Shown: positions 1 through 64,000 of the stretch, one piece after another
How the letters are laid out: each line of letters opens with the position of its first letter
Numbering within the stretch: the stretch's first letter is position 1
Origin: a virus
IMG/VR virus record: IMGVR_UViG_3300029775_000166
Span: 19,914 to 83,913 of that record
Reading direction: 5' to 3' (one strand)
DNA: 64,000 nt
Translations under genes and position numbers: made by a program
The notes under the pieces: model-generated
Databases searched by the model: none
The model's input: the letters and a program-made list of their open reading frames with translations, nothing else
Told to the model about the DNA's origin: nothing

Positions 1-2
1 GA

Positions 3-479
3 GGATATAACACTGTTAATAAAAAGCAAATGGTTGAGATTGCACAGGCACTAGGACTGACAGAAATTAAAAGTGTTAAAGATGTACAGGATACACCTGC
101 CGGACGTAAAAATAAAAATCTTATTTTAAAAGCGTTAAAGGATGCAAAATTTGAGTCAGGCGGATATATAGATGCAAGTATGGTTAGAAGTGTTGGAGAA
201 CATGGATTAGCATTAGTTAGACATGGAGAATCCGTACTGACGGTTGAACAGGGTAAATTATTTAGAGAATTGATTACTAATATAAAACCTTTAAATAATC
301 TTGTAAAATTAAATTCACCTGTTAATCATATGACTAATAATAATGTATCTCCAAAATTTGTATTCAATCTTAATGGAGGTACAATTACTAAGGATGCAAT
401 GCCTGACTTTAACAAAATGGTAAATGATGCGACTGAAAAGGTTACAGTTGAACTATTGAATATGGTACGTAAAAGGTAA
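3..479 (+). CDS. Tail tape measure protein, C-terminal part (5'-truncated by window)
   Basis: Frame is open from base 3. GGYID...GEHG...GESVLT resembles TMP C-termini; lies directly before Dit. Confidence 0.75.
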   Translation, partial: GYNTVNKKQMVEIAQALGLTEIKSVKDVQDTPAGRKNKNLILKALKDAKFESGGYIDASMVRSVGEHGLALVRHGESVLTVEQGKLFRELITNIKPLNNLVKLNSPVNHMTNNNVSPKFVFNLNGGTITKDAMPDFNKMVNDATEKVTVELLNMVRKR

Positions 480-486
480 TATATTA

Positions 487-520
487 GGCTGCTATTTCTT
501 CATCGGAATAGCAGTTTTTT
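487..520 (+). terminator. Intrinsic terminator
   Basis: GGCTGCTATTT/GAATAGCAGTT stem followed by a T-run. Confidence 0.6.
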
Positions 521-544
521 AAAATAATAAAAGGTGGTGTTAAA

Positions 545-1327
545 ATGACAATTAATAAAGGTATGAGATTTTTATATGCCGGTCAAGATTCCGAAGAATT
601 TGAAGTAATACTATGCTCTATTGGTAATATAAATACTGAAACAAATGATGAGGAAACTTCATTAGTAACATCAAAGTCTCCATTTAAAGATTCGTGGGAT
701 CTACATTATATTGAAAACACTGCACCACTTAACTTTACATTAACCATAGCTGATATTAATGGTTTATATTTAGACAGTGATAGACAACGTATATTGAAAA
801 GATGGTTATGTAAGGATAAAAGATATTGGTTACAGGTAGACCAAGATGATTTAACGGAAGTTTATTATTATTGTATTATGAATAATCCTCGACCGGTTAA
901 TAATGCTAAATTTACAGGTGGAATGGAATTAAATGTTATATGTGACTGTGGACATGCATGGTCATATTTACATAAAGAATTTTATGAAACAAACAATGGT
1001 GTATTAAATTTTGATTTTAATAATGTAGCTGATTATGATAATTATATTTTATATCCAACAGTGATAATTAGTCCAACTAAAAACGGTAATATATCTATTA
1101 GAAACAATACTACTGGTGACGAAGTTGTAATTAAAAATTGTATCACTAATGAAATTATAACAATTGACGGCAGAAGCGACAATGCAGAGACTACTTCTTA
1201 TAGACGGTTGCTTGATGATTGGAATAAAAATGTTGTTGAATTAATTACTGGTGTTAATAACTTGACTCTTACAGGTAATTTTAAAATGTTATTTGAATAT
1301 AGAATGCCAATAAGGGTTGGTGGATGA
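545..1327 (+). CDS. Distal tail protein (Dit, SPbeta YomH-like)
   Basis: Position between TMP and Tal; 260 aa; YPTVII..NG..I.N..TG and LTLTGN-type Dit motifs. Confidence 0.75.
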   Translation: MTINKGMRFLYAGQDSEEFEVILCSIGNINTETNDEETSLVTSKSPFKDSWDLHYIENTAPLNFTLTIADINGLYLDSDRQRILKRWLCKDKRYWLQVDQDDLTEVYYYCIMNNPRPVNNAKFTGGMELNVICDCGHAWSYLHKEFYETNNGVLNFDFNNVADYDNYILYPTVIISPTKNGNISIRNNTTGDEVVIKNCITNEIITIDGRSDNAETTSYRRLLDDWNKNVVELITGVNNLTLTGNFKMLFEYRMPIRVGG

Positions 1328-1545
1328 TAAAAAGCAAAGAGATAAATAGAAATCCATTTGCTTTTATGTTTTGCAACTATTTATAGAAGTAGGCAAGAAC
1401 CCCCCTGTGAATTTAGACGTTGAAGTTTTAGAAATAATAAATTAATGATATTAAAAATTAGCACTTGTAGAGATAGTAGATTATGAGATCTATAAAGCAG
1501 GAATCCTACTATTTTATAATAGTGACTTAAACTGAAAGGCGGTGA

Positions 1546-4500
1546 GTGATTTTGATATTTAGATACGATAAAAATCATAAATTGAGACAGAATCAAATTT
1601 TCTTGGCTAATCCTCAAAAAGATTATATTGGTGTTCTGACAAGTGCTAAGAATATTAAAGTAACTTTATTTATGAATGATCTTAATACTGCTTCATTTCG
1701 AATTTATAAATTTGAAAATAATATAGAAAATAAGAATTATACCGAACTTGAAATAAAAAGATTAGTTGAAATTAGATATATTGGATGGTTTCAAATTTCT
1801 AATGTCAAAGAACATGATGACGGAATGTATTCATATAAAGATATTACATGTATAGCATTAGAGAACGAATTAACCGGTAAGCGTATAGATGATATTAAGG
1901 GTGTTTTTGCATTATATGATATTACCGACACTGAACATAGTTTATTACATATAATTACAAGACAGACTGATTGGAAAATTGGACATGTAGATAATGAGTT
2001 AGTCGAAAAATGGCGTACATTTTCAATAGACTCTAATAAAATATATAATTTTCTTGTACAGGATGTAAGCAAATCATTTAGTTGTTTATTTTTATTTGAT
2101 GTTTATGAAAAGACTATCAATGCTTATAAATTAAGTAATTATGGTGAATTAACAGATATCATTATTTCAAAAAAAAATATATTACAAGAATATATTAGAG
2201 AATCAAGTTTGGATAATATTATTACAAAACTTCGTGTAACAGGCGCAGATGGATTAGATATTCGTGCGGTAAATCCTACTGGTTCAAATTATATTATCAA
2301 CGTAAATTATTTTAAGAATACTGGTTGGATGTCACAAGGACTTGTAGATGCATTAGATAATTATGAAAATGCGCTTAATTCTATTGCAAAAACATATACT
2401 ACTACTCTCTCACTTTATAAACAACGGCAGAGCGAATTAACTGTATTAAATGCAGATTTAGAGACACTAAATGCAAATAAAAAAGCAAAGGAAAATGTTC
2501 AGGGTTCATATGTTCAATTATACAATGGCACTCCTCCTTCAACATCTAATGAGTATCAATTATACATAGAAGCAGTAAACGAATTAGCAGATACAAATAG
2601 ACAAATCGCAATTAAAAAAAAAGAAATTCTTAATAAGGAAAATCAAATTGATGACATTAGACAGCAATTAGATGACATCGGTACATCATTAGATCAATCT
2701 AAATATTTTACGAAAGCACATTTGACTGAACTTGAAGTATTTTTAACTGAGAATGATGAATATCAAGATTCAACTTTTATTGCCACAGATACTATGACAG
2801 CAGAAGAAATTATTGATATGAAGCTAGAGTTGTTAGAAAATGCTAAAGAAGAATTAAAAAGGGCAAGTCAACCTCAGTATACGGTAGAAATATTAGCAAG
2901 TAATTTGTATTCAATCATTGATGATGATACTAGAAAATTGTCTTATGACAAATGGAAAGAGCAACTTCAATTAGGAAATATAATAACAATTAAATTTGAA
3001 AAAGGGTATATTACAACTGCTAGGCTGATAAAGATTGAAATAGATTTTGATAATTTGGCTGATTTAAAACTTACATTTAGTGATAAGAGCAGATTTGATA
3101 ATGAACTTACTGAACTTGGTGAATTAATTGCGGATGCTGGAAGAACTTCTAATTCTATGTCATTATCTAAATTTGGATGGGATAAAGCATCTAAGTTAAC
3201 TTCTCCTGTTCAAGAATTTATAACTAGCACTTTAAATGCCACAGTTAATGCTATACAATCCAATGACAATCAAGATATGTATTTTGATACCTATGGTTTA
3301 CATATGCGCAAATGGTTACCAGATCAAAATAAATATGACGATAAACAAGCGTGGTGGACTAACAATATATTGTTATTCTCTGATGATGGTTTTAAGTCTG
3401 CTAAAACTGGTATAGGACAATTTACTACTGAAGCAGGTGAAACATTTTATGGATTTATAGGTGAAGCAATTATTAGTAACATTGTTGCATCTGAATCTTT
3501 AACTATAAAGAATGCCAATAATACATTTATTGTAGATAAAAATGGTGCTTTATTGATTGATGCTAATTTTACAATTACAAGAGGAAATAACAAAATAGTT
3601 CTCGATCCTATAGAAGGATTTAGTATTTATAATAAAAGTGATAAAGTTATATTCCTCGATTCCAATGGTGATGCAAATTTTAAAGGGCATATTACCGCTA
3701 GTAGTATTACATTAACAAATGCTATTGGTCTAACTATTAATAATGGTAATGGAACTTTTACAGTAAGTGCAGATGGTCATATTCACGCTGAATCCGGTGA
3801 TATTGCAGGATTTATTATGGATAATAATGTTTTGTGGGCAGGTAAAGATACTAAATATATTAGGATAAGTTCTGATCATACTTATATAAATGATCAATAT
3901 GGTGCTATTGACTTAGGACTTTCACCTGAAATAAATCCTAGTACTGGAATGAAAGATACCATTATACACCTTAGATCAGATGGATATGCACGTTTTGGAT
4001 TAAACGCACTAGATGGATCAGTTAAATTCAACTATAAAGATCAAGATTTTACCGGTAAGAATAAAACATTTACATTTTATACAAAAAACTTTAGAATAGC
4101 TAATGATGGATTGGTAACTTCAACTGGTATAAACTTGAAAAACGGTAGTCCAATACGTGGATATAGTACAAACGGTATTCCTCATAATTTAGTTAATTTT
4201 TCTCCCAATGATAATGTAGTTGTTGGACAGGAAAACGATCCTCAAAATACACATATTTATGGATTAGATGAACTTGCATTCTATATTGGATCAGATAATA
4301 ATAAAGCATTTATTATGAGTCCAGATAAATTTAGTTTTAAATTGCCTATAGAGCTAAATGGTAATTTAGATGTTGCAGGTGATTTAGGAGTTAAAGGTAA
4401 TGAAACTGTGTCTGGAAATTTAAGTGTAAGTGGGAAAACTACAACTAATACTCTATCATCTTCTGGTAATATTACAATGGGAGGTAATTTAGTAGCAACA

Positions 4501-4719
4501 CAAACATGGGTAAAGGCTCAAGATTATGCAACTAAAGCAGAGTTGGACTCGGCTAAGACTACTTATTATAATCAAGGTAAAGCATATGGTGAATCATTAC
4601 ACGCTGGTGATTATAGTAGAGGGTATAATTCTGGTGAAAGAGACGGCTATAGTAGAGGTTATAGTGAAGGTTATGCTAAGGGGCTTTCTGAAGGTCAAAG
4701 TCAAGGTGGCACAGATTAA
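1546..4719 (+). CDS. Tail-associated lysin/tail spike (prophage endopeptidase-tail family) with coiled-coil and beta-rich C-terminus
   Basis: 1057 aa after Dit; WKIGHVD, IITKLRVTGADGLDI..VNPTG motifs; C-terminal GYxxG repeats. Confidence 0.75.
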   Translation: MILIFRYDKNHKLRQNQIFLANPQKDYIGVLTSAKNIKVTLFMNDLNTASFRIYKFENNIENKNYTELEIKRLVEIRYIGWFQISNVKEHDDGMYSYKDITCIALENELTGKRIDDIKGVFALYDITDTEHSLLHIITRQTDWKIGHVDNELVEKWRTFSIDSNKIYNFLVQDVSKSFSCLFLFDVYEKTINAYKLSNYGELTDIIISKKNILQEYIRESSLDNIITKLRVTGADGLDIRAVNPTGSNYIINVNYFKNTGWMSQGLVDALDNYENALNSIAKTYTTTLSLYKQRQSELTVLNADLETLNANKKAKENVQGSYVQLYNGTPPSTSNEYQLYIEAVNELADTNRQIAIKKKEILNKENQIDDIRQQLDDIGTSLDQSKYFTKAHLTELEVFLTENDEYQDSTFIATDTMTAEEIIDMKLELLENAKEELKRASQPQYTVEILASNLYSIIDDDTRKLSYDKWKEQLQLGNIITIKFEKGYITTARLIKIEIDFDNLADLKLTFSDKSRFDNELTELGELIADAGRTSNSMSLSKFGWDKASKLTSPVQEFITSTLNATVNAIQSNDNQDMYFDTYGLHMRKWLPDQNKYDDKQAWWTNNILLFSDDGFKSAKTGIGQFTTEAGETFYGFIGEAIISNIVASESLTIKNANNTFIVDKNGALLIDANFTITRGNNKIVLDPIEGFSIYNKSDKVIFLDSNGDANFKGHITASSITLTNAIGLTINNGNGTFTVSADGHIHAESGDIAGFIMDNNVLWAGKDTKYIRISSDHTYINDQYGAIDLGLSPEINPSTGMKDTIIHLRSDGYARFGLNALDGSVKFNYKDQDFTGKNKTFTFYTKNFRIANDGLVTSTGINLKNGSPIRGYSTNGIPHNLVNFSPNDNVVVGQENDPQNTHIYGLDELAFYIGSDNNKAFIMSPDKFSFKLPIELNGNLDVAGDLGVKGNETVSGNLSVSGKTTTNTLSSSGNITMGGNLVATQTWVKAQDYATKAELDSAKTTYYNQGKAYGESLHAGDYSRGYNSGERDGYSRGYSEGYAKGLSEGQSQGGTD

Positions 4720-4744
4720 ATAAGTGGTCGGTAAACTTTAAAAA

Positions 4745-4776
4745 TAAAAGGAACTGGATATTTTCAGTTCCTTTTA
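4745..4776. terminator. Bidirectional terminator between convergent genes
   Basis: TAAAAGGAACTG/CAGTTCCTTTTA perfect inverted repeat. Confidence 0.75.
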
Positions 4777-4782
4777 TATAAA

Positions 4783-5574
4783 CTATTCAAAATTATAATC
4801 ATATACAAGTTTGCAACCTGTTGTTACTTCTACATCAAATTTAACATATTTTTTGTTACCAATAATTTGACTAAGGGTTTTTGTATTTTCATTACCAAAA
4901 TACTTAACCAAATCATCATCGTTGATCATGTTATATATTGCATCGTCACTGTCTATATATTCAGCAATCATTACAAGAAGATACTCGCCATTACGTACTT
5001 TATTAAATCCATAAGTGGATATGTTATTATTACCTTCGTAATAAAAAGATGATTGTTTATAAAAAGTTTTTGGATCTTCATTTTCAATTAATATATTTTT
5101 TAATTCTTTTAATTCATATATAGGTTGTTCTTTATCTTTAGGGATTAATAATAAATCTACTGTACAAGGATTTACTTTATTTTCGTTATTAGTGTCAATA
5201 TATGTTACTCCACCTGTAATACTTCCTACTTGTTCAGGTATTACAGTTACGTTGCATTTATATTTCTTTTTTTGATAAGTTGCTGTAATTGTTGCTTCTC
5301 CTGCGGATTTGCCAGTAATTCTTCCATAGTTATTTACTGTTGCGACAGATTTATCACTAGATCTCCATTTCATATCAGATTTTATAGGCTTATCATCTTT
5401 TAATAATTGTACGTCATAACAAATTACTTTTTCTTCAATTGTTAATTCAGTGAGGCTTAATTTAATGTTACTCTTTTTTGATTTTGCATATGCTATGGAG
5501 CTACCGGTATATGCTGTAAAAACTATTGCTAATACGAGTACTAATGCAATTTTTAATTTATTTACTATTTTCAT
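4783..5574 (-). CDS. Secreted Ig-like (Big_2) domain protein; moron
   Basis: Signal peptide (..SIAYA); WRSSDKSVATVNNYGRITGKSAGEATITAT Big_2 motif; antisense to the tail operon. Confidence 0.8.
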   Translation of the reverse strand: MKIVNKLKIALVLVLAIVFTAYTGSSIAYAKSKKSNIKLSLTELTIEEKVICYDVQLLKDDKPIKSDMKWRSSDKSVATVNNYGRITGKSAGEATITATYQKKKYKCNVTVIPEQVGSITGGVTYIDTNNENKVNPCTVDLLLIPKDKEQPIYELKELKNILIENEDPKTFYKQSSFYYEGNNNISTYGFNKVRNGEYLLVMIAEYIDSDDAIYNMINDDDLVKYFGNENTKTLSQIIGNKKYVKFDVEVTTGCKLVYDYNFE

Positions 5575-5630
5575 TGGTTCTCCTCCTTTGTGTAATAGAT
5601 AGTGAACGTTGGTATGATGTTATATACCAA

Positions 5631-5659
5631 ATTATACCACAATTATAACTAAAAATCAA
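5631..5659 (-). promoter_or_regulatory. SigA-type promoter of the moron
   Basis: TTGATT-17bp-TGnTATAAT on the minus strand. Confidence 0.65.
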
Positions 5660-5822
5660 CAATAAAAAAACAATATTGTAAATTGAATACTCGCTACGCA
5701 CTCTCGTGACTTTAGTCATGAGTTAGTGGCGACATATGTTAATATAAAAACATAATCAATATACTGAAAACACTTGATTTCTAAATATACATATGTTATA
5801 TTATATTTAGAGGTGATAATAT

Positions 5823-6227
5823 ATGGCAGACATACACAAAGGAAGAGGATATGTGTATTCAATACAATATCATATAGTATGGTGTGTAAAATATAGACAT
5901 AAAGTAATTAATGGCGAAATAGAAAATAAATTAAAAGAAATAATATATAAAATAGCAGAAGATAATAATTTTATTATCGAAGAAATGGAAACTGATTTAG
6001 ACCACATACACTTATTAATAGAATGTAGTCCCCAACATTACATACCTAATATAATAAAAGCATTAAAAGGAGTGTCTGCTAGACTATTAATGAAGGAGTA
6101 TGGATGTGTATTAAAAAGGAAATTATGGGGAGGACATTTATGGAATCCTAGTTATTTTATCGCCACAGTAAGTGAAAATACAGAGGAACAAATAAGAAAT
6201 TATATTCAAAGTCAAAAAATCAAATAG
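5823..6227 (+). CDS. tnpA: IS200/IS605 Y1 HUH transposase
   Basis: YHIVWCVKYR, DHIH (HUH), LWNPSYF catalytic Tyr. Confidence 0.95.
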   Translation: MADIHKGRGYVYSIQYHIVWCVKYRHKVINGEIENKLKEIIYKIAEDNNFIIEEMETDLDHIHLLIECSPQHYIPNIIKALKGVSARLLMKEYGCVLKRKLWGGHLWNPSYFIATVSENTEEQIRNYIQSQKIK

Positions 6228-6247
6228 AAAGGTAGGTGAATTTATCT

Positions 6248-7393
6248 ATGAAAACTGTAATAAAAGGATATAAATATAGAATATATCCAACCAAAGAACA
6301 AGAAGTGCAATTAGCTAAAACTTTTGGTTCATGTAGATTTGTTTATAATCAAATATTAGCAAAGAAAATAGAATTATATAGAACAGATAAAAAATCTATA
6401 AGCAAAACAGATTGTAACAATTATTGTAATAGAGAATTAAAAAAGCAATATCTATGGCTCAAAGAAGTAGATAAATTTGCTTTAACTAATTCTATTTATG
6501 ATTTGGATAGAGCTTATCAAAATTTCTTTAGAGAAGTAAAAAAGGGTAATAAAAATCAAGGATTCCCCAAATTTAAGTCAAAGAAAAATCACTATTATTC
6601 TTATAAAACTAATTTTACAAATAACAATATTAAAGTAGATTTTGAGAATAATAGAGTTCAGCTACCTAAACTAAAATGGTTAAAAGCTAAACTTCATAGA
6701 CATTTTGATGGTAGAATATTGTTCGCTACAATAAGCAAAACTCCTAGTGGTAAATATTTTGTTAGTTTTAATGTAGAATGTGAACATAAGGAACTAAAAC
6801 AAAACAATAACTCATTAGGAATGGATTTAGGAATTAAAGATTTATTAATTACGTCAGATGGCGAAGTATTTGATAATAAAAAATTAACATATAAATATGA
6901 GTTAAAATTAGCTAAATTACAAAGACAGATTGCTAAAAAGAAGATAGGTAGTAACAAATGGAAGAAACAAAGAGTTAAAATTGCTAGAATATATGAAAAA
7001 ATAACCAATATTAGAAAAGATAATTTAAATAAGATTTCTCACCAAATAGTTAAGGAAAATCAACTTATATTTAGTGAAAATCTTAATATAAAAGGTATGG
7101 TTAAAAATCATAATTTAGCAAAATCTATTCATGATTGTAGTTGGTATGAATTAACAAGACAACTAGCTTATAAATCAGAATGGAATAATCGTATTTATCA
7201 TAAGGTTGATAGATATTATCCTTCAAGTCAATTATGTAATGTATGTGGATATAAAAATAAAGATACTAAAAATTTAGGTGTTAGATTTTGGATATGTCCT
7301 GAATGTCATACAAAACATGATAGAGATATAAATGCTAGTATAAATATTCTTAATCAAGGATTAAAGGATTTAGGATCAGATAAGGCAGTTTAA
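6248..7393 (+). CDS. tnpB: TnpB RNA-guided nuclease (copy 1), RuvC D-E-D intact
   Basis: GMDLG / FSENL / HDRDINA; CNVCG..CPEC zinc finger; ATG 6248 after RBS (alternative GTG 6236). Confidence 0.95.
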   Translation: MKTVIKGYKYRIYPTKEQEVQLAKTFGSCRFVYNQILAKKIELYRTDKKSISKTDCNNYCNRELKKQYLWLKEVDKFALTNSIYDLDRAYQNFFREVKKGNKNQGFPKFKSKKNHYYSYKTNFTNNNIKVDFENNRVQLPKLKWLKAKLHRHFDGRILFATISKTPSGKYFVSFNVECEHKELKQNNNSLGMDLGIKDLLITSDGEVFDNKKLTYKYELKLAKLQRQIAKKKIGSNKWKKQRVKIARIYEKITNIRKDNLNKISHQIVKENQLIFSENLNIKGMVKNHNLAKSIHDCSWYELTRQLAYKSEWNNRIYHKVDRYYPSSQLCNVCGYKNKDTKNLGVRFWICPECHTKHDRDINASINILNQGLKDLGSDKAV

Positions 7394-7394
7394 A

Positions 7395-7524
7395 TATATA
7401 AAAACAATAGGGTAGGAACTATCCAAATTAAGACGCCCATGGAGTTAGTAGGTTACGAGGACTATGAAGTGGGAAAATGATAGAGTAATCTTGAAGCACG
7501 CGACTTTAGTCGTGTGAGGTTCAC
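7395..7524 (+). ncRNA. omegaRNA scaffold/right end of TnpB1 element
   Basis: Post-tnpB region ending in CACGCGAC-TTTA-GTCGTGTG hairpin and GGTTCAC; 5' limit uncertain. Confidence 0.7.
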
Positions 7525-7758
7525 GTAGATAAAGACCATATACACATGATGATTGAAAGTGAACCAAAACTATCTCCATTGATGATAGTTAGAGTCTTAA
7601 AACAACAATCAACACAAATTATATATGGTCGTCATCGAAATGAATTAAAGAAACAATTTTGGAAAGAAAACACATTTTGGACTGATGGATATTTCTGTTC
7701 AAGCATTGGAGAGGTTAGTAGTGAAACGTTAAAACGATACATAGAAAATCAAGGCTGA
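7525..7758 (+). pseudogene. tnpA: 3' half of a second tnpA, truncated just before the HUH motif
   Basis: In-frame VDKDHIHMM...FWTDGYFCSSIG..YIENQG begins at the base after RE1. Confidence 0.9.
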
Positions 7759-7895
7759 TTATTAATATATTTGTTGATAACAGTTAAAATCAAATTATTT
7801 ACACTTCTGTTATCTTCCTTTGCTAACTTTTCAAGTCTTTCTTTTGTTTCTTTCGGCATGGTAACAAGTACTCTAGTATTGTTATCAGATATCAT
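7749..7895 (-). CDS. Ribbon-helix-helix (CopG/Arc-like) DNA-binding protein, 48 aa
   Basis: GGAGGTG RBS; TRVLVTMPKETKERLEKLAKEDNRSVNNLI RHH signature. Confidence 0.8.
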   Translation of the reverse strand: MISDNNTRVLVTMPKETKERLEKLAKEDNRSVNNLILTVINKYINNQP

Positions 7896-7914
7896 AAATT
7901 TCACCTCCAAAAGT

Positions 7915-7965
7915 ATTATATCATATAATATTTTAGTTGACAAGGTGATATCACTATGATATAAT
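7915..7965. promoter_or_regulatory. Back-to-back overlapping SigA promoters with palindromic operator
   Basis: + TTGACA(7937)-17-TATAAT(7960); - TTGTCA-17-TATAAT(7920-7915); GTGATATCAC 7945-7954. Confidence 0.8.
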
Positions 7966-7991
7966 TATTTTTAGAAAGGAGATGATTATAA

Positions 7992-9095
7992 ATGTTGAAA
8001 GCATACAAATATAGACTTTATCCAAATAAAGAACAACAAGAATATTTTGCAAAAACTTTTGGATGTGTACGATTCATTTATAATCGTATGCTTTCTGATA
8101 AAATCGAGTATTACAAAGAAACAAAGCAGAAACTAAATAATACTCCCGCTCAATATAAGAAAGAATTTGAGTGGTTAAAAGAAGTAGATTCTCTTGCTTT
8201 AGCTAATGCTCAAATGAACTTACAAACGGCTTATAATAACTTTTTCAAAAGACCAGATGTAGGATTTCCAAAATTCAAAAGTAAGAAAAATAATCACTAT
8301 TCTTACACTACTAATAATCAAGGTGGTAATATTTATGTATCAGATAAATATATTAAATTACCAAAGATTGGATTAGTTAAAGTTAAGAAACATAGGGAAT
8401 TTGATGGACTTATAAAATCAGTAACTGTTTCTAAAGTACCAAGTGGTAAGTACTATGTGTCAGTATTAGTAAAACAAGAAGATATTGAAAAGTTACCAGA
8501 ATGCAGTAATACTCTAGGTATTGATTTGGGAATTAAAGAATTTGCAATTACTTCTAATGGAGAAATGATTGAGAACCCAAAGTTTCTAAGACAATCGGAA
8601 GATAGATTGAGAAAACTACAGAAAGATTTATCAAGAACTAAAAAAGGGAGTAAAAACCGAAACAAATGTAGAATTAAAGTCGCCAAGCAACATGAGAAGA
8701 TAGCAAATCAAAGAAAAGATTTCTTAAATAAGTTGTCGAAAAGGTTAATTAACGAAAATCAAGTAACTGCTTTAGAGACATTAAAAATAAAAAACATGAT
8801 GAAAAATCACAAACTTGCAAAATCTGTAGCCGATGTATCATGGTCAGAATTTGTACGACAACTAGAATATAAAGCTAATTGGTGTGGACGAGAAATTTTG
8901 CGAATTGACACTTGGTATCCTTCAAGTCAAATTTGTTCTTGTTGTGGACATAAGGATGGTAAGAAATCATTGTCAATTAGAGAATGGACTTGTTCAGAAT
9001 GTGGCACTCATCACGAAAGAGATATTAATGCAGCAATAAACATACTAAATGAAGGTTTGAGAAATAGAATCGTAGGAACTACGAGGATAGCTTAG
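7992..9095 (+). CDS. tnpB: TnpB RNA-guided nuclease (copy 2), RuvC D-E-D intact
   Basis: GIDLG / ALETL / HERDINA; zinc finger present. Confidence 0.95.
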
Positions 9096-9161
9096 GTAAA
9101 CTTGTCTCGTTAGAGATATTGACTAAGAAGCCGACAAGTCTTTAGCTTGGCGGTAGTTCAC
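9000..9161 (+). ncRNA. omegaRNA scaffold/right end of TnpB2 element
   Basis: Ends GAAGCCGACAAGTCTTTAGCTTGGCGGTAGTTCAC; near-identical copy at 42411-42571; 5' limit uncertain. Confidence 0.75.
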
Positions 9162-9190
9162 TATAACAAATAGAAAGGAATTTTATAATT

Positions 9191-9577
9191 ATGAAGATTA
9201 AATATAGTGAAGCTTTAAACATTTTGGATGCATGTAAGGAATTATTAAAGATTGATATCAATGATATTAAGGTAAGAGTAAAAATTGTTAAAAATATTAG
9301 GAATCTTGAGAATTTATTAAAGACATATACTGAATGTGATTATAATCTGCTAACAAAATATGCTATTAAAGATGATGATGGTAATATAAAGGTGTTTGAA
9401 GATAATACATATAGAATTACACCGAAATATATTCCTGAGTATAACAAGCAAAAAAATGAATTATTAAATGTAGAAGATGAAGTAGAATTATTGCATTTTA
9501 CTATTGATGAATTATCAAAAGTAGATAACATTTCAAACGAAGTTTTACTGAATCTGGCAAATATTATAGATGAATAA
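9191..9577 (+). CDS. Phage protein, probable tail assembly
   Basis: Good RBS; in tail operon. Confidence 0.5.
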   Translation: MKIKYSEALNILDACKELLKIDINDIKVRVKIVKNIRNLENLLKTYTECDYNLLTKYAIKDDDGNIKVFEDNTYRITPKYIPEYNKQKNELLNVEDEVELLHFTIDELSKVDNISNEVLLNLANIIDE

Positions 9578-9616
9578 ATGAGATGTTCTATCTAAGGAAA
9601 GTGTGGTGATATTTAA

Positions 9617-11563
9617 ATGATTAATGCCAACGATAAAATTACAATTGATATTCATAAGAAAAATGAGTATGTATACATATATGCAAAACAATATGACCAA
9701 GATACACGAAAAGTAGAAGTCACAATAACAGATAATGATGAACCGATTGTATTACAAGAAGGTGCAAAGGCTAGAGTTCGTTATTCAAAAAGGGATAAAA
9801 AGGGCGGTTATATTGAAATTGAAAAAGCCGACATAATAAACAATGTAGTTTATCTAACGTTGACTCAGCAAATGTTAACTGCATCTGGAAAAGTAACTAT
9901 TGATATAGAGTTTTATGAATTTGTTACTGGTGAAGATGGTCATGTTACATATCATAATCTGTCTACTGCTACTTTTTATATTTATGTAGCCCCTGCGGCT
10001 ATTGATGAAAAAACAATAATATCATCAAATGAGTTCTCTGTTTTAGTTAATGCATTGGTAAGAACGGAAGAAGCTCTTGCAGAAGCAGAAGCTTTATTAC
10101 CAGTGATTCAAGAAGCAATAGATACTGCAAATTCTACTTTGGATACTATGAATAATCGTTTTGGTGAAATTGAGGAACAATGGCAATATATTCTTGATAC
10201 CACTGATGAATTAATTGAATCTTCCTTAGCTGCTCAGGAAGCTGCTAAACAGGCAGAACAAAGTAGAATAGACGCATCTGATTATGCTACCAATGCATCT
10301 AATTATGCCACTGATGCAAAAGCAAGTGCATTAAGTGCAAGCAATTATGCTGATATTGCTTATGCTCAAGCAGATCGAAGCCAATATTATGCAGAACAGG
10401 CTGAAGCTAGTGCTCTATTAGCGATTGATGCTAAGGGCACTACTATTAAAACACTAGCAGATTTTAATGCTAACATAGATAGTTTTAGAACAAAAAATGA
10501 ACTTATTGCAGAATCAGATTTAACAGCTAATTTGAAAAATAAAATAGACGGAAAAGCGTCTATTGAAAGTGTCAGATTAAAAGATGATCCTATTACTGAA
10601 GCAGACCTTGATTATGCTCTTGCTTTAAAAGTTAATAATGGAGGCGGCGGTGAAGGTGGAGGCGGCGGTATTATTGTTTCTGGTGCACAGATTGATGATA
10701 CTGAAGCTTCATACTCAAAAGTTTATTCATCTCAAAAGACAGTTAGTTATGTTACAACATCAATTGAAAGCGCTATAAGCGGTATTCAAGGATTATCTGA
10801 TAACAACTTTACTACAGCTGAAAAAATAAAATTATCTAGGATTGAGAATAGCGCAAATTATTATGTTCATCCTTTAACTCATCCTGCATCTATTATAACT
10901 ACCACTCCAGAGTTACAATTTATTTCGGAAGTTGAAAAAGAAAATTTTGCAGATAAATATACTAAAGATGAAGTTGATAATTTAATTGCGCAGATATCAT
11001 CCGGTATTATATGGAAACCAGACGTTCCACATTATTCAGATATTGCTATAGTATATCCTAATCCCGAGTTTAACTGGTGTGTTTCTACACAAGATGGTAC
11101 TTTCTTATATAATGGAGAAGAATGGATTAAAATTGGTTCTGGAACAATACCTATTGCTACCACTTCTGCTAATGGTTTAATGTCCGCCGCTGATAAAGCA
11201 AAACTTAATAATATAGAAGCAAATGCTAATAGGTATATACATCCATTAACACACTCAGCAGATATGATTATGGAATCTGAAACTAAACGATTTATTACTT
11301 CTGAAATGTATACCAAGATTGTTGAATTAGATGATTGGATAAACGGACTTTTAAGTGATTATAGATTAAAAACTGTTAAAATATTAGAGACTGATTTAGA
11401 TCAAGGCTTTTTGGATAAGGTAGCTAATGCTGGTGGTACTATTATTAACGACAATGTAATGTCACTAGCTACAACATATAGCTCTGCAAAGATAGAAAGC
11501 TTTGTAAATAATTTTGAAATTTCAGTTGTGGATGATGACGATATATTGAATTTATTTGCATAA
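9617..11563 (+). CDS. BppU-family upper baseplate/tail fibre protein
   Basis: N-terminal YAKQYDQDTRKVEVTI BppU-like domain; coiled coil; HPLTH and LSDNNFTTAEK fibre repeats. Confidence 0.75.
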   Translation: MINANDKITIDIHKKNEYVYIYAKQYDQDTRKVEVTITDNDEPIVLQEGAKARVRYSKRDKKGGYIEIEKADIINNVVYLTLTQQMLTASGKVTIDIEFYEFVTGEDGHVTYHNLSTATFYIYVAPAAIDEKTIISSNEFSVLVNALVRTEEALAEAEALLPVIQEAIDTANSTLDTMNNRFGEIEEQWQYILDTTDELIESSLAAQEAAKQAEQSRIDASDYATNASNYATDAKASALSASNYADIAYAQADRSQYYAEQAEASALLAIDAKGTTIKTLADFNANIDSFRTKNELIAESDLTANLKNKIDGKASIESVRLKDDPITEADLDYALALKVNNGGGGEGGGGGIIVSGAQIDDTEASYSKVYSSQKTVSYVTTSIESAISGIQGLSDNNFTTAEKIKLSRIENSANYYVHPLTHPASIITTTPELQFISEVEKENFADKYTKDEVDNLIAQISSGIIWKPDVPHYSDIAIVYPNPEFNWCVSTQDGTFLYNGEEWIKIGSGTIPIATTSANGLMSAADKAKLNNIEANANRYIHPLTHSADMIMESETKRFITSEMYTKIVELDDWINGLLSDYRLKTVKILETDLDQGFLDKVANAGGTIINDNVMSLATTYSSAKIESFVNNFEISVVDDDDILNLFA

Positions 11564-11578
11564 AATAATAACTTTATT

Positions 11579-11611
11579 AAATGAGAGAATGGCAATTTTC
11601 TCTCATTTTTT
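11579..11611 (+). terminator. Intrinsic terminator
   Basis: AAATGAGAGAA/TTTCTCTCATTT plus T-run. Confidence 0.6.
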
Positions 11612-11628
11612 AGTGAAGGGAGGAAAAC

Positions 11629-12930
11629 ATGGCTATTAAAAAATTATCTGAATTACAAAAAGTTATAGAATTTGATCAAGTAACTAAAATAGTAAATAAG
11701 TTAAAGGCTATGATTAATGGTAAGGCTGATAGCGAGCATACTCATAGTCCTAATGACATAGATGAAACTACTGAAAAAAAGTTCGTTTCTGATACTGAAA
11801 AGAATAAAATAGCTGCTATTAGTATTTCCGGTGATGGTACTAATTTTTTATCTGATGATGGTAATTATAAACCTGCCAATAGTTCAGTTTTGATTACTGA
11901 TGGAGATGGTCAATCGTATTTAGCCAATGATGGTACATATAAACCAATTGATATAAGTGCCACGATTGATGATATAAACATAGCTACTACTTCTACGTAT
12001 AGTTCAACTAAAATTGAAGAAAAACTAGGATTTAAAGTTGATGTAGATAATTGGCATGATCATGCTAATAAAGATCTTCTTGACGATATAACACTCGAAA
12101 GATTTACCGAATGGGATGTAAAAACTGCATTAGTTAAGTCAGATGGTGATGGTCAATCATTCTTAACAAATGACGGTACATATAAACCAATTGCAGGTAT
12201 TTCTAATCCCATTGATGATAGTAATGAAACTTCTGTTGATACTACTCTATCTGCTTCAAAAATAAATCAAAATATAGAAACTGCGGTATCAGATTTAGAG
12301 TTTGACGTAACGCAAAAATTAAATGGTAAAGTAGATGCTGAGATAGGTAAGGGATTATCAGAAAATAATTTTACCACAATTGAAAAAAATAAATTGGATC
12401 TTATTAAAACTGATGGTAGCCCAAAAGAGTTTTTTGCTAGGGATGGTTCATATTATGAAATTAATAATGTAGGGATTAATGATAAATCTCCTACTAACAT
12501 TACTTCATACAGTGGAAGCTATATAGAAAAAAGGATTAATGATGGTATTTTAAATTTAGTGTTGCCAACTCAGAATGACGCTCCCACTATGTGGAAGAAG
12601 AATTTTCAAAACGTTACTGCTGGCGATGTACTTGAGTTGCAAACATCATTTAATTTCAACATTAATAATGCAATTATTCAAGTGTACAAATTTATTGCTG
12701 GTAAAACAGGATTAACAAAAGTAATAAGTGATTTTAAGAGCGGAGAAGCGCAAAATTATATCTACAATTCTGATAATGTAGAATTCTCTGATGTAAATAG
12801 CGGACAGGTTAAAATAAAGGATAACTATACGATTCCTATAAGTATTAATGAAGATGGATTTTATGAAACACAGTTAATATCTAAATCTGATTATATTGAT
12901 ATTGATAGTTTTAATGTGATAGTGAGGTGA
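11629..12930 (+). CDS. Tail fibre protein with internal repeats
   Basis: Four GDG..FL.DDG.YKP-like repeats and YSS.KIE repeats. Confidence 0.65.
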   Translation: MAIKKLSELQKVIEFDQVTKIVNKLKAMINGKADSEHTHSPNDIDETTEKKFVSDTEKNKIAAISISGDGTNFLSDDGNYKPANSSVLITDGDGQSYLANDGTYKPIDISATIDDINIATTSTYSSTKIEEKLGFKVDVDNWHDHANKDLLDDITLERFTEWDVKTALVKSDGDGQSFLTNDGTYKPIAGISNPIDDSNETSVDTTLSASKINQNIETAVSDLEFDVTQKLNGKVDAEIGKGLSENNFTTIEKNKLDLIKTDGSPKEFFARDGSYYEINNVGINDKSPTNITSYSGSYIEKRINDGILNLVLPTQNDAPTMWKKNFQNVTAGDVLELQTSFNFNINNAIIQVYKFIAGKTGLTKVISDFKSGEAQNYIYNSDNVEFSDVNSGQVKIKDNYTIPISINEDGFYETQLISKSDYIDIDSFNVIVR

Positions 12931-12934
12931 TGAT

Positions 12935-14377
12935 ATGGAATATACAGAGATAAAATATGTTGACGTAATTAATGGTGAGGATATTATTGAAAACGGGACT
13001 GAAAGCAATCCATATCATACAATATCATATTGTGTATCGCAATTATCAACTACAAATCCGTTAGTGTATATTAGTAGCGGTTCTTATACAATAGACAATA
13101 TTCTTACATTAAAAGTAGTTGGCAAAACTATAACATATATTGGGACTGGAAGAGATACCATTATTAATATTAATAATGGTATATTGGCTAATCAAGAAGG
13201 GAAATTCATTATATTTTCTTGTGTGTTAACACCATCTGAAACTTCAACAATGTCTTATATAATTGGACGTGACAATTATCCTTATGGCACAAAAGATGTA
13301 AAAGACTGGTATTATAATGTAGCTTTTCTAAGTAGGGAAAAATACCCAAGTGTTTTTTTTGGTGGAAATGTTAAACTGTATCCAATGACACATTTAGGGT
13401 TTTTCAATTGTTCATTTATAGGTGCTCGTTGTGGTATAAATACATCCAATACAATTCAACATTGTGCCGTAACACAATCAAGTCCGGTATATGGTGATGA
13501 ACGTATGCTTTTAAACTGCACATTTAACGATGATTACCTTATTTCAGATGAAACTGGTGTAGGAGCTGAAATAAATAATACTTATGGTGTGTATAGCGGT
13601 GATTATGCATGGATGGCTTTATTATTAAAGCAAGACGGTAAATATTATTCTATTTATGACAAGTTTTATAATATTACTAATGCTGAATATACCCCACTAC
13701 AATCATGTGATTTTACTTATCAATTTAGTCTGTCAAAATTATTTGATACTGTCACAATAGGATTAGAAACTTTTAAACCAATAGATAAATTTGATGACTT
13801 TTCTATAGTTTTACCAGTTGTAAGAGCTAATAACATTGTTAATATTAATGCCATTAAATCAAATAAAGAATTAATTGTACAGTCATTTGACATAAATACT
13901 TCTTTAATTGATAATATAAATTCATTAATAGCAATTGTAGATATACCTGAAAATTCAAATATTAAATTTGTTTTTTCAAGTGATATGGGTGATACATGGA
14001 TGACAATTATAGATAGGGAAGTAATAGAAACAGATTGCGTTATACCAAAAAAGAGATATCAAGAGTTTACAAATGAAGATGAACTTTATTTTAATGCTGC
14101 CAAGGAAACAATAGATGAAGTTGGATTCGCTAGTGATGTGTTATTAACATTTGATTGGAATAGCTTAGACTTAGAGAAATTGCGTTTTGCATATGTATTT
14201 ACTACTGATAAATATATCAATAATCCATCTATGCAAAAGTTGGCTATAAATTATGATGAAAAAGGGTTTATGCAGGAAATGAAAGATTCTGAGTGTGATA
14301 TTGAAGTTTTTGATCATACTGTAAAAGTAAAATCTAATATTTCTAATCCATTAATTGAAGCTGATATTATAATATAG
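12935..14377 (+). CDS. Tail fibre/adhesin module protein (paralog A)
   Basis: Shares ETF.PIDKFDDFSI, FS.D.G.TW and RFAY motifs with the next ORF. Confidence 0.55.
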   Translation: MEYTEIKYVDVINGEDIIENGTESNPYHTISYCVSQLSTTNPLVYISSGSYTIDNILTLKVVGKTITYIGTGRDTIININNGILANQEGKFIIFSCVLTPSETSTMSYIIGRDNYPYGTKDVKDWYYNVAFLSREKYPSVFFGGNVKLYPMTHLGFFNCSFIGARCGINTSNTIQHCAVTQSSPVYGDERMLLNCTFNDDYLISDETGVGAEINNTYGVYSGDYAWMALLLKQDGKYYSIYDKFYNITNAEYTPLQSCDFTYQFSLSKLFDTVTIGLETFKPIDKFDDFSIVLPVVRANNIVNINAIKSNKELIVQSFDINTSLIDNINSLIAIVDIPENSNIKFVFSSDMGDTWMTIIDREVIETDCVIPKKRYQEFTNEDELYFNAAKETIDEVGFASDVLLTFDWNSLDLEKLRFAYVFTTDKYINNPSMQKLAINYDEKGFMQEMKDSECDIEVFDHTVKVKSNISNPLIEADIII

Positions 14378-14390
14378 GGAGGTATCATGA

Positions 14391-15539
14391 ATGCATTATT
14401 TATTAAAAAGCAATGGTTTATATTATGATACCTCTAATAGTTCATATAACACTTCAACTAAAATGTATGATGGTGTACCAAATGATGAAGGGTTTGATAT
14501 TACTAATTGGTTAAAGACTTCTACGCTTCAATTAGAAAATCTTTTTATTGAAACAACTATAGGTGAAGAAACCTTTAGACCTATAGATAAATTTGATGAT
14601 TTTAGTATTATATGTGATGAAAACATAGATATGTCTATTCAAGGTATTAAATCAGATGCTGAGTTGCTTGTATTGAATACTGATATAATGATTGATAGTT
14701 CTCAGATTGGACATATTAACGGTTTAAATATTCAAGGAGCAGATACGAATAAATTAGTATTCTCTTTTGACAAGGGTATAACATGGAAATCATATAATAA
14801 TGGTTTTATTAATTTAGCTACTATTCCACCCGTTGGAAATTATAATGATTTTAATGCAGATGAATTAAATCAATGGAATACTTTTTTAAATGAAGTACAG
14901 ATTTATGGAATTAATTTAAACAGTTTATCTGGTATTGATTTTTCATCAATTAATTTTGATACTATTCGATTTGCTTATATTATAAATCGTGAAAAATATA
15001 ATACCATTTCAACAATTGATAAAATTACTTTATCATATGATGAATTAGCACACCTTATCAAAGCTAAAAATAATGAGATAGATATAAGACGCTATCCTAA
15101 AAATATAATAGCGTTACCTTTATTTGATACAAGTTTTGCTGAAATGAGAGTATTAACACATGAGGTATATGATACTGGTCAAGAAGATAATAGAATTGTT
15201 TTGGATGCGCCTATATTAGTAGTAGAATATTCAGATGAAAATAAACAAGTTAGTTTATCGTGGAATGCTGTTAATAATTGTGATTATTATAAGTTGTACA
15301 TGAATGGTACTATAATTTATGAAGGCAGCAACTTGAATTATGTATATAGTATAGCAAAACGTGATAGTTATACTTTTGCTGTTAGGGCATTTTCAAATGA
15401 TGTGACAAAATATATACAATCTGATTTTAGTAATATATTTACTGTGGATTTATATAGATATTTAGCTACTGCTAATAATAAATATATTGTAATACGTAAA
15501 AATGGTGTGGATTATAAATTTTTATCAAAGAAATCTTAA
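14391..15539 (+). CDS. Tail module protein (paralog B) with C-terminal FN3-like domain
   Basis: Shared motifs; LSWNAV..CDYYKLY..YTFAVRA FN3 pattern. Confidence 0.55.
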   Translation: MHYLLKSNGLYYDTSNSSYNTSTKMYDGVPNDEGFDITNWLKTSTLQLENLFIETTIGEETFRPIDKFDDFSIICDENIDMSIQGIKSDAELLVLNTDIMIDSSQIGHINGLNIQGADTNKLVFSFDKGITWKSYNNGFINLATIPPVGNYNDFNADELNQWNTFLNEVQIYGINLNSLSGIDFSSINFDTIRFAYIINREKYNTISTIDKITLSYDELAHLIKAKNNEIDIRRYPKNIIALPLFDTSFAEMRVLTHEVYDTGQEDNRIVLDAPILVVEYSDENKQVSLSWNAVNNCDYYKLYMNGTIIYEGSNLNYVYSIAKRDSYTFAVRAFSNDVTKYIQSDFSNIFTVDLYRYLATANNKYIVIRKNGVDYKFLSKKS

Positions 15540-15600
15540 GAGGTGTTAAGATGTTAATGCCTCTTATTTTTATACAAGATTAATATAAGAAAGGATAAAT

Positions 15601-17541
15601 ATGGCTGATACTTTTATAACAATAGGTGATTTAGAATTGGTAAACATTCTCCAAGATCATTATAAATTGCTGATAGATGATTCTACTAATGGTGATACAA
15701 AGGCTGCACTTGTAAGTGTATTAAGAGATTATTTAGCTGAACATATTAAACCATCTATAGATAAAACTACATATCATTGGCTTATAGGTGATACTGATAC
15801 AGGGATTGTAGCAAGTGGCATTGAATTGAGATATGAACATCCAATGGTTCAATACTGTATTAGCGGAACAGATGATTGGGTAGATTTATTTGATATTACT
15901 GTATTACTTCCAAATGTAGAAATTGATAATGAAACATTATGCTGGAAAATCAATGGTGTATTAACTGATAAGAGTGCTGTAAATGCACGTATAAATTCTA
16001 TGAATGGAAATGTGTCTATTATTGGTACAGATGGCATAGTAATTAAAAATAATGAGGAAAATAATACAATTACCATTAGCCGTACAGATGAATATGACAA
16101 TGGTATTCCTCCAGCTGATGTATCCAATAAAAAAGTTATTGCAGGTAAGGGTCAAGTAACTATTAAATGGAGTGATCCTTTGGATTTAATAGATGATGAA
16201 GGAATTATATATTCTATATGGGATCATACTACGCTTGTGCGTAAGATAGGTAGCTATCCTGTTGATGTTAATGATGGTACTGTATTAGTTACAAATTATA
16301 CTCGGGATCAATATACTGAAAACGGATATATAGATTCTGGGCTTACTAATGGTATTACATATTATTATAAATTATTTATTTACGCTCAGGATGGTTCAGT
16401 GAATAGAAACCCTCAAAATAATATGATAGGGTTACCAATAAAAGATGAAACATATAAAATATATGGTGTTCGAATTGATGAGACAAACTCAAATCCTGAA
16501 ACAGCTTTGGAATATACGGATGATGCTATTGGGATGGAAGCTGGAAGTGATGATTGGGATGATACTTTAATTTATACAAATATACGACCTTGTTTACTTA
16601 AAGATGGAGTCGTTAATTATTATTTAAATAAAGATGATTATAATTATAAAGCGAATGGTATAGATCCAGCAGATATTACTAGTGGTAATGATGGTGATGT
16701 TATGGTTGAAATTCCTAAAATAGCATATATGATTTATAGAGAAGGCAATTATTTATATATAAAAATCACAGATAACCCAAAAGCTAAGATGCTTGATGAT
16801 AGATTCTGTTTTTATGCTCATACAAGGGAAAAAGAAGGAGATAGAGAAAAATTATATATTAGTGCTTATGGTGGTAGCCTTATAGATGGTAAATTAAGAA
16901 GTTTAAGTGGTAAAGTACAAACATCGAGTCAAACAATAGGTACATTTAGAACTCAAGCGCAAAATAATGGGAATGGCTATAATATATTGTCGTTTTATCC
17001 CATTACTTTGATTCAATGTTTATATTTAATTAAATATAAAAACTTAAATTCACAATCAGTAATTGGTAATGGTGCTAGTGGGAATACTGGTACATTAGAT
17101 ACTAAGGGATTTACTTATGGTATTCCAAAGACTAATGGTAAAATTAAATTATTTGGTATTGAAGATTTATGGGGGAATATATGGTGTTGGGTTGATGGTA
17201 TTATGACTAACGCAAATTGGCAAGTTATGACGGCATTAAATAGTTTTAATGATAATGGTGATAATTATACTACCTATCCTAATGTATTACCTTCTATTAA
17301 TGGATCATTTATAAAAACTGTTCAAGGTATTAGAGAACTTGGGTTTTTGCCTAATACCAAAGGTGGTTCTACTACTACATACTATTGCGATGCTTCATAT
17401 ATTATGCCTTCACAACTTTGCGCTTTTGGTGGGTATTCGGGTAGTGGTGTTGTCTCTGCTGGTGGTGCTTTCTGCTGGAATCTGACTTACTCTGCTTCTA
17501 ATTCGCTTTCGTATCTTGGCGCTCGCTTAATGTATTTATAA
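15601..17541 (+). CDS. Receptor-binding protein with C-type-lectin-fold C-terminus (DGR target type)
   Basis: FN3-like domain, then LFGIEDLWGNIWCWVDG and terminal FGG..GAFCWNL..S.S..LGARLMYL typical of DGR targets. Confidence 0.8.
   Translation: MADTFITIGDLELVNILQDHYKLLIDDSTNGDTKAALVSVLRDYLAEHIKPSIDKTTYHWLIGDTDTGIVASGIELRYEHPMVQYCISGTDDWVDLFDITVLLPNVEIDNETLCWKINGVLTDKSAVNARINSMNGNVSIIGTDGIVIKNNEENNTITISRTDEYDNGIPPADVSNKKVIAGKGQVTIKWSDPLDLIDDEGIIYSIWDHTTLVRKIGSYPVDVNDGTVLVTNYTRDQYTENGYIDSGLTNGITYYYKLFIYAQDGSVNRNPQNNMIGLPIKDETYKIYGVRIDETNSNPETALEYTDDAIGMEAGSDDWDDTLIYTNIRPCLLKDGVVNYYLNKDDYNYKANGIDPADITSGNDGDVMVEIPKIAYMIYREGNYLYIKITDNPKAKMLDDRFCFYAHTREKEGDREKLYISAYGGSLIDGKLRSLSGKVQTSSQTIGTFRTQAQNNGNGYNILSFYPITLIQCLYLIKYKNLNSQSVIGNGASGNTGTLDTKGFTYGIPKTNGKIKLFGIEDLWGNIWCWVDGIMTNANWQVMTALNSFNDNGDNYTTYPNVLPSINGSFIKTVQGIRELGFLPNTKGGSTTTYYCDASYIMPSQLCAFGGYSGSGVVSAGGAFCWNLTYSASNSLSYLGARLMYL
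17417..17541 (+). other. DGR variable region (VR)
   Basis: 9 A in 112 nt and about 49% GC (17417-17528) in an AT-rich genome; at the extreme C-terminus of a CLec-type protein. Confidence 0.75.
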
Positions 17542-17651
17542 ATATTTAATATACTTTAATTGCCTTACCTCTTGGTAAAATATAAAACAACATAAAACTG
17601 TATTAATATAAATTTCGTATACTAATAAATATTAATGGAGGTAGATATACA

Positions 17652-17945
17652 TTGATAAATTATGTTAAAAACGTAAATGGTTATATAGATATTTTAAAAA
17701 TTATCAACAATAGAAATGTTGAATTTAATAAAGATACGGTATATATTCGTTCCAATATTAAACAATCAGAAGATAATCCTGAGTTGTTTATATATGATGA
17801 AATACAGATGACATACGATGAATATGAAAAGTCTAAAGACAAATATATAATTGAAGATTTAGATGGAGAAATAGCTACACTTAAATCAGAGAATGATTTA
17901 TTGAAAGGTTGCATTATGGAATTAGCTGATGTTGTATTCGCTTAA
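17652..17945 (+). CDS. Small tail-fibre-associated protein
   Basis: TTG start after GGAGG; C-terminal LLKGCIMELAD pattern seen after fibre genes. Confidence 0.55.
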   Translation: MINYVKNVNGYIDILKIINNRNVEFNKDTVYIRSNIKQSEDNPELFIYDEIQMTYDEYEKSKDKYIIEDLDGEIATLKSENDLLKGCIMELADVVFA

Positions 17946-17991
17946 GTAATTTTAAGTTATCAATTCTAAGTTACGGCAGAAAGGAGGATTC

Positions 17992-18129
17992 ATGTTAGTT
18001 AAGTTATATGCTATTGAGATCATTAATAGTAATGGTGAATTTACTATTGACAATGTACCGGCAAAGCTTAAACAAGGTGTAATTGATTATTTGTCTAAGT
18101 TAGGATATGAAGAATTAGATAGGAATTAA
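17992..18129 (+). CDS. CD1375/XkdX-like small protein (45 aa, not in ORF track)
   Basis: AAGGAGG RBS; MLVKLYA...TIDNVPAKLKQGV. Confidence 0.7.
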   Translation: MLVKLYAIEIINSNGEFTIDNVPAKLKQGVIDYLSKLGYEELDRN

Positions 18130-18159
18130 ATGAAGTATTTAAAGTAATATTAAATAATC

Positions 18160-18265
18160 ATAAAAAGAGCTATTACTATGCCATTCCGTAACAACAATAG
18201 TGATAGCTCTTATACTATACAAATAGTATGGTTCAAGTATATATCATTATCATGCTGTTTGTCAA
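18160..18265 (-). ncRNA. Candidate antisense small RNA with own promoter and terminator
   Basis: Minus-strand TTGACA..TATACT, hairpin 18211-18230, 15-bp stem 18165-18179/18197-18211 plus T-run. Confidence 0.45.
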
Positions 18266-18304
18266 ATATTTAAATGACTGAAAGGGACTGGTGAAATATG
18301 CGAT

Positions 18305-18754
18305 ATGGAGTGGATAAACGAATTAAGTAAAATTGGATTGCCTACAATTATAGCGGTTGTAGTAGGAGTGTTTGTACTTATTAAAGGAGCAGTATCAATT
18401 GCGAAAGAATGTCATAAGAAGTTTTTATATCTTTACAATCGTAAGAAAAAAAATGATGATTTAGTTAATGATATATCGGTTCACGATAATGAAATATCAT
18501 TGATTAATAAAAAAATAGATGCACTTACAGAAACCATTCATGAAAGAAATAAAATTGATGATAAGTATAATAGAGATACCGCTAGAGTTGTACTACTTGA
18601 CATGTATGAAAAGGTAAAGCAGCAGGGACATATAACCATGATTCAAAAAGAAGCTTATGATGAATTATATGTTAGTTATAAAAACAAACATGGTAATGGA
18701 CTTTTTGAAAAAACAATAGATCCCTTTATTCAAAGTTTGGATGTCGTAGATTAG
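18305..18754 (+). CDS. Lysis-module membrane protein (single N-terminal TM)
   Basis: TM helix then coiled coil; precedes holins. Confidence 0.55.
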   Translation: MEWINELSKIGLPTIIAVVVGVFVLIKGAVSIAKECHKKFLYLYNRKKKNDDLVNDISVHDNEISLINKKIDALTETIHERNKIDDKYNRDTARVVLLDMYEKVKQQGHITMIQKEAYDELYVSYKNKHGNGLFEKTIDPFIQSLDVVD

Positions 18755-18770
18755 TAGATTAGGTGATAGC

Positions 18771-19037
18771 ATGAAAAAGAGAATTGAAACCAGTAAGTTG
18801 ATTTTGCTAGTCAGTTATTCAATAGCTATAATGCTTACCATTTTGTGTATTATAGGAACTTTTAAACAAATTGATATTTCAGATTTAAAAGAAATCACTA
18901 TTGTGAGTTGGGGCGAAGTTACAGCCGCCAACTCTTTTTATTATATTAAAAGTCGTACTGAAAACAAATTAAAAATTTACAAATCTTTTTCTAAAGATGT
19001 AAGGGAACAAATTGATTTAAACCAGATTATAAATTAA
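18771..19037 (+). CDS. Holin-like two-TM protein
   Basis: Two hydrophobic segments; position. Confidence 0.55.
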   Translation: MKKRIETSKLILLVSYSIAIMLTILCIIGTFKQIDISDLKEITIVSWGEVTAANSFYYIKSRTENKLKIYKSFSKDVREQIDLNQIIN

Positions 19038-19050
19038 GGAGGATTTTATT

Positions 19051-19458
19051 ATGAATGAACTTTTACAAAACTTATTATATATAGTGCTTACCGCATGTGT
19101 TCCTATTATTGTTACAAGTGCTATTAATTATTTAAAAGCTAAACGTGCTGAGAAACTGCAAAAACTTGATAATGATTACATCAAAGATGTTATTTTAGAT
19201 ACAACTGATATAATATTAAACGCTGTAGACACAGTGTCACAGGTTTATGTTGATGATTTAAAAAAGGAAGGTAAGTTTGATGATGACAAGCAGAAAGAAG
19301 CTCTAAATAAGGCTTTAACGCAAGCTAAAATGCTTATTAATGAAGAGGCTAGTGAACTGATTGTTGAACAGTATAATAACTTAGACGTTTGGATTAGAAG
19401 TATTATAGAATCTTATATTTCCAGCAAGAAAGATAAAAACGTTAAGAAGATAGTTTAA
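19051..19458 (+). CDS. Phage holin (LL-H-like)
   Basis: One N-terminal TM; AVDTVSQVYVDDLKKEG motif; precedes endolysin. Confidence 0.65.
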   Translation: MNELLQNLLYIVLTACVPIIVTSAINYLKAKRAEKLQKLDNDYIKDVILDTTDIILNAVDTVSQVYVDDLKKEGKFDDDKQKEALNKALTQAKMLINEEASELIVEQYNNLDVWIRSIIESYISSKKDKNVKKIV

Positions 19459-19577
19459 TAAAATGCATGTTTAATTCAAAAATACTAATTACATATTTTA
19501 GATCATTTAATTATTTTTTGGGAGTGTTGTAGCTTTATAGCCACTACTCTCTTATTTTTATTGGAAGGAGAACATAT

Positions 19578-20459
19578 ATGAGCAAGTGCACAGCCAAAGA
19601 TTTAATTAAGGTTGCAGAAAAATACGTTGGATATCTAGAAAAAAAAAGTAATAAGCAGTTAGATAGTTTGACTGATAATGCCGGCAAAGGCAATTATACT
19701 CGTTTTGCTAGAGAATATTATAATTTTGCAGGAGTTAATTTACAAGGTCAAGCGTGGTGCGATATGTTCGTGGATACCTGCTTTGTTGAAGCTTTTGGTA
19801 CTAAAAAAGCAAAAGAGTTATTAGGTGGATTTAGTGCATACACTCCTACATCTGCATTGTATTATCAAAAAATGAATAGATGGTATGCCTCTAATCCTAA
19901 AGTTGGCGATCAAATATTCTTTAAAAGTTCCACTAGAATAAATCATACTGGTATCGTTTATAAAGTAACATCTTCCACTGTCTATACCATTGAAGGGAAT
20001 ACTTCTGGTGGTAAAGATGTTGTTGCTAATGGCGGTGGAGTATTTGAGAAAGAATACAGTCTTAAAAACTCTAGGATTGCTGGCTATGGTAGACCTAATT
20101 ATGATAAAGAAGAAAAACCTAAGAATGACGAAAAGGCAGAAAAACCAGATACAAAATTAGTATACGATTATTACACTGTCAAGCCTGGAGATACATTATC
20201 TAAAATTGCCCGTAAATATAATACCACAGTAGACAAACTGGTTAAGCTAAATAATATTAAGAATGCCAATGTAATTAACATAGGTCAGAAGCTGAAGGTT
20301 AGTACATATAGTGTATACAAAGTGGTTAAAGGCGACAGTTTAAGTAAAATTGCTAAAAACTTATTAGGTAATGCAAATAGATATAAAGAGATTATGGAGT
20401 ACAATAGACTAAAAAGTACGGTAATTCATGTGGGGGATGAATTAAAGATTCCTATGTAA
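19578..20459 (+). CDS. Endolysin, CHAP domain plus two LysM
   Basis: AWCDMFV..HTGIV..TIEGNT CHAP; [13 protein letters not shown] and [13 protein letters not shown] LysM. Confidence 0.9.
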
Positions 20460-20542
20460 AAGTACCGAAAGATTAAAAAGAAATGAGTTAATAGCTCAAA
20501 TAAATTTTGAATTTTAGGGTATGAAATCCCAACAAAAAAGTA

Positions 20543-20575
20543 AGGGTTAGATTGAAAGTCTAACCCTATTTTTTT
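20543..20575. terminator. Terminator ending the late operon
   Basis: AGGGTTAGA/TCTAACCCT stem plus T-run. Confidence 0.7.
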
Positions 20576-20604
20576 ACATTTTACTTTTTATTTGTTATTC
20601 ATTA

Positions 20605-21495
20605 TTATTTAGCATAATATAGCTCTAAAGCTTTTTTGATAATTTCTTTGGCATTTTTAATATCATTACTAGGTATATATTGCTTTAAATCAATTAGTGA
20701 TATTTTGATAGATGGTAACGATTTGTTTAATTCGTTATTAAAATTGTCTATTACAGTTTTGACATTGATGTTTTCATTGTTTTTTAAAGATAAAGCTTTT
20801 AAGTGTTCTGCTAATTTAATTGGTATACAATAATGCTGTTCATTAATTAAAGAGCTTAATTGCTTTTGTTCGTCAGATTTTAGAAATGATAACGGTACTC
20901 CGGATCTAAACGGTATAGTATTTGTATCTACAAATTCAAGTAATTCATCATTCAAATAGTTGAGCCTTAGATAGTTTCGAATATTTCTTTCTGATAGCTT
21001 ATACTCTGTTTTTAACTTTTGGCACAATGTTCCGAAAGTTCCATTATCTGAATCATCGTTGCCTAAATCAGTACGTTTGCCCTGTTGTTTACTTGATCGT
21101 TGCCTTAATAGTAAGGCTTTAGCTAATTCCGATGGGAGCATATCATCAATACTACGGTTGAACAAATTAGAATCAACCATAATTAACATAGCTTCATTTT
21201 CTGTAATATCTGTTAGTATAACAGATTTAATCTTTTCATAACCAAGTTGTTTATATGCATCAACTCTATTAGCACCGCAAATAATTTTATAGCATCCTCT
21301 ATTTTCAGATGGCATTACTACTATTGGTGAAATTAATCTTTCTTTTACGCTCTCTATAAGTCGTACTTTTTTCTCTCCACTATAAATCTTAAATGGTGAG
21401 TTTTCTATACGTTCAAGTTTGTTTATAGGTAGTTCAACAATAACTTCTTCATTTTTGTTATTTAACAATAATTTATTTAGTCTATCAGTTGCCAT
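20605..21495 (-). CDS. parB: ParB/Spo0J-family partition protein
   Basis: IICGANRVDAY, DSNL..R, HTH LSERNIRNYLRL. Confidence 0.85.
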   Translation of the reverse strand: MATDRLNKLLLNNKNEEVIVELPINKLERIENSPFKIYSGEKKVRLIESVKERLISPIVVMPSENRGCYKIICGANRVDAYKQLGYEKIKSVILTDITENEAMLIMVDSNLFNRSIDDMLPSELAKALLLRQRSSKQQGKRTDLGNDDSDNGTFGTLCQKLKTEYKLSERNIRNYLRLNYLNDELLEFVDTNTIPFRSGVPLSFLKSDEQKQLSSLINEQHYCIPIKLAEHLKALSLKNNENINVKTVIDNFNNELNKSLPSIKISLIDLKQYIPSNDIKNAKEIIKKALELYYAK

Positions 21496-22277
21496 TCCAT
21501 ACTCAGCTCCTTTGCAAAGTTCTGATATGCTATTGAACCCGCATCATTCTTTTTATATTCTATTACAGTCATACCGTTTTTTGGTGCTTCAGCTACTTTC
21601 GTAGCCAATGGTATAATAGTATCAAATACAGTAAAAAATTCACCAAAATCCTCTTTAATAGTATGAATAGTATCCTTACAGTTTCTTGTATTCTTTTGTG
21701 ATTTTGTAATGAGAATACCATCAATTTTTAGTTTTGGATTTAAACGCTTTTGAACTGCTTTTACATTGTAAAGAATTAGCTGTAACCCATTTGAAGATAG
21801 GTAATGCGGTTCTGTTGGTATTATAATACTGTTAGCAGCTACTAAGGCATTAATTGTATAAATACCCCAACTAGACATGCAATCAATAAGTATATAATCA
21901 TAATCATTTTCTATTATCTTTAGAATATCAGTTAGTACGTATTCTCCATCTGTTAATGATCTAAGTACGTATTCATAATCTCCTAGCATACGATTAGACG
22001 GATATAGGTCTATATTATTGACTTTTAGTATTGAATTTCGTATTAAGTTCTCGTCAATATTATGATGGTTGGCAAACATTCGTATAGCATCTGTTAATGT
22101 AGTGTCTAGCTCTTCTGGTGTTGAAAAGCCTAGCGAAACTGTTAAATGATTTTGTGGATCAAAGTCAATGACTAAAGTTTTAAAACCTAACTCTGCTAAA
22201 GCATATGCTGTATTAGCAACCGTTGTAGTTTTACCAACTCCACCCTTTTCATTAGCTACTGCTATTATTTTAGCCAC
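21477..22277 (-). CDS. parA: ParA/Soj ATPase
   Basis: KGGVGKTTT deviant Walker A; IDFDPQ; YDYILID. Confidence 0.92.
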   Translation of the reverse strand: MAKIIAVANEKGGVGKTTTVANTAYALAELGFKTLVIDFDPQNHLTVSLGFSTPEELDTTLTDAIRMFANHHNIDENLIRNSILKVNNIDLYPSNRMLGDYEYVLRSLTDGEYVLTDILKIIENDYDYILIDCMSSWGIYTINALVAANSIIIPTEPHYLSSNGLQLILYNVKAVQKRLNPKLKIDGILITKSQKNTRNCKDTIHTIKEDFGEFFTVFDTIIPLATKVAEAPKNGMTVIEYKKNDAGSIAYQNFAKELSMEWQLID

Positions 22278-22297
22278 ATCAATACATCTCCTTTCAG

Positions 22298-22353
22298 TTC
22301 AGACTATGACTCATTTTATTCATGTTATGACTATTTCTGTTCATACTATGACT
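22298..22353. repeat. Three TTCAnnnTATGACT repeats phased at 21 bp (candidate parS/operator)
   Basis: Copies at 22298, 22319, 22340; the third overlaps the parA -10 (TTGACA 22380-18-TATAGT 22351 on minus). Confidence 0.6.
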
Positions 22354-22454
22354 ATACCATTCAAAGTATATATCTGTCAACTATAAGTTTGAGATATTTT
22401 AAATTTATAGACTTTTAATAAATTGTTATGTATAATCAATATGAGGAGTGATTA

Positions 22455-22664
22455 ATGATGGCTGTTAATTATAATAGATTATGGAAGTTATTAATTGATA
22501 AAGATATGACAAAGAGCGATTTAATTGAGTTATGTGGATTACCTTCTGGCACTATGACAAAGCTGAGAAATAATGTGCCGATACATTTAAAGGTAATAGA
22601 ACGAATATGTATTAAGTTAGATTGCAATATTGAAGATGTAATTGAGATAGTAAAGGAAGAGTAA
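22455..22664 (+). CDS. Cro/C1-type (XRE) HTH regulator
   Basis: VNYNRLWKLLIDKDMTKSDL...IERICIKLDCNIEDVIE. Confidence 0.85.
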   Translation: MMAVNYNRLWKLLIDKDMTKSDLIELCGLPSGTMTKLRNNVPIHLKVIERICIKLDCNIEDVIEIVKEE

Positions 22665-22667
22665 AAG

Positions 22668-22703
22668 AAAAGAGACAAGTTTTTTAATGGCTTGTCTCTT
22701 TTT
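22668..22703. terminator. Bidirectional terminator
   Basis: AAAAGAGACAAG/CTTGTCTCTTTT. Confidence 0.7.
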
Positions 22704-22983
22704 ATTATGACATGTGAGATGTGAGAATGGATATTATAATTTGCATCGAAAAACCAAATCCGGTACTTACAAAGATAGTCCCCCACTTGAGCTTAATGTT
22801 ACTAAACTTGAAGCAAGATATACGGATTAAATTTTGATTTCTGTTTTAAAATAACATTCAAAAAAGAGATATATTCTTCTATTCCACATGAGTTGAAGAT
22901 TCTTATACCAAGAGAAGGTTTAATTGCTTTCTTTATTGATGGGTATTTCGATACCATACATGGGAGTGGTGTCAGAATACCCA

Positions 22984-24585
22984 TCAAATATTCCACTTTA
23001 TATCTATTTTTAATTCTCCATTTTCATTTGCTTCATGAATATAAATACATTCAATAAAATCATTAACAATTTCAAATGTTAATTTTTCATAATTTGCGTA
23101 TTTATGAGCTGCATCCATAAAATTATTAATTTTTTTATTATCAACAGTTAACGATTTCAAGTCATTGCTTAATAATAGATTTTTATCTTTAATTTGTTGA
23201 ATCTCGATATTAATATTTTCCTTAATAGTAATAAAATCATTTTCGTCAACTATCCCGCTAACTTTATCAACATATAAACTTGATATTGATTTATTTAGAT
23301 TATCTACCTTATTTTCATTTTTCTGTAATTGTTTTTTTATACTTAATATTTTTTTATCATTTGTAGCATCTTTATTGAAATGTTTCTTTATTTCTTCAAT
23401 ATTATCACCATATTCTAGCATTGATTTAATTTGTTTTTTTATTTCTAAATCCACATATTTTTCAACTGTATTATATCTAATTGAATGTCTAGTACATTCC
23501 TTATATTTTGTTTTTTTCCCTAATTGACACATAAAATAATCATATCCACCCGCTAATCTACCACTAGTTTTTGTCATGGCAGAATTGCAATCAGCACATC
23601 TTATTTTACCGGAAAATAAATGTGGTTGGAACTTTTGTCCAGATGTTGTTTTACATGTCTTACGTCTTATTTGTAATAATTTTTGTGTTTTTTCAAATAC
23701 TTCTTTTGAAATTATTGGCTCATGATTGTTTTCTATTACTACCCATTCATCTTTTGGTGCGACAACAACTTTTTTACTCTTATAACTAACCTTTTTTTCT
23801 CTTCCTTGAATAAGTGTGCCTATATAAACTGGATTATTTAATATACGTTTAACAGTAGTATATCCCCATAATCCTTTTTTTGAATAAATTTGACTGTTTG
23901 GATTGTAAAATTTAAACCCTTGATTTTTTTTATGTTCAGTAGGTGTAGGTATTTTCATTTCACTTAATTTTTGGGATATAATATTTACACCATACCCTTG
24001 TAAACTAAGATCAAATATAAGTCTTACAACTTTGGCGGCTTCCTCATCAATAATTATTTTGTGTTTATCATTTGGATCTTTTATATATCCATACGGTGCA
24101 AAACCTCCCAAGTATTGACCAGCTTTCATTTTTTGTCTGAACGTTCTTTTAATATTTTCAGACAAATCTTCAAGATACCATTGATCGACTAATCCATTAA
24201 TCTGACTGTTTTTCTTAGTTGCTTTTATATTAGTATCAATGTTATCAACTATACTTATAAATCTTATTCCCCATTCAGCAAAACATCCATTAATGTATTT
24301 TTCAACTACTTCCATACTTCTAGCAAATCTTGCTTGAGTTTTACATAAAATAATATCAAACTTTCCAATTTCAGCATCCTTAATCATTTTTATCCACTCT
24401 GGTCTATTTGTGTCAGATCCAGCATAATCATCATCTGCATAAATATGGTATATCTGCATTTCATGAGAAATAGCGTAATCAACTAACATCATTTTTTGAT
24501 TTTGGATACTAGCACTATCATCACCTTTATTTAGCTTGTCTTGATCCTCTTTCGACAACCTTACATAAATAGCTACTTTATACAT
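22984..24585 (-). CDS. Large serine recombinase (integrase)
   Basis: YVRLS catalytic Ser, DDDYAG..RP..M, RFAR, recombinase domain, CADC..C zinc ribbon, coiled coil. Confidence 0.92.
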   Translation of the reverse strand: MYKVAIYVRLSKEDQDKLNKGDDSASIQNQKMMLVDYAISHEMQIYHIYADDDYAGSDTNRPEWIKMIKDAEIGKFDIILCKTQARFARSMEVVEKYINGCFAEWGIRFISIVDNIDTNIKATKKNSQINGLVDQWYLEDLSENIKRTFRQKMKAGQYLGGFAPYGYIKDPNDKHKIIIDEEAAKVVRLIFDLSLQGYGVNIISQKLSEMKIPTPTEHKKNQGFKFYNPNSQIYSKKGLWGYTTVKRILNNPVYIGTLIQGREKKVSYKSKKVVVAPKDEWVVIENNHEPIISKEVFEKTQKLLQIRRKTCKTTSGQKFQPHLFSGKIRCADCNSAMTKTSGRLAGGYDYFMCQLGKKTKYKECTRHSIRYNTVEKYVDLEIKKQIKSMLEYGDNIEEIKKHFNKDATNDKKILSIKKQLQKNENKVDNLNKSISSLYVDKVSGIVDENDFITIKENINIEIQQIKDKNLLLSNDLKSLTVDNKKINNFMDAAHKYANYEKLTFEIVNDFIECIYIHEANENGELKIDIKWNI

Positions 24586-24602
24586 TTGTACCTCCTATAA
24601 TT

Positions 24603-24688
24603 AAAATGGGTTAGATAAGTTTATACGACAATTATATCATTTATCTATGATACACGCAATATATAAAACCTTACCTAGCCCATTATTT
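24603..24688 (-). promoter_or_regulatory. Integrase promoter nested inside a long inverted repeat
   Basis: TTGCGT(24659)-17-TGnTATAAT(24631) between arms 24603-24622 and 24667-24688. Confidence 0.55.
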
Positions 24689-24689
24689 T

Positions 24690-24803
24690 TTATGAATTTA
24701 TGTACTTAATAAATATTTTTTTTACATTATCATATCGTTCTTTTTCATTACCACTTTTAAATATGTTATTAATAATTATCTTATATTCCTTCTTTTTTGC
24801 CAA
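24690..24803 (-). CDS. Small basic protein (37 aa) upstream of integrase
   Basis: GGAGAGG RBS, TTG start, MAKKKEYKIIINNIF...; not in ORF track. Confidence 0.45.
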   Translation of the reverse strand: MAKKKEYKIIINNIFKSGNEKERYDNVKKIFIKYINS

Positions 24804-24862
24804 TATTAACCTCTCCAATTATTTTGCTTTCTAATCATATGCATTGTCGATATATAGTATTC

Positions 24863-25303
24863 CTATATAAGATAAAAATCCATTACGTAATCAGTTAACT
24901 TAATTGTATCTGTAAAGATTTTGTCACAAAAGTTTATTAACCACGGATGAATATCCTTTTTAACATCAGATTGAATTAAACCAATAATAGGAATATCTTT
25001 ATCATAGGCAATAGCAAGTTCTGAAGCTGTACCTATTGATGTTGGGTCATTGAAATTTACTATGATTAAATCACTTGTTTTAACATGTCTTAGATCATAT
25101 TTCATTACTTCAAGTTCTGTATTATGACGTTTTTCTTCAAAATTATAATACTTAATCGGATTGATAATATCTAATTTATATTTAAAATTAAAGCTATCTT
25201 CATTGTTATGTAAAAGATCTTCTATTAATTCTCGCCATGCACATTGATCATCCCATGAGAGCGATTTCATACCTCCAGCAAGGTAAATTTTAAATTCTTT
25301 CAT
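24863..25303 (-). CDS. Nucleoside 2-deoxyribosyltransferase-like protein
   Basis: IYLAGGM..DL..V..SDLIIV...GTASELAIA. Confidence 0.8.
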   Translation of the reverse strand: MKEFKIYLAGGMKSLSWDDQCAWRELIEDLLHNNEDSFNFKYKLDIINPIKYYNFEEKRHNTELEVMKYDLRHVKTSDLIIVNFNDPTSIGTASELAIAYDKDIPIIGLIQSDVKKDIHPWLINFCDKIFTDTIKLTDYVMDFYLI

Positions 25304-25306
25304 ATA

Positions 25307-25867
25307 TTATTGACTCCTTCTATTTATTAGTTCATGTTCATAACTTAATTTAATTAATTTAGCAGTTTCTGAAGGTTCTGTATTTTCATTACTAATACAA
25401 TAATCTGTTATCAGGTCTATATTTTCAAAATCAGTTTTATCTGCTAAAAATCTTCTTCGTGCTTCTTTTGTATCATCACCACGTTCTTTTTGTCTGAGCT
25501 TAATAGTATAGTCTGATACGTCTATATAAAAAGCTATATATGGAATATTGTTTTCTTTGAGTTTTTTAATAGCGCTAGGAGTGAGTATACAGAATGTTTT
25601 ATCATCTGCATCCCTGAAACTCTCTATTGAGCTGCCATAGAACCAAATTCCATTATCCACGTCATAAAATCTTGTTTCCAAAAAGAAATTATTTAGATAT
25701 TTTACAAAGAAATCTTCTACTGTTGTAAAATGATATGTAACACCGTTTACTTCATTTGGGCGCATAGGTCTTGTGGTGTAGGTAATTATTCTTTCGTATC
25801 CTAACTTCTCTAACTCAGTAGCGACACAATCTTTGCCACTACATGATTTTCCAGTAAGTACAATCAT
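25307..25867 (-). CDS. gmk: Guanylate kinase
   Basis: GKSCSGKD P-loop; YTTRPMRPNEVNGVTYHF. Confidence 0.88.
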   Translation of the reverse strand: MIVLTGKSCSGKDCVATELEKLGYERIITYTTRPMRPNEVNGVTYHFTTVEDFFVKYLNNFFLETRFYDVDNGIWFYGSSIESFRDADDKTFCILTPSAIKKLKENNIPYIAFYIDVSDYTIKLRQKERGDDTKEARRRFLADKTDFENIDLITDYCISNENTEPSETAKLIKLSYEHELINRRSQ

Positions 25868-25868
25868 A

Positions 25869-27077
25869 TTATTTTGCCTCCACCTCTAGTGTAATTAATT
25901 CTTTTGAATATGGTAGTGAACGTACCCAATTTACAAAATCAACTGACCATTCAGTAAGTTTATGACTTCTTCTCTGAAAATACATATTACGTAAATTAGC
26001 ATAAGATAATGTAACAGTTCTTGTTTGCAACCAATTCCTCGGTAGTTTTTGAATTACAGTTTTCCATACTTCTTTATCTTTTGTTATGAGCCATTCATCC
26101 CTTAATTCATTTAATTCATCAATTGTTTTAAGAAAAGTTTCGTATTCATTCTCGTAGCCTTCACCATAATTATATTTATTATTTAATATTGAGCTAATGG
26201 TTGTATGTGATACATTATATAATTTCGCTAATTCCATTCTTGATATATCTTCTGTATTATATCGTTTAATAATTTCATCTCTCTGTTCTTTAGATAATTT
26301 CCCTTTATATGTATATATAGGTACTGGTTGTAATTTGTGGTCAACTGCATGTTGTTGATTATTGCTTCTTGTGCACCATTCTAAATTTTCTACTCTATTA
26401 TCTAATTTATTACCATTTTTATGATTAACCTCAGGGAGATTTAATGGATTAGGAATAAATGTGATTGCAACTAATCTATGCACCCTTTTGTCTTTTTGTT
26501 TTCCGTTTTCCTTTATACCTACTTTTAAATAATTATCAGGTGTAAGAGTATTTGTTAATATTCTTTCTTTCCATATTCTATTATGTGTAGTAATTATTTG
26601 CTTTCTCTTTACCCTTCCTTGATTGCTAACAATAAAATTAGGATTTATGGGATATTCTTTCCATTCTTCTGTATCCTCATCTATTTTATTTGGTTTTTGT
26701 ATAACTTCTTTTTTATATCCTCTTATTCCGTTTAATTCAAACATGTCTGGTTGAAATGGTTTAGACATGATTTTATGCATTGTACTTGTACTATTTGCAA
26801 CAGTTCCTATTTTATACGTATCCATTTCAGACCACCAATATAACGGTGCTGTAATATCAACGCTTACAAAAATTTGGCGCATAAATTTAGAATGTTCATT
26901 ACCAGCTAAAATAAGCCTTTGGGCAAGTGCTAAATCATTTTCTCCAATGTGATAACTTGTAATTGCCCCTTTATATTTAACAGTATGGCTATCACTTTTA
27001 TGCCAACTTTCAAGTGGATTTCTCATTCCTCTAATTGCGCCGTTAAAATTAAAAACTTCTGTATTTTCAAATTTCAT
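25869..27077 (-). CDS. ThyX-like phage protein with in-frame NUMOD4-HNH endonuclease insertion (about aa 115-314)
   Basis: DITAPLYWWSEMDTY..STSTMH and RTVTLSYANL.N..FQR..HKL halves flank VHRLVA..F..VNHKNG.KLDNRVENLEW. Confidence 0.75.
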   Translation of the reverse strand: MKFENTEVFNFNGAIRGMRNPLESWHKSDSHTVKYKGAITSYHIGENDLALAQRLILAGNEHSKFMRQIFVSVDITAPLYWWSEMDTYKIGTVANSTSTMHKIMSKPFQPDMFELNGIRGYKKEVIQKPNKIDEDTEEWKEYPINPNFIVSNQGRVKRKQIITTHNRIWKERILTNTLTPDNYLKVGIKENGKQKDKRVHRLVAITFIPNPLNLPEVNHKNGNKLDNRVENLEWCTRSNNQQHAVDHKLQPVPIYTYKGKLSKEQRDEIIKRYNTEDISRMELAKLYNVSHTTISSILNNKYNYGEGYENEYETFLKTIDELNELRDEWLITKDKEVWKTVIQKLPRNWLQTRTVTLSYANLRNMYFQRRSHKLTEWSVDFVNWVRSLPYSKELITLEVEAK

Positions 27078-27145
27078 TCCAAATTACTCCTTGTAATTTA
27101 TATGTGTATTTTTAATGTATGTGTTTTTATATATATATATATTAT

Positions 27146-27349
27146 TTAATCACTAGCAAATCCTAATACATCACCTGAATCAATAATTGTACTCATTCCA
27201 TATTTTTCTGATAAGATTAAGCAATCATCTATGGTTACATCATTTTTATATAATAATATATTTATTTTATTAGATGAGTGCTTAACATTCATCAGTACTA
27301 TTAATGTAAGTACTAATAAACAAATTAATCCAATTAAAAGTAATTCCAT
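27146..27349 (-). CDS. Small membrane-anchored hypothetical protein
   Basis: N-terminal TM; in operon. Confidence 0.45.
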   Translation of the reverse strand: MELLLIGLICLLVLTLIVLMNVKHSSNKINILLYKNDVTIDDCLILSEKYGMSTIIDSGDVLGFASD

Positions 27350-27503
27350 TATGTATTATTATCCCCGCTTTCTTTTTTAACATATAATTGCGATAATTTA
27401 ATATTTTGTTCTTCTGCTTTGTATCTATTATGTAATCTTTTTTGTCTTTCTTTCTCATTTTCAAACTCTATAAATGCATCATAATTATCAGGTATGTACA
27501 CTA

Positions 27504-28277
27504 TCATCCTTCTTCTTTCTCTATATAGAATGAATGTCCTACATCATCTTTGAATAAGAATATTAATTTATTATTAATCCATCTTTTATTTTTACCAGAG
27601 ATATCACGAATATTAAAGAAGTAAAGTGCCGGTGTAGTAGTTCCATTATCAACTATTTCTTTTACAGCTTTTTTAGTATTATCCGTAACTTTTACAGAAT
27701 AATATCTACCGTCTGCAATTGGTGAAAACTGATATATTCCACCAGTCTTTTGGAATACTACATCTTTAATAGTATCTGGAAAGGATTCGCTTTCAACTCG
27801 ATTAATTATTACGCTTGCTACATTACATTTTGCATCAATGCTACCGCCTGTTACTTCTGCTTCTACTATTTTCTCTAATATGTTTATCTCATTATTGGTA
27901 AATTGAAATACAGGTTCTTTTTTCTTAGTATTTTCTTTATTATTTTTCTTATTTTTACCTTTTATTGATTTGTCTTTTACATCTGTATTACTATTACAAT
28001 CAGTATCATCATTTTTATTTGCCGTTAGTTCTTCTAAAGATAATGAAAACATACCAATTTGTGTACTTATTAAAGGTTCCACTATAGGCTTCTTATATTT
28101 AATATTTTCATGTATGACATCAAATCTTCTATATTCATCTTCCATTAATACTTTTGTTTCACTTGATACAGAAGATTGATGCTGATCTACTGTTGGGTTA
28201 TACAAGTGAAGCGGATGAATTAAGGTACTCAGTAAAAAGATAATTACTGGAATACCTAAAATCCTTAGCTTTCTCAT
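27504..28277 (-). CDS. Cell wall hydrolase, SleB/Hydrolase_2 family
   Basis: IVEAE..G..VASVIINRV..FPDTI..V..Q..QFSP; N-terminal signal/TM. Confidence 0.85.
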   Translation of the reverse strand: MRKLRILGIPVIIFLLSTLIHPLHLYNPTVDQHQSSVSSETKVLMEDEYRRFDVIHENIKYKKPIVEPLISTQIGMFSLSLEELTANKNDDTDCNSNTDVKDKSIKGKNKKNNKENTKKKEPVFQFTNNEINILEKIVEAEVTGGSIDAKCNVASVIINRVESESFPDTIKDVVFQKTGGIYQFSPIADGRYYSVKVTDNTKKAVKEIVDNGTTTPALYFFNIRDISGKNKRWINNKLIFLFKDDVGHSFYIEKEEG

Positions 28278-28334
28278 ATGAATCTCCTTATGTTATAATT
28301 AGCTTTTGTATTAAAGTTTCATTTGTATTTAATG

Positions 28335-29009
28335 TTATTCTTCTTTCTGTAGTAATCTCTTTTCTGCAATATTATAATATGTTGTGTCTATTTCTATTCC
28401 CATAAAGTTTCTATTCAATTCAGTGGCAGCGACTCCGGTTGAGCCACTACCCATAAATGGATCTAACACTATATCTTCTGGTTCACTTGAATTACTAATT
28501 AAGATTTTCATTAGTTCAATTGGTTTTTCTGTGGGATGCGTTTTATTTCTTGGATTATCAATAGATAACACACTTCTTGTACCACAATTATTAATGCGTT
28601 TAGCCTTCCCTTTACGACAGAAGATAATATACTCATGACTATCCATATAATACATATTAGTGATCGCATTATTTTTAGCCCAAATAAGTGTTTTATATAT
28701 ACTAAACCCAGCATCTTCTATGGCTATTAGCATATCTTTAAGATTTTTATTATTTGTCATTATGTATGCATGACCGCTATTTTTTAAAACTCTATACAAA
28801 ACCGGTAACCATTCATTGAATTCAATGTCATTATGTTTGAAAACCTTTCCTTTTTTATTTAATTCTTCTTTTAAAATACCACCTGTTCCACCACTACAAC
28901 CTCTTGATGTTGTATTATAAGGTGGATCTGTTACTATTAAATCTATTGAGTCATTTGGTATATTTTTTAGTGTATCTAAGCAATCATTGTTGTATAGTTT
29001 AACTTGTAT
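28335..29009 (-). CDS. DNA methyltransferase (N4/N6, beta class); ATA start
   Basis: Frame open upstream of the listed ORF through DLIVTDPPY to ATA 8 nt after AAAGGAG; HPTEKP; VLDPFMGSGSTG. Confidence 0.88.
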   Translation of the reverse strand: MQVKLYNNDCLDTLKNIPNDSIDLIVTDPPYNTTSRGCSGGTGGILKEELNKKGKVFKHNDIEFNEWLPVLYRVLKNSGHAYIMTNNKNLKDMLIAIEDAGFSIYKTLIWAKNNAITNMYYMDSHEYIIFCRKGKAKRINNCGTRSVLSIDNPRNKTHPTEKPIELMKILISNSSEPEDIVLDPFMGSGSTGVAATELNRNFMGIEIDTTYYNIAEKRLLQKEE

Positions 29010-29014
29010 TTTTA

Positions 29015-29317
29015 TTACTCCTTTCCGTACACCTTGCTGTCGGGAACTACACGATATGCAAATTCATATTTTTGAACTTCAAACTTTTCTGGATCTAAAC
29101 CGTAATACTTGATATCATCTATAGCTAACTCAGGATCTAAGTAAAAGTAAGTCTCGTAAATGTTCATAGTGGTTAGCATTTTCTTTCCGAAATCATCATA
29201 TTCGTCATAGATAATTCTGTTTCTTTTATCTACTGGAAATTTCTTAAATTCATCTTTTGTTTGAATTACATAATATTCTTCTTTATAATCTTCACCAAAC
29301 ATCATAATTTCCTCCAT
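29015..29317 (-). CDS. Hypothetical phage protein
   Basis: GGAGG RBS, co-oriented. Confidence 0.5.
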   Translation of the reverse strand: MEEIMMFGEDYKEEYYVIQTKDEFKKFPVDKRNRIIYDEYDDFGKKMLTTMNIYETYFYLDPELAIDDIKYYGLDPEKFEVQKYEFAYRVVPDSKVYGKE

Positions 29318-29398
29318 ATTACTATTTATTTGTTGTAAGTTATACTTTATTATTACATTAGGAAGTGATTATTTTTAATAGAATTAGAGTTTCATCTT

Positions 29399-29632
29399 TT
29401 AGTTTTTCTTGTCAATTTCAATTCCATTAACATTGTAATCATAATCTTTTTCAGCAGATGCTATTTCTACGTTTCCAATACTTTTTATTGTTGAAATAGC
29501 ATCGTTAAAATCTTCGAGTCTGTCACATTCCAATGCTTCAACAATGTCATCTAATATTTCTTCATTAGAAATTTCAACATCTATTGCGTGTGTAATTTCA
29601 ACTTCTTCTGTCAATAAAATTCTTTTTTTCAT
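29399..29632 (-). CDS. Hypothetical acidic protein
   Basis: RBS, co-oriented. Confidence 0.5.
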   Translation of the reverse strand: MKKRILLTEEVEITHAIDVEISNEEILDDIVEALECDRLEDFNDAISTIKSIGNVEIASAEKDYDYNVNGIEIDKKN

Positions 29633-29653
29633 TATCTCTCCACCTCTCTAACA

Positions 29654-29932
29654 TTAAAATTTATTTTGTAACATTTCCTCAATCTCTGTAAATTCTATAT
29701 CGTAGTCAAATGAACATGCCGAGATAATACTGATTCCGTTGTATGTATTGAGGATTAAATCATCATTATAAGCCTTGTTATAATATTCTAACTTTTGATC
29801 AAAATTATATGCCGGATTAATAATTATTTCTATTCCTTGATTTCCCTTTGTTTTAATTGCCACTGCCACAAAATCGTTAGTATATTTTTTTGCATTATTA
29901 AAAACTTGAATTAGTTGTTCCTTCTTTGTCAT
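29654..29932 (-). CDS. Hypothetical phage protein
   Basis: Start MTKKEQL after GGAG; NFDQKLEYYNKAYNDDL. Confidence 0.55.
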   Translation of the reverse strand: MTKKEQLIQVFNNAKKYTNDFVAVAIKTKGNQGIEIIINPAYNFDQKLEYYNKAYNDDLILNTYNGISIISACSFDYDIEFTEIEEMLQNKF

Positions 29933-30398
29933 AATAAAATCTCCTTTATTTACTTTAACTTTTAGATTTCTTTGATTTATTTTCACTTTTTGGTTTTGAC
30001 TCATACTTAATTACTTTGTCCAATTGTTTTTTATAATGTTCTATATTTTTTGTGAACTTTTTTACTTTAATGCTATCATTGTTTTCTTCCGCTTCATTTA
30101 GCTGTTTAATATTGTAATCAATTTTTGCATTGAGAATTGTTTTGTTTTCCAACTTGAATACCCCCTTGTGTACTTCATTTTCTATCCAAAGTATAAATTG
30201 AAGAATTATTTACCTATAAACACCTCGAATTTTTGCTAATATTTCCTCTCGCCTCTTACTAGTACTACCAACGTTTTTAGTTTCTTCTAGTAATTGAAAA
30301 AATCTTTTTTTCGCTCATTTAATGGAACCGCATAAAGACTCTTTGGATTATTATATTCCGATTTTTCATTATAATTGTTCTTCTTACTCATATTAATA

Positions 30399-30662
30399 TC
30401 ACCATAGATTATTTTTACTAAGGTTAATATTTTCAATGGCTGCTCTATCTTCTAAAAATGATGCATATAAGTTCATTGCCTTAAGTTGTGCATTTAATAA
30501 GTCATAACTAGAAGATGGAGTAAAATTAAGAGTATCAGCTTTGTACTTTTTTAACATTTCACTTAAACCAGTTATTCTTATTTTAAGTTGAAAATATTCT
30601 GCTCTAAATCTTTCCTTGTAATCTACACTATTCATCATTTCTACTGTTTCATTTAAATTCAT
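30399..30662 (-). CDS. crAss001_48-related protein
   Basis: M.S.DYKERFRAEY.QL..R..L..ML. Confidence 0.7.
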   Translation of the reverse strand: MNLNETVEMMNSVDYKERFRAEYFQLKIRITGLSEMLKKYKADTLNFTPSSSYDLLNAQLKAMNLYASFLEDRAAIENINLSKNNLW

Positions 30663-30728
30663 TATATTATTCTCCTTTTATAATAGTTTAATATTATTAG
30701 CATTACTATAAAACATTCCTTTTATATA

Positions 30729-31115
30729 CTATTCATCGTCTTCTTCTTCAAGATATTCTAGTGGATTATAGCCACTTTCGATAGCATTTAGTACAACTAA
30801 TGAATCATCTGACTCTAGTGTAATTTCACCTTCTTCGAGCGTTCCGTATACCTCACTATATTTACCTAATATTTCTCCAAAATAAACATCTTTACCTATT
30901 GCATTTTCAACTTCTTCTCTCGTAGCTTTAAATAACCCATCTACTTCACCTTGTCTACCACAGTCCCAAAAGAAACTCCATAAGCATAAGTTATTATCGT
31001 TACATTCGTTTTCTATTTGATTAATTTTATCAACGATATTTAATGTCATTTCTTCCTGTGATTCAGATTCTTTTAACACACCTCTTACAAATTTTAATTC
31101 TTCTAAATTTAACAT
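30729..31115 (-). CDS. Hypothetical phage protein
   Basis: FFWDCGRQGEVDGLF..YFGEILGK. Confidence 0.55.
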   Translation of the reverse strand: MLNLEELKFVRGVLKESESQEEMTLNIVDKINQIENECNDNNLCLWSFFWDCGRQGEVDGLFKATREEVENAIGKDVYFGEILGKYSEVYGTLEEGEITLESDDSLVVLNAIESGYNPLEYLEEEDDE

Positions 31116-31165
31116 TTTCTCATTCCCTTCTTAAAATTTAATATTTTTAACATTAATATCTTGTT

Positions 31166-31582
31166 TTATGTTATATTTTTTACTATATACCATCCAAACG
31201 GATATACATTTTCTTTTATGTATCCAAATCTTTTAAGACCCTTTTCGTAAACATGAAATCTTTTACTGTTTTCTCCTCCAATAATAATTTTATTTTTCTT
31301 TAATTTATTCGGTACAATCAATGTTTCAAATTCTAGTATCTTATCTTTTGCCCATATCAATCCATCGAGTCCACATCTCCCAGTTGACTGCAATGTTAAA
31401 TTATAAGTATCTTTTCCCGTTATGTATCCTCTAATCTGCTTCTTTGAGTTTCCTATAGCAAAACACACATTCCAAAGTATTCTATTGTCTTCATCCCACT
31501 TTTCGAATCCAATTCCGCACACTTGACCATTTTTCAAATCTTTGTATTCATACCACATTTCTTCATCCATATCGTATACCAA
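31166..31582 (-). CDS. Hypothetical phage protein
   Basis: TTG start with RBS. Confidence 0.5.
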   Translation of the reverse strand: MVYDMDEEMWYEYKDLKNGQVCGIGFEKWDEDNRILWNVCFAIGNSKKQIRGYITGKDTYNLTLQSTGRCGLDGLIWAKDKILEFETLIVPNKLKKNKIIIGGENSKRFHVYEKGLKRFGYIKENVYPFGWYIVKNIT

Positions 31583-31638
31583 ATAATATCACCCTCTCTC
31601 AGTCTATAATCACATTAAATATCACTTTGATATTATCA

Positions 31639-32496
31639 TTATAATTTTTTAAATAATAACTCCGTACTGCTAAATCCAGCAGCCCCTTTGTGACCACCTC
31701 CACCGTAGCTTTCAGCAATCTTGCTACAGTCGATGTCTTTGTTACTTGAAAAGATGCTATATGTGAATTTACTGCCATCAAATACCCAAATCATAACCAA
31801 CGGATATTCACTATATTTTTCACCAAAAACCCATGAGTTTGTTTTCTTGTTTACTACCAAACATTTATGTCCTGCTATTTCGCTCTCGTATGCGAAATGT
31901 TCACGATAATATGTATTGTCATTATCAATAAATCCTTTAATTAGTTCGCCTTTACCAATAATTTCTTTTGTAATATAATCATCTGAAATCATGTTAATGT
32001 TCATCCAAACTTTATCTAAAGCGTCAAACGGTTCTGTTTCCATTCCAATCTTAAAGTATGTAGTATCAGGCTCATATTGATACTGCCAACAGTCATAATC
32101 ACTTACTAACTTTATGTAATAAGGAATATCATTAAATTCTTTATTATAACAATACATATAAGTTAACGCAGCACCACTAATACCATCTTTACGAATTCCA
32201 AGTATAGTTTCGGCAAATTTATCTTGTTTCTGTAAATTTATACTAGAAGTATGATGATCAATCCATATAACGTGACAATGCTTTTCGTATACTAATTTAT
32301 CAAGTACCCATAGAGTATTTTCTTTAAAACTATAGTCAACGAACCAGACTTCTTCATAATCTTCTACTTTATCTAATGGTAACTCCATGACATAATCTAC
32401 TTCAAAGAAATCTTCTTTATTATAGTTATTTCTATACTGTGCTACTATTGCTCCAGCACATCTTCCATCTAAATCATTATGATAAAAACATTTCAT
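31639..32496 (-). CDS. DHH/DHHA1 phosphoesterase
   Basis: YHNDLDG, VDYS, WIDHH, GGGGHKGAAG. Confidence 0.88.
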   Translation of the reverse strand: MKCFYHNDLDGRCAGAIVAQYRNNYNKEDFFEVDYVMELPLDKVEDYEEVWFVDYSFKENTLWVLDKLVYEKHCHVIWIDHHTSSINLQKQDKFAETILGIRKDGISGAALTYMYCYNKEFNDIPYYIKLVSDYDCWQYQYEPDTTYFKIGMETEPFDALDKVWMNINMISDDYITKEIIGKGELIKGFIDNDNTYYREHFAYESEIAGHKCLVVNKKTNSWVFGEKYSEYPLVMIWVFDGSKFTYSIFSSNKDIDCSKIAESYGGGGHKGAAGFSSTELLFKKL

Positions 32497-32716
32497 TTTA
32501 AATCCTCTCTTTCTTTACTTACCATCAAACCTCTATTTTATTGGATATTTAATACAGCAATATATTTTCCATTACAGTAATTTATAGTTTGTATATCATA
32601 ACCTATAGCAACATATTCATTAATAAATTGTTCTAAATTATCTATAAAAGAACTTTTAATTATTTTTATTTTATTTTTTAATGTAACATCCTGCATTTCA
32701 ATTATCCTCTTTATTA

Positions 32717-33259
32717 TTATAATTTTTTACAAAATACTAATTTAGGTTTCATTTCATCTGGATTAGTATTCCATACTCTTTTCCCACCAGTAAACTTTCC
32801 TGTTTCTGTTCCAGATACTCTTCTACAAGTAAATCCTTTTGTCTGTCCTACTAGTGTCCAATTATCAGCTTTGTACATTGCTCCAGATCGTGGTAATTCA
32901 ACTAAAGTTTCAAATCCAATTACCTTATCCTTATACCTTTCTTCCCAATCTTTTACTACTTGTTTTCTCCACTTTGACAATACCATTGTTCCTAAATTTT
33001 TGTTTCCGTGATTATCAATTAAATGAAAGAAATTGTTATTTATAATTCCATTTATGTAATATGTATCACCGAAAAATTCATTTCTATTTGGTAAGTGTAG
33101 AGTTGCGCTTCCTCCTACTATTACTCCAACAAATTCTTCGTTATAAAATATTTTATATATTATCTGTCTACCAACAAATCCTTTTGGATGAGAGTAGTGT
33201 ATTGACATTAAATATTGAACATCTTTATCTGACTTTTTTGTTAACTTTAATTCAATCAA
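32717..33259 (-). CDS. Mom-like GNAT-fold DNA modification protein
   Basis: HYS..FVGRQI.Y; ETLVE..G..YKADNW..VGQTKG. Confidence 0.6.
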   Translation of the reverse strand: MIELKLTKKSDKDVQYLMSIHYSHPKGFVGRQIIYKIFYNEEFVGVIVGGSATLHLPNRNEFFGDTYYINGIINNNFFHLIDNHGNKNLGTMVLSKWRKQVVKDWEERYKDKVIGFETLVELPRSGAMYKADNWTLVGQTKGFTCRRVSGTETGKFTGGKRVWNTNPDEMKPKLVFCKKL

Positions 33260-33315
33260 TAATCTTCAGAGGTAGAATATTCTTTATCGGCTGCCGACCT
33301 TTACCTCCTTTCAAA

Positions 33316-33756
33316 TTATTTTCCTAATTCAATCAAATATCTTATACCTTCATCATAATCTTCAAATATAATATCTGATGCTTCCAATACAAAAGCATGA
33401 TTGTGTGTGTTATTATTCATTATAAGAATTGTATGTTTATTTAACCATGATGCAATCGCTAATTCCATACAACATCCAATACTTATTTTTTCAATTCCAG
33501 AAACATCACAAAATACAATATCACTCTGAGAAATCATCCATGTATCTCTTTGAAAAATCGCATGATTATTACTTATTGGATTTTTATATCCGCTAGGCAT
33601 TGCTTTGTCAATTTCTCGTAAATAATCTTTTCCTGTCATTGGGGATAAAATATTATAATATTCTTTTAGTAAATCTTTTGCATTATCAAAATAATCAAAA
33701 ATTTCTTTTCCACTTAATCCACTAATTGGGTGTGCTATGTATAATGTTTTTTTCAC
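33316..33756 (-). CDS. Second nucleoside 2-deoxyribosyltransferase-like protein
   Basis: YIAHPI..RD..I..SDIV..D..SIGCCMELAIA. Confidence 0.75.
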   Translation of the reverse strand: MKKTLYIAHPISGLSGKEIFDYFDNAKDLLKEYYNILSPMTGKDYLREIDKAMPSGYKNPISNNHAIFQRDTWMISQSDIVFCDVSGIEKISIGCCMELAIASWLNKHTILIMNNNTHNHAFVLEASDIIFEDYDEGIRYLIELGK

Positions 33757-33865
33757 TTTATCACCTCCTTTAAATACAAAATAAAATAAAATGCCTCTTT
33801 TATGTTATAATTATTACTATATATTGTTTTTTATTATATTTTGACCACTATATCTTGTATGTAAT

Positions 33866-34816
33866 TTATTCAATTTTAACTCCTATGTATTCTAATACTT
33901 CTCTCATACCTAAGCCACCATCTGATACAGGTTTCATACAATATTCCCATAATTTAGGATGAGTTCTTTTTAATCTTTGAAAGCGGTTATCTTCTTTTTC
34001 GCACTGACAACCAAATCCACAGAACACACATCCAGTCCTGTCACACTTTGTTGTATATAGTTTACCTTTGCCATCTTCAACTATGTCGCCATATACACTT
34101 GCATAATTAAGGTTATATTTCTTTATGTATTGTAAAACATCTTGTTCTGTCCAGAACGACATTGGTTGTGAAGTAGGTCTATCTTTATTAAAAGCATTAC
34201 ATCCAACTTGTAACCATCCCGTTTTTCTAAATGTGCTCTCACAAGCCATTGTTGCAATAATCGGTTTATTACCAGTTTCTTTTTCATACTTTTTAGCAGG
34301 ATTCTTCTTCATAATCGTGCAACATTTATTAGAAATTTCAAACGGAGCGTCAAGCAGATATTTATATTTTATGTTTCCCTTTTTAAAACTACTTAAAGTT
34401 CCATCTGGATTAAGTCCATTCATTCGATCTATCGCATTTTTACTGCCACGTCTTGCCCGATAAACATTATCAGCTACTTCTTTACTTATTAATGGATATC
34501 CATATGTATTTATTACTTGTTTAAAATTCATTTCTGGTTTGAGCCATCTTACGTTTTTAACTGATTTTACAAACTCTCTTAGCTCAGGATATTCAAGTCC
34601 AGTATCTATATAAACTGCTTCAATATCAGGATACATTCGTCTAGCTAAATCTAATAGCACCGTACTATCTTTACCCCCTGAAAAACTGATGTAAACTTTA
34701 CCTTCAAACTTCGTGTACCATTCAAGTATTCTTGTCTGTGTGATTTGAATTTTCCTATCTAAACTAAATGATTGCATTTCTTTTAAATCTTCTGCCGTAT
34801 ACTTTTGATTTGCCAA
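33866..34816 (-). CDS. PAPS reductase family protein
   Basis: SFSGGKDSTVL, DTGLEYPE, CC..KK.P, RTGCVFCGFG. Confidence 0.85.
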   Translation of the reverse strand: MANQKYTAEDLKEMQSFSLDRKIQITQTRILEWYTKFEGKVYISFSGGKDSTVLLDLARRMYPDIEAVYIDTGLEYPELREFVKSVKNVRWLKPEMNFKQVINTYGYPLISKEVADNVYRARRGSKNAIDRMNGLNPDGTLSSFKKGNIKYKYLLDAPFEISNKCCTIMKKNPAKKYEKETGNKPIIATMACESTFRKTGWLQVGCNAFNKDRPTSQPMSFWTEQDVLQYIKKYNLNYASVYGDIVEDGKGKLYTTKCDRTGCVFCGFGCQCEKEDNRFQRLKRTHPKLWEYCMKPVSDGGLGMREVLEYIGVKIE

Positions 34817-34897
34817 TAATCCACCTTATCGTCTGCGCAGACATTTACCTAGGATTATTTCATTCCTTTCTTGTAGTTTTGTTTTATATGTTGTTTA

Positions 34898-35323
34898 TTA
34901 AAACCAAGTATCTTTAATTTTTGTTTTTGATTTATTTACATAGTAGTATTTACATTTTACAGTTTCTTTATTTTTATCTAAATCAGCAATTTCATTTCCT
35001 TTGTCGTCAAAACCTTTAAGTGGATGAAATACTTTTTCGTCTTTATATACTGTAAATCCTTTAATATCTATATTCCCATTGTCCGATTCGATAATATCTA
35101 TGTATTCTAATGGAAATAAGTTAACATACATTCCACTTTTAAAATAATCGTCATAATCAGAGGATGCTCCATCTTGTATTATCATTGGATTTCCTGTACT
35201 TGTTAATATGCAGTCACATAATATATCTCCAATCTTTAAATCAATCTCTGCACGTATTAACTTGCATTTAGAAAATGCGGTTTCATAAGGAATATTTGTT
35301 CTTATAACATTACAATATTTCAT
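34898..35323 (-). CDS. Hypothetical phage protein
   Basis: RBS, co-oriented. Confidence 0.5.
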   Translation of the reverse strand: MKYCNVIRTNIPYETAFSKCKLIRAEIDLKIGDILCDCILTSTGNPMIIQDGASSDYDDYFKSGMYVNLFPLEYIDIIESDNGNIDIKGFTVYKDEKVFHPLKGFDDKGNEIADLDKNKETVKCKYYYVNKSKTKIKDTWF

Positions 35324-35368
35324 CTAATCACTTCCAATCTTTTAAAAAATCAACATAAAATGTTGTCT

Positions 35369-35671
35369 TTATCTACATAAATCACTTACCTTCTTGTATT
35401 CTTTTAGTTCTTCATATTCTTTAGAAGCAATTAAAATATACCTTTCGTCATATGCTGCAATAGTTATAGTTCCATTTTTATTTTTCCTATCAAAAACATA
35501 TCCAGAAAGACCTTTTTTCTTAGAATCCAAATTCATAAGATGCTCTAATACTGCATTAATTGCATTATTTGTAACATCTATTCTGGTATTTGTATTCATA
35601 GTTCCTCTTTCTTCATTAACCGTAGCCCACCAAATAGTATTTGATAGCGGCGTTGTTACTAATTTCTTCAT
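35369..35671 (-). CDS. Hypothetical phage protein (DUF7446-like)
   Basis: SNTIW..R.DVTNNAINAV.EHL. Confidence 0.45.
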   Translation of the reverse strand: MKKLVTTPLSNTIWWATVNEERGTMNTNTRIDVTNNAINAVLEHLMNLDSKKKGLSGYVFDRKNKNGTITIAAYDERYILIASKEYEELKEYKKVSDLCR

Positions 35672-35767
35672 GTATCCCCCTTTTTAAAGTCTATTTAAAA
35701 CGTTGTACTTATTTATATAAAACTAGCAAGAATACCACTAGGTCTTCAGCCTAGTGGATGAATTGCG

Positions 35768-37029
35768 TTATACCACTAAGCTATCCACCATCCATGTTTT
35801 TCTTGCTGATATTCGTTTGCAGTTACTTAATTTTGGTGTTTTCCATCCTTTAGGCATACTTGAGAAGTCTACCTTATTTCCTTCTATATCCATAAGTATT
35901 GCATATCCAGAACTCATTCTGCCTTTGATAAAATACTCTTTTCCCAAATATCTCACCTTATCAAATTTCCTAAACCCTTGTATTTTACCTGTCGGTATTG
36001 CTTGTTGACTTCTAACACCTTTTGTCTGTTGAAAATCACCATTTGGAATACACTTCTTTCTATAAAGTATATTTTGCCTAATAGTAAATTTGTTTCCACC
36101 ACTAGCAATAATACAAGCATCTAGGTGATGTTTCTTATCTACTCTTAGCAACAATCTATTGGCTTTTGTGATGTACCCAAATGTTTCTATCGCATCTGAA
36201 CATAGCTTTAACAACTGTAATCTTATACTGTTCATTTGTGTTGCATGTTTTAATTGCCCTTTTCTTTTGCCTAGCAGTTTTAATTTTATACTTTTACTAT
36301 GAACACATTTATGACAAGTGTGACAAAGCGTTATAAGATTATCTTCTTCGTCAGAACCACCGTTACTACGATAAATAATATGATGGACTTCTAATTTAGA
36401 ATCCTTCCTTCTGCCTTTACAGTGTTGGCAAATATAATTGTCACGATTTAATACCTTTGCTTTGGTATTCTCAAATCCATAATTACCACCTTGTTGATAG
36501 CCCCATTTTTTATATATAGGATTATGTAGACTTGAATTTTTAAGTAGATGTGGGTCAAACGTTGCTGTTTCCATAACTAATCTGCTTATTGGTAAAATAC
36601 TCTTAATAAACTCTATTTCTTTCATATGGGAGTCTAGCTTACTTCTCATAGTAGGAGAAAATCTGTCTTTTTTAATGGAGTTTTTACGGTTCAACCATCT
36701 AGCTTTTCTGTATCTTGTTTTTCTATTACGTCTGTTTCTACGATATTTTACACGTTGTGACATCTTATCAGCAATGTCATTTCTTATTTCTACATCTGAC
36801 ATATATAAAACTTCATTTTTAGAATTAATAACAGATGTTCCTACATGACTACTTCCAGTATCTACACCTAATGTACAATCTTGAACATACTCTGTTGTAT
36901 CGTATAATAATTTAATGGTAAACGGTGTTTTTCTTTTTACTTTTGCTTTTTTTGTTTTAATAATAATCTTGCTACCACATTTTCACATGGCATAAGTGGT
37001 TTATTATCTTTAGAAATTACATAAACTAT
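35768..37029 (-). pseudogene. iscB: IscB, frameshifted (-1) in an A7 tract near the N-terminus
   Basis: PLMP, GVDTG, R-rich bridge helix, VMETATFD, HNH (VHHI..DNLITLC..CH), HHLDA; frame break at 36947-36953; ATA start after GGAGGAG. Confidence 0.88.
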
Positions 37030-37039
37030 AATTAGCTCC

Positions 37040-37319
37040 TCCTAATAAATACTCTGCTAAAAGCAGGTGGTATGTACTTTGTCTTACTATTACCATAAGA
37101 TTTTTCCAACTTCAACTCGACAATGATAATATAGCTTACATGTATATATCACAGGGCTTTTCTTATTCCAACCCAACTTAAATATATACGATAGAGCAGT
37201 GGTCTGTTGCGTCAACCAAAGGTATCATAACTATACTATCGTAGCTATTGTTTCTAATAGCTTAGTCTGGTGAACTATTTAATGGAAGCCACGAAGTCTT
37301 TAGCTTCGTGGTAGTTCAC
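37040..37319 (-). ncRNA. IscB omegaRNA (HEARO-like)
   Basis: GTGAACTACC hairpin..GTTCACCAGACTAAG..CTACGAT..GACGCAACAGACC..CATTGTCGAG motifs upstream of iscB. Confidence 0.85.
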
Positions 37320-37384
37320 ATGGTTCACATATATCCTTCTTTCTGAATAATTATCCTCTTTATATATTATTATTACATTAGACA

Positions 37385-37699
37385 CTAATACTGATATCTT
37401 ATAGGTATTTCTTTCATACCAACCTCTTTAAGTACTAAATATCTTGTATATCCATCAACTAATATGTATTTTGTTTTATTTCTTTCATTAATAATAGGTG
37501 AAACGCTTACAGGAATATCAACATACCCATGATCTACATAGAAACGTCTAGCTCTTACCATTTTCCAATAAGCAGGTTTACTTTTTAATTTAAGAAACTC
37601 TCTAGGGATAATAATATCATTGATATGTATTACTGCATCTGTTCCATATGGTTCCTTATAAAATATGTAATGTAGTCTTTCTTTTAATTTTACTTTCAT
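37385..37699 (-). CDS. Small ParB/Srx-like domain protein
   Basis: YILVDGYTRYLVL motif. Confidence 0.5.
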   Translation of the reverse strand: MKVKLKERLHYIFYKEPYGTDAVIHINDIIIPREFLKLKSKPAYWKMVRARRFYVDHGYVDIPVSVSPIINERNKTKYILVDGYTRYLVLKEVGMKEIPIRYQY

Positions 37700-37841
37700 A
37701 AATAAGTTTCTCCTTCCATCTTATATAACAAAAAATATTGTGTTATAATTATTCATTAGGTTTATATATTTCCTTTGTTGCTAGAATAACTATAGCACAA
37801 TAACTGTAGTGTGTCAAGTATATTATTATTACATTAGGCAA

Positions 37842-38291
37842 TTATTTTAGTCCAGTTGATCCGAAGCCTCCATCTGAACGTTCTGTATCTGATAATTCAT
37901 TAACTGTATTGAAGTTTATAGCAATAAATGGTATTAATACAAGCTGCGCTATTCGTTCATTTGGACGAATTTCTTGTGATAGATTACTATCATTATGTAA
38001 GGCGACAATAATTTCTCCACGATAATCACTGTCTATAATTCCAACACAATTGCTAGGTCGCAATCCGTACTTAGTAGCTAAGCCACTTCTTGCAAAAATA
38101 CCTCCAAAATAACCTTCTGGTATTTCCATTGCAATTCCAGTTCCTATTTTAGCTGTATAGTGTGGTAATATTGTAATAGGCTTTGTTATATTAGCATATA
38201 AATCATAACCGGCTGCATAGTTACTTCCTCTGGTTGGTACGATTGCATTATCATTTAATTTCTTTATATTAATATTTGCTATTTTTGTCAC
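37842..38291 (-). CDS. dut: dUTPase (trimeric)
   Basis: AAGYDL, RSG, GIIDSDYRGE, RIAQL, RSDGGFGSTG. Confidence 0.95.
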   Translation of the reverse strand: MTKIANINIKKLNDNAIVPTRGSNYAAGYDLYANITKPITILPHYTAKIGTGIAMEIPEGYFGGIFARSGLATKYGLRPSNCVGIIDSDYRGEIIVALHNDSNLSQEIRPNERIAQLVLIPFIAINFNTVNELSDTERSDGGFGSTGLK

Positions 38292-38294
38292 TAG

Positions 38295-38906
38295 TTATTT
38301 TTCCTCCTTAACACGGTGTACTTTCGATTTATCTCTGTTTACAATGATCGTAGTCTTTTCCTTAATCTTGTTATACATTTTGTCTATTTCTTTATCCAAC
38401 TTTTTATATGTATCAATACGTCCCCTGAGCTGTTCAATTTCATCTTCTAATTCTAATTTCTTGTCAGCAAGTCTAACTGTTTCTTCTTGCTTATTGGATA
38501 ATTTCATATCATAATCACCTAAAGCTTTATCAATTAATTCGTATGTATTTTTGTGAATCTCAATTAGTTCATCAACGGTGGACATTAACTTTTTAGTTTT
38601 AAATGCAGTTAAATTATTAATTCTAGCATAAGCTTTAAAGATATCAGTTATCGTTGAATAATAGCACGGATAGTCTTTCCATTCTGTATATTCAATAACA
38701 CAATCTTTGTATTTTCCATCATCTTCTTTCCCTGTGCGATATGATATTTTCTTTTCTACTAGTGAATAATCTGCATATTTGCCGGTGATTCCAAAATTAC
38801 CGTCAGGGAAAATATAATTAGGTTCATTTACAACTTCACCTAGTCTTACAATTTCATTATCGGGTACAGTATCTTTTAATGTTTTTACTCCCTTTGCTTT
38901 TGCCAT
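38295..38906 (-). CDS. Hypothetical coiled-coil protein
   Basis: RBS, co-oriented. Confidence 0.5.
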   Translation of the reverse strand: MAKAKGVKTLKDTVPDNEIVRLGEVVNEPNYIFPDGNFGITGKYADYSLVEKKISYRTGKEDDGKYKDCVIEYTEWKDYPCYYSTITDIFKAYARINNLTAFKTKKLMSTVDELIEIHKNTYELIDKALGDYDMKLSNKQEETVRLADKKLELEDEIEQLRGRIDTYKKLDKEIDKMYNKIKEKTTIIVNRDKSKVHRVKEEK

Positions 38907-38925
38907 TTTAACTCAGTTTCTCCTT

Positions 38926-39135
38926 TTATTCAGTATATAACCTTAGATCTTCTCTAATTTCATTTAATTTATTAATCTTATACTCATGATTAACTAATAG
39001 CTCTCGCTCAATACCATCACCTGTCTCTTTATCATAAGCACCTACAATGTATGTATAATCATCTTTCCAATACGAATAATATGATTTGTTTGGATTGTAT
39101 CTATTCTCTTTTATCCAACTAGAATATAACGTCAT
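38926..39135 (-). CDS. Hypothetical protein
   Basis: Co-oriented small ORF. Confidence 0.4.
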   Translation of the reverse strand: MTLYSSWIKENRYNPNKSYYSYWKDDYTYIVGAYDKETGDGIERELLVNHEYKINKLNEIREDLRLYTE

Positions 39136-39185
39136 TTATATCATTCCTTTACATCTTAAAAACCAGTTAAGTGTCAGTTTCATTT

Positions 39186-39431
39186 TCATTTAGAATTTAT
39201 ACTTTTTAGCTTGTTAATTACATAGTCATAACTAAAATGAGGTATTGTACAATTTGAGCAATCCTTTATCCCGTTGGAGAGAACACTATAGTTCCCTCCG
39301 CAATCGGAATATTGATAAAGAGGACAGTAACATAACATACAGTTAAAGTCTTTTTCTTTGCCTTTTGGTACTTTATGACATGGGAAATATCCACATTTTA
39401 TGTTTTGAAAAAATTTATAATTATCACTCAT
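39186..39431 (-). CDS. Cysteine-rich small domain protein
   Basis: C.YFPCH..FNC..CYCPLY..CGGN..KDCSNC.IPH; TAATG-coupled to nrdJ stop. Confidence 0.8.
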   Translation of the reverse strand: MSDNYKFFQNIKCGYFPCHKVPKGKEKDFNCMLCYCPLYQYSDCGGNYSVLSNGIKDCSNCTIPHFSYDYVINKLKSINSK

Positions 39432-40906
39432 TATTCGCAACGACTCCAAGAACAAGATTTACAAAAGCTGCATCCACCTTCAAATACTAATTCTTCACCG
39501 CATTGAGGGCATGGATTGTTAATTTTTTTGTTGTTTAACTGATTAATTTCTTTGTTACTTATTTGTTTGATATTTTTTCCGTCCTCAAAGTCAGCGTCAA
39601 TATCTTTTTGTATTTCTTTATACATATTAATTAGTGCTTTGCCAATAGCTACAGGACAACAACTTCCCTTAGATGTATCTTTTTTAGTTGCAGTTCTAAC
39701 AGCGTAAGACGGGCAATTACCACAACTATTTAACTGATCTGCTATTGTATAAACGTCAACTCCCGCTCTAGCTGACAATGATATCATTCGAGATAGTCCA
39801 ATCATAAAATTGTTACATCCACCAGAAGATCCTTTACTAAAATATGTTTCCAATAATGCGCCAGTATCTGGATCAAAAAATGCTGTACAGTGTAGTGTTC
39901 CACATCCAGTAGTAAGCGTACGTTTTTTACCAATTACGTTATCATCTGCTTCAATAATGTATCCTCTAGGAAGTTCTGTTTTCTTATCTTCACTTTTATT
40001 ATCTTCTTTTTTGTCAGTTGATGTAGTTAATATTCCTAATCTCTTGCAACCATCCCTAAATATAGTAACACCTTTTAATCCATTTTCCCAAGCTTGTAAA
40101 TATAAATCTTCTGTATCTTCTATGGTAAAAGAATTTGGAACGTTAACTGTAGATGATATTGACGCATCAATATGTTCCTGCCAAATTGCTTGCATCCTAA
40201 TTCTTTCTTTATAATTTAAATTTTGTGCTGTAATAAAATAATCTGGTAATTGTTCATCATCTGATATATTATTTTCTGCCATAAATCGTTCGACAACTGG
40301 GGTATAAACTTTATATACTTCGTCATGACCATGGAGTGACTGAGTTCTTCTTTCATAATAATTTGCAAATATGGGTTCAATGCCACCGCTAACGCCTAAC
40401 ATACTAGATAAACTACCTGTAGGAGCAATAGTCAGCAGCTGAGAATTATTTAGTCCATATTGATTTACAAATGACTTAGTTTCATCTGACGTATTATACT
40501 CATAGAATTCAGACTTAAGTGTATTTTCTTTATTGTATTTAGGGAATATTCCTTTCTCTTTTGCTAATTTACTTGACGTTAGAATTGCTTCATTAATCAT
40601 TTCAGATCCAATCATGTCACAGAGATTAATAGATTCATAACTACCATATCTAATCCCCATTTTAATTAGCATATCAGCTAATCCAAATATACCTAATCCA
40701 ATTTGCCTCCAATTCCTAACTGATTCCCTCTGTTCTTGTAGCGGATGCAATCCTAATCCTTCATCCAAAACTTCGTTTAAAGCTCTAACAGCAATTGAAA
40801 CGGTTTTGGAAAAATCCGCATAATCAAATGATTTATCTTCCTTAACAAATTCAGAAAGATTGATACTACCAAGTAAACACGAACCTCCGGCTGGCAGTGG
40901 TTCTTC
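39431..40906 (-). CDS. nrdJ: Class II (B12-dependent) ribonucleotide reductase, exon 2
   Basis: EEPLP..GSCLLGSINL, TIAPTGS, TSCPD-like domain, terminal Zn ribbon. Confidence 0.9.
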   Translation of the reverse strand, partial: EEPLPAGGSCLLGSINLSEFVKEDKSFDYADFSKTVSIAVRALNEVLDEGLGLHPLQEQRESVRNWRQIGLGIFGLADMLIKMGIRYGSYESINLCDMIGSEMINEAILTSSKLAKEKGIFPKYNKENTLKSEFYEYNTSDETKSFVNQYGLNNSQLLTIAPTGSLSSMLGVSGGIEPIFANYYERRTQSLHGHDEVYKVYTPVVERFMAENNISDDEQLPDYFITAQNLNYKERIRMQAIWQEHIDASISSTVNVPNSFTIEDTEDLYLQAWENGLKGVTIFRDGCKRLGILTTSTDKKEDNKSEDKKTELPRGYIIEADDNVIGKKRTLTTGCGTLHCTAFFDPDTGALLETYFSKGSSGGCNNFMIGLSRMISLSARAGVDVYTIADQLNSCGNCPSYAVRTATKKDTSKGSCCPVAIGKALINMYKEIQKDIDADFEDGKNIKQISNKEINQLNNKKINNPCPQCGEELVFEGGCSFCKSCSWSRCE

Positions 40907-41222
40907 CAATAGTGTTATCGTAAAGGTTTTTTATCCTTTACTTCTGGAGGTTTCCCTCATACTCAATACCAGCAATGTTGAGATACGTCTGTTAATTCAG
41001 ACCAGTTCAGCATATATTTTCTTTGATAATCTAATCTTTTAAAGAAATTTATATTGATTATATTGTCAAAGTTCCGTACTCTTGGATGGATTATTGCTCT
41101 CTTGTTGCTCACCATCTATGCGTTACAAACCCCTATGATGTAGTGGGTTCTCGGTATTACCGTATTTTTCAACTTAGGCTTCACCGATTTTACGAAATTT
41201 TTTACATGAGCCTAGTATGTCA
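40907..41222 (-). other. Group I intron (316 nt, no ORF)
   Basis: 5'SS after U with P1 AUGUGCU/GGCUCAU U.G pair; P7 GCAUA/UAUGC; terminal G; splicing restores NPCA-EEP. Confidence 0.88.
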
Positions 41223-42017
41223 AGCACATGGATTAACACCAGCATATTCAAAGTCAGAATATTCACTTAGTAAATTCCATCCTTTAATTCTGTCCCAAAA
41301 TAACATTCCTGGTTCTGCATAATCCCAATTCATTTGACTTAATTTATTAAAAATTTTATATGCGTCTATTTCCTTTGTTATTGTTTCTTTATTTTCTAAA
41401 TTTGTAAAACTAAGGGTAAACATTTCTTTGTTTTTAACGGCTTCCATAAAATCGTTTGTGATTTTTATAGATATATTTGCTTTTGTAACTCTATTTAAAT
41501 CTGACTTTACTTCAATAAATTCCTCTAAGTCTGGATGAGTGCAATCTATTGAAATCATTAAAGCCCCCCTACGTCCGTTTTGGCTTATCGTACCTGTAAT
41601 ATCAGAATATAAATCCATAAAAGAAACTGCACCACTTGAATGTTCTGCGGCATTATTTACTTTTGCATTGTTAGGTCTAAGTTTACTAATATCAATACCG
41701 CAACCACCGCCATATGAAAATGTCCTTGCTAACTTGCTGGCACAGTCAAAGATTGATTCAATATTGTCATCAGGAGGAGCAATTACATAACAATTACTTA
41801 GTGTAACTTTTTTACCTAATTTATCCAATCCTCTATTAGATAAAATCCTTCCACCAAATAAAAACTTTTTATTTATAATTAACTCTCGCAATTCTTTATT
41901 ATTATTTGATACTCTATCTAACCATTCATCAAATGTTTCGTTGTTATAACGATACTTTTTCTCCCAAATATCAATTCCAAGCTGATTATTTTTGCCAAGC
42001 CATTCTTCTACTTCCAT
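41223..42017 (-). CDS. nrdJ: Class II ribonucleotide reductase, exon 1
   Basis: FLFGGRIL, SNCYV, GGGCGIDIS.LRP, RRGALM, AEPG, NPCA. Confidence 0.9.
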
Positions 42018-42410
42018 ACTTTTATCCTTTCTTCTTATGTTATTTAATATCTATATCATCCTACGATGTAGGATTATATTTTATTTATACATTAGGTCTA
42101 TCCTTATAAGGCTTACTATCATTGCAATCCTATATATTGCATTTATTCCGCAATTGCATTCCCATTTTCATCTAATCTCGTGTAGCCGCCACCAAATGTA
42201 CCGCCATTACTTTCGATAAACTCGATAAATTTAGTCCAAAATTCGTCAAATGACTTTTCAGGTGGTAATTCAATAACTCCGTTCACTTGATGCTCATTCC
42301 TCATTTAATTACCTACTTTTTAATTGTCAATTTACTCAAAATTTGCTTCTATAAATTTCTTTATATCTTCATAATCATATCCGCCATAATCATCAATGTC
42401 TGTTTCTAAT

Positions 42411-42571
42411 GTGAACTACCGCCAAGCTAAAGACTTGTCGGCTTCTTAGTCAATATCGCCATTGCGACAAGTTTACCTAAGCTATCCTCGTAGTTCCTAC
42501 GATTCTATTTCTCAAACCTTCATTTAGTATGTTTATTGCTGCATTTATATCTCTTTCATGATGAGTGCCAC
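42411..42571 (-). mobile_element. TnpB2-type 3' remnant with complete right end/omegaRNA
   Basis: 7 mismatches in 161 nt versus 9001-9161. Confidence 0.9.
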
Positions 42572-42857
42572 ATTTCTTACAAGTCCATACTGCGCCTTTT
42601 TGTTTACCGGCAACACTATAATCCTGACATGGACTCCCTCCAACAATCATATTAAATGGCTCTAATTTTGTTTCATCTACCTTTGTGATATCGCCTAAAT
42701 TTATGCTTTTATTAAAAAGCTGCAACCCTATGAAACAATGGTATTACAGAGGAGGAAAATACTTGAAATGCTATAAACTAGTTAATTTTTGTGAATTTGA
42801 CAAATACGCTATCGATAGTTACTGTGCTATACATAATGTGAATAAAAGCATAAATTT
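42477..42857 (-). pseudogene. Cytosine-5 methyltransferase remnant, partly inverted and fused to TnpB tail
   Basis: GDITKVD..GGSPCQD on minus; YKLVNFCEFDKYA..IHN on plus inside the inverted segment; motif I absent. Confidence 0.8.
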
Positions 42858-42864
42858 TACCATA

Positions 42865-43440
42865 TCATCTCCATTTATATTCATCTATTTCCTTAATACA
42901 ATCTCTATAGTATTGAGTAGAATACGCATTTCCATCTTCTGTGTGCTTTAAATCATTACAATATAGACATCTATATTTACTTACTTCATGTTCAGCTTCT
43001 TCTTCTGATAACTCAATTACCATCTCTTTTGTATACAGTTTTCCACAATCGCAACAATACCTTATATCTTCGTATTCTAATCCAAGTTGTTCTTTCAAAA
43101 CTTTTGCAAGTTCATCTAATATTAAATGATTTTCAATTAACATTTCTGCTAGTTCACCATCAAATAAATCAGAATCATACCATTCTAATGTTTTACGATA
43201 ATTAAATAATTCCTTGTTATTTGTAATAATACACGCCTTACCAAATGCTGCATACCAACCACCAGTTCCAGTATTAGTTGGAATACCTTCTTCTGCAAAT
43301 GTATCAATACTCAAGTATTCATTAATTCTTATAAGTTGGTTTCTAAGTTCCTTTAAAAAATCATATGTAATTAATTGTCTAATGTTTTCTGGTATTTGAT
43401 ATTCGAAATGAACGCAATTACCATCATCTACTATTGGCAT
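42865..43440 (-). CDS. Hypothetical protein with CxxC pairs
   Basis: RBS, co-oriented. Confidence 0.5.
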   Translation of the reverse strand: MPIVDDGNCVHFEYQIPENIRQLITYDFLKELRNQLIRINEYLSIDTFAEEGIPTNTGTGGWYAAFGKACIITNNKELFNYRKTLEWYDSDLFDGELAEMLIENHLILDELAKVLKEQLGLEYEDIRYCCDCGKLYTKEMVIELSEEEAEHEVSKYRCLYCNDLKHTEDGNAYSTQYYRDCIKEIDEYKWR

Positions 43441-43735
43441 ATCAATTTCCCTTCCATATATTTTTGTTAAATAACTAATTTACTTCTTTTATTATCTGAT
43501 TTCTATTTTTCTTGTATTAATGTTTTTTCATCCACATACCAAATTGCTAACTTATTTAAGTCTAGCAATCCTAAGAATCGCATATCCTTATTAAATACTC
43601 TCCATCCATGCTTTTTACACTTTTTGTCAGTTTCTAATACAGCACTATACTCATGTTCATATTCTATTAAGTCTCCATTTTCTTCTTTCATTCTTCATTC
43701 TCCTATGCTAATATAAAAACATTATTTAATTTACA

Positions 43736-43996
43736 TTATTCTATTGATCTGCTATTCTTTCTCTTTCTTAATATTCTTTTTACTTTCTTAACTAAATCTC
43801 CAACTGCAAGTCCCCATACATAACAAATCGTCAACATGCCTATTCCTGCACTTATCTTTTGGCTAATAGACACTGTATTGTTTAGGAATATTGGACAGTT
43901 ACATATAAGTATTATACCTATGCCTGAAATAACTAAAATCAAACCCAATATTTCTATAATCCACCAATCTAATCCGATTTTTCTCAAATTATGCAC
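43736..43996 (-). CDS. Two-TM small membrane protein
   Basis: Hydrophobic segments. Confidence 0.5.
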   Translation of the reverse strand: MHNLRKIGLDWWIIEILGLILVISGIGIILICNCPIFLNNTVSISQKISAGIGMLTICYVWGLAVGDLVKKVKRILRKRKNSRSIE

Positions 43997-44062
43997 CTTT
44001 CTTTTTTAATGAAAATCTTAATTCATCTTTTCTTTACAAGCTTGAATATTTATTCTTATATG

Positions 44063-44482
44063 CTACTTCACACTTCTTTTATCTTTTTCTTCATAAACAT
44101 AAAGTTCTTCCTTTGGATGTGGTTTCTGCAAATAACTCTCATTAATTCTAACTTCCTGACCATAATAACCACTCCAATTACCTTTACCGGAAACGTATAG
44201 ATTTCCATCTTTCTCAATACGTCTTATTTGATAAGCAGGTTTGTCACAACCTTGCCAATGTGAAATAATAAAGCAATTATCTTTAGTTATATCTTCTTGT
44301 TCCTTTGTGAGTTCCCATTTAAAGCCACATAAGTAATTAATTGTGCTTAACGAATGGCGATTGTCCAATAAAGCGTTTGCATAATTATATCTTGCATGTT
44401 TGTATTCACACTCCAAAGCATCAACATTATTATCATATGTATGTTCACAGATATCACATTTGTAAGCTGTTATCTCTTTCAT
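44063..44482 (-). CDS. Hypothetical phage protein
   Basis: YKCDIC..Y..A.ECE; SHWQG. Confidence 0.5.
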   Translation of the reverse strand: MKEITAYKCDICEHTYDNNVDALECEYKHARYNYANALLDNRHSLSTINYLCGFKWELTKEQEDITKDNCFIISHWQGCDKPAYQIRRIEKDGNLYVSGKGNWSGYYGQEVRINESYLQKPHPKEELYVYEEKDKRSVK

Positions 44483-44519
44483 TTAATCACTCCTTTCACA
44501 ATTGTATCAAGCTATAATT

Positions 44520-44744
44520 TTATTGTCCATTAACAGCGTTATATTGATATTCCAGTTCTTCTTCATCTAAATATTTATGTCTTACCATGTATCGTTGTAT
44601 ATCATTTTCATCATAGTTAATAATTTTATTTCTCATTCGTACATACACATCATAATTATTTCCTTTGTTATTAATTAAACATTTAACTACAACACCAATT
44701 AAATAATCTTCGATTACTACTATATCTCCAAAACAAAACTTCAT
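44520..44744 (-). CDS. Small SH3-like hypothetical protein
   Basis: FGDIVVI..GVVVK..YDVYVR. Confidence 0.5.
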   Translation of the reverse strand: MKFCFGDIVVIEDYLIGVVVKCLINNKGNNYDVYVRMRNKIINYDENDIQRYMVRHKYLDEEELEYQYNAVNGQ

Positions 44745-45095
44745 AACTTTCTCCTTTCTACATAATCAATTCTCTATTCATGTTACATTTTAATAGTGTA
44801 TTCTACTACGTTCGCTGGATAAAACTTACCATTAATCATTTCTGTCTGGAAATAAATAACATCATGTAACCCTCTTCTATTAAATAAATAATTAATTCTT
44901 TCGTGATTTAATATTGGATATTCTCCACTTCTACCCGTTTCGTAAATTGAACACCTTAATATTGTTCCGTCTTTTAGTTTTACAATAATCATAATTCTCA
45001 CTTCCTTTCTATTATCGAATGAAACGTAGTTTTGGTGTGGTTTTTATATCTACATATAGCGCATTTAAACACGACAACACTATATGTAGTACATA

Positions 45096-46376
45096 TTAAA
45101 ACAATTTACAGCCTTGTTCCTTAAATTCTGCCACTTTATTATTCCAGTCTTCTTTAGTCCATTCAAATTCTTTCATTAGGCACTTTTTACACTGGAACTT
45201 TTCAATCTGTCTACCATAAAGTTTCATATTCATAGCCAACGTATTCTTATCCTTGATTTTCATAGGATTTTTACGTTTATTTAAACAGCCATTATTACAA
45301 TATCTATTGAAGTATTTTTTAGCAACTCCTAAATCCAAATCATTATGTAGTGCATACTCCTGAATAACTTTTTCAACGGGTTCACTTCTAAATACTCCAC
45401 CATTCCAAGCTTGTTGGACATATTCTTCTATTGTGCAATTCATGATTAGCCACTTATTATTATTAATAAAATCTTCTTCAAGAATGTTTCTCCATCTGTT
45501 AAATAATTTCGGATACCAATATTGATCTAATACCCAAGTTGTTTTAGTATAATTTGGGCAAACTATGCCACACCCTACTCTGTCATAACCCTTTTTATAC
45601 TTTAGATTTATGTCAATTCCCTCTCGTAAAATATATAGCCATATATCTAAATCTGTCCATTTACGAATAGGAAGTATTCCTACCCAATCTCGTTTATTCC
45701 CCCACTTATTATTAATCCAAACATCTTCGTACCCTGACCTATTATTACTTTCATCGTTTCTCATTCCAAATAAGAATAGCAATTTATCACCTACATCAAA
45801 TTCATTCATTGTTGCTCCTTCTTTGAAATACGTGCAGCAAACTCTGTTTAATCTTGATGGTATAATATTCTCTCGTTTCTGCCATTGATAAAATCCACCA
45901 TATTTCTTTTCTGGGTATGTAAATTTATACCCTTTAGCTTTTGCAAACCTATTTGAATCAGCAACATCCATAGTGGTACAGTTGAAATATGTATCAAATT
46001 TTAATCCTGCTTTATGTGCTAAATGAGTTTTAACTTCACTATCTTTACCTGTAGAATTAGTATCAATAATTGTTCTATCTGTATTTAGTCCGTATTCCTG
46101 TAATAGTTTAATACTGTTGTTTTCTAGTTCATTTAACCTATCGTTAAGTAACAACTGTGTATCATACCATGTTGCGATTTCAAACTTTTCTTTTTTATAA
46201 GTTGTATAAGACATACTTAAATCATTTTCTGTTTTTAATCTATACACTTTATGTATTTTCCCTTGTTTATCGAATGCTTTTACAATCTGTCTATCCAACC
46301 AATAATAACCTTCTTCTAATTGTAAGCCACATTTGTCGTAAATAAATTTACAGTGTTCATTCCATATTGGTAGCAT
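45096..46376 (-). CDS. Second PAPS reductase family protein with C-terminal Cys cluster
   Basis: STGKDS, RVCCTYFKE, GMRNDES..R, PI.KW, RVGC..CP. Confidence 0.8.
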   Translation of the reverse strand: MLPIWNEHCKFIYDKCGLQLEEGYYWLDRQIVKAFDKQGKIHKVYRLKTENDLSMSYTTYKKEKFEIATWYDTQLLLNDRLNELENNSIKLLQEYGLNTDRTIIDTNSTGKDSEVKTHLAHKAGLKFDTYFNCTTMDVADSNRFAKAKGYKFTYPEKKYGGFYQWQKRENIIPSRLNRVCCTYFKEGATMNEFDVGDKLLFLFGMRNDESNNRSGYEDVWINNKWGNKRDWVGILPIRKWTDLDIWLYILREGIDINLKYKKGYDRVGCGIVCPNYTKTTWVLDQYWYPKLFNRWRNILEEDFINNNKWLIMNCTIEEYVQQAWNGGVFRSEPVEKVIQEYALHNDLDLGVAKKYFNRYCNNGCLNKRKNPMKIKDKNTLAMNMKLYGRQIEKFQCKKCLMKEFEWTKEDWNNKVAEFKEQGCKLF

Positions 46377-46420
46377 TATATCTCCTTTCTAATTCTAAAA
46401 TATCACATGAAATATTTGAT

Positions 46421-46579
46421 TTATTGAAATGATGTTTCAGTCCAATCATCAGCATTAAGTATAAATTTTTGATTATGATAATCGTATTCCACCTGTTCTA
46501 AAGCATCTTCATAACTTATCGCTTTAACTTCAATTACTCTTTCTAATACTTCTTTTACAGTGATTTTATATGTATTCAT
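46421..46579 (-). CDS. DpnD/PcfM-family small protein (52 aa, not in ORF track)
   Basis: Y.I..KE.LERVIEV.A.S.EDA..V..Y..F.L.ADD. Confidence 0.65.
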   Translation of the reverse strand: MNTYKITVKEVLERVIEVKAISYEDALEQVEYDYHNQKFILNADDWTETSFQ

Positions 46580-47232
46580 TAAATTACCTTTAGCTGAGTA
46601 AACTCAGGTTTATATCCTTTCTGCCATACCATATGACAATATTCAATACTATCTGTAGAACCTTTCTTTGGATTACCTTCTTTATCAAGTATTAATTTAC
46701 CTGTTTCTTTATCTTTTTTATCTGTAAAACCTATTCTGATATGATGCACAAAACAATATTTTGGTAGTTGTTTTTGGAAGAATGAAAATCTATCTTTACT
46801 ACCAAAGAAGTTTAACCGTAACAACATAATTACATAACCATTATCTGCTACATCAACTAATGCTTTATTGATAATTTCTACCGCTTGATTAAATGGTGGA
46901 TTAGTGATAATAATATTTGGCTGATAATCTAATTTTATTTGAAGATAATCTCCTTTTGTAAATGCAAAACTATCTTCTCTAATATCAATTGTGTCAATGT
47001 GCTTGTTATATATATTATGTATTGCTACAGGATAACTCATTGGATGATATGCTTCATATTCTGGAATTTCTTCATTACCTCCTGCACAAGGATCAAGTAT
47101 TTTACTATTTAACCAATCTAGTTGTTCAACTTTTTCAAATTCGTTTAGAAATAACTCTATATCTTCAATTGGTGTAACATAATAATCTGCTATATGTGTA
47201 TCTCTTGCATCACTTCTATTTGTACTACTCAA
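46579..47232 (-). CDS. Small N6-adenine methyltransferase-like protein
   Basis: ILDPCAGG; IITNPPF. Confidence 0.75.
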   Translation of the reverse strand: MSSTNRSDARDTHIADYYVTPIEDIELFLNEFEKVEQLDWLNSKILDPCAGGNEEIPEYEAYHPMSYPVAIHNIYNKHIDTIDIREDSFAFTKGDYLQIKLDYQPNIIITNPPFNQAVEIINKALVDVADNGYVIMLLRLNFFGSKDRFSFFQKQLPKYCFVHHIRIGFTDKKDKETGKLILDKEGNPKKGSTDSIEYCHMVWQKGYKPEFTQLKVI

Positions 47233-47301
47233 TTAATCATTCCTTTCTTCATTTCATAGTTTAATATATGTATTTATCCAATCAAATCATCCTTTTATTG
47301 C

Positions 47302-48288
47302 CTATCTATTTATGTAATCATTTAATAGATTTCTCTCTATTTCTCTAATAACAGGAACTACAACACTATCTCCTGCCATTACATACAATGAGCTAACACT
47401 AAATCCATTTTGCTGTAATAAATCACAATCCTCTTCTTTAAATCCCATTAGCTTGAAACAACCTCTAGGTTTTATCCCACCAATATGTTCTTTATATGCT
47501 AAGATTGTAAAATTTCCACCACCCTTACCCATATAAGCTGTTATTGTAGGATGCTCTCTATTAGACTGAAATCTTAGTCCGCTTTGTCTTAGAGTAATAA
47601 CTGTATTATCAAAACGTACTTCTCCTTCAAGTTTTATATTATCATCATTATTTAACCCTTTTGCATAACCAACCATTCTACTCTGTCTGCTAGTTAATTC
47701 TCTAGTATCATATGGATCAATTTTATCCCACCAATTTGAAGTGTCGTTTCCACATGGAAAATTATATGTATTATCATCAATATCTTTTCTAATTGAAACT
47801 ATGTAAACTCTATTTCTACTCTGCGGCCAGAAGTCTTTAGCATTAATTACTTGCCAATAATTATCATATCCAGCATCATCTAAACACCTTAGCATTTCAT
47901 TAAATTCATCAGTAAATCTGTTTGGTAAGTTATCTACATTTTCCATGATTGCATATTTAGGATTAGCTGCTTTAATAACATCTAGTGCATTCCAAAATAA
48001 TGTACTTCTAATATCATTTAAGCCTAGTTCTTTACCTGCCTTTGACCAACCCTGACAAGGTGGAGAATATACAACTAAATCACATTGTTTTATTTCTTGT
48101 TTATTAATTGAGGTTATATCTTTCCACCTTTTTTCTATTGATTCGTTATGTAATAGAGAATATGCTTTTGCTTTACCATCATCAATTTCACAGTAATTAA
48201 GTAATTCGTAGTCAATACCTAATTCTTGTAGCCCTCGTTCTTGTGCTCCTATTCCTGAAAATAGGCTTATCACTTTTAATTTATCCAT
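47302..48288 (-). CDS. dcm: C5-cytosine DNA methyltransferase
   Basis: SLFSGIG, SPPCQ, MENV, Q.RNR, GDSV. Confidence 0.88.
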   Translation of the reverse strand: MDKLKVISLFSGIGAQERGLQELGIDYELLNYCEIDDGKAKAYSLLHNESIEKRWKDITSINKQEIKQCDLVVYSPPCQGWSKAGKELGLNDIRSTLFWNALDVIKAANPKYAIMENVDNLPNRFTDEFNEMLRCLDDAGYDNYWQVINAKDFWPQSRNRVYIVSIRKDIDDNTYNFPCGNDTSNWWDKIDPYDTRELTSRQSRMVGYAKGLNNDDNIKLEGEVRFDNTVITLRQSGLRFQSNREHPTITAYMGKGGGNFTILAYKEHIGGIKPRGCFKLMGFKEEDCDLLQQNGFSVSSLYVMAGDSVVVPVIREIERNLLNDYINR

Positions 48289-48363
48289 TTATTATCCTTT
48301 ATAGTTTCATATTTTTATTAATCACATCAAACTGCAAATTGATTCGATTTTTCAATCGATTTA

Positions 48364-49623
48364 TTAGATTAAGTTAACCCTAATTGGATGACAACCTACA
48401 CCCTCTATCCCATCTTCAAATGAATTTGGGAATGCTTTGACCATAATTTGATATGATCCATTTACATCTGCATTAATTTCAGTTCCGCTATTACTTATGA
48501 AGAGACCACGATATTTCCTCCTTTCCTTGTCATAATTTTCTTTTACAGGTGTTTCTCTATCTAAAAAGCTTGTTCCACTTGTATAAGACTCATTTGTTGT
48601 CTTAAAAATAATTCCTACGTTTTCACATTTATATGTAAGTTTGTCAACCAAGGTTTTATATGGTATTTGTATAAACTTCTGATTGCTAACCTTACCCATG
48701 TTTGATTCTTGTTTCCAACCCTGATTATATCCACAAACTAGTGTATCAATATTATTATCTAAACAATAATCAACTATCATCTTGGTAGCCTTATGTATAT
48801 AATCACAAACCTTATTATTTCTCTTAGTTGTTAACCTTTGAAGTTTATTACTCCAGTCTTTATCATTTTTAGTCTTTAACATTGATTTTTGTTTAGCTAG
48901 TTCTTTATTGTAATATTGATTAATTGATTTTAAAGGTCTTCCGTTAATAATAAGTGGTTGTAATCCACAATTGTTTGTAATTGTTAATAAATTATCTACA
49001 CCTAAATCTATTGATGCTATTCTTTCTGTGTCGCTACATATGTCTGGAACTTCTATTTCATAAATAATTTCCATTATGTAATCATCGCCTTTTGGCACAA
49101 ACCTACATTGTATTAACTTAGAGTCACTTGAAATTTTTGTATAATATGTATTGTTTAATATTTTTAATGGTGTCCATGAAAAATAAATACAAGCATCAAC
49201 TATTCTAAATTTTATATTGTCAATATCCAATTCATATCTTCCATCTTTAGGTAAGTATGTAGGTATTCTTGGCATCCCCTTATATTTGTTGGGATTTTTA
49301 TTCCAATCTTTAATAGATTTAAAATATGATACCCAATTTTGATTTAATTTTCTTAATGTTGCTTGACCTACATTACTCCCCATATCTTTATATGGCTCAC
49401 TGCCTTTCACTAGTTTAAATAATTCATTGTATTGTATCCAGTTTGCATTTTCTCGTAATCCTTGTTGTTTTTCTTTTGATGTAATTATAAATTCTTGTCT
49501 AATTATATAATTGCCATAGTTATATACATTCTTTGATTTAAAACATAAACTATCTATCAATTTCCAATTTTTATTATTTTTCCTTATTCTGTGCTGTTCT
49601 ACTCTATTTACTTTCATTAACAT
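48364..49623 (-). CDS. tnpB: Solo TnpB (copy 3), atypical RuvC-II, no zinc finger
   Basis: SIDLGVDN; VCGYNQGWKQE; ESYTS; INADVNG; no tnpA or TTCAC end nearby. Confidence 0.85.
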   Translation of the reverse strand: MLMKVNRVEQHRIRKNNKNWKLIDSLCFKSKNVYNYGNYIIRQEFIITSKEKQQGLRENANWIQYNELFKLVKGSEPYKDMGSNVGQATLRKLNQNWVSYFKSIKDWNKNPNKYKGMPRIPTYLPKDGRYELDIDNIKFRIVDACIYFSWTPLKILNNTYYTKISSDSKLIQCRFVPKGDDYIMEIIYEIEVPDICSDTERIASIDLGVDNLLTITNNCGLQPLIINGRPLKSINQYYNKELAKQKSMLKTKNDKDWSNKLQRLTTKRNNKVCDYIHKATKMIVDYCLDNNIDTLVCGYNQGWKQESNMGKVSNQKFIQIPYKTLVDKLTYKCENVGIIFKTTNESYTSGTSFLDRETPVKENYDKERRKYRGLFISNSGTEINADVNGSYQIMVKAFPNSFEDGIEGVGCHPIRVNLI

Positions 49624-49817
49624 TCCTTAAATTTATATAATTTAACACTATTCCAAAACCTCAAATATGTATTATGGTATTTGCAGATATAATCTACTAG
49701 GCGAAACCCACGCCTTCTATCTTGTTTTATCAAGAATACTTGCGAGTGTAATTTAAATTACACTCTATAGTTTTATATTGTTAATATCGCATGAAATCGT
49801 TCTTTTATCTTGATTAT

Positions 49818-50561
49818 TTATAGTTTTATATTGTATGTAAATAATTTCTCAACACTACTTACTCTCTTAGTGTTATCAATTGTCCTTAGAACCTCTTGTT
49901 GCCACATACAAGTCATATCATCGGGTGCTTGGCATTCACTTACAATCACAATATTGTCTTTGCTCACATCTCTAACCCATTGCCAAAACTCTTCATAGTC
50001 AAATGACTTATTAATTCCATACTGCTTTGTGTCTTTGTATGGAGGATCACAGTATATCAATGCATCCTGTAACGATAAATCTTTATAATCTTCACAAGAA
50101 AATGTGATATCTTTCAAACTATCTATCTGGCTTTCTAAATTTCTTTTTGCTTCATCATAATAATTCCTCACCGTACCAGCTTTTGTATTTACTAATCCTG
50201 CGTATCCACCATCAAAAAATCTACCATTGTAACTAGCGAGAAAGCCTATTGCCCCAACATACCATTTATCATATGTGTCTAGTTTCTTGTTGAAACAATC
50301 TCTGACTTCTGAATAGTGTTCCTTTGTAATAAATTCAGGTAATGTATGTATTTTGTTTAGGTTTTTATACATCTCAATAAGATATTCATGCTTATCTGTT
50401 GCTAGTTTGTTTTCACATTCTATCTTATCTATTACATTACATCCACCACAGAACGGTTCTACATATAGTTTAATATTATTCATATCTATGCAATCCTGAA
50501 TTATCGGAACTATGTGTTTGGCTATCCGACTTTTACTTCCCATATATTTAATAATGTTCAC
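49818..50561 (-). CDS. Dam-family (D12 class) adenine methyltransferase
   Basis: YMGSKSR, VEPFCGG, IYCDPPY. Confidence 0.88.
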   Translation of the reverse strand: MNIIKYMGSKSRIAKHIVPIIQDCIDMNNIKLYVEPFCGGCNVIDKIECENKLATDKHEYLIEMYKNLNKIHTLPEFITKEHYSEVRDCFNKKLDTYDKWYVGAIGFLASYNGRFFDGGYAGLVNTKAGTVRNYYDEAKRNLESQIDSLKDITFSCEDYKDLSLQDALIYCDPPYKDTKQYGINKSFDYEEFWQWVRDVSKDNIVIVSECQAPDDMTCMWQQEVLRTIDNTKRVSSVEKLFTYNIKL

Positions 50562-50797
50562 TCTCCTTATATTTCAATACATTTCCGCACATCACGTTCT
50601 TCTTCTTGATTTAACGCAGTGTTATCTTTAATACATATCATTTCAAATTTACTACATTTATTTGCATCAATAACGAAACCAAATATGTTCATACAGTTAG
50701 ATAGTTCTTTACAATTTCTACAATCTTTTATTAATTCCATAAATACTCCATCCTTATATAGTTTTATATTCCTAATATTCACATCAAACCGTTGTTT

Positions 50798-50980
50798 CTA
50801 TACTCTTCTATTCCAAGATTCAATCGCCTCTTCTTTTGTTAAGAAATATCCACTCGCTCCAAAACAATCATGACATTCTATAAAATGACCATATATTTTT
50901 ATTTTAACTCTTTCATCGTCATAATCAGCACCTATGTTTTCACTCCCACAAAATGGACATGGTTTTAATTCATCATTCAT
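50798..50980 (-). CDS. Lar-like restriction alleviation protein
   Basis: LKPCPFCG..C.DC..AI..WNRR. Confidence 0.8.
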   Translation of the reverse strand: MNDELKPCPFCGSENIGADYDDERVKIKIYGHFIECHDCFGASGYFLTKEEAIESWNRRV

Positions 50981-51024
50981 AATTAATCCTTTCTTATCGT
51001 ATAAAAGCGTTATTCTCTGTGCTT

Positions 51025-51300
51025 TTACACCTCAAACTTTGGTTCTTTACTATACTTGTTAATCAAATCATTTGCTAACTTCTTAATTATTTCACTTGTT
51101 TCAGGTGATTCTGTTAAATTTTTCAACAATGCTAAAGTGTATTCTTTATCAATGTAATTTACTAGTGTTTCAATAACAGCTATATATCCTAGAAAATACA
51201 TATCATACATACCTTGCTGCTTCATTATGTTTTCAACAATCTCATCTTTTGCAATTTGAATTTCTGATTTCTTTCGTATGTAATAATCTCTAAATTCCAT
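51025..51300 (-). CDS. Hypothetical protein
   Basis: RBS, co-oriented. Confidence 0.45.
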   Translation of the reverse strand: MEFRDYYIRKKSEIQIAKDEIVENIMKQQGMYDMYFLGYIAVIETLVNYIDKEYTLALLKNLTESPETSEIIKKLANDLINKYSKEPKFEV

Positions 51301-51344
51301 TTTGATTTTCCTTTCTAATTATCCAATCAAAGTAAAGTTCTATC

Positions 51345-51596
51345 TTATTTTTTTATATTCAATTCAATGTCAACAGCCTGACCGCATTGCCAACAATACC
51401 TATCGTCTGTTTCAATTTTAGAAAAGCAACTTGGACATATGTTAAAATCCTTTTCATCAAATTCAAATGGTTTTGCTACCAAACGTTGTAATGCTCTATA
51501 TGTAACAAGTGCCACTTTGCACTCCCTTTTGTTGTTTCTATCTGCATTTTTTAATCTTTTTTCTGCATCCAATAATGCTTCTTCTATTAAGTACAT
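51345..51596 (-). CDS. Small zinc-ribbon protein
   Basis: CPSC..YCWQCGQ. Confidence 0.6.
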   Translation of the reverse strand: MYLIEEALLDAEKRLKNADRNNKRECKVALVTYRALQRLVAKPFEFDEKDFNICPSCFSKIETDDRYCWQCGQAVDIELNIKK

Positions 51597-52592
51597 GAGA
51601 TTCTCCTTTCTAACATTCTAATGAAATGATATTTCTATGCTATTTCTTTACTATGTAATAATTTTCCACTTCCGCCAGTAACAGCTCCATATTTTTCATT
51701 CATGTAGTCACCAATGTAATTTTCGATATCAATTAAAATCTCATTAGCATCATCAATAAATATTTCTTCTGGTAAAAATATTCTACTTACTACATATAAT
51801 CCGATTGCTTTATCATCCATAATTATTACTCCTCATCATCACTTTCTTCCGTAATATCAATTATTTTTACACCATTAGCAAAATCTACCACATTGGTAAA
51901 CAATTCTTCTAAATTACCCTCTAAATCATCTTGATAATCTGGATTTATTTCAGTAAGTTCAATTATGTATTTCTTATTCATCGTTTAATATCTCCTCTCT
52001 TTACTTAGTAAATATGCATTCGTATTCTCTCTTCCAGTCACCACCATCATTAATCTTCTGCATTACTCTTAATCCCATATCTTCTTTAATATCTTTAATC
52101 CACAATCTAATATTGTAATGTATCTCAGAGTATCTATCATCTTCTTTGTAATTATGTAATACTGCTTCATGATATAAAGCTTCATATTTACAAGCTAATT
52201 TCTCTAGTCGTTTTACGAATGTATAATCATTTCTTATGAACTTTCTCATAATATCACCTCTTTTCAAATAAGGTACATATTTTATTTGTATTACTTGAAT
52301 TATTGCATTTTTCTTCTTTAATACAATAGTGGCACAAATTTTCATTTTTCTTAAAACAAGCAACCATTCCTATAGTATTTCTTTTTGGACAATTGTCGTA
52401 ATTCCAACATTCTTTACTACATATCTTATTTATTTGTTCTTCATTAGCTTTATATTTAATTTTAATATCACTTGAATCACCTTCACTAAATATTTCACCA
52501 GTTTTCATATCTACTATTTCAAAATGGATTACTTCTTTTTTATTAAATTCGAATATATCACTCACCCCCTAAAACCACTTAAAATTGATAAC

Positions 52593-52886
52593 TTATTGCG
52601 TTTTTAATACGTATTCTATTAATTCATCTGAATTATAAAATGTAAATCTACCTATTGTATGTGGAAAAATAATTACAGAGTTGTCTTCTTTTCTATCTGT
52701 AATAAAGTTCATCATATACCAATCATTTATTAATCCAGTGTAACCATAATTTACAATTGCTCTATCTGCTTTATGTACTTCTATTATTTCTCCCATTCCA
52801 TCAGTCAACCTATAACAAAATCCGTTATCTTCCCAACCACGGCAAAGATTGTCAATATCAATATTTCTTCTTACATATAAATTCAT
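52593..52886 (-). CDS. Hypothetical protein
   Basis: RBS, co-oriented. Confidence 0.45.
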   Translation of the reverse strand: MNLYVRRNIDIDNLCRGWEDNGFCYRLTDGMGEIIEVHKADRAIVNYGYTGLINDWYMMNFITDRKEDNSVIIFPHTIGRFTFYNSDELIEYVLKTQ

Positions 52887-52928
52887 AGCTTTCTCCTTTC
52901 AAAAACAACGTCAAATTTGCATTTGATA

Positions 52929-53213
52929 TTATTTTTTATAGTGTAAAAACTTTTGTCCACATCTACCACAGAAATTGTAATTGTGTTCTTTATAGCACCA
53001 TTGACCACAGGTAGGGCAACTCCACCCTTCATAGCCATTCCAACTGTCTTTATAAATTTCTACTGGTTTTGTATTATTTTTAAGTTCTATGTATTCTTTT
53101 AAATAACCAATTACTCTTGGAATTGTATCTTCTTTATGTACTTTTCTTAGCCCAATTTCTCCACTTTGTAATGCTTTTAAAACAGTTATATCTATATGCA
53201 TTTCATTAGTCAT
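52929..53213 (-). CDS. Small zinc-ribbon protein
   Basis: CPTCG..FCGRCGQ. Confidence 0.6.
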   Translation of the reverse strand: MTNEMHIDITVLKALQSGEIGLRKVHKEDTIPRVIGYLKEYIELKNNTKPVEIYKDSWNGYEGWSCPTCGQWCYKEHNYNFCGRCGQKFLHYKK

Positions 53214-53308
53214 TTACTCACATCCTTTCTTACCATCAAACGCACATTTCATTTTATTATTTATATAAACTCCCATTCTGTGTCATAATGTTACTAGGAG
53301 GTGTTACA

Positions 53309-53587
53309 ATGCCATTTTATACACCAGCTAATGAAACATACCAGCCTATAGATTTAAATCGCTATAAACCGATTGTAGTGATAGCTTATTATGACATTGA
53401 TGGAAATATTAAGCCACTACGTTTTAAATATGAATCCGATTTCACATTTAATATTAATGAAATAAAATATTCCAAAGATGTTAAAGGTGGAATATTGTTT
53501 TGCTGCTTAATTACTAATTGTAATAAACAACAAGAAGTTAATCTTGTGTATTTTATTCGTGAGCATTTATGGTGCTTAGAAATTTGA
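53309..53587 (+). CDS. Small beta-sheet protein, sole + strand gene in the early region
   Basis: GGAGG RBS; PIVVIAYYDIDG.IKPLRFKY..HLWCL; CATAnnnT-type promoter. Confidence 0.65.
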   Translation: MPFYTPANETYQPIDLNRYKPIVVIAYYDIDGNIKPLRFKYESDFTFNINEIKYSKDVKGGILFCCLITNCNKQQEVNLVYFIREHLWCLEI

Positions 53588-53591
53588 TGTG

Positions 53592-53804
53592 TTACATATC
53601 ATCCATATCATAATTGTCTCTTATGTAGTCGATCAGTTCATTTATCCTTAATATAACATTTTCATCATTCCTTATTACAGGATGTGCATTCGCCATGCAA
53701 GAACCAATCTTACCATTCTCAGTAAATTTCTTATAATCGAATGTCACATATAACAAAGGTATTTGTGTTTTATTCTTAGTAAGTAAATTTGTTATTAATC
53801 CCAT
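53592..53804 (-). CDS. Hypothetical protein (paralog of 56063-56278)
   Basis: Shared TKNK.IPL..VTFDY..HP..IDYIRD.Y.M.DM. Confidence 0.6.
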   Translation of the reverse strand: MGLITNLLTKNKTQIPLLYVTFDYKKFTENGKIGSCMANAHPVIRNDENVILRINELIDYIRDNYDMDDM

Positions 53805-54297
53805 AATTCATCTCCATCCCCATACATACAAATTTCATTCATATATTCACATTTACTACAATAGTTGTCCCAATAATTATCATATTCTTCTTGTGTTATT
53901 TCACCATTTTGAAGTTTATAATATAACTCTACATTTTTAAATTCACACATTTCTGACATATCTTGTTTTTGCATAATGGATGCCCTTTCTTAAAGTAGAA
54001 TATAGTTTTGGTCGTATTATTTAATTAATTTCACTCCAATCGTGAACTTGACCGCACATATGTTTCTTTGAATTTTTTCTTATAGGTTCACCACAGTAGC
54101 TACAAAAATAAGTATACTTATGAATCAACTCTTTCTTTTTACTATTATAATCAGATTCGTCACTAATTAATGGTTTTGTTGGCGTTGCTTTACTTAGTTT
54201 TATTTCTTCTTTTTCTAATTTGCTCGTTAATGCTTTTATCTTCTGTTTCAGTTTTTCTACGTCCATCTTATCTCTCCAATCTAATAGAATTACTCTT

Positions 54298-54840
54298 TTA
54301 TTTCCTTTTAAATAAGAACCACAAATCTTTATCAATAATATCTCTACCATAAAGGTAAATCCTCACTTCATTATCTTTCTTAGCAAAATAAATCCTTTCA
54401 TTTTTACTTACAGGCAACTTTCTAAATTCTTTCAACATATTTCTTGATATAATATTCACTCGTTTTTGTGACATACCCCAATTGCCATCAAAATAAGGTT
54501 CTTGCCAATTACAAAATTGTATTCTTTTCGGTTCGTATTCTTCATACATTTTATTTACTTTTTCATAAGCTTCTTTTAATTCTGCCCTTGTATGAGGTTG
54601 TTTTGAATATTTAAAATCTTCATTTTTATCTATTTCCTCATAATCCATATACATACTAAATAATTCTTCATCAAAATTTGGTTCGCTATCATAAAAATTT
54701 TCACAAGCTTCCACCACGTAATATTTATTAAAAAGATTATCTAAAAGCTTATTAGAAAGTGCTTTATGCATAAATGAATATCCATTTTCAATATCTGTTC
54801 TTAATTCTTTTTCGATTAATTCTTTATCAATACAAATCAT
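54298..54840 (-). CDS. Hypothetical phage protein
   Basis: RBS, co-oriented. Confidence 0.5.
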   Translation of the reverse strand: MICIDKELIEKELRTDIENGYSFMHKALSNKLLDNLFNKYYVVEACENFYDSEPNFDEELFSMYMDYEEIDKNEDFKYSKQPHTRAELKEAYEKVNKMYEEYEPKRIQFCNWQEPYFDGNWGMSQKRVNIISRNMLKEFRKLPVSKNERIYFAKKDNEVRIYLYGRDIIDKDLWFLFKRK

Positions 54841-54869
54841 TATTTTTTCCTTTCGTTTAGAATATTTTA

Positions 54870-55385
54870 TTATTCCAAATCAATATTGAATTCATTTGTT
54901 ACTGAACATTCAGGAACATAAAATGTTACAATTTGTTTCCCACATGATGGAGGAAAGGCAAACCAATAATATTTCTGATTGATAAAATCTAATGACTGAT
55001 ATTCAATTTTCGGACTATCTTTGTATTCTTTTATGTATATGCTATAATTTTTATCTTCTTCTAACTCTTTCACTTGTTTTCCATGACTTGTATTAATAAC
55101 ATATTTATATACTGTCTTTTCACCAATTTTTCCACACCCTAAAAAGAAAGAACCATTAGTCGCTGAATTATCATTTAATGCAACAATAGGAGTAGTTCTT
55201 GTAATAACGTATTGCGTTGGTAAAAACCTTCCTATAATTGATCCAATTGTAACATCTACTATTACCCCAACAGCAATTCCCATTAATGTCCCAAGTAAAA
55301 TACCAACTATTTCTCCAATCTTACTTTCAAGCATACTACTTATTAATATTGCACCTACTATTATTCCTGCAATTATGTAAACCAA
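54870..55385 (-). CDS. Membrane protein
   Basis: Two N-terminal TMs; GSFFLGCG motif. Confidence 0.55.
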   Translation of the reverse strand: MVYIIAGIIVGAILISSMLESKIGEIVGILLGTLMGIAVGVIVDVTIGSIIGRFLPTQYVITRTTPIVALNDNSATNGSFFLGCGKIGEKTVYKYVINTSHGKQVKELEEDKNYSIYIKEYKDSPKIEYQSLDFINQKYYWFAFPPSCGKQIVTFYVPECSVTNEFNIDLE

Positions 55386-55425
55386 TTTTCACTCTCCTTT
55401 ATAATTTTGAAATCCAGATTCTATA

Positions 55426-55968
55426 TTAAAAATCAAATGACTTATTGATATTCTCATCACTAATTTTATCAAGGTCATAATCCCTGTCTTGCTCTAAATG
55501 CCTAATCTGATATTTTAATTTTCCATTTTCTTTTCTTATATCGGAGACACATTCCAATTTTATTGAGAATATACATTTTTTCATATCTGAAATAGCCTTT
55601 AATCTATTTTCAAAATCAGTATCATCCGTAGATTCAGATAATCTTTTTGCTGTAACTTTAATATCATCTTTTAACTTTTGATACTTTTCTATTTTTTCTG
55701 CATTCTTTTCTTCATTTGTAACTTCTCTAATCTTGCCCTGCAACTCATTTATTTCTTTTGCATATTTTTCTATAATCTCTTTTCTTACTGTTTCAATTTG
55801 GTCTAGTGGAGCAATCCAATCTGGTTGGATATTTTTATATGCTGCGTTAAAACTTGTTAAAACAACATAATTTCCATCTTCTCTATGTTTCAGAATTAAT
55901 CCCACATTGGACTTTAAACCGTCACCCATTGAAAATACAATTACATCGCCAACATTAATATTATTCAT
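55426..55968 (-). CDS. Coiled-coil protein with N-terminal SH3-like part
   Basis: VGDVIVF; long helical C-terminus. Confidence 0.5.
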   Translation of the reverse strand: MNNINVGDVIVFSMGDGLKSNVGLILKHREDGNYVVLTSFNAAYKNIQPDWIAPLDQIETVRKEIIEKYAKEINELQGKIREVTNEEKNAEKIEKYQKLKDDIKVTAKRLSESTDDTDFENRLKAISDMKKCIFSIKLECVSDIRKENGKLKYQIRHLEQDRDYDLDKISDENINKSFDF

Positions 55969-56062
55969 TTACGTTCTTTCCTCCCAATTTAAAATAAAAC
56001 TTCACTTTTATTCAGTCTCCTAAATCATTAAATTTCTTCTAATTAAACCAGTACTTTTCATA

Positions 56063-56278
56063 TTACATATCCTCCATGTTATATTTATCTCTTATATAAT
56101 CAATAGTATCGTTGATCATTTTCTTTAGTTCTTCATCACCGCTCAATAATGGGTGGACTACCGCTTCACAAGACTTTTCTTTACCAAATTTTTTATATTT
56201 TCTATAATCGAATGTAACAAAATACAAAGGAATTGCTTTTTTATTCTTTGTAAATAATCTTTTTATTAATCTCATCAT
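56063..56278 (-). CDS. Hypothetical protein (paralog of 53592-53804)
   Basis: As above. Confidence 0.6.
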   Translation of the reverse strand: MMRLIKRLFTKNKKAIPLYFVTFDYRKYKKFGKEKSCEAVVHPLLSGDEELKKMINDTIDYIRDKYNMEDM

Positions 56279-56544
56279 AATCTCCTTTCTATCATAAATT
56301 TTAATTTAGTTAACATATGGTATCTCTCTTACTGTATACATCCCAATTCCACTATGCTGATATCCATTTATTTTTTCTTTTATCCATTTCTTAGCTTCCC
56401 AATATGTTCCGCATATAACTTCTGGCACAAAACTATTTAAGTTTCCCATGTAGCTCATACCAACTACATACATATATTTTTTTATATCCATTCTCAATAC
56501 CTCCCTAAAATGAGCTGAATGATAACTTAATTAATCACTTTCAG

Positions 56545-57471
56545 TTACACTTGACATTCTATAGGTGATATGTCATCCCTAATTTCTTTAAACACCGGTA
56601 GTCTCATTGCTTCTCTGTCACTCGGCATAAATTCAATAGTACAAACAATATCTGGTTGAATCCAAACAGCCTCTTCACTCCCATGTGGAATATATCCGAA
56701 AGGGGATTGGTCTATTACTTTATATCCATGCTTATTTAACTTTTTTATTCCTGCACCAAGCTCAACATGCCCTTTATAGATAAGCTTTGAACCTTTATAT
56801 TGCCCAATTATTATGCTAGTCATATTATTGCTTTTATAAATATAGCCACACACAACAGCGTCTATTAAGTCATATATTTTACACTTAATCCAGCAGCCAG
56901 TTCTTTTTCCCAGATAATATTCACTATCTTTTCTCTTAGCCACAATACCTTCTAGCTTCTGTTCTTTTACTAAATCAAAAAGTTGTTTTCCATAAGTATC
57001 AATATATCTTGAATTTATAATTCTGTTATTTTCTTTAATGACGCTCTGTAACAACTCTTTTCTCTCTATAAGGGGAGTACTAAGCAATTCTTTGCCTTTG
57101 TAATACAAAATGTCAAACACTATAAAACTTGCTGGATATTTATTAGAAAACAATTGTATTTTAAATGTGTCTGTCATTATTGTCCTTCTCTGTACTTCGT
57201 AAAAATCTGGTTTACCATCTTTTAGAACAACTAATTCACCGTCTAATATACACTTATCGGATACCTGCTTGTTGATATTCCACATCTCTGGAAATGATTT
57301 AATCATCTTAACATTCCGTCTATTTCTTAAATCAACTTCATCATCTAAATAGGCAATGCATCTTATTCCATCAAATTTTATTTCATAAATGAAATCTTCA
57401 GAATCAAATGGTGATTGTTGTTCTTTAATAAGCATCGGACTAGCTTTTCTATCATAAAATAAATCGTTCAT
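56545..57471 (-). CDS. ATP-dependent DNA ligase (LigD-like ligase domain)
   Basis: EIKFDGIR, LDGELV, VFDIL, EGIVAKR, WIKCK. Confidence 0.9.
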   Translation of the reverse strand: MNDLFYDRKASPMLIKEQQSPFDSEDFIYEIKFDGIRCIAYLDDEVDLRNRRNVKMIKSFPEMWNINKQVSDKCILDGELVVLKDGKPDFYEVQRRTIMTDTFKIQLFSNKYPASFIVFDILYYKGKELLSTPLIERKELLQSVIKENNRIINSRYIDTYGKQLFDLVKEQKLEGIVAKRKDSEYYLGKRTGCWIKCKIYDLIDAVVCGYIYKSNNMTSIIIGQYKGSKLIYKGHVELGAGIKKLNKHGYKVIDQSPFGYIPHGSEEAVWIQPDIVCTIEFMPSDREAMRLPVFKEIRDDISPIECQV

Positions 57472-57759
57472 CTTACATCACTCCTACTTATAGAGTATGT
57501 GTAATATCGAAAATCGTATGTAATTTGCTATTGAATGGTTGTTTTATATTGTTTCAAACCTTATGTTCTCCTCTATACATTCATAGAAAATATTTACACG
57601 ATCGCAATTTTTTAATCCTTTTAAACATTCTTTCAGGATTACTACATAACGGACAATTACAGCTAAACCATAAGGCAGATTTAATTCTTTTTATTTCTTC
57701 ACTCGTTCCACTAATTTTTAACATTTTATTTTTCCTTTCTAAACAAATCAGAGTTTGAT

Positions 57760-58278
57760 TCATACTTCCCCATCTTCAAATTTAGTAGAATTGTGCATTT
57801 GCTCTCTAATTTTACCTATCTTTTCCTTAGAGTAGTTGTTGCCAACTTTGGTATGTTTAGTAATAAATTTACGTAAGAATTTAATAATATCACTAACTAA
57901 ATATACCAAACCGTACCAGACAAAGAAAACACCGACTATATACGTAGTCTTTTGAGATACGGATAATTCATCAATTTTAATTACTGGCATGGCATCAGCA
58001 GCCATGAATAATATCATAGATAATAATAAAATAATTCCAGCAATTTCTGTTATCCACCATGTAATACTTAACCCTGTAACTTTTTTCATAAAATCCATCT
58101 TTTTAACTTCAGTATATGTAGATTCATTAATTCCATCTCTTGCTGCACTATTCTCAGGAATACATTCATTGCATGAGTTGCCAACCGTACAATCAAAATA
58201 ATTGTTTTCAATATCACTTTTAGGGGCTTCCACAACTATATCTTTATTACAATATTGACACTTACATTTAACTCTCAT
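57760..58278 (-). CDS. Membrane protein with N-terminal Cys motifs
   Basis: CQYC..C; two TMs. Confidence 0.5.
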   Translation of the reverse strand: MRVKCKCQYCNKDIVVEAPKSDIENNYFDCTVGNSCNECIPENSAARDGINESTYTEVKKMDFMKKVTGLSITWWITEIAGIILLLSMILFMAADAMPVIKIDELSVSQKTTYIVGVFFVWYGLVYLVSDIIKFLRKFITKHTKVGNNYSKEKIGKIREQMHNSTKFEDGEV

Positions 58279-58290
58279 TTTTCTCCTTTC

Positions 58291-58440
58291 TGCATGGAAC
58301 TTATGGGTTAAGCCTAAGAGCTTACTTGTGTTTCCACGTTGGGTATTTCCTCGACTTTACGTTAGGAGCAGGGTTACTCGTTTGCTTATGTTTAATACAC
58401 ATCTACTTCTAACTATCCTTTTTCGCTATGTACCCATTCA
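58291..58440 (-). ncRNA. Candidate structured RNA
   Basis: Closing ATGGGT/ACCCAT helix, nested GTTAG/CTAAC and AGCA/TGCT, GTG-GAAA-CAC, TAAGC/GCTTA. Confidence 0.45.
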
Positions 58441-58470
58441 AAACTACTAATATTAATGTTTCTTTATATA

Positions 58471-58648
58471 TTATGTGGGTTAGGATTTGCGCCTAACATA
58501 TATTCTTACGAATACTTATTGCTTAACATTTTGCTTCGCACTGCCGAGGAAGTAGACTAATTCTCGTGCTGTGCGGTTAAAAATCCGCACCGCTATTCAT
58601 TCTCGCTACCCGACAGAATAATGTGTCTACCTATTCCACCACCACTAA
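58471..58648 (-). ncRNA. tRNA-like RNA with expanded anticodon domain
   Basis: Leu-type D-arm GTGGAATAGGTAGACAC; T-arm TTAGG-CGCAAAT-CCTAA; acceptor-like TTAGTGG/CCAC(A)TAA; about 130-nt insert. Confidence 0.55.
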
Positions 58649-58666
58649 ATATAGTTACAAATAATT

Positions 58667-58945
58667 TCAATTTTCTTCTTTAAGCCTTTTTTTGATAAGA
58701 TTATTCATCTCATTAATATCTTCTGCTGAAATTGATTCACTTAATTTCTTACGATTGTTATAAGATTGTCGAGTTGATATGTTTTTATTCAAGTATGAAT
58801 CTGTTTTATATTTATCTAGTTCCTTTCCACAATTAGGACAATACTTAATTGGTGCATTCCAGATATAATACCCACCAGCTATTAGCAATTCATAAATTTC
58901 TATTTCTTCTGTCTCTTTATTCAGTTCATTACAATATTTACACAT
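58667..58945 (-). CDS. Small zinc-binding protein
   Basis: MCKYC..IKYCPNCG. Confidence 0.6.
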   Translation of the reverse strand: MCKYCNELNKETEEIEIYELLIAGGYYIWNAPIKYCPNCGKELDKYKTDSYLNKNISTRQSYNNRKKLSESISAEDINEMNNLIKKRLKEEN

Positions 58946-58981
58946 TACTTATCTCCATTTCTAATCAAAGACTGGATTAAT

Positions 58982-59209
58982 TCATATTTTTGATACAATT
59001 AGATTCAAGCTCGTTATTTCTCCGTTTTCAATTATTAGTTTTTTAATACACCCTACAGGCAAATTAAAACTCACAGTATTATTATCTAATATTCCTTTAA
59101 CTTGTATTATTTTCAGATTATCCTTTGTACAATCTACTCCAATGATTTTTTCTGGTACACTAAATATCTCATAGTCTTTACCAACCTTAACCATATTACC
59201 CACCTCCAT
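58982..59209 (-). CDS. Hypothetical protein
   Basis: RBS, co-oriented. Confidence 0.4.
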   Translation of the reverse strand: MEVGNMVKVGKDYEIFSVPEKIIGVDCTKDNLKIIQVKGILDNNTVSFNLPVGCIKKLIIENGEITSLNLIVSKI

Positions 59210-59528
59210 ACATTAAACTTACTATATGCTATGTATTAATTCTACATTAGGATATTAATTAATTATTAAACTTCATCTCCGGTAAGAATCACTGCTTTAT
59301 TTTGAATATCTATATCACACTTACTTAGATTACCAAACAATTTTATGTTTAAAAGAGAATATTGTGAAGCCAATTCACATAATTCTTTTCCTCTCATACA
59401 ATCCTCGCCTTTCTATCTTATAGTTATATATTATTATTACATTAGGATGATATTGTTTCCTTATTTATGTAACTAACTATAACACGTTTATATTGCTCTG
59501 TCAAGTATTTTATTATTACATTAGACCG

Positions 59529-61523
59529 TTATTTTATCATTTTTATTAAATCATCTTCATTTATAATAGGAATGTTTAGCTTTTCCGCTTTAACATTCTT
59601 TGATGACCCTGATGTAGTGTCATTAGTAATTAAATAATCTGTTACTTTTGTCACTCCGGACACTACCTTTCCGCCATGACTCTCAATATCTTCTACTAAG
59701 GCGTTTCTATTTGAATATTTCAAGAGTTTACCAGTTATGCAGAATGATTTGCCATTAAGTATTGTGTTCGTTTTAACCTCTGCATTAGGCACAATAAATT
59801 CCATTATATTTATTAGTTCAGCAAACATAAGAGAGTTATCATAATTATCGAACCATTTAGTAATTGATTCATGCATTGTTACCCCAAAATCTTCTAATTC
59901 AGCAAAATTAAAATTATTTTTAATCATTTTAATAAAGTTATCTGCACTACCATTACAATATTTACTTATTGTCTTACTTGCAGACTTACCAATTAACGGA
60001 ATTGATAATGAATAAAGAAAATTATCAAACTTTATATGCTTACTTTTATCAATGGCAGCAAGTAATTTATCTACTGATTTTTTACCTAATCCTTCCAATC
60101 CATACATTTCAATTTTATGTTCGCTAAGTTTATATAAATCTGATAGATTGGTTAACCATCCAAGTGATACAAATTTACCAAGCGTTGCATCTGATAAACC
60201 TTCAATATTCATTGCATTTTTACTAGTAAAATGTTTTAATCTACCTAATAGTTTTCCATTACAATGTGTATTACTACATATTAAAAATTTAGTATTATTA
60301 TCTTTTCTAATTTCTGTTTTACTGCCACAAATAGGACAAGTATCCGGTACCCTTATACTATCAGTTTCATTTCCATTAAACTCTACTGAACTAATTTGAG
60401 GTATAATCATATTAGCTTTATATACATTAACAGTACAACCCTTTCTTAATCCAAGTGATTCTAAAATAGATACGTTATGTAATGATGCTCTAGTAACATT
60501 CGTTCCATCAATTAAGACCGGTTCAAACACCGCTGTTGGCGTAAGTATTCCAGTCTTACCCATTGTCCATTCAATGTCTAAAAGTTTTGTAGAATATTTT
60601 TCATCTTCAAATTTATAAGCAATTGAATGCCTAAAAAATTTATCCGTTCTTCCCATTGCTGCACATTCTGAAATCGAATCTGTTAGCATTACAGCACCAT
60701 CAATTGGGTAACTTAATTCTTCTGCTTTTAATCTTAAATTACTCAGCATCTCATTTAAACTACGTCTATTATTTGGATTGTTAGAATAAGTCCACATAGG
60801 GACAATATCAAACCCTAACTTTTCAATTTCTTTTAATTTAGCGTAATTTGAATTAGATTGTCCTATATTATCTAACCCTTTGATAACTCTCCACGCAATA
60901 AATTTTATATTTCTCTTTGCAGTAATGCTACTGTCAAGCAATGTCACTGATCCGGATGCTAAATTACGTGGATTTTTATATTTTTTATCGTCTGGTAAAG
61001 ATTCATTGATTCTATCAAAATCATCATACGTGATAATTGCTTCACCATCTATAATTAAATTACCGTTATTGTTAATTTTCATAGGAATGTTTTTAAATAC
61101 CAGCGCATTGTGTATGATATTAGAACCTTCTTCTCCGTTTCCCCTAGTCTCAGCCGATATTAGTTCACCATTATCATACTCTAAGCTAACCGTCAATCCA
61201 TCCATTTTAAACATAAGTAAGCAATCTCTATTGCCGGCAAATTTAATTAATTCTTCTTCAGTATGGCATTTATCAAGTGATAACATTGGATGATTATGTT
61301 TTACTGTTTCTAATTTACTTATTACTTCAGCACCAACCTTATGTGTTGGTGAATTTGCAAGTATTGTATTTGTTTCTTCTTCAAGCTGTTTTAATTCATC
61401 ATATAATTTATCAAATTCTCGATCAGACATAACTGTATCACCGGTATTATAATAAGCAATCGATGCATCATTAAGTCTAATAATAAGTTCTTTCATTCTG
61501 TATATTTTATTATTTTTATCCAT
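59529..61523 (-). CDS. ligA: NAD-dependent DNA ligase
   Basis: HPMLSL, KMDG, RGNG, DGAV, AYKF, TRASLHN, C4 Zn, HhH, BRCT. Confidence 0.95.
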   Translation of the reverse strand: MDKNNKIYRMKELIIRLNDASIAYYNTGDTVMSDREFDKLYDELKQLEEETNTILANSPTHKVGAEVISKLETVKHNHPMLSLDKCHTEEELIKFAGNRDCLLMFKMDGLTVSLEYDNGELISAETRGNGEEGSNIIHNALVFKNIPMKINNNGNLIIDGEAIITYDDFDRINESLPDDKKYKNPRNLASGSVTLLDSSITAKRNIKFIAWRVIKGLDNIGQSNSNYAKLKEIEKLGFDIVPMWTYSNNPNNRRSLNEMLSNLRLKAEELSYPIDGAVMLTDSISECAAMGRTDKFFRHSIAYKFEDEKYSTKLLDIEWTMGKTGILTPTAVFEPVLIDGTNVTRASLHNVSILESLGLRKGCTVNVYKANMIIPQISSVEFNGNETDSIRVPDTCPICGSKTEIRKDNNTKFLICSNTHCNGKLLGRLKHFTSKNAMNIEGLSDATLGKFVSLGWLTNLSDLYKLSEHKIEMYGLEGLGKKSVDKLLAAIDKSKHIKFDNFLYSLSIPLIGKSASKTISKYCNGSADNFIKMIKNNFNFAELEDFGVTMHESITKWFDNYDNSLMFAELINIMEFIVPNAEVKTNTILNGKSFCITGKLLKYSNRNALVEDIESHGGKVVSGVTKVTDYLITNDTTSGSSKNVKAEKLNIPIINEDDLIKMIK

Positions 61524-61719
61524 AACATACTCCTTCCTATAATGTCAAGCCCTTGACCTATTTAAATTATACAGGAAGCTTTAAGAATTATAGTTTATTA
61601 ATTTGTAGTTTATTGTTTCTTGTAATAATAAGAAAACATATGGCACTACTTTCCCAATTATTTATTATTGAGTTAATAATGTCATATGTATTATTACGTC
61701 ATAAAGTTGCTATTAATCA

Positions 61720-64000
61720 CTAGAAATATTTTAGCCATGTCTGCCTTGTTGTACTTTTATTAGTTTCAATACACATCTTGTAAGCCTTTGGCTCTGCTAA
61801 TAATAAGCAACGTTTCTTTGCTCTAGTAATTGCAGTATAGAGTAAGCAAGTATCCAGTAATGTGTAATGTGTCATGTCAATGATAATTATTACTGTCTGG
61901 TACTCCGATCCTTGACAGTTCCATGCCGATATACCATTTTGAACAAATTGATGCGTTATTGGCATTTCTAAGCAATATGTGTGTTCGGTTGTATCTGTCA
62001 ATGATTTAATTTGTTGTACATCAGTATAATTATAAATATATTTTAGATACTCTACATCATTATCATTAATATTGTTTTCATTACAATAATTTATAAATCT
62101 TCCTAACATCGAATATGTTATTCTATTCCTTCTAAATGTATTGTATAGTGCCTTATCTATTTCACTTGTAGCTAATTTATATTTTTCAATAATTTTCATT
62201 ACAATATTACTTATATACGGAATTGAATAAGTTTCATTCTTAGATTTATGATCATAATATTTAAAAACTTTATTCATTTTTTCATTACTGATAAATCCTA
62301 TTTCTTTAATAAATAAATCGCAATTACTTCCATAAATAAATAATGTATATGATCCTCCTGTATCATTATTTCTAAATAACTTTGTTGATACGATACCTAT
62401 ATTTAATAGCATATATCTAATTTGATCTACTAAAATTTCTTCTTTTGCAGTAAACGAAATGTGATCAAACTTGCCATTTTTAATACATACAGAACCATCT
62501 TCAAAAATACCTTTTAAAAATTCTATTTGATATTGTTTTGGAGCTTTTAAAATAACATCAGGTACATATTTATCATTGGGTTGTATCCCATCAATTTTTC
62601 TACAATAATCTCTTATGAATGTTGAATTAATTTCAGTTAAATACATACCACCCATTTTACCATCTGGTAATACATTTTTAGGTTCTCTGTATGGACTATA
62701 TCCAAAAATCTGATTTACAATATTATTAAAATCATCTACAACATTTTTGTGATTCTTACCATATTTAATCCCACATGAACCAACAACACCGTCAGCAACC
62801 ATATAACCTAAAAACCTAGCAAATTCAAAAGTTAACATAGAAGGCGAATTGTAGATAGCAGCATTGCAGTAAACATCATTTTTATCAATTTTCCATTCTT
62901 GTGGCAATTCTATATTATTTCCATATATGTTCATGTCCTTACTTATTATTATATAATCATTTTCAGTTAAATCTTTGACGGCTTTTGCATGAATGTATCC
63001 ATTGCTTCCAATTAAATTTACCTTGTGGTCTAACGTTGCTGTTAATTCATAGTTCCTTTGGGTGGTAATCTTTTTACATGGAGTAATGCCTGCATTATAA
63101 AAATTTGATGGCTTTTCCATGAATTTACCGTTGTATACTTTTATATCATTATGAATCTTTTTACTTTCCAATACATTAGCACCATTATTAAATGTTTTTA
63201 ATTGTGCTAATCCATTAGATGTATATAGCCATGTATTCTCTGTAATACATTTATGTACCGTCACAGCATAAGCCAAATCAAGCTGATCCAATTCATTTCT
63301 TGAATATTCAATTGTCTTTGTATTACCGTTCATTGTATATTCTACAGTAAATATAATCTTTTTCTCTTTTCCTTGCTTAGCTTCGCTTATACTGGTTATA
63401 TAGCCAACTTCACCATTGAATACATTCTTTTCATAATTGTTTTCTGTCTGCATTACTTTTGAACCAATAAGATATTCTTTTCTTCCTAATTTCATCTTAA
63501 CGTTCTTATCATGTAATAATATGTCGATCAATCTTATATTTATTTCTTCTGCACTATTTAAACAATTATTTCTTCTAGGTGTAATAATAATTACTTCATC
63601 CATCCCGTCTTGCTCTATCGCTTTTAAATATGTATTAATAGCGATATTCTGTAATCCTTCTCTCGTGTCACGAAACATATATGTCATATCCTGCAATTTA
63701 CCTGTAATTATTTTTAATTCTGGTTGTTTGATTGGAGAAATTCCTTCTCTGATCTGATTAGCATCAGATAATATTCCTGACTTTTCAGCTTGTCGTAGCA
63801 CTTTTGTAAGACGGTGAACTCCGATAATATCAGATTTTAATATCAAATCACTGAAAACATTACCATAACCAATAGGCGGTAATTGCATGTTATCTCCACA
63901 CATTATGATTTTTTTACCTTCTTGAATAGCAGAAACTAATGAATAATATATACTAGCATTATTCATTGAACACTCATCTGCTAAAATAACATCACTTTCA
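61720..64000 (-). CDS. recD2: RecD2-like SF1 helicase (5'-truncated by window) containing an intein
   Basis: ILADECSM, GD..QLPPIG, LTKVLRQ, AYAVTVHK|CQGSE, LLYTAITRA. Confidence 0.9.
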   Translation of the reverse strand, partial: ESDVILADECSMNNASIYYSLVSAIQEGKKIIMCGDNMQLPPIGYGNVFSDLILKSDIIGVHRLTKVLRQAEKSGILSDANQIREGISPIKQPELKIITGKLQDMTYMFRDTREGLQNIAINTYLKAIEQDGMDEVIIITPRRNNCLNSAEEINIRLIDILLHDKNVKMKLGRKEYLIGSKVMQTENNYEKNVFNGEVGYITSISEAKQGKEKKIIFTVEYTMNGNTKTIEYSRNELDQLDLAYAVTVHKCITENTWLYTSNGLAQLKTFNNGANVLESKKIHNDIKVYNGKFMEKPSNFYNAGITPCKKITTQRNYELTATLDHKVNLIGSNGYIHAKAVKDLTENDYIIISKDMNIYGNNIELPQEWKIDKNDVYCNAAIYNSPSMLTFEFARFLGYMVADGVVGSCGIKYGKNHKNVVDDFNNIVNQIFGYSPYREPKNVLPDGKMGGMYLTEINSTFIRDYCRKIDGIQPNDKYVPDVILKAPKQYQIEFLKGIFEDGSVCIKNGKFDHISFTAKEEILVDQIRYMLLNIGIVSTKLFRNNDTGGSYTLFIYGSNCDLFIKEIGFISNEKMNKVFKYYDHKSKNETYSIPYISNIVMKIIEKYKLATSEIDKALYNTFRRNRITYSMLGRFINYCNENNINDNDVEYLKYIYNYTDVQQIKSLTDTTEHTYCLEMPITHQFVQNGISAWNCQGSEYQTVIIIIDMTHYTLLDTCLLYTAITRAKKRCLLLAEPKAYKMCIETNKSTTRQTWLKYF
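61918..63249 (-). mobile_element. LAGLIDADG intein (444 aa) in helicase motif V
   Basis: Starts CITENT, block B T.DH, FLGYMVADG and FLKGIFEDG, block F TYCLEM..FVQNG, ends WN followed by Cys. Confidence 0.9.

Follow-up and report, generated by a model that had tools for sequence, protein, structure and literature searches.

Two compact insertion sequences that stand directly side by side in a phage genome raise the question of whether the RNA-guided nuclease of one takes its guide from, and is directed against, the transposase gene of the other. The locus lies in a window of 64,000 nt, the whole stretch of DNA analysed here (positions 19,914–83,913 of IMG/VR virus record IMGVR_UViG_3300029775_000166), from a Clostridium-type phage. 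Two IS200/IS605-family elements, IS1 and IS2, occur in series at window positions 5683–9161 (Table 1). An earlier note on this DNA had proposed that the guide of the IS1 nuclease, TnpB1, is transposase coding sequence, that one element is thereby armed against another, and that TnpB1 would home into or disarm rival elements in the host or in co-infecting phages. Based on the evidence below, the locus is likely a nested insertion junction of the two elements, with the tnpA2 flank used as a guide in its ordinary donor-site role.

Table 1. Coordinates of the features discussed, on the window unless another contig is named
Feature	Position	Strand	Details
TTGAA target site, inferred TAM	5683..5687	+	Directly left of IS1
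IS1, complete IS605-type element, 1837 bp	5688..7524	+	Homology breaks against L007, L008, L068 and L009
LE1 subterminal hairpin	5703..5722	+	8-bp stem, TTTA loop; resembles RE1 hairpin; conserved in relatives
tnpA1, full-length Y1 (HUH) transposase, 134 aa	5823..6227	+	Pfam Y1_Tnp 2-121/121, E = 1.2e-42
tnpB1, 381 aa from ATG; ORF opens at GTG 6236	6248..7393	+	Pfam HTH_OrfB_IS605, OrfB_IS605, Cas12f1-like_TNB
TnpB1 catalytic codons	D197 6824-6826; E281 7076-7078; D364 7325-7327	+	Alignment to ISDra2 TnpB
Predicted TnpB1 omegaRNA scaffold, 5' limit approximate	7400..7524	+	Stem 7410-7424, RE1 hairpin 7497-7516
Predicted guide segment of omegaRNA1, 16 nt (20-nt version to 7544)	7525..7540	+	Position directly 3' of RE1; equals tnpA2 codons 56-61
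tnpA2 remnant, codons 56-132 and stop	7525..7758	+	Pfam Y1_Tnp 48-121/121, E = 1.1e-21
Ribbon-helix-helix (RHH) gene, 48 aa, inside IS2	7749..7895	-	Pfam RHH_5, E = 1.5e-7; convergent with tnpA2
tnpB2 of IS2, 367 aa	7992..9095	+	Pfam
3' part of IS2, right end RE2 finishing at 9161	9096..9161	+	Homology to IS2 copies elsewhere stops there
L007 IS1 right-end junction site	54415-54435; L007:4290-5124	-	Inside ORF 54298-54840 (-)

Structure, target site and nuclease of IS1

IS1 has the hallmarks of the IS605 group, namely a Y1 HUH transposase within the range of ~130–150 aa and subterminal hairpins at both ends without terminal inverted repeats. The transposase retains its HUH motif (at residue 60) and its C-terminal tyrosine (at residue 126), and the element is arranged in the order tnpA1, tnpB1 and guide-RNA scaffold. 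Past tnpB1, a tail of ~125 untranslated nt closes with the RE1 hairpin and eight further bases; the LE1 and RE1 hairpins have similar stems and an identical loop.

To place the ends of IS1, we retrieved four further copies of the family from IMG/VR via TnpB1, with 99.8% (L007), 83% (L008), 82% (L068) and 76% (L009) identity to the window copy. Homology of all four ends exactly at 7524, the five copies have five unrelated right flanks, and on the left the homology of L008 and L068 starts at the TTGAA that precedes IS1. This pentanucleotide was found to the left of all five close copies and of two solo LE1 relics described below, while the wider family shows TTGA[A/T] at its left edge. No target duplication was seen, insertion occurring 3' of the fixed pentanucleotide. 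Two pre-insertion sites were recovered, the intact tnpA2 alleles and window positions 54435–54431 (minus strand), both with TTGAA right before the flank. Read from these flanks, TTGAA is the probable TAM of IS1; for the related element ISDra2, the target and TAM were experimentally determined to be TTGAT (PMC8612924).

TnpB1 aligned to ISDra2 TnpB (PDB 8H1J, 8EXA) over residues 10–380 (E = 1.5e-88; residues counted from the GTG at 6236). The RuvC triad that the earlier note had described as intact is so: D197, E281 and D364 align with D191, E278 and D361 of ISDra2, and both CxxC pairs of the zinc finger are also conserved. Downstream, a consensus fold of the last 170 nt from 11 relatives contained 17 pairs in two stems (7410–7424 and the RE hairpin), with compensatory changes on both sides in six of the 17 pairs, spread over both stems. 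This covariation argues that the RNA scaffold is under structural constraint. No Rfam family reached threshold for this RNA, and no terminator-like site was found between 7524 and 8065.

In ISDra2, the last ~16 nt of the TnpB-bound RNA correspond to flanking DNA, the TAM is the TnpA target site and cleavage occurs 15–21 bp from the TAM (PMC8612924). The earlier note had likewise drawn its guide from the right-end flank, and the precedent of the 16 nt after the ISDra2 right end agrees with it. By analogy, we infer that a guide RNA is made in which the flank at 7525–7540 serves as the TnpB1 guide, and that TnpB1 would cleave DNA matching it.

The resemblance to ISDra2 of Deinococcus radiodurans (PDB 8H1J, 8EXA, 8BF8) extends to the tnpA-tnpB order, the subterminal hairpins, insertion 3' of a pentanucleotide without target duplication, the D-E-D triad with zinc finger, and a guide-RNA scaffold that takes in the right end together with the 3' region of tnpB. 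The element itself is thus not new and its mechanism is textbook TnpB biology. IS1 differs from ISDra2 in having TTGAA (inferred from flanks) rather than TTGAT, in being phage-borne and in having the transposase gene of another insertion sequence as its right flank. A limited literature search found no described case of an IS605 guide taken from the tnpA of another insertion sequence.

The closest relative of IS1 bears on its mobility. In L007, the left flank and IS1 are 99.7–99.8% identical to the window, and the right flank corresponds to the window from 54430 downwards on the minus strand. At that site the window has an uninterrupted ORF (54298–54840, minus strand), with TTGAA (54435–54431) directly before the flank. 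Both this TTGAA and the L007 flank are retained in the window, so that a TnpB guide of the L007 type would find its match there. Two origins fit the arrangement in L007, namely an inversion of ~47 kb with oppositely oriented IS1 copies as its end points, or a chimera made by the assembler at the repeat. These data indicate recent mobility or recombination, and IS1 probably is, or recently was, mobile in this phage lineage.

The guide would matter little if TnpB1 or its omegaRNA were not expressed or were inactive, leaving only an inconsequential flank. HpyTnpB of IS608 offers a precedent, as it showed no activity in interference assays although its gene is intact (10.1101/2023.03.14.532601). 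Against this, every ORF of IS1 is open, no catalytic residue has been lost, and the existence of a 99.8% identical copy with another right flank indicates recent mobility or recombination. We therefore regard a silent relic as unlikely.

The ancestral state of the locus

The frame that starts at 7525 opens with VDKDHIH, the region of the HUH motif, and runs for 77 codons to a stop at 7756–7758, the Y1_Tnp domain being present from position 48 onwards. The claim that the bases after RE1 (7525–7544) encode this part of a tnpA was therefore correct. The missing half of the gene is not found on the other side of IS1, where the DNA is instead a phage intergenic region upstream of a Big_2-domain gene (4783–5574, minus strand).

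Two sibling phages preserve what was lost. An IMG/VR contig (L090) is 99.76% identical to window 1530–5687, then has 251 extra nt at L090:10279–10529 and rejoins the window at 7525. A contig from an ENA fermentation metagenome (L114) has the same 251 extra nt, resumes at 7525 and continues through RE2 (9161) into window 9162–9735. The left flank of both, up to 5687, is 99.6–99.8% identical to the window, and the first 150 nt of the remnant are 100% identical to the intact L114 tnpA2 allele. The 251 nt comprise a 26-nt spacer, TTTAA, the IS2 left-end hairpin (LE2) and tnpA2 codons 1–55, ending in TTGAA. Judging from five IS2 left junctions, TTTAA is likely the IS2 target site. At the other end of IS2, homology to copies at other sites (L088, L089 and L091) is lost at 9161. 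Since sibling phages hold an intact IS2 at this same locus (the L090 contig ends within it), IS2 is orthologous among them and the window represents the derived state.

The break in tnpA2 falls exactly after TTGAA and exactly at the IS1 terminus, which identifies it as a true IS200/IS605 integration at a canonical site. On this strand, ~0.2% of window positions carry TTGAA, which occurs twice within the 399-nt tnpA2 ORF. Random truncation of tnpA2 was considered as an origin of the breakpoint and rejected on the match to both the IS1 terminus and the TTGAA site. The second TTGAA of the ORF is kept in the remnant (7553–7557), 29 nt past the IS1 right end, and is a potential further landing site for IS1.

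These observations suggest the following history. In the ancestral arrangement, which L090 and L114 preserve, IS2 (tnpA2, RHH gene and tnpB2) follows a TTGAA at a distance of 26 nt and occupies the intergenic DNA upstream of the Big_2-domain gene. IS1 would then have moved in by Y1 'peel-and-paste' transposition, 3' of a second TTGAA in tnpA2 codons 54–55 (Ile-Glu), splitting tnpA2 just before its HUH motif, and the 251 nt between both TTGAA sites would have been lost afterwards. The most likely cause of this loss is either a recombination event involving two IS1 copies or a deletion that joined the TTGAA repeats. The routes that fit the data are recombination of an IS1 at the upstream TTGAA with the IS1 in tnpA2, a deletion between the 5-nt repeats, and an aberrant left-end-to-left-end strand exchange by TnpA. 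An exact search of IMG/VR for the junction of the tnpA2 N-terminal part with LE1, which would mark an undeleted nested intermediate, found none.

As the window is a metagenome-derived viral contig and the 1.8-kb IS1 exceeds short reads, the arrangement might also be an assembly artifact. Either the RE1–tnpA2 join would be chimeric, or a tandem of IS1, the 251 nt and a second IS1 would have been collapsed, the real genome keeping LE2 and the tnpA2 N-terminus; in a contig, such a collapse is indistinguishable from a 251-nt deletion. That L007 connects this left flank with sequence from 47 kb away, and that the L090 contig ends within IS2, may be read in the same sense. However, a false join has no reason to fall both exactly at the IS1 terminus and exactly after the TTGAA of the allele, and the 109-kb record contains no second Y1_Tnp N-terminus. 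Even if a tandem had been collapsed, the genome would contain the RE1–tnpA2 junction and with it the guide. An artifact is in our judgment quite improbable, and we retain the nested insertion as the explanation of the junction.

IS2 itself has several features of interest. The RHH gene between tnpA2 and tnpB2 travels with IS2 at other sites (L088, L089 and L091) and is therefore part of the element, where it is unusual cargo for an IS605-type element; the region 7749–7991 that contains it also has back-to-back near-consensus promoters (12/12 and 11/12 matches). In the middle of tnpB2, positions 8425–8724 are only 67–78% identical to the IS2 of L114, compared to 96–100% in the surrounding IS2 and flanks, and appear to be a gene-conversion patch from another tnpB2 allele. 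Because IS2 is mosaic relative to L114, the history of the locus would include gene conversion and not follow a simple two-step path. The tnpB2 3' end and right end (9064–9197) gave a weak, sub-threshold match to Rfam family Ref70 (Enterococcus sRNA 70; 27 bits, E = 0.1); members of this sRNA family may themselves be guide-RNA scaffolds of TnpB proteins.

Intact tnpA genes matching the predicted guide

We searched for the exact 20-mer that follows RE1 (7525–7544) in IMG/VR, in metagenomes and in species-representative genomes. IMG/VR gave six matches, five of them in intact tnpA genes of the tnpA2 subfamily, and in four of these five (L088–L091) TTGAA stands immediately before the 20-mer, within the Ile-Glu codons. 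The metagenome collection gave 15 matches: seven in the tnpA2 subfamily, five in another tnpA subfamily with TGGAA and three in unrelated genes. TTGAA was present in six of the seven tnpA2-subfamily alleles (L107, L109, L111, L112, L114 and L115) and absent from L108. The earlier note had set out beforehand a search for intact tnpA alleles with a compatible TAM, the lack of which would have refuted its reading. Such alleles exist: 10 of the 12 intact tnpA2-subfamily alleles combine TTGAA with a 20/20 protospacer. Among species-representative bacterial genomes, the exact 20-mer never occurred in a tnpA, and host-borne targets of the kind that the note envisaged were accordingly absent from this collection; the two matches there, in an Acidobacteria MAG and in Ureaplasma, have flanks unlike tnpA2 and no upstream TTGAA.

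In the two alleles that lack TTGAA, L087 (13100–13131) and L108, the Ile codon is ATA in place of ATT, which removes the TAM and leaves the protein unchanged. This synonymous loss could reflect chance or escape from targeting and insertion; with n = 2, it is not evidence of escape.

Could the guide be a dedicated weapon, with IS1 or the phage selected for a guide against the HUH codons that disarms or colonizes IS2-family elements in hosts or competing phages? In favor of this, the 20-mer codes for the conserved VDKDHIH and is shared by three or more tnpA subfamilies, TAM-bearing alleles are common in the IS2 subfamily (10 of 12), and the TAM loss in L087 and L108 is readable as escape. Yet the RE1–tnpA2 junction is unique, being found by exact search in no other IMG/VR viral contig and in none of the 15 metagenome matches. 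Across the right flanks of ~70 relatives (tblastn with both TnpAs, right ends placed heuristically), a tnpA fragment occurred in the window only. Other tnpA subfamilies have TGGAA rather than TTGAA, and the insertion site fully explains the guide. In addition, the left homology arm for IS2 homing (LE2 and tnpA2 codons 1–55) is absent from the window, so homing into IS2 elsewhere is compromised and clean homing unlikely. Of the picture of an 'armed' element, the target, the TAM and the nuclease are present; the guide, however, follows passively from where IS1 inserted and bears no sign of selection, and we consider a selected weapon very unlikely.

It is also extremely unlikely that a 3.5-kb composite unit from LE1 to RE2 (5688–9161) hopped here after nesting: LE1 and RE2 do bracket the block, both right ends close with the same hexamer and TTGAA precedes it, but sibling phages have IS2 intact in this position, between the same left and right (9162–9735) flanks, so the block arose in place, and it is far less parsimonious to assume a hop that came down 31 nt from the resident IS2 site and took the place of IS2. 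The junction is thus best read as an insertion of IS1 into a resident IS2.

Predicted effects in mixed infections and related elements in the phage

In the established model of IS605 TnpB function, the excised donor joint (TAM plus right flank) is cut and recombination with a sister copy restores the element; alleles without the element are also cut (10.1101/2023.03.14.532601; PMC8612924). Applied to a nested IS1, guide RNA would be transcribed through RE1 into the flank, and the first 16 nt of the tnpA2 remnant would become the TnpB1 guide. Its primary role would be at the donor site: when TnpA1 excises IS1, the rejoined phage left flank with TTGAA and the sequence from 7525 onwards would be cut, and IS1 restored from a sister copy. 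As a side effect, the TnpB1 RNP would cut uninterrupted tnpA2 alleles with TTGAA and the protospacer. By analogy with ISDra2, a cut 15–21 bp from the TAM would fall at 7539–7545, within the H-I-H codons (7537–7545), in line with the earlier prediction of cleavage at the HUH codons.

The outcome of such a cut would depend on where the target lies. An IS2 copy elsewhere would have only the right arm of the window copy for repair, and breakage or repair from other IS2 copies would be expected. Homing into rival elements, as first proposed, could work only in sibling phages with the phage left flank in common. In a co-infection with a phage of the L090 or L114 type, repair from a window-type genome could convert the locus, which is mechanistically plausible because both arms exist (99.6–99.8% identity on the left, 100% over the first 150 nt on the right for L114). 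That the TnpB1 RNP acts in mixed infections as a natural RNA-guided gene drive between sibling phages, one that also strikes a rival transposon, is rather unlikely. If it does, the drive would copy IS1 in and delete the IS2 left end and transposase N-terminus, immobilizing IS2 permanently, and the same RNP would break TAM-bearing IS2-family copies in the host chromosome.

Two known systems resemble the mechanism predicted here. In ISGst of Geobacillus stearothermophilus (Meers et al.), the guide also matches the TAM and right flank, a cut at the empty site leads to recombinational restoration, and alleles lacking the element are targeted. IS1 differs in that its element-less allele, tnpA2, is itself mobile and multicopy, occurring both in sibling phages and on further contigs, and in that the present copy is without a left homology arm. 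Phage intron- or intein-encoded and free-standing homing endonucleases likewise act in mixed infections, where the element-less allele is cut and converted from the carrier; unlike these, IS1 would rely on RNA-guided rather than protein-based recognition and has its own transposase.

Near-identical phages thus provide a natural allelic series: an intact IS2 with TAM and protospacer (L090 and L114), the nested IS1 of the window, and, in L007, an IS1 with another flank, for which the window has the intact target. With these ready substrates, two questions could be addressed beyond engineered E. coli: does cleavage guided by TnpB cause alleles to be converted between phages in a co-infection, and can one insertion sequence disable another?

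Further traces of such elements occur in the same phage and beyond. Solo LE1 copies of ~46–60 nt, located after TTGAA with no transposase or tnpB beside them, were found in the virus record outside the window (C1:97380-97429, minus strand; L002:1501-1550) and in Clostridium phage c-st (AP008983 60524-60586; L006:4001-4063); each is either what remains of a lost IS1 copy or a miniature derivative. The 63-nt copy in c-st was the only match in a megablast search of GenBank phages. We dropped c-st as an empty-site reference after tblastx gave no flank homology; its relic, like the window IS1, lies upstream of a minus-strand surface-protein gene. Two minus-strand stretches of the window, 42411–42623 and 48445–48660, point to more such elements: an orphan copy of the IS2 right end and omegaRNA region adjoins an 88-aa TnpB C-terminal remnant, and a third full-length TnpB-like ORF of 420 aa follows further along. 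The phage therefore carries several OMEGA-type elements.

Follow-up and report, generated by a model that had tools for sequence, protein, structure and literature searches.

The question raised by this stretch of DNA is whether a short quasi-palindrome recurring at gene ends, ATnRAW-N6-WTYnAT, is a genuine element and, if so, what it does. The window analysed comprised 64,000 nucleotides of an SPbeta-like genome. A sequence-only reading had claimed about 30 copies; 35 exact matches to ATNRAWN6WTYNAT were found in the window, compared with 17.7±3.7 in whole-window dinucleotide shuffles. The positions given in that reading were all correct: those at 47298, 49808, 51343, 51638, 56011, 32541, 9574 and 19458 were exact, and those at 11560 and 18125 had one mismatch each to the pattern. 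Of the 35 copies, 21 were intergenic or overlapped a stop codon.

The genome has a base composition of only 29% G+C, the stop codon occupied positions 2-4 of the motif, inside the left arm, at 8 of 36 sites, and the 14 coding matches in the window corresponded to background density. All of this would fit a chance product of AT-rich DNA and the stop-codon context (A-TAA-A). Against this, 26 of the 52 matches in the whole genome fell within intergenic DNA, which makes up 11% of the genome, while dinucleotide shuffling of each intergenic segment gave 3.2±1.8 (maximum 11 in 1000 shuffles; z about 12), so that the enrichment over an AT-matched background, a check proposed with the sequence-only reading, was large. 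When the spacing of the arms was varied from 0 to 35, intergenic DNA contained 26 to 29 arm pairs at N6 and 1 to 12 (about 5) at each other spacing. This roughly fivefold peak was restricted to intergenic DNA, and the same scan of coding DNA gave no N6 peak. The motif was also replicated in four other phages and in unseen DNA, where six of seven junctions of novel cassettes in the related contig L004 carried it. The spacer scan and the shuffles thus refuted a chance or stop-codon artefact, which retains next to no probability. The palindrome is a real module-boundary element, apparently not previously described. An additional A at +22 was conserved in 31 of 36 sites and mirrored by a T at -3 in 20, and A was avoided at position 7. 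The element consists of the half-site T-N3-AT-n-AAA and its mirror image, exactly 6 bp apart.

The copies were placed with some precision. For 30 of the 36 intergenic sites, the first position lay between -11 and +9 nt relative to where the preceding stop codon ended; the next start codon followed 8 to 60 nt downstream of the site. The motif always lay within transcribed operons, between the stop codon and the Shine-Dalgarno (SD) sequence. The earlier description of sites near stop codons and ahead of the next RBS, dense among small accessory ORFs and absent at coupled core junctions, was borne out in each respect. Its likeness to a shufflon was not, as all genes are co-oriented.

On the plus strand, the stop of gene 9191-9577 formed positions 2-4 of ATAAAT-gagatg-TTCTAT (9574..9591), and ATAAAA-tgcatg-TTTAAT (19458..19475) was immediately 3' of the stop of gene 19051-19458. 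The other sites were on the minus strand. A stop codon was contained in the left arm of ATAAAA-caagat-ATTAAT (31152..31169), ATAAAA-tagagg-TTTGAT (32524..32541), ATAAAA-gagtaa-TTCTAT (54284..54301) and, as TAG, ATAGAA-atatca-TTTCAT (51621..51638). ATTAAT-ccagtc-TTTGAT (58964..58981) was immediately 3' of a TGA stop, and ATGAAA-ctctaa-TTCTAT (29378..29395) lay 3 nt past a stop, with a CCTAATG operator-like motif about 15 nt downstream. The long form was seen in ATAAAA-ggaatg-TTTTAT (30708..30725), followed 18 nt later by ATATTAAACTAT, in ATAAAA-ggatga-TTTGAT (47281..47298) and in ATCAAT-ttgcag-TTTGAT (48326..48343), which is downstream of TnpB; ATAAAA-gaggca-TTTTAT (33786..33803) was an extended palindrome with 10/11 bp per arm. 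Further sites were ATCAAA-gtgata-TTTAAT (31614..31631), ATTAAA-taatgt-TTTTAT (43713..43730), ATGAAT-taagat-TTTCAT (44009..44026), ATGAAA-tgtgcg-TTTGAT (53235..53252), ATAAAA-gtgaag-TTTTAT (55994..56011) and ATAAAA-caacca-TTCAAT (57530..57547).

The intra-operon position between stop codon and SD, the fact that in phiCD211 the motif ends 2 to 10 nt ahead of the SD, and the annotation of some copies as stem-loops in the deposited SPbeta record would suit an intercistronic signal acting at the RNA level, for instance a site of endoribonuclease processing, a terminator or pause of the weak, factor-dependent kind, or an element for re-initiating translation. However, the distance to the SD was variable in this phage (7 to 20 nt, read by eye), the mean folding energy was -1.4 kcal/mol, and the arms were paired in the minimum-energy fold at only 14 of 36 sites. 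The position pair 3/16 was mismatched in about 70% of sites, and no covariation was detected in the free arm pairs (3/16, 11 observed and 11.3 expected; 6/13, 24 and 24.7). An RNA hairpin was rejected on these grounds, and the absence of covariation together with the weak folding favours recognition as DNA by protein. The motif was also missing from phages of the same hosts, which argues against a signal for the host RNA machinery. An RNA-level role is thus quite improbable. A sigma-70 promoter was rejected as well, since no -35 or -10 element was present and transcription from a -10-like box would begin no earlier than the SD.

An unbiased search of intergenic DNA ranked TAAAA with a spacer of 6 first among palindromic 5-mer pairs in four phages, with intergenic TAAAA-N6-TTTTA counts of 25 in SPbeta, 16 in c-st, 16 in phiCD211 and 7 in Staphylococcus phage 6ec, and it tied for the top in the phage studied here. 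The unrelated, host-matched phages SPO1, K and phiC2 had 0 to 1 copies. The motif is lineage-specific, and its conservation extends from the Bacillus phage SPbeta to relatives in clostridia and staphylococci. Motif copies and mosaic junctions coincide. For SPbeta, Goe13 and SPbetaL4 combined, a junction was present in 19 of 23 gaps with the motif and in 14 of 85 without it, genes and junctions having been called by crude ORF and BLAST procedures of our own. Per genome, the proportions were 6/7, 7/7 and 6/9 in motif gaps versus 6/30, 4/29 and 4/26 in the others (Fisher p = 0.002, 4e-5 and 0.007; the three genomes are not independent of each other). Nineteen of 22 junction ends of motif gaps fell within the 25-nt motif window, where a fraction of about 0.31 was expected.

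These junctions also bear on the idea of purely regulatory punctuation. The motif might then be, for instance, a silencer or a stoperator-like roadblock to which a phage dimer of repressor type binds, and junctions would coincide with it only since selection keeps stop-linker-RBS units intact. The phage is temperate, with ParAB, a probable integrase and an MrpR-like repressor, its palindrome lacks RNA structure, and tens of sites in short intra-operon gaps recall the 20 to 30 stoperators spread across the genomes of L5-type, Cluster A mycobacteriophages (L5 gp71; PMC6550527). These, too, occur in temperate (integrating or parA-type) phages, mostly in short operon gaps and not at promoters. They are, however, asymmetric sites of 13 to 14 bp, oriented with transcription, specific to immunity groups and repressor-bound, while the present motif is palindromic, is not known to be repressor-bound, and has a core nearly identical across distant phages with differing operators. 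In addition, 19 of the 22 junction ends in motif gaps of the SPbeta family lay inside the motif itself and not elsewhere in the gap, and gaps without the motif were far less often junctions. In SPbeta, the peaks of MrpR ChAP-seq numbered only ten and were confined to SPBRE promoters (PMC10516654), and the gene-end palindrome was absent among them; MrpR, the known master repressor, is therefore not its reader. Altogether, a purely regulatory function seems unlikely. SPBRE, the MrpR/YopR operator, is likewise a repeated intergenic element of the SPbeta family, and its reader has a tyrosine-recombinase fold (PMC10516654), but it is a different element of 15 bp, associated with promoters and present in about 10 copies. 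Its core was AATATGTATA in our scan, and its analogue in this phage was the separate motif CCTAATGTAATAATAATATA.

Near-identical natural relatives of this phage consisted of blocks with 99.5-100% identity broken by swapped cassettes. At ATAAAT-caaata-TTTCAT (46407..46424, minus strand, like the following sites), a swap between a PAPS-reductase and an HNH cassette diverged at 12|13 (window 46413). Homology to relatives with the HNH cassette began at the ATAAAA of the long-spacer variant ATAAAA-N17-TTTCAT-TCGAT (45019..45044). The spacer of ATAAAA-gaacga-TTTCAT (49791..49808) followed a 112-aa gene in identical form in relatives, homology beginning at 3|4, and was linked there to any of three cassettes on its downstream side (TnpB, PAPS reductase or D12 methylase). 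At ATAGAA-ctttac-TTTGAT (51326..51343), homology of the 91-aa cassette began in the left arm; in relatives a 148-aa gene adjoined this site at 18|19. In the relatives L003 and L006, a 2.9-kb insertion had its edge at the degenerate site GTAAAA-TTTATGC-TTTTAT (42841..42857), 3' of the 191-aa gene. This site also formed the left-hand member of a perfect 17-bp inverted repeat (partner 42697-42713) bracketing a 127-bp inverted segment, of which no alternative orientation was found in an uninformative search.

Joints within motif sites of this lineage were located at 12|13, 15|16, 18|19, 3|4, 4|5, 6|7 and 8|9. Over all apparent joints (0|1, 3-6, 8|9, 12|13, 15|16 and 18|19) there was no single fixed position, and several fell clear of all motif copies (53596, 50988, 45044 and the 112-aa gene's ATG). 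Several joints were at a stop codon, RBS or ATG and not in a motif. About 9 of 13 joints were in the motif region, a modest excess considering that it spans about 40% of a linker, and by our own tally of gaps a junction was present in 4 of 13 with the motif and 3 of 15 others, which was not significant. The proposal of exchangeable RBS-ORF-site cassettes thus agreed with the swaps, and joints did lie in or at the motif; this was seen with far better statistics in phages of the SPbeta family.

The sequence-only reading had further predicted a recombinase encoded outside the window. A Xer-like tyrosine recombinase was found there (G000:C1:12326-13369) with its R..HxxR..W..Y residues intact, as judged by alignment to XerA and XerH. 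It is a syntenic homologue of SPbeta YomM, for which no description of function was found in the literature. The motif copies could be core-type sites (two arms, 6-bp overlap) of this YomM-family enzyme, permitting occasional excision, insertion or swapping of cassettes as with integron attC or Acinetobacter pdif modules; this is conceivable, though not likely. The A-rich and T-rich inner arms around exactly 6 bp, lengthened by T(-3) and A(+22), resemble the geometry of Xer sites, apparent joints occupied the arms or the borders between arm and spacer, 6 bp of identity is too short for ordinary homologous recombination, and the perfect inverted repeat around the 127-bp segment would fit as well. 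All five motif-positive phages had a homologue of the enzyme, and SPO1 and K had neither enzyme nor motif. However, WRP3 and nattely had the recombinase family and no motif peak, the joint position varied, and the spacers of the two sites flanking a given cassette differed, which is a block to most tyrosine recombinases. Strong conservation was limited to 6 bp per arm, the enzyme scored 72.6 bits against a cut-off of 220 bits for the XerA/integron-integrase equivalog, SPbeta YomM has HxxK instead of HxxR, and a prophage with ParAB requires a recombinase for dimer resolution anyway. The recombinase-cassette reading was supported in part: cassette exchange, motif-located joints and a recombinase outside the window stood, but joints had no fixed position and flanking spacers differed.

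In pdif modules, XerC/XerD sites flank gene modules on Acinetobacter plasmids. The likeness of pdif and attC to the present case lies in many short recombinase-type sites bounding cassettes on a plasmid-like replicon, in arms around a 6-bp spacer of variable sequence, and in an element-encoded Xer-like tyrosine recombinase. However, dif has 11-bp arms, far longer than those here, and the candidate recombination sites are not in alternating orientation; the phage also lacks attI, Pc, IntI-specific features and a folded attC structure. A large serine recombinase inside the window (22984..24585, minus strand; Resolvase, Recombinase and Zn_ribbon_recom domains; SprA-like) is probably the integrase. 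No link of either recombinase to the motif sites was found.

With moderate confidence, the motif is best explained as a lineage-specific module-boundary element, an AT-rich palindrome of two half-sites between the stop codon and the next RBS. Its reader would most likely be a dimeric protein encoded by the phage that recognises it in double-stranded DNA. Whatever the main function of the motif, related phages would cross over preferentially in its conserved arms when they swap, gain or lose one gene or a short run of genes, so that each RBS-ORF unit behaves as a cassette. The joints could arise either through a site-specific enzyme or through annealing of short homologies, for which the 6-7 nt of identity offered by the arms is short. 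On this view, the motif would promote recombination and not simply mark a tolerated place, but cassettes may instead bring it along, in which case cause and effect would be reversed. On the preferred explanation, the modules exchanged among this SPbeta-like phage and its relatives in Bacillus and Clostridium have their joints at the motif.

A comparable arrangement is provided by the promoter-early stem-loops (PeSLs) of T4-type phages, short conserved intergenic repeats that, in plastic regions, separate small non-essential genes, with joints of insertions, deletions and replacements between close relatives inside the elements, for which modular shuffling was proposed (Arbiol et al. 2010, PMC2839356; Comeau et al. 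2014, PMC4122927). A PeSL combines a functional sigma-70 promoter with a terminator hairpin, and PeSLs recombine via homology over tens of bases, whereas the 18-bp motif of these temperate SPbeta-like Firmicute phages has no promoter and no stable hairpin and is anchored to stop codons. The phage also carries an SPbeta-type replication and recombination gene block, including a RecJ-like exonuclease.

The 18-bp palindrome ATnRAW-N6-WTYnAT, which lies right after the stop codons of many small genes, is real, and it is a conserved gene-end and module-boundary element of SPbeta-like phages. The site coordinates quoted in the sequence-only reading were all correct, and the window contained 35 exact matches compared with 17.7±3.7 in shuffled sequences. 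As whole-window shuffles leave the higher A+T content of intergenic DNA uncontrolled, two further controls were used. In the first, the two arm patterns were scanned at all spacings between 0 and 35 nt. The arms co-occurred 26-29 times in intergenic DNA at exactly 6 nt, compared with 1-12 times at any other spacing, and coding DNA had no peak within this range. For the second control each intergenic segment was shuffled on its own with its dinucleotides kept; 26 intergenic matches were observed, compared with 3.2±1.8 after shuffling (maximum 11 of 1000 shuffles). Within the window, 21 of the 35 matches were intergenic or overlapped a stop codon, and 14 were found in coding DNA at background density. 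A secondary spacing of 16-17 nt, which corresponds to one extra helical turn, was represented by two examples and gave no statistical peak.

The position at gene ends was borne out by an alignment of 36 intergenic sites, 26 from this genome and 10 from relatives. Thirty of them started between -11 and +9 nt from the end of the upstream stop codon, and in eight sites the stop codon itself formed motif positions 2-4. The next start codon followed 8-60 nt downstream. The 26 exact intergenic sites found genome-wide were mostly inside operons, and the motif was also present at six of seven gene junctions in novel cassettes of related metagenome contigs that the sequence-only reading had not seen. 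An artefact of the stop codons was considered, as the left arm often holds TAA, TAG or TGA, and was rejected because sites with the stop codon 1-9 nt upstream keep the N6 coupling.

Conservation extended to two positions on which the search pattern makes no demand, an A at +22 in 31 of the 36 sites and its mirror T at -3 in 20, so that the unit extends to about 26 bp, T-N3-ATnAAA-N6-TTTnAT-N3-A. Position 7 disfavoured A (3/36). Xer/dif and pdif sites consist of two inverted arms, each about 11 bp long, with a 6-bp centre between them; here the 6-bp spacing was exact and six bp per arm were strongly conserved, the outer arm positions being unconserved apart from T(-3) and A(+22). The mean RNA folding energy of the motif with 4 nt on each side was -1.4 kcal/mol, compared with -0.8 kcal/mol after shuffling, and the arms were paired in only 14 of the 36 sites. 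The free arm positions showed no covariation (pair 3/16, 11 Watson-Crick pairs compared with 11.3 expected; pair 6/13, 24 compared with 24.7). An RNA hairpin, a terminator or an RNase III site is therefore unlikely, and an Rfam scan of the sequence, in which HEARO was the sole match, mapped nothing to the motif. A sigma-70 or extended -10 promoter was rejected as well, since there is no -35 element and the right arm has T at the place of the invariant -11A. If a -10-like box were placed after the right arm, with A22 as -11A, the -7T would be weak and, for most sites, the start of transcription would fall on the SD or beyond it; promoter-like matches between 43 and 60 kb were not enriched (95 compared with 119±11 in shuffles). 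The simplest reading is an exactly spaced pair of half-sites that is read on duplex DNA by a dimer.

At five sites (30708, 47281, 48326, 49791 and near 50783, the last a variant with a 7-nt spacer) an extra element, ATATnAAACTAT, followed 17-18 nt after the right arm. This 12-mer occurs in seven copies, all on the sense strand (30686, 47259, 48304, 49770, 49823, 50468 and 50761). The two orphan copies, at 49823 and 50468, lie at either end of the D12 methylase ORF, and further copies were found at cassette ends of relatives, such as that of the HNH gene of one related contig (L004).

The source record is a single viral contig of 109,453 bp with 29% G+C, of which the window comprises bases 19914-83913. 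In the window the tail and late genes, which extend to about 20.5 kb, are on the plus strand, and the genes beyond that point are on the minus strand. On Pfam and NCBIfam matches the phage can be placed in the SPbeta/c-st group. These matches include a large serine recombinase (22984-24585) and ParA/ParB (20605-22277), and the gene set of this type further comprises a split ribonucleotide reductase, dUTPase, a ThyX-like protein, guanylate kinase, NAD- and ATP-dependent ligases, several DNA methyltransferases, TnpB and IscB elements, a DnaE-type polymerase, a RecJ-like exonuclease, a YopQ-like protein and a MazF-like toxin. The large subunit of the ribonucleotide reductase is divided over two ORFs (39431-40909 and 41220-42017) with about 300 nt between them, and a 402-aa ORF at 25869-27077, earlier labelled ThyX-like, contains a NUMOD4-HNH endonuclease module. 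No close relatives were detected when the phage collection and IMG/VR were searched by megablast, blastn and two protein pattern scans; the recombinase pattern scan matched only two IMG/VR contigs, both of the identical lineage. Relatives were obtained by exact-protein look-ups in fermentation and other metagenome assemblies, which gave 32 loci. Blockwise they were 99.5-100% identical to the window and yet mosaic.

The proposal that the cassettes are exchangeable was upheld by these relatives. Cassettes were swapped among contigs of 99.5-100% identity, and all genes from 20.6 to 64 kb are on one strand. Joints are written here as x|y for a break between motif positions x and y (1-18). Downstream of a common 52-aa DpnD-like gene a PAPS reductase was replaced by an HNH gene, with divergence at 12|13 (46413). 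A 112-aa gene was followed by three alternative cassettes, carrying TnpB, PAPS reductase or D12 methylase, which had ATGAAA-GAACGA-TTT in common and diverged at 15|16. With other common upstream genes, divergence occurred at 12|13 (75-aa gene) and 18|19 (107-aa gene), and after a 191-aa gene a 2.9-kb insertion of four genes started at 8|9 of a degenerate site. Where the downstream part was common, homology began at 3|4 (TnpB cassette) or 4|5 (91-aa cassette), and upstream of the 112-aa gene the left arms differed and the spacer was the same (6|7). Other joints fell outside the canonical motif, at 53596 (stop codon), at 50988 (next RBS), at the ATG of the 112-aa gene, and at 45044, where a long-spacer variant has its ATAAAA. 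Of the 13 joints, about 9 were thus within the motif region, which makes up about 40% of a typical linker, so that the excess in this lineage is suggestive, not strong; in our tally the association of motif and joint at the level of gaps was not significant. The contig ends would fit a branching of k-mers at motif sites, evidence too indirect to serve for breakpoints.

A shufflon-like system, as had been proposed, was not supported. Shufflons of the Rci and sfx type have multiple invertible segments between inverted 19-bp sites, whereas none of the 32 loci contained inverted gene segments, with the exception of one fixed inverted piece of 127 bp. This piece is flanked by a perfect, motif-like 17-bp inverted repeat (42697-42713 and 42841-42857) and carries, on the opposite strand, the N-terminus of a C5-methyltransferase remnant that is fused downstream to a C-terminal fragment of TnpB. 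Read from the sequence, flipping of the segment would restore the frame into GDITK...GGSPCQ. The left copy of the repeat (42841-42857) is the edge of the 2.9-kb insertion in two relatives (L003 and L006). Neither orientation of the segment had a match in the JGI metagenomes or IMG/VR, which is therefore uninformative on flipping.

The same element was found in other phages of the group. In SPbeta the strict form ATAAAA-N6-TTTTAW had 20 intergenic matches at N6 compared with about 0.2 at other spacings (p = 3e-35), and c-st had 10 (p = 2e-12), Goe13 8 and SPbetaL4 9. The core TAAAA-N6-TTTTA was found 25 times in SPbeta, 16 times each in c-st and the C. difficile phage phiCD211 (p = 1e-18 for phiCD211), and 7 times, compared with 0.7, in Staphylococcus phage 6ec. 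In phiCD211 the form is TTAAAA-N6-TTTTAA, with 2-10 nt between its end and the SD. When palindromic 5-mer arm pairs of every sequence were counted without bias at spacers of 3-9 nt, TAAAA at spacer 6 was the top pair in SPbeta, c-st, phiCD211 and 6ec and tied for the top in this phage. Some copies are annotated in the SPbeta record, as stem_loop only, and the motif was not mentioned in the open-access text of the SPbeta papers searched. Unrelated phages of matching hosts had no such motif (SPO1 of B. subtilis 0, K of Staphylococcus 1, phiC2 of C. difficile 0). A general transcription or translation signal of the host was rejected on this ground, and the absence points to a reader encoded by the phages. 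Most probably the motif acts as duplex DNA and is recognised by a phage protein in dimeric form.

The neat joining of phage mosaics at gene boundaries is an old question, in which conserved linkers are set against random illegitimate recombination followed by selection. Early regions of 26 kb from SPbeta, Goe13 and SPbetaL4 were compared for mosaic junctions, which were defined by BLAST. Gaps with the core motif had a junction in 6/7, 7/7 and 6/9 cases, respectively, and gaps without it in 6/30, 4/29 and 4/26 (Fisher p = 0.002, 4e-5 and 0.007). Pooled, junctions were present in 19/23 gaps with the motif and 14/85 without (odds ratio 24), a comparison that relies on our own crude ORF-based gene calls and on non-independent genomes. 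Of 22 junction ends in motif-bearing gaps, 19 were inside the 25-nt stretch of the motif, compared with an expected fraction of about 0.31 from gap length. That the junctions are at the motif and not merely in the gap argues against selection for intact genes alone. Since the arms are invariant in these three phages, the joints at 0|1, 6|7 and 18|19 fit a crossover anywhere in an arm. The cassettes are joined at the motif arms, and a short, exactly spaced palindrome marks joints throughout a family of large temperate phages of Firmicutes.

T4-type PeSL elements are similar in that indel and replacement joints of close relatives fall in the element. They have a strong sigma-70 early promoter, which the motif lacks, and a transcription-terminating stem-loop, whereas the motif and shuffled sequence differ little in folding energy. 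The motif also resembles stoperators in its many non-promoter sites within short gaps of a temperate phage, but stoperators are asymmetric sites that follow the direction of transcription and are recognised by the immunity repressor, while the motif is palindromic.

A second intergenic motif, CCTAATGTAATAATAATATA (the CCTAATG motif), was present in at least 13 copies genome-wide, in long gaps and often directly upstream of strong TTGACA-17-TATAGT promoters; copies lie, among others, at 59476-59504, 37800-37840, 37360-37385, 29330-29360 and 42030-42060. The phage encodes a MrpR/YopR-like repressor (PF22822, E = 1e-18) at G000:C1:104015-105031, where G000:C1 is the whole source record. [quoted passage not shown] The SPBRE core was recovered as AATATGTATA in 9 of 10 MrpR-bound regions. 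CCTAATGTAATAATAATATA is probably the operator of the repressor of this phage and the analogue of SPBRE. With so obvious an analogue, MrpR is a poor candidate reader of the gene-end palindrome; this role was rejected also because the ChAP-seq peaks of SPbeta MrpR are at the ten SPBRE promoters only (PMC10516654). A signal for the YonO RNA polymerase was rejected because no YonO homologue was detectable here or in c-st, phiCD211 and 6ec.

A recombinase encoded outside the window had been postulated, and an Xer-like tyrosine recombinase was indeed located at G000:C1:12326-13369. The gene is in the tail module, immediately upstream of a 2322-aa tape-measure gene, and no motif site of the window is closer to it than about 27 kb. 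Its product is 30% identical to YomM, the tyrosine recombinase of SPbeta, over the full length (E = 2e-28), and yomM occupies the same genomic place. Alignment with XerA (4a8e) and XerH (5jjv) identified the catalytic residues R (GARKSE), HSLRH (HxxR), GW (W) and the tyrosine of IY, and the enzyme is predicted to be catalytically competent. A YomM-family recombinase was present in five of five motif-positive phages, and SPO1 and K have neither recombinase nor motif. In Lactococcus phage WRP3 and Enterococcus phage nattely the recombinase family is present and there is no motif peak, so that the association (5/5 compared with 2/5) is at best one of necessity, not sufficiency. No protein common to all motif-positive and absent from motif-negative phages emerged from these partly incomplete genomes. 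YomM homologues were found in 185 phage records, including strictly lytic-looking phages of Staphylococcus (6ec-like), Lactococcus (949-like), Lactobacillus and Enterococcus; no description of YomM function was found in open-access text.

Joining by a site-specific enzyme had been the original idea, and for it the YomM-type recombinase is the best candidate. Alternatively, the joints may arise by short-homology recombination at a conserved regulatory site. The joint is not fixed at one place and natural junctions lie in the arms; the two sites flanking one cassette did not have their spacers in common. Integron cassettes are likewise co-oriented, promoter-less, single-gene units whose content varies between relatives. 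However, integrons have IntI next to attI and Pc, whereas no such arrangement was found here, and the sole Xer-like recombinase scored 72.6 bits against the 220-bit cut-off of NF040815. Integron attC sites are imperfect inverted repeats of 57-141 bp that fold single-stranded, in contrast to the 18-bp motif, and no long-armed master site resembling dif or attI was found. A dedicated cassette-exchange system of SPbeta-like phages, from Bacillus to clostridial and staphylococcal hosts, in which a YomM-family recombinase would use the palindromes as core sites with a 6-bp overlap tolerating heterology, is a tentative proposal that we consider rather unlikely. If true, it would be a phage-borne analogue of integrons and pdif modules that shuffles anti-defence and DNA-modification genes. 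The cassettes between sites encode methyltransferases, nucleases, TnpB elements and small ORFs, kinds involved in defence and counter-defence, and the element could thus explain a fast re-assortment of such genes. The group includes the toxin-converting clostridial phage c-st, and SPbeta of Bacillus subtilis is genetically tractable; with the motif present in SPbeta, the mechanism is directly testable by genetics.

A 388-nt gap at 58278-58667, labelled a tRNA mimic before, was G+C-richer and structured-looking and had no Rfam match at the gathering threshold. Insertions of IS605 and IscB/HEARO were events apart from the motif joints. The IscB-type element at 35768-37319 consists of a HEARO RNA (Rfam RF02033, 102 bits; 37105-37319) and an RRXRR-HNH ORF (35768-36802); at this locus one relative (L001) had small genes over 3.4 kb, and of the element no more than a 3' remnant. 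An IS605-type element with Y1 TnpA and TnpB (5823-7393; L012:11103-12673; L004:145-1290) varied in location among relatives, L012 having it inside a 171-aa gene (at 55001) and L004 at 54436. A 46.6-kb contig connected the tail and accessory regions via this element, owing either to a genuine rearrangement or to an error of assembly. In L001 and L003-L008 a 34-nt tandem duplication was present in the leader (49635-49668) that precedes the solo TnpB gene.

Follow-up and report, generated by a model that had tools for sequence, protein, structure and literature searches.

The omegaRNA (reRNA) of ISDra2 (PDB 8H1J, 8EXA, 8BF8; PMC10097598) and the omegaRNA scaffold of the TnpB2 family considered here both overlap the 3′ end of tnpB, end at the right end of the element and have the adjoining flank in the position of the guide. 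Their layouts also appear alike, with a stem 1 and a pseudoknot to positions −5 to −3, a nested stem 3 and a terminal stem (PMC10097598), whereas the TAM is TTTAA here and TTGAT in ISDra2, and the scaffold sequences are unrelated. In ISDra2, a 116-nt scaffold suffices, stem 3b, on the distal side (−70 to −49), lacks an ordered structure and tolerates deletion, and the −5 to −3 pseudoknot forms with about −104, beside stem 1 (PMC10097598). TnpB releases omegaRNA from transcripts that are longer than it (PMC10278001). OmegaRNAs of the standalone kind, described by Altae-Tran et al. (2021) and summarized in PMC10691335, have neither effector nor transposase beside them, occur in genomes with a compatible effector and have been shown to work in trans; the same source calls them "evidently mobilized" and states their biological role as unknown. 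Scaffold leftovers that lack tnpB are common and already described.

Here we describe such an orphan scaffold in a phage genome. Like the standalone omegaRNAs of PMC10691335, it consists of a full scaffold and a flank in guide position, with no adjacent tnpB or transposase and an effector elsewhere in the genome; unlike them, it is the one-off scar of an internal deletion, present as a single copy and without a left end. It also differs from the ISDra2 omegaRNA in being separated from its gene. PATEs, of which the TnpB2 family has comparable miniature forms, are likewise derived from IS200/IS605 elements and carry no genes while still having the omegaRNA and the right end, but they retain both ends and are mobilizable, whereas the orphan has a right end only. 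Truncated IS remnants (solo ends produced by illegitimate recombination) share with the orphan a microhomology junction, the loss of one end and a location in a pseudogene patch; in contrast to these, what survives here is a functional RNA module in its entirety, and the same genome encodes a protein that could use it. Our preferred reading, to which we assign a probability of roughly two in three, is that the orphan is a deletion scar in which the right end of a second IS200/IS605 element of the TnpB2 family persists as a fossil, and is most likely neutral.

A complete scaffold separated from its tnpB

The sequence studied, called the window throughout, is a 64,000-nt stretch (GC 29%) of IMG/VR virus record IMGVR_UViG_3300029775_000166, positions 19,914 to 83,913. 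The whole record is 109 kb long, with an estimated completeness of 72%. The transposon-related genes of the window are as follows.

5823-7393: IS605 unit with tnpA and tnpB1
7992-9161, plus strand: candidate partner, tnpB2 (7992-9095, 367 aa, Pfam), carrying an omegaRNA scaffold of its own (9050-9161) and, as its flank, TATAACAAATAGAAAG
35768-37319, minus strand: IscB gene with HEARO omegaRNA
48364-49623: third tnpB in the window

The tnpB1 element ends on its right side (..GGTTCAC) at 7524/7525, where it adjoins what remains of the 3′ part of a tnpA (VDKDHIHMM..) that belongs to the tnpB2 element; neither the 5′ part of this tnpA nor a left end for the tnpB2 element was found in the window. 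The IscB omegaRNA lies in 37105-37321 (Rfam HEARO, 102.5 bits, minus strand), and its start is the reverse complement of a right-end hairpin of the TnpB2 family (..GCCACGAAGTCTTTAGCTTCGTGGTAGTTCAC on the plus strand, with 37319 as its last base). Since the IscB omegaRNA opens with this hairpin, the IscB and TnpB elements have one common end type. A related contig, L180, has 3.9 kb of additional genes exactly at 37319|37320, and the guide-side flank of IscB is therefore not the same among sibling phages.

Beyond 20.6 kb, nearly all window genes are on the minus strand. The orphan, co-oriented with the surrounding early genes, sits between a 191-aa ORF (42865-43440) and a 53-aa ORF, after which comes a split ribonucleotide reductase gene. 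The large subunit of this enzyme (39431-42017, minus strand) is encoded by two ORFs that match Pfam barrel positions 1-203 and 225-522; the spacer between them is ~310 nt and holds no Rfam intron at the gathering score, and a sibling, L178, has a 7-nt deletion in this region, at 41911-41917. The 191-aa protein has no relatives in IMG/VR, and megablast of 41000-44500 against cultured phages matched nothing. The parts of the orphan locus are these.

42391-42410, minus strand: ATTAGAAACAGACATTGATG, the flank that adjoins the right end on its 3′ side and occupies the guide position
42411-42522, minus strand: complete TnpB2-family omegaRNA scaffold, comprising stem A (GGAAC loop), a nested stem 3-like helix, the terminal right-end hairpin and the GTTCAC end
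42411-42567, minus strand: unambiguous tnpB/IS-derived DNA (157 nt, from alignments)
42454-42469, minus strand: hairpin TGTCGC-AATG-GCGATA, −59 to −44 from the guide
42477-42479, minus strand: tnpB stop codon
42480-42567, minus strand: last TnpB residues

An earlier first-pass annotation had described the locus as a 161-nt copy of the tnpB2 3′ end with 7 mismatches, and the alignment agrees: 42411-42571 (minus strand) aligns without gaps to 9001-9161, that is, to the tnpB2 3′ end and the scaffold as far as the right end GTTCAC, with mismatches at −148, −136, −55, −53, −52, −50 and −48 from the guide junction. In a blastn comparison of the region with the window, this was the single strong repeat (42399-42591 against 9174-8981, 92% over 194 nt), and the match is well above chance (E 4e-76). 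The similarity reported by blastn extends to 42599, but 42575-42599 is methylase-derived and is explained by shared zinc-ribbon codons (see below). The 109-kb record contains one orphan copy only.

To judge completeness, 162 relatives of TnpB2 were found in IMG/VR, of which 80 loci were kept, and a covariance model (CM R1) was derived from 28 family members, leaving out the orphan, L005 and L048. CM R1 matched the orphan over all of its 112 positions (1-112) with 122.4 bits (E 4e-28), as compared with 127.3 bits for TnpB2's own scaffold. Since this full-length score resembles those of bona fide members, the orphan is a complete, undecayed scaffold, and the claim of an omegaRNA without its own tnpB holds: there is no overlapping full-length tnpB, only ~30 last TnpB codons fused to a fragment of a methylase gene. 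The right end is likewise intact, as had been claimed. Wherever family loci reach that point, similarity ends after GTTCAC (in two loci, GTTCAG), and the flanks beyond show no relation to one another; more than 40 loci pass from this junction into unique sequence, and the orphan, with a new flank in guide position, does so at the same base. Because its divergence from all family members begins exactly after GTTCAC, no part of the right end has been lost.

The orphan is not simply a diverged copy of the tnpB2 end. Over the 161 nt, it has no differences outside the hairpin from L007, a family locus whose TnpB is 93% identical to TnpB2, as compared with two differences there from TnpB2 itself. 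This identity to L007 argues that the orphan is the end of a separate sister element.

Deletion within a methylase gene

The 5′ edge of the orphan is a deletion junction, and no left-end motif was found upstream. The features on this side are the following.

42477-42725, minus strand: 82-aa chimeric ORF in which a C5-methylase motif IV fragment is joined in frame to the TnpB C terminus (Pfam)
42568-42574, minus strand: 7-nt crossover AATGTGG, inside the 20-nt patch TGGACTTGT...AATGTGG
42568-42587, minus strand: recombination junction, from a three-way alignment of the orphan, the L024 Dcm methylase and the L007/TnpB2 tnpB
42714-42840: inverted segment of 127 bp between perfect 17-bp inverted repeats (42697-42713 and 42841-42857)

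In the chimera, PF00145 is matched by residues 7-45 and PF07282 (TnpB TNB domain) by residues 35-66. An intact methylase homologue occurs in another phage (L024/L192) and is 81.6% identical in amino acids over the orphan-side piece and 75% identical in nucleotides up to the junction. This Dcm is circularly permuted, with motif I at the C terminus and a zinc ribbon right after motif IV (GKQKGSVWTCKECGHEY). The 20-nt patch is common to the zinc-ribbon codons of the methylase and the zinc-finger codons of tnpB (WTCxxCG): the orphan tracks the methylase to AAGAAA (KK) and tnpB from CACTCAT on, and AATGTGG is found in both. Since the switch from methylase to tnpB falls at this shared patch, the orphan was created by illegitimate recombination, and the fusion is in frame because two zinc-ribbon coding stretches were joined.

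The 127-bp inversion moves the methylase N terminus (..KLVNFCEFDKYAIDSYCAIHNV) to the plus strand, whereas the corresponding pieces of L024 are colinear. Flipping the segment restores colinearity with the L024 homologue; a sibling, L181, has the same orientation as the window. In L192, the methylase (1501-3093) has motif I, FSGIGAFE, at its C terminus and a CxxC..CxxC zinc ribbon inserted after motif IV, and a TnpB lies immediately upstream of it, with short tandem repeats after the GTTCAG right end of that TnpB.

The following course of events would account for the locus. An ancestral element, resembling L007 and having the distal hairpin of the L048 type, would have inserted next to ATTAGAAACAGAC in the direction of the early genes and, by the family rule, 3′ of a TTTAA TAM. 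Later illegitimate recombination between the zinc ribbon of an upstream permuted C5-methylase (WTCK(K/E)CG) and that of tnpB (WTCSECG) removed what was left of the methylase, any intervening DNA, tnpA, the left end and some 320 codons of tnpB. The 157-164 nt that survived hold the end of the TnpB coding sequence, the omegaRNA scaffold in full and the right end. Lacking a left end, the orphan can neither transpose nor be excised. It lies in a decaying methylase patch that contains the 127-bp inversion and in which sister phages differ by a 2.9-kb indel.

The same orphan, hairpin and junction are present in four other independent assemblies (L178, L179, L180 and L181), and the orphan is therefore not an assembly artefact. 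The repeat does break short-read assemblies, and three of the four (L178, L179 and L180) terminate within the orphan or at its edge, as would be expected if the junctions were chimeras formed at a repeated sequence of a metagenome contig. However, L181 spans the region with identical junctions, three more assemblies agree on the junction between right end and flank, and a 7-nt crossover is too short for a k-mer chimera, leaving such an origin scarcely credible.

Overall, the siblings are 99.8-99.9% identical; the matched blocks of L180 and L181 are 99.6-99.9% identical to the window, and over 2.7 kb L178 departs from it at 2 substitutions and a single 7-nt indel. All of them have an identical orphan despite kilobase-scale indels elsewhere, an identity that carries little weight because the siblings are nearly identical overall; the set proves that the structure is real and is too shallow to measure selection. 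L181 contains 2.9 kb more than the window between the 191-aa gene and the methylase remnant (L181:9038-11940 against window 42834-42858), with four ORFs, one of which encodes a 382-aa N6/N4 DNA methylase. The deletion in the window relative to L181 has an AAAAT microhomology, and the site is a hotspot of methylase turnover.

The siblings also bear on the idea that the orphan and the tnpB2 3′ end serve as a switch, in which recombination between them inverts 33 kb and swaps the guides behind the intact tnpB. They lie 33 kb from each other in inverted orientation, as repeats of 190 bp that include identical stretches of 80 and 47 nt, and small inversions do occur in this genome (42697-42857). 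However, all five assemblies that cover the orphan have the same arrangement and none is an inverted isomer, and an inversion of this size would reorient the structural and early modules. We consider guide switching very improbable.

The variable hairpin

Five of the seven differences from TnpB2, and all five differences from L007, are confined to the hairpin at 42454-42469. Here TGTCTC-GTTA-GAGATA has become TGTCGC-AATG-GCGATA, changing one T-A pair to G-C together with three loop bases. The swap is thus where the first-pass annotation had placed it. When the family is considered, however, the compensatory change is no evidence of selection on the orphan. The same G-C stem is found in L048 (TGTCGC-AATT-GCGATA), a locus that is linked to a TnpB, and other members have GCG/CGC, TCC/GGA, TAC/GTA and further stem variants. 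In a consensus of 33 family 3′ ends, made up of stem A (6 bp, its GGAAC loop conserved), an outer stem of 5 bp that encloses the 6-bp hairpin discussed here, and the terminal right-end stem, compensatory changes occur in 16 of the 24 pairs. The family has UA (15), CG (9), AU (6) and GC (2) at pair 180:187, and the G-C of the orphan is among these four types. Since L048 shares the G-C stem and the stem covaries family-wide, the covariation is a property of the family. The minimum free energy fold of the orphan is the same as those of TnpB2, L007 and L048.

That five differences from L007 fall within 8 of 161 nt has a simulated chance of about 1e-5; a single patch event or an inherited variant therefore fits better than stepwise compensation in place. 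More generally, covariation between two copies may reflect inherited family variation instead of selection on the orphan, and caution is needed when only two copies are compared.

By position, the variable hairpin (−59 to −44) would correspond to the distal stem 3/3b of ISDra2, and the GAA of the stem A loop could pair with TTC at −5 to −3 in the manner of the ISDra2 pseudoknot; both assignments are analogies. As ISDra2 stem 3b, in the same place, is dispensable, TnpB2 should tolerate the altered hairpin.

Candidate guide, candidate partner and other tnpB-less scaffolds

Could the orphan nevertheless be used? The first-pass annotation had proposed that read-through of the early operon makes an omegaRNA that loads TnpB2 in trans and targets related phages. 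In such a model, the orphan would be a working standalone omegaRNA processed from the read-through RNA, and the resulting RNP would cut co-infecting relatives at TTTAA followed by ATTAGAAACAGACATT, thereby excluding them or converting them by homologous repair. Several of the necessary parts are at hand. TnpB2 is intact: its 367 aa include three Pfam domains, and the D-E-D motifs of RuvC are present as GIDLG, ALETL and HERD. It is a close homologue of ISDra2 TnpB (E 3.5e-90 in a PDB search), and the genome thus encodes an apparently active, compatible effector. Between the scaffold of TnpB2 and that of the orphan there are 5 nt of difference, in the distal hairpin. The orphan is complete, retains the GAA and TTC that could form the pseudoknot, and at 161 nt is longer than the 116 nt that are enough for ISDra2 (PMC10097598). 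A scan for consensus promoters gave a level equal to that of shuffled sequence. No terminator was found on the minus strand near the orphan; read-through probably produces an RNA from it, which TnpB2 could bind.

Since TnpB is known to process longer transcripts (PMC10278001) and standalone omegaRNAs to act in trans (PMC10691335), the mechanism is feasible and is not new in kind, and a multi-guide defense can thus not be called a new principle. The phage G001, in which a full TnpB and a truncated copy are 15 kb apart, is a further point in favor.

The search for targets gave no support. The 20-mer in guide position is unique within the window, and the flank continues as 25 open codons beyond the right end (LETDIDDYGGYDYEDIKKFIEANFE*). 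No homologue of this peptide was found at RNR-homologue loci or by tblastn against cultured phages; in particular, the 41 loci around ribonucleotide reductase homologues are without a homologue of the flank peptide, the 53-aa ORF or the 191-aa protein. The flank DNA pattern had no match in IMG/VR. The interrupted phage gene suggested by the first-pass annotation therefore stays putative. We considered whether the flank might be the C terminus of the methylase itself and ruled this out, because the L192 homologue ends in ...FSGIGAFEIALDRLYKGINSGNFISPQVD, which is unrelated.

Left-end flanks end in TTTAA at at least 10 independent family insertions, and the predicted target is therefore TTTAA-ATTAGAAACAGACATT. 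The guide 18-mer has 3 chance matches in IMG/VR, with no TAM and no similarity past 18-21 nt, and the 20-mer has 2 chance matches in GTDB species genomes (a Domibacillus antiporter gene and a coiled-coil gene of a Clostridia MAG), neither with a TAM. The flank 26-mer immediately past the guide was found in JGI/ENA metagenome contigs only in two sibling phages, both of which already carry the orphan, and there was no near match to the guide in the phage's own 109 kb or in sibling-specific DNA.

Thus, TTTAA plus the protospacer, or an unoccupied allele, was absent from IMG/VR, JGI/ENA metagenome contigs, GTDB genomes and cultured phages when searched with exact words, which diverged targets may escape. 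The proposal that related phages with the intact gene are targeted found no intact allele and no TAM-flanked protospacer in these databases, which may simply miss rival phages bearing the empty site.

Besides the missing target, the argument from covariation fails for the orphan copy, the orphan arose by accidental deletion within a pseudogene patch, and equivalent orphans occur without a cognate TnpB. Use of the orphan by TnpB2 as a second guide, and with it the working trans-acting omegaRNA as proposed, is in our view feasible but unlikely.

The evidence on equivalent orphans comes from a scan of IMG/VR with a 17-nt scaffold motif, which gave 49 loci, ~38 of them with assessable upstream DNA. 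A full tnpB is missing at 12-13 of these ~38 copies (about a third, from about 10 distinct loci). Three are PATE-like miniature elements with a left end 216-316 nt upstream of the right end (L136, L147 and L171), and several are truncations anchored at the right end.

In L160 (G001:C1:52463-52639), TnpB residues ~305-367 are fused in frame to an unrelated ORF, and the full family TnpB of the G001 provirus (G001:C1:67979-69079) is the copy 15 kb away; this pairing is an independent parallel to the present locus. The pairs L139/L166 and L142/L167 are minimal 99-nt scaffold modules at two intergenic sites of one phage contig (e.g., IMGVR_UViG_3300025713_000650). The modules are 99-100% identical, have different flanks, are preceded by TTTAA or ATTAA, and show no tnpB remnant and no recognizable left end.

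L161 (G003) is an orphan in a 98%-complete phage without a family TnpB and has the lowest model score, 65.7 bits. In a comparison of left-end-only with right-end-only remnants, aimed at biased retention of the omegaRNA, left-end hits were few (13 sites). Effector-less scaffolds are thus a frequent by-product of the TnpB2 family, with or without a partner.

Observations that count against a neutral scar include the undecayed scaffold, the terminator-free, co-oriented operon, and the presence of an apparently active, closely matching TnpB2 in the same genome. Even so, a neutral deletion scar, presumably without a selected function, is the reading we prefer. A more speculative possibility, which we hold to be quite doubtful, is that this phage group accumulates effector-less scaffolds (scars, PATE-like miniature elements and the 99-nt modules that occur twice in one contig), and that a resident TnpB uses them as a dispersed multi-guide set, cutting the unoccupied sites of rivals during co-infection and dragging linked alleles in.

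The main value of the locus at present is as a clean, datable case of a standalone omegaRNA that arose without transposition, through a deletion at microhomology between zinc-ribbon codons. If the orphan were used, the phage would offer a natural example of a TnpB that has two guides, of which one is immovable, and this would bear on how single-guide OMEGA nucleases move towards multi-guide systems. A dispersed multi-guide set, if true, would amount to a forerunner of the guide repertoires of CRISPR, derived from transposons and without an array, at work in the competition between phages.

Follow-up and report, generated by a model that had tools for sequence, protein, structure and literature searches.

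A phage-borne TnpB with two candidate guide RNAs, a probable intermediate between transposon and CRISPR system

What does a solitary tnpB gene do in a phage, lying between two methyltransferase genes and away from any transposase, and where is its guide RNA encoded? The gene lies in the window, the 64,000-nucleotide stretch of DNA analysed here, which is part of a 109-kb phage record (G000, 72% complete) from fermentation and sludge metagenomes. The preliminary description took the product for a domesticated RNA-guided effector, exchanged as an accessory cassette, whose RNA would be either the 5′ leader or the 3′ end of the open reading frame (ORF). Our analysis points, with a probability of about 0.75, to a phage-borne, TranC-like intermediate between transposon and CRISPR system that would use two guide RNAs. 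The features of the locus, in 5′ to 3′ order of the minus strand, are as follows.

49818–50546, minus strand: Dam-like methyltransferase cassette (PF02086), a neighbour, given for context only
49791–49808, minus strand: upstream 18-bp site, left cassette border (comparison with L004 and L006)
49744–49765, minus strand: hairpin at the 5′ end of the leader; its sequence and length vary between homologues
49668–49746, minus strand: tracrRNA-like scaffold, a duplicated omegaRNA (16-sequence alignment, covariation, model, L177)
49720–49735, 49699–49715 and 49683–49697, minus strand: scaffold stems, the second with the pseudoknot loop (49704–49710)
49668–49681, minus strand: anti-repeat, end of the scaffold
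49660–49666, minus strand: type II-A leader anchor ATTTGAG (motif)
49635–49659, minus strand: shortened 25-nt CRISPR repeat, remnant of a repeat-spacer-repeat array (66 nt deleted relative to sisters)
48364–49623, minus strand: tnpB, 417–419 aa, no zinc finger, rearranged RuvC (ORF, profile, alignment of homologues)
48337–48442, minus strand: native omegaRNA scaffold in the 3′ end of the ORF (leader model, fold, covariation)
48408–48432, 48386–48403 and 48344–48360, minus strand: native omegaRNA stems, the second with loop GGTTG (48392–48396)
48337–48341, minus strand: native pseudoknot partner CAATT, inside the downstream 18-bp site
48326–48343, minus strand: downstream 18-bp site, right cassette border, with T for the usual A at position 6
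48317–48336, minus strand: predicted native guide from site position 8 onward, an estimated 16–20 nt (pseudoknot register; filled and empty alleles)
47302–48288, minus strand: C5 methyltransferase cassette (TIGR00675), a neighbour, given for context only

The tnpB frame (49623–48364) encodes 419 residues, or 417 from the ATG at 49617, the start used by homologues, and there is one copy per genome. As described before, the product is a TnpB (175 bits against the NCBIfam guided_TnpB profile, cut-off 100) that has no zinc finger, there being no CxxC pair; no tnpA adjoins the gene in the window, and TTCAC is absent from the minus strand between 48200 and 49900. The RuvC pattern that had been read as D...G(WKQE)...D is present, but the acidic set is a different one. 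E306, the Glu of WKQE, varies among 34 homologues, in all of which D206, G298, E345 and D386 are invariant (catalytic codons 49006–49008 for D206, 48589–48591 for E345 and 48466–48468 for D386). G298 occupies the canonical RuvC-II Glu position and E345 lies 47 residues further on; the NADxN motif is present as an invariant NADVN that contains D386. A rearranged RuvC-II is known from the RIIr-5 group of IS607-family TnpBs (PMC10691335), and in TvTnpB and Fanzors such a site is active thanks to an alternative Glu some 45 residues further on (PMC10530073). With D206, the alternative E345 and D386 in place, the RuvC domain looks active. The predicted fold matched ISDra2 TnpB best (8h1j, E 1.2e-15), with low model confidence around residues 301–318 and 346–351. 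A search of the PDB by sequence at 1e-5 gave no match, and the curated Cas12f model NF049972 was not reached (32 bits against a cut-off of 450).

Relatives at 44–47% identity adjoin a resolvase-type (serine-recombinase) tnpA, confirmed by PF00239; the lineage is therefore IS607-like, and a TTCAC end is not expected. The lack of a TTCAC end and of a zinc finger is normal for a family of IS607 lineage and is no sign of domestication. That the gene is not an ordinary non-autonomous insertion sequence is supported, tnpA being absent from 18 of 18 members of its clade (motif scan).

The borders of the cassette are set by an 18-bp quasi-palindrome, ATnAAA-N6-TTTnAT, which separates most genes in the tnpB region. 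With 11 exact matches against 2.2 expected, the sites are commoner than chance, yet they are not specific to tnpB: between 30 and 59 kb of the window lie 25 intergenic copies, each with no more than one mismatch. The preliminary description had placed one of them exactly 20 nt beyond the tnpB stop and another upstream, and both are confirmed (48326–48343 and 49791–49808). At the upstream site L004 and L006 keep the core and right half, and the left half and upstream gene differ. In L006 (1600–1668) the tnpB half-site (48326–48343) is fused in exact register to the window site at 44506–44523, with about 3.8 kb skipped and only 2 bases common at the joint. This joint is a direct sign of site-specific cassette exchange with a crossover after site position 6, and the proposal that tnpB is exchanged as a cassette is borne out by neighbours that are swapped exactly at the 18-bp sites in L004 and L006. 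The C5 methyltransferase gene is replaced in L006 and other homologues, and a 112-aa gene stands instead of the Dam-like gene in L004 and L005. A functional tie between tnpB and the methyltransferases was considered and rejected, and the significance first attached to this setting has to be given up: since flanks differ in most homologues, these neighbours are incidental. Short recombination sites that shuffle phage accessory genes have reportedly been described; our literature search found no paper on them, and the 18-bp sites are therefore given no established name here. The sole tyrosine-recombinase match in the record lies outside the window (G000:C1:12752–13285); it may be an integrase or a candidate enzyme for the 18-bp sites. 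At window positions 45096–46376, where a 426-aa PAPS-reductase-like gene lies, a 99%-identical sister has an HNH gene (L004:4519–5244).

We analysed the leader by alignment and covariation. The three hairpins noticed earlier are present at 49744–49765, 49720–49735 and 49699–49715, while a fourth (49683–49697), the anti-repeat, the anchor and the half repeat had been overlooked. The leader folds with z = −3.6. A covariance model built from 16 leaders only matched two places in the whole genome, namely the leader and the tnpB 3′ end (48303–48442), the latter weakly (39 bits, E about 1e-4 to 3e-4); the same model also matches the tnpB 3′ ends of array-less relatives. In a natural recombinant, L177:3140–3277, the last tnpB codons follow immediately on the leader scaffold, the array and most of tnpB having been lost. 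When the window leader was aligned pairwise with the end of its own ORF, the score did not reach significance (94 of 1,000 shuffles scored as high), so the homology of leader and 3′ end rests on the covariance model and L177. The leader scaffold is a second copy of the omegaRNA that lies at the 3′ end of tnpB, and because of this duplication the choice between leader and ORF end, as it had first been posed, is answered with both rather than either.

The structure of the scaffold is supported by covariation in its three stems. Over all 20 structure pairs 99.7% of cells are paired, as against 33–54% in slid controls, and two-sided changes occur in 13 of the 20 pairs, including two of the five pseudoknot pairs, where the compensatory changes come from one lineage each (L024 and L067). 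In all 16 loci the second-stem loop pairs with the five bases at the 3′ end of the repeat, and the first base of the spacer lengthens this pseudoknot to 6 bp. Because the pseudoknot takes in the first spacer base, that base is biased towards pyrimidines (37 of 38; 47% expected, p ~1e-11), and the pairing ties the repeat 3′ end to the scaffold, a requirement of a TnpB-type guide. An anti-repeat/repeat duplex is a plausible fold, with matched combinations not clearly better than mismatched ones (ranks 1–12 of 13). A search of 46000–52000 against Rfam, with E up to 5, gave no relevant match, RAGATH-18 included, and a promoter scan stayed at chance level (12 versus 12.7). Some related loci (L016, L020, L022, L037, L017, L045 and L069) have a longer 5′ leader extension, 250–400 nt upstream of tnpB, with nested hairpins and a conserved AAGTTTGGCGACC motif, which is absent from the window. 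Extra scaffold-like copies without an array were seen downstream of tnpB in L024 (5539–5668) and in L047 (3582–3722, minus), where the copy precedes an array-less tnpB and lies on the other strand; they are possible orphan guide RNAs.

Sister contigs that are 99% identical (L004–L007) contain 66 more leader bases, which complete a 36-nt repeat, add a 30-nt spacer and begin a second repeat; the window copy has therefore lost a spacer. The same cassette exists in public runs in three states, spacerless in X1, with the L004 spacer in X2 (same study as X1) and with a different spacer in X5 (another study). In X1, which is possibly the source of the window DNA and hence not independent, the spacerless form lies in one 19-kb contig. 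Assembly collapse was considered as the cause of the missing spacer and judged unlikely, given this contig and an exact common repeat of 26 nt, which is shorter than the 31-letter words with which Logan assembles. Since the deletion took the repeat 3′ end, the CRISPR pseudoknot cannot form in the window copy, and with the spacer also missing only the native guide is expected to work here; the ORF and the native omegaRNA are intact.

The complete arrays have type II-A features, with a repeat of 36 nt, spacers of 29–32 nt and an ATTTGAG leader end, which is essential for II-A adaptation with group 1 leaders (PMC5382924). ATTTGAG or ATTTGAT is present in all 21 array loci compared and degenerate in L008, where the first repeat is degenerate as well (4895–4937). 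The clade repeats are identical at 29–30 of 36 positions to the repeat of a Lachnospiraceae array beside cas1 and csn2 (L217) and similar to that of another beside cas9, cas1 and csn2 (L218); the terminal repeat keeps its 5′ 21–25 nt, the portion needed in a Cas9 crRNA. The II-A adaptation and effector genes (cas9, cas1, cas2 and csn2) are absent at the locus, cas1 is absent from the phage record at its 72% completeness, and cas9 from five records, four of them at least 90% complete. Judged by sequence, the leader anchor and repeats were taken from a host type II-A CRISPR. Near-identical cassettes differ in their spacers. In L024 one spacer is duplicated, the arrays of L025 and L067 have one 57–58-nt spacer each, and L177 (7050–7650) has two more mini-arrays with II-A-like repeats and TTTGAG leader ends, in a locus with no tnpB and a different upstream sequence.

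Mini-array and scaffold occur together in all 18 sampled members of the TnpB clade, the window remnant counted. They mark a single clade (SH-aLRT 95), the 18 rows requiring one change on the tree against 16.8 when shuffled, as judged from a quick tree with a midpoint root. All fetched homologues of at least 61% identity, and two faster-evolving groups as well, have scaffold, anchor and array, with 1–4 spacers and a shortened last repeat just 5′ of the ribosome-binding site. Homologues thus retain the leader, and their flanking genes are mostly different; the flanks vary as in a mobile element, by swapping of neighbours, yet no standard insertion sequence emerges, the borders being the 18-bp sites. 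Array-less relatives (L033, L060, L085 and L220) have a small ribbon-helix-helix-like gene upstream of tnpB, at the place of the scaffold, which in L033 gives a weak match to Pfam RHH_5.

Five perfect protospacers were found; all of them match spacers of relatives and lie within coding sequence of other phages or mobile elements. One falls within a lexA-like gene that a Lachnospiraceae genome carries in a mobile region, one in a gene common to twelve small phage-like contigs, one in a gene of two other viral contigs, and two in a single integrase gene. The last is a tyrosine-integrase gene (L244:1212–1790, minus) matched by spacers of L029 and L030, 71 nt apart. The 5′ flanks, given with the first spacer base, read GCA/T, AGA/T, AAA/C, GAA/C and AAA/C, with A at −1 in all five and a pyrimidine as first base, whereas the 3′ flanks start with TTCC, TGGA, TGTA, AGGG and AAGC and have nothing in common. 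In this small sample of five protospacers from four target groups, none of them from the window's own subclade, the flanks point to a 5′ motif close to (A)AY rather than to a Cas9 PAM. Neither viral nor metagenome contigs gave an exact match to the spacer of L004, and the merged X5/L008 pattern gave chance matches only, with at least 7 mismatches. There was likewise no credible target in annotated phages for the arrays of L022, L025, L030 and L045, none in 400 Lachnospiraceae genomes for those of L025 and L018, none in viral contigs for L022_s2, L031_s2 and L023_s1, and no self-targeting spacer in the phage record. The twelve contigs targeted by one spacer (L230–L241, 7–28 kb) resemble small or satellite-like phages. 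Portal, terminase and major capsid genes occur in L230 together with a phrog_8308 gene, and a longer member of the phrog_8308 family in another target (L242) matches Pfam RdRP. In L238 and L240 copies of the same protospacer have altered 5′ flanks, with G at −1 in one and C at −2 in the other, and may be escape variants.

The omegaRNA in the 3′ end of the ORF folds with z = −2.7, and the loop that corresponds to that of the leader pairs with bases 3–7 of the downstream 18-bp site. Its variable base can pair with site base 3 in all 27 related rows (C–G 14, T–A 6, G–C 2, G–U 5), pairing being kept even though the changes alter a codon (Ser, Leu, Cys). This suggests that the native omegaRNA is still under selection. 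As it ends in the downstream half-site, its guide would extend into the adjoining cassette and fit alleles without tnpB. Immediately ahead of the predicted guide, seven empty alleles (identical downstream cassette, tnpB missing) have AAAY and filled alleles AATY; the exceptions are two alleles without upstream tnpB that also read AATY (L087 and L039). No empty allele matching the window's own native guide was found. The native guide would then match tnpB-less alleles behind the motif favoured by the CRISPR targets, with its own copy protected.

Taken together, these results suggest the following history and mode of action. A TnpB of IS607 lineage would have lost its transposase and become a cassette between phage 18-bp sites; its 3′ omegaRNA was, as the sequence shows, copied to the upstream side of the gene and linked there to the leader anchor and repeats acquired from a host type II-A CRISPR, to which the host Cas1–Cas2–Csn2 most likely adds spacers, in parallel with what has been proposed for Cas12r and type I-E. 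TnpB would bind scaffold and repeat, closed by the pseudoknot between loop and repeat end, use the spacer 3′ of the repeat, as in type V systems, and cut the DNA of rival phages and satellite-like elements behind a motif close to (A)AY. The native guide, less certainly, would direct homing into tnpB-less alleles. TranC reportedly retains its native right-end RNA (dual guidance); here that RNA is kept in sequence, with covariation. In the window copy the array has collapsed by the 66-nt deletion. Type II-A acquisition normally selects a 3′ Cas9 PAM, which raises the question of how such machinery could yield 5′-motif spacers; we assume selection after insertion. More tentatively, and at somewhat less than even odds, all of this may form one scheme, in which a II-A-filled array is read in type V polarity against rivals, the native omegaRNA cuts alleles without the cassette wherever it lands, both rely on one (A)AY motif that came from the cassette half-site, and a non-A at −2 protects both loci.

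The CRISPR arm and the homing arm of this reading can be questioned separately. If the former holds, the ORF-embedded omegaRNA could still be a relic without homing, the cassettes moving by site-specific exchange only. The missing empty allele for the window's guide and the weak 3′ model match would fit. Against it, the pseudoknot base changes with its partner at the expense of a codon, and site position 6 switches between A and T in empty and filled alleles; we regard this as unlikely but deserving serious consideration. Another proposal is that the mini-array feeds the host Cas9, as a phage mini-array or decoy, with tnpB a mere neighbour. The II-A-type repeat, the anchor, the 29–32-nt spacers and the 5′ half retained by the terminal repeat are what it would predict; however, the scaffold descends from the omegaRNA of this TnpB rather than from a Cas9 tracrRNA, its loop shows covariation with the 3′ end of the repeat, a 3′ PAM is lacking at three protospacers that belong to a single subclade, and the distribution of the arrays is that of the TnpB clade, which makes this proposal improbable.

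The same can be said, with slightly more assurance, of CRISPR-guided binding without cutting by a TldR- or Cas12m-like repressor. It would account for the Gly at the canonical RuvC-II Glu, the low model confidence at 301–318 and 346–351, and the L004 and L013 spacers, for which no target was found but which resemble ribosome-binding regions in reverse complement. Against it, the alternative E345 is invariant together with both Asp residues, as in active enzymes, and the five known targets all lie inside genes, on either strand. Finally, the locus might be an ordinary non-autonomous IS607/IS1341 element that is mobilised in trans and whose leader is structured by chance; this would agree with the resolvase-type tnpA beside the 44–47% relatives and with the varying flanks. 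It is largely refuted and we consider it very improbable, as tnpA is missing throughout the clade, each genome has one copy, the borders coincide with phage sites, and the conserved leader covaries and has spacers that match real targets.

The preferred reading, a TnpB on its way to a CRISPR effector, would represent an independent TnpB-to-Cas12 transition whose steps are visible in living relatives: the IS607 element, the transposase-less phage cassette, the duplicated omegaRNA, the captured II-A array, and collapsed or deleted forms such as the window and L177. A type II repeat appears to have been rewired for a type V-like effector, and if the 2–3-nt motif is true, the system would combine a predicted nuclease of 417 aa and a natural single guide with a very short motif.

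The nearest known counterparts are the TranC systems, transposon–CRISPR intermediates as summarised in PMC13565253 and bioRxiv 10.64898/2026.03.27.714800, which give the CauTranC9 clade a mean of 414 aa, a phage-borne tested member and 38-nt repeats (clade 9). As far as these summaries go, the likenesses are a TnpB-sized effector without domain accretion, a short array without cas1 or cas2, a tracr-like RNA derived from omegaRNA, and spacers against phages. The differences, within the same summaries, are the rearranged RuvC without a zinc finger, the 36-nt II-A repeats and II-A anchor, the scaffold fused in cis to the first repeat, and the native guide that crosses a phage cassette site; LaTranC (PDB 9jfq) is 12% identical in structural alignment. 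Cas12r-CRISPR of Thermus Lalka phages, for which the host system has been proposed as spacer supplier (bioRxiv 10.64898/2026.04.20.719267), is likewise a phage-encoded, TnpB-derived effector with host-like repeats and no adaptation genes, with an A-rich 5′ motif and rival integrative elements as targets. However, Cas12r has 564 aa, needs no tracrRNA and shows type I-E features, whereas the present system has 417 aa, an omegaRNA-derived scaffold and type II-A features. The literature searched does not describe this combination, the clades of Jin 2025 being represented there by summaries, so that the present clade may be among them; nor do the papers searched report a II-A source of repeat and anchor, a covarying pseudoknot, or a coupling of native guide and 18-bp site.

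With the RIIr-5 group (PMC10691335) and TnpB2, for example TvTnpB (PMC10530073), the protein has in common the Gly for Glu, the alternative Glu about 45 residues on, NADxN and an omegaRNA that overlaps the 3′ end of the gene; unlike IS607-family TnpBs, it has no serine-recombinase tnpA, is bordered by 18-bp sites and has the extra CRISPR arm. The array agrees with Lachnospiraceae II-A (group 1 leader, PMC5382924) in its 36-nt repeat, identical at 29–30 positions, its spacers of about 30 nt and ATTTGAG. It departs from II-A in the absence of cas9, cas1, cas2 and csn2 at the locus and in a repeat 3′ end changed to AAACC, which pairs with the scaffold loop, and from Cas9 systems in the predicted use of the spacer 3′ of the repeat, the opposite polarity. 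TldR repressors have an inactivated RuvC and guides against promoters, whereas here the catalytic triad is invariant and 5 of 5 targets lie inside genes. IS200/IS605 elements of the ISDra2 type have a Y1 tnpA, a TTCAC-type right end, a C4 zinc finger and DRDxN, all of which are lacking here. By the features tested, the locus is not an IS605 or IS607 element, Cas12f, TldR or II-A. Elsewhere in the window, a chimeric ORF (42477–42725) joins a piece of a C5 methyltransferase to the zinc-finger tail of an IS605-type TnpB, and an inverted pair (37285–37321 and 42409–42445) has IS605-type right ends with TTCAC; the chimeric ORF and these right ends are unrelated to the tnpB element studied here.
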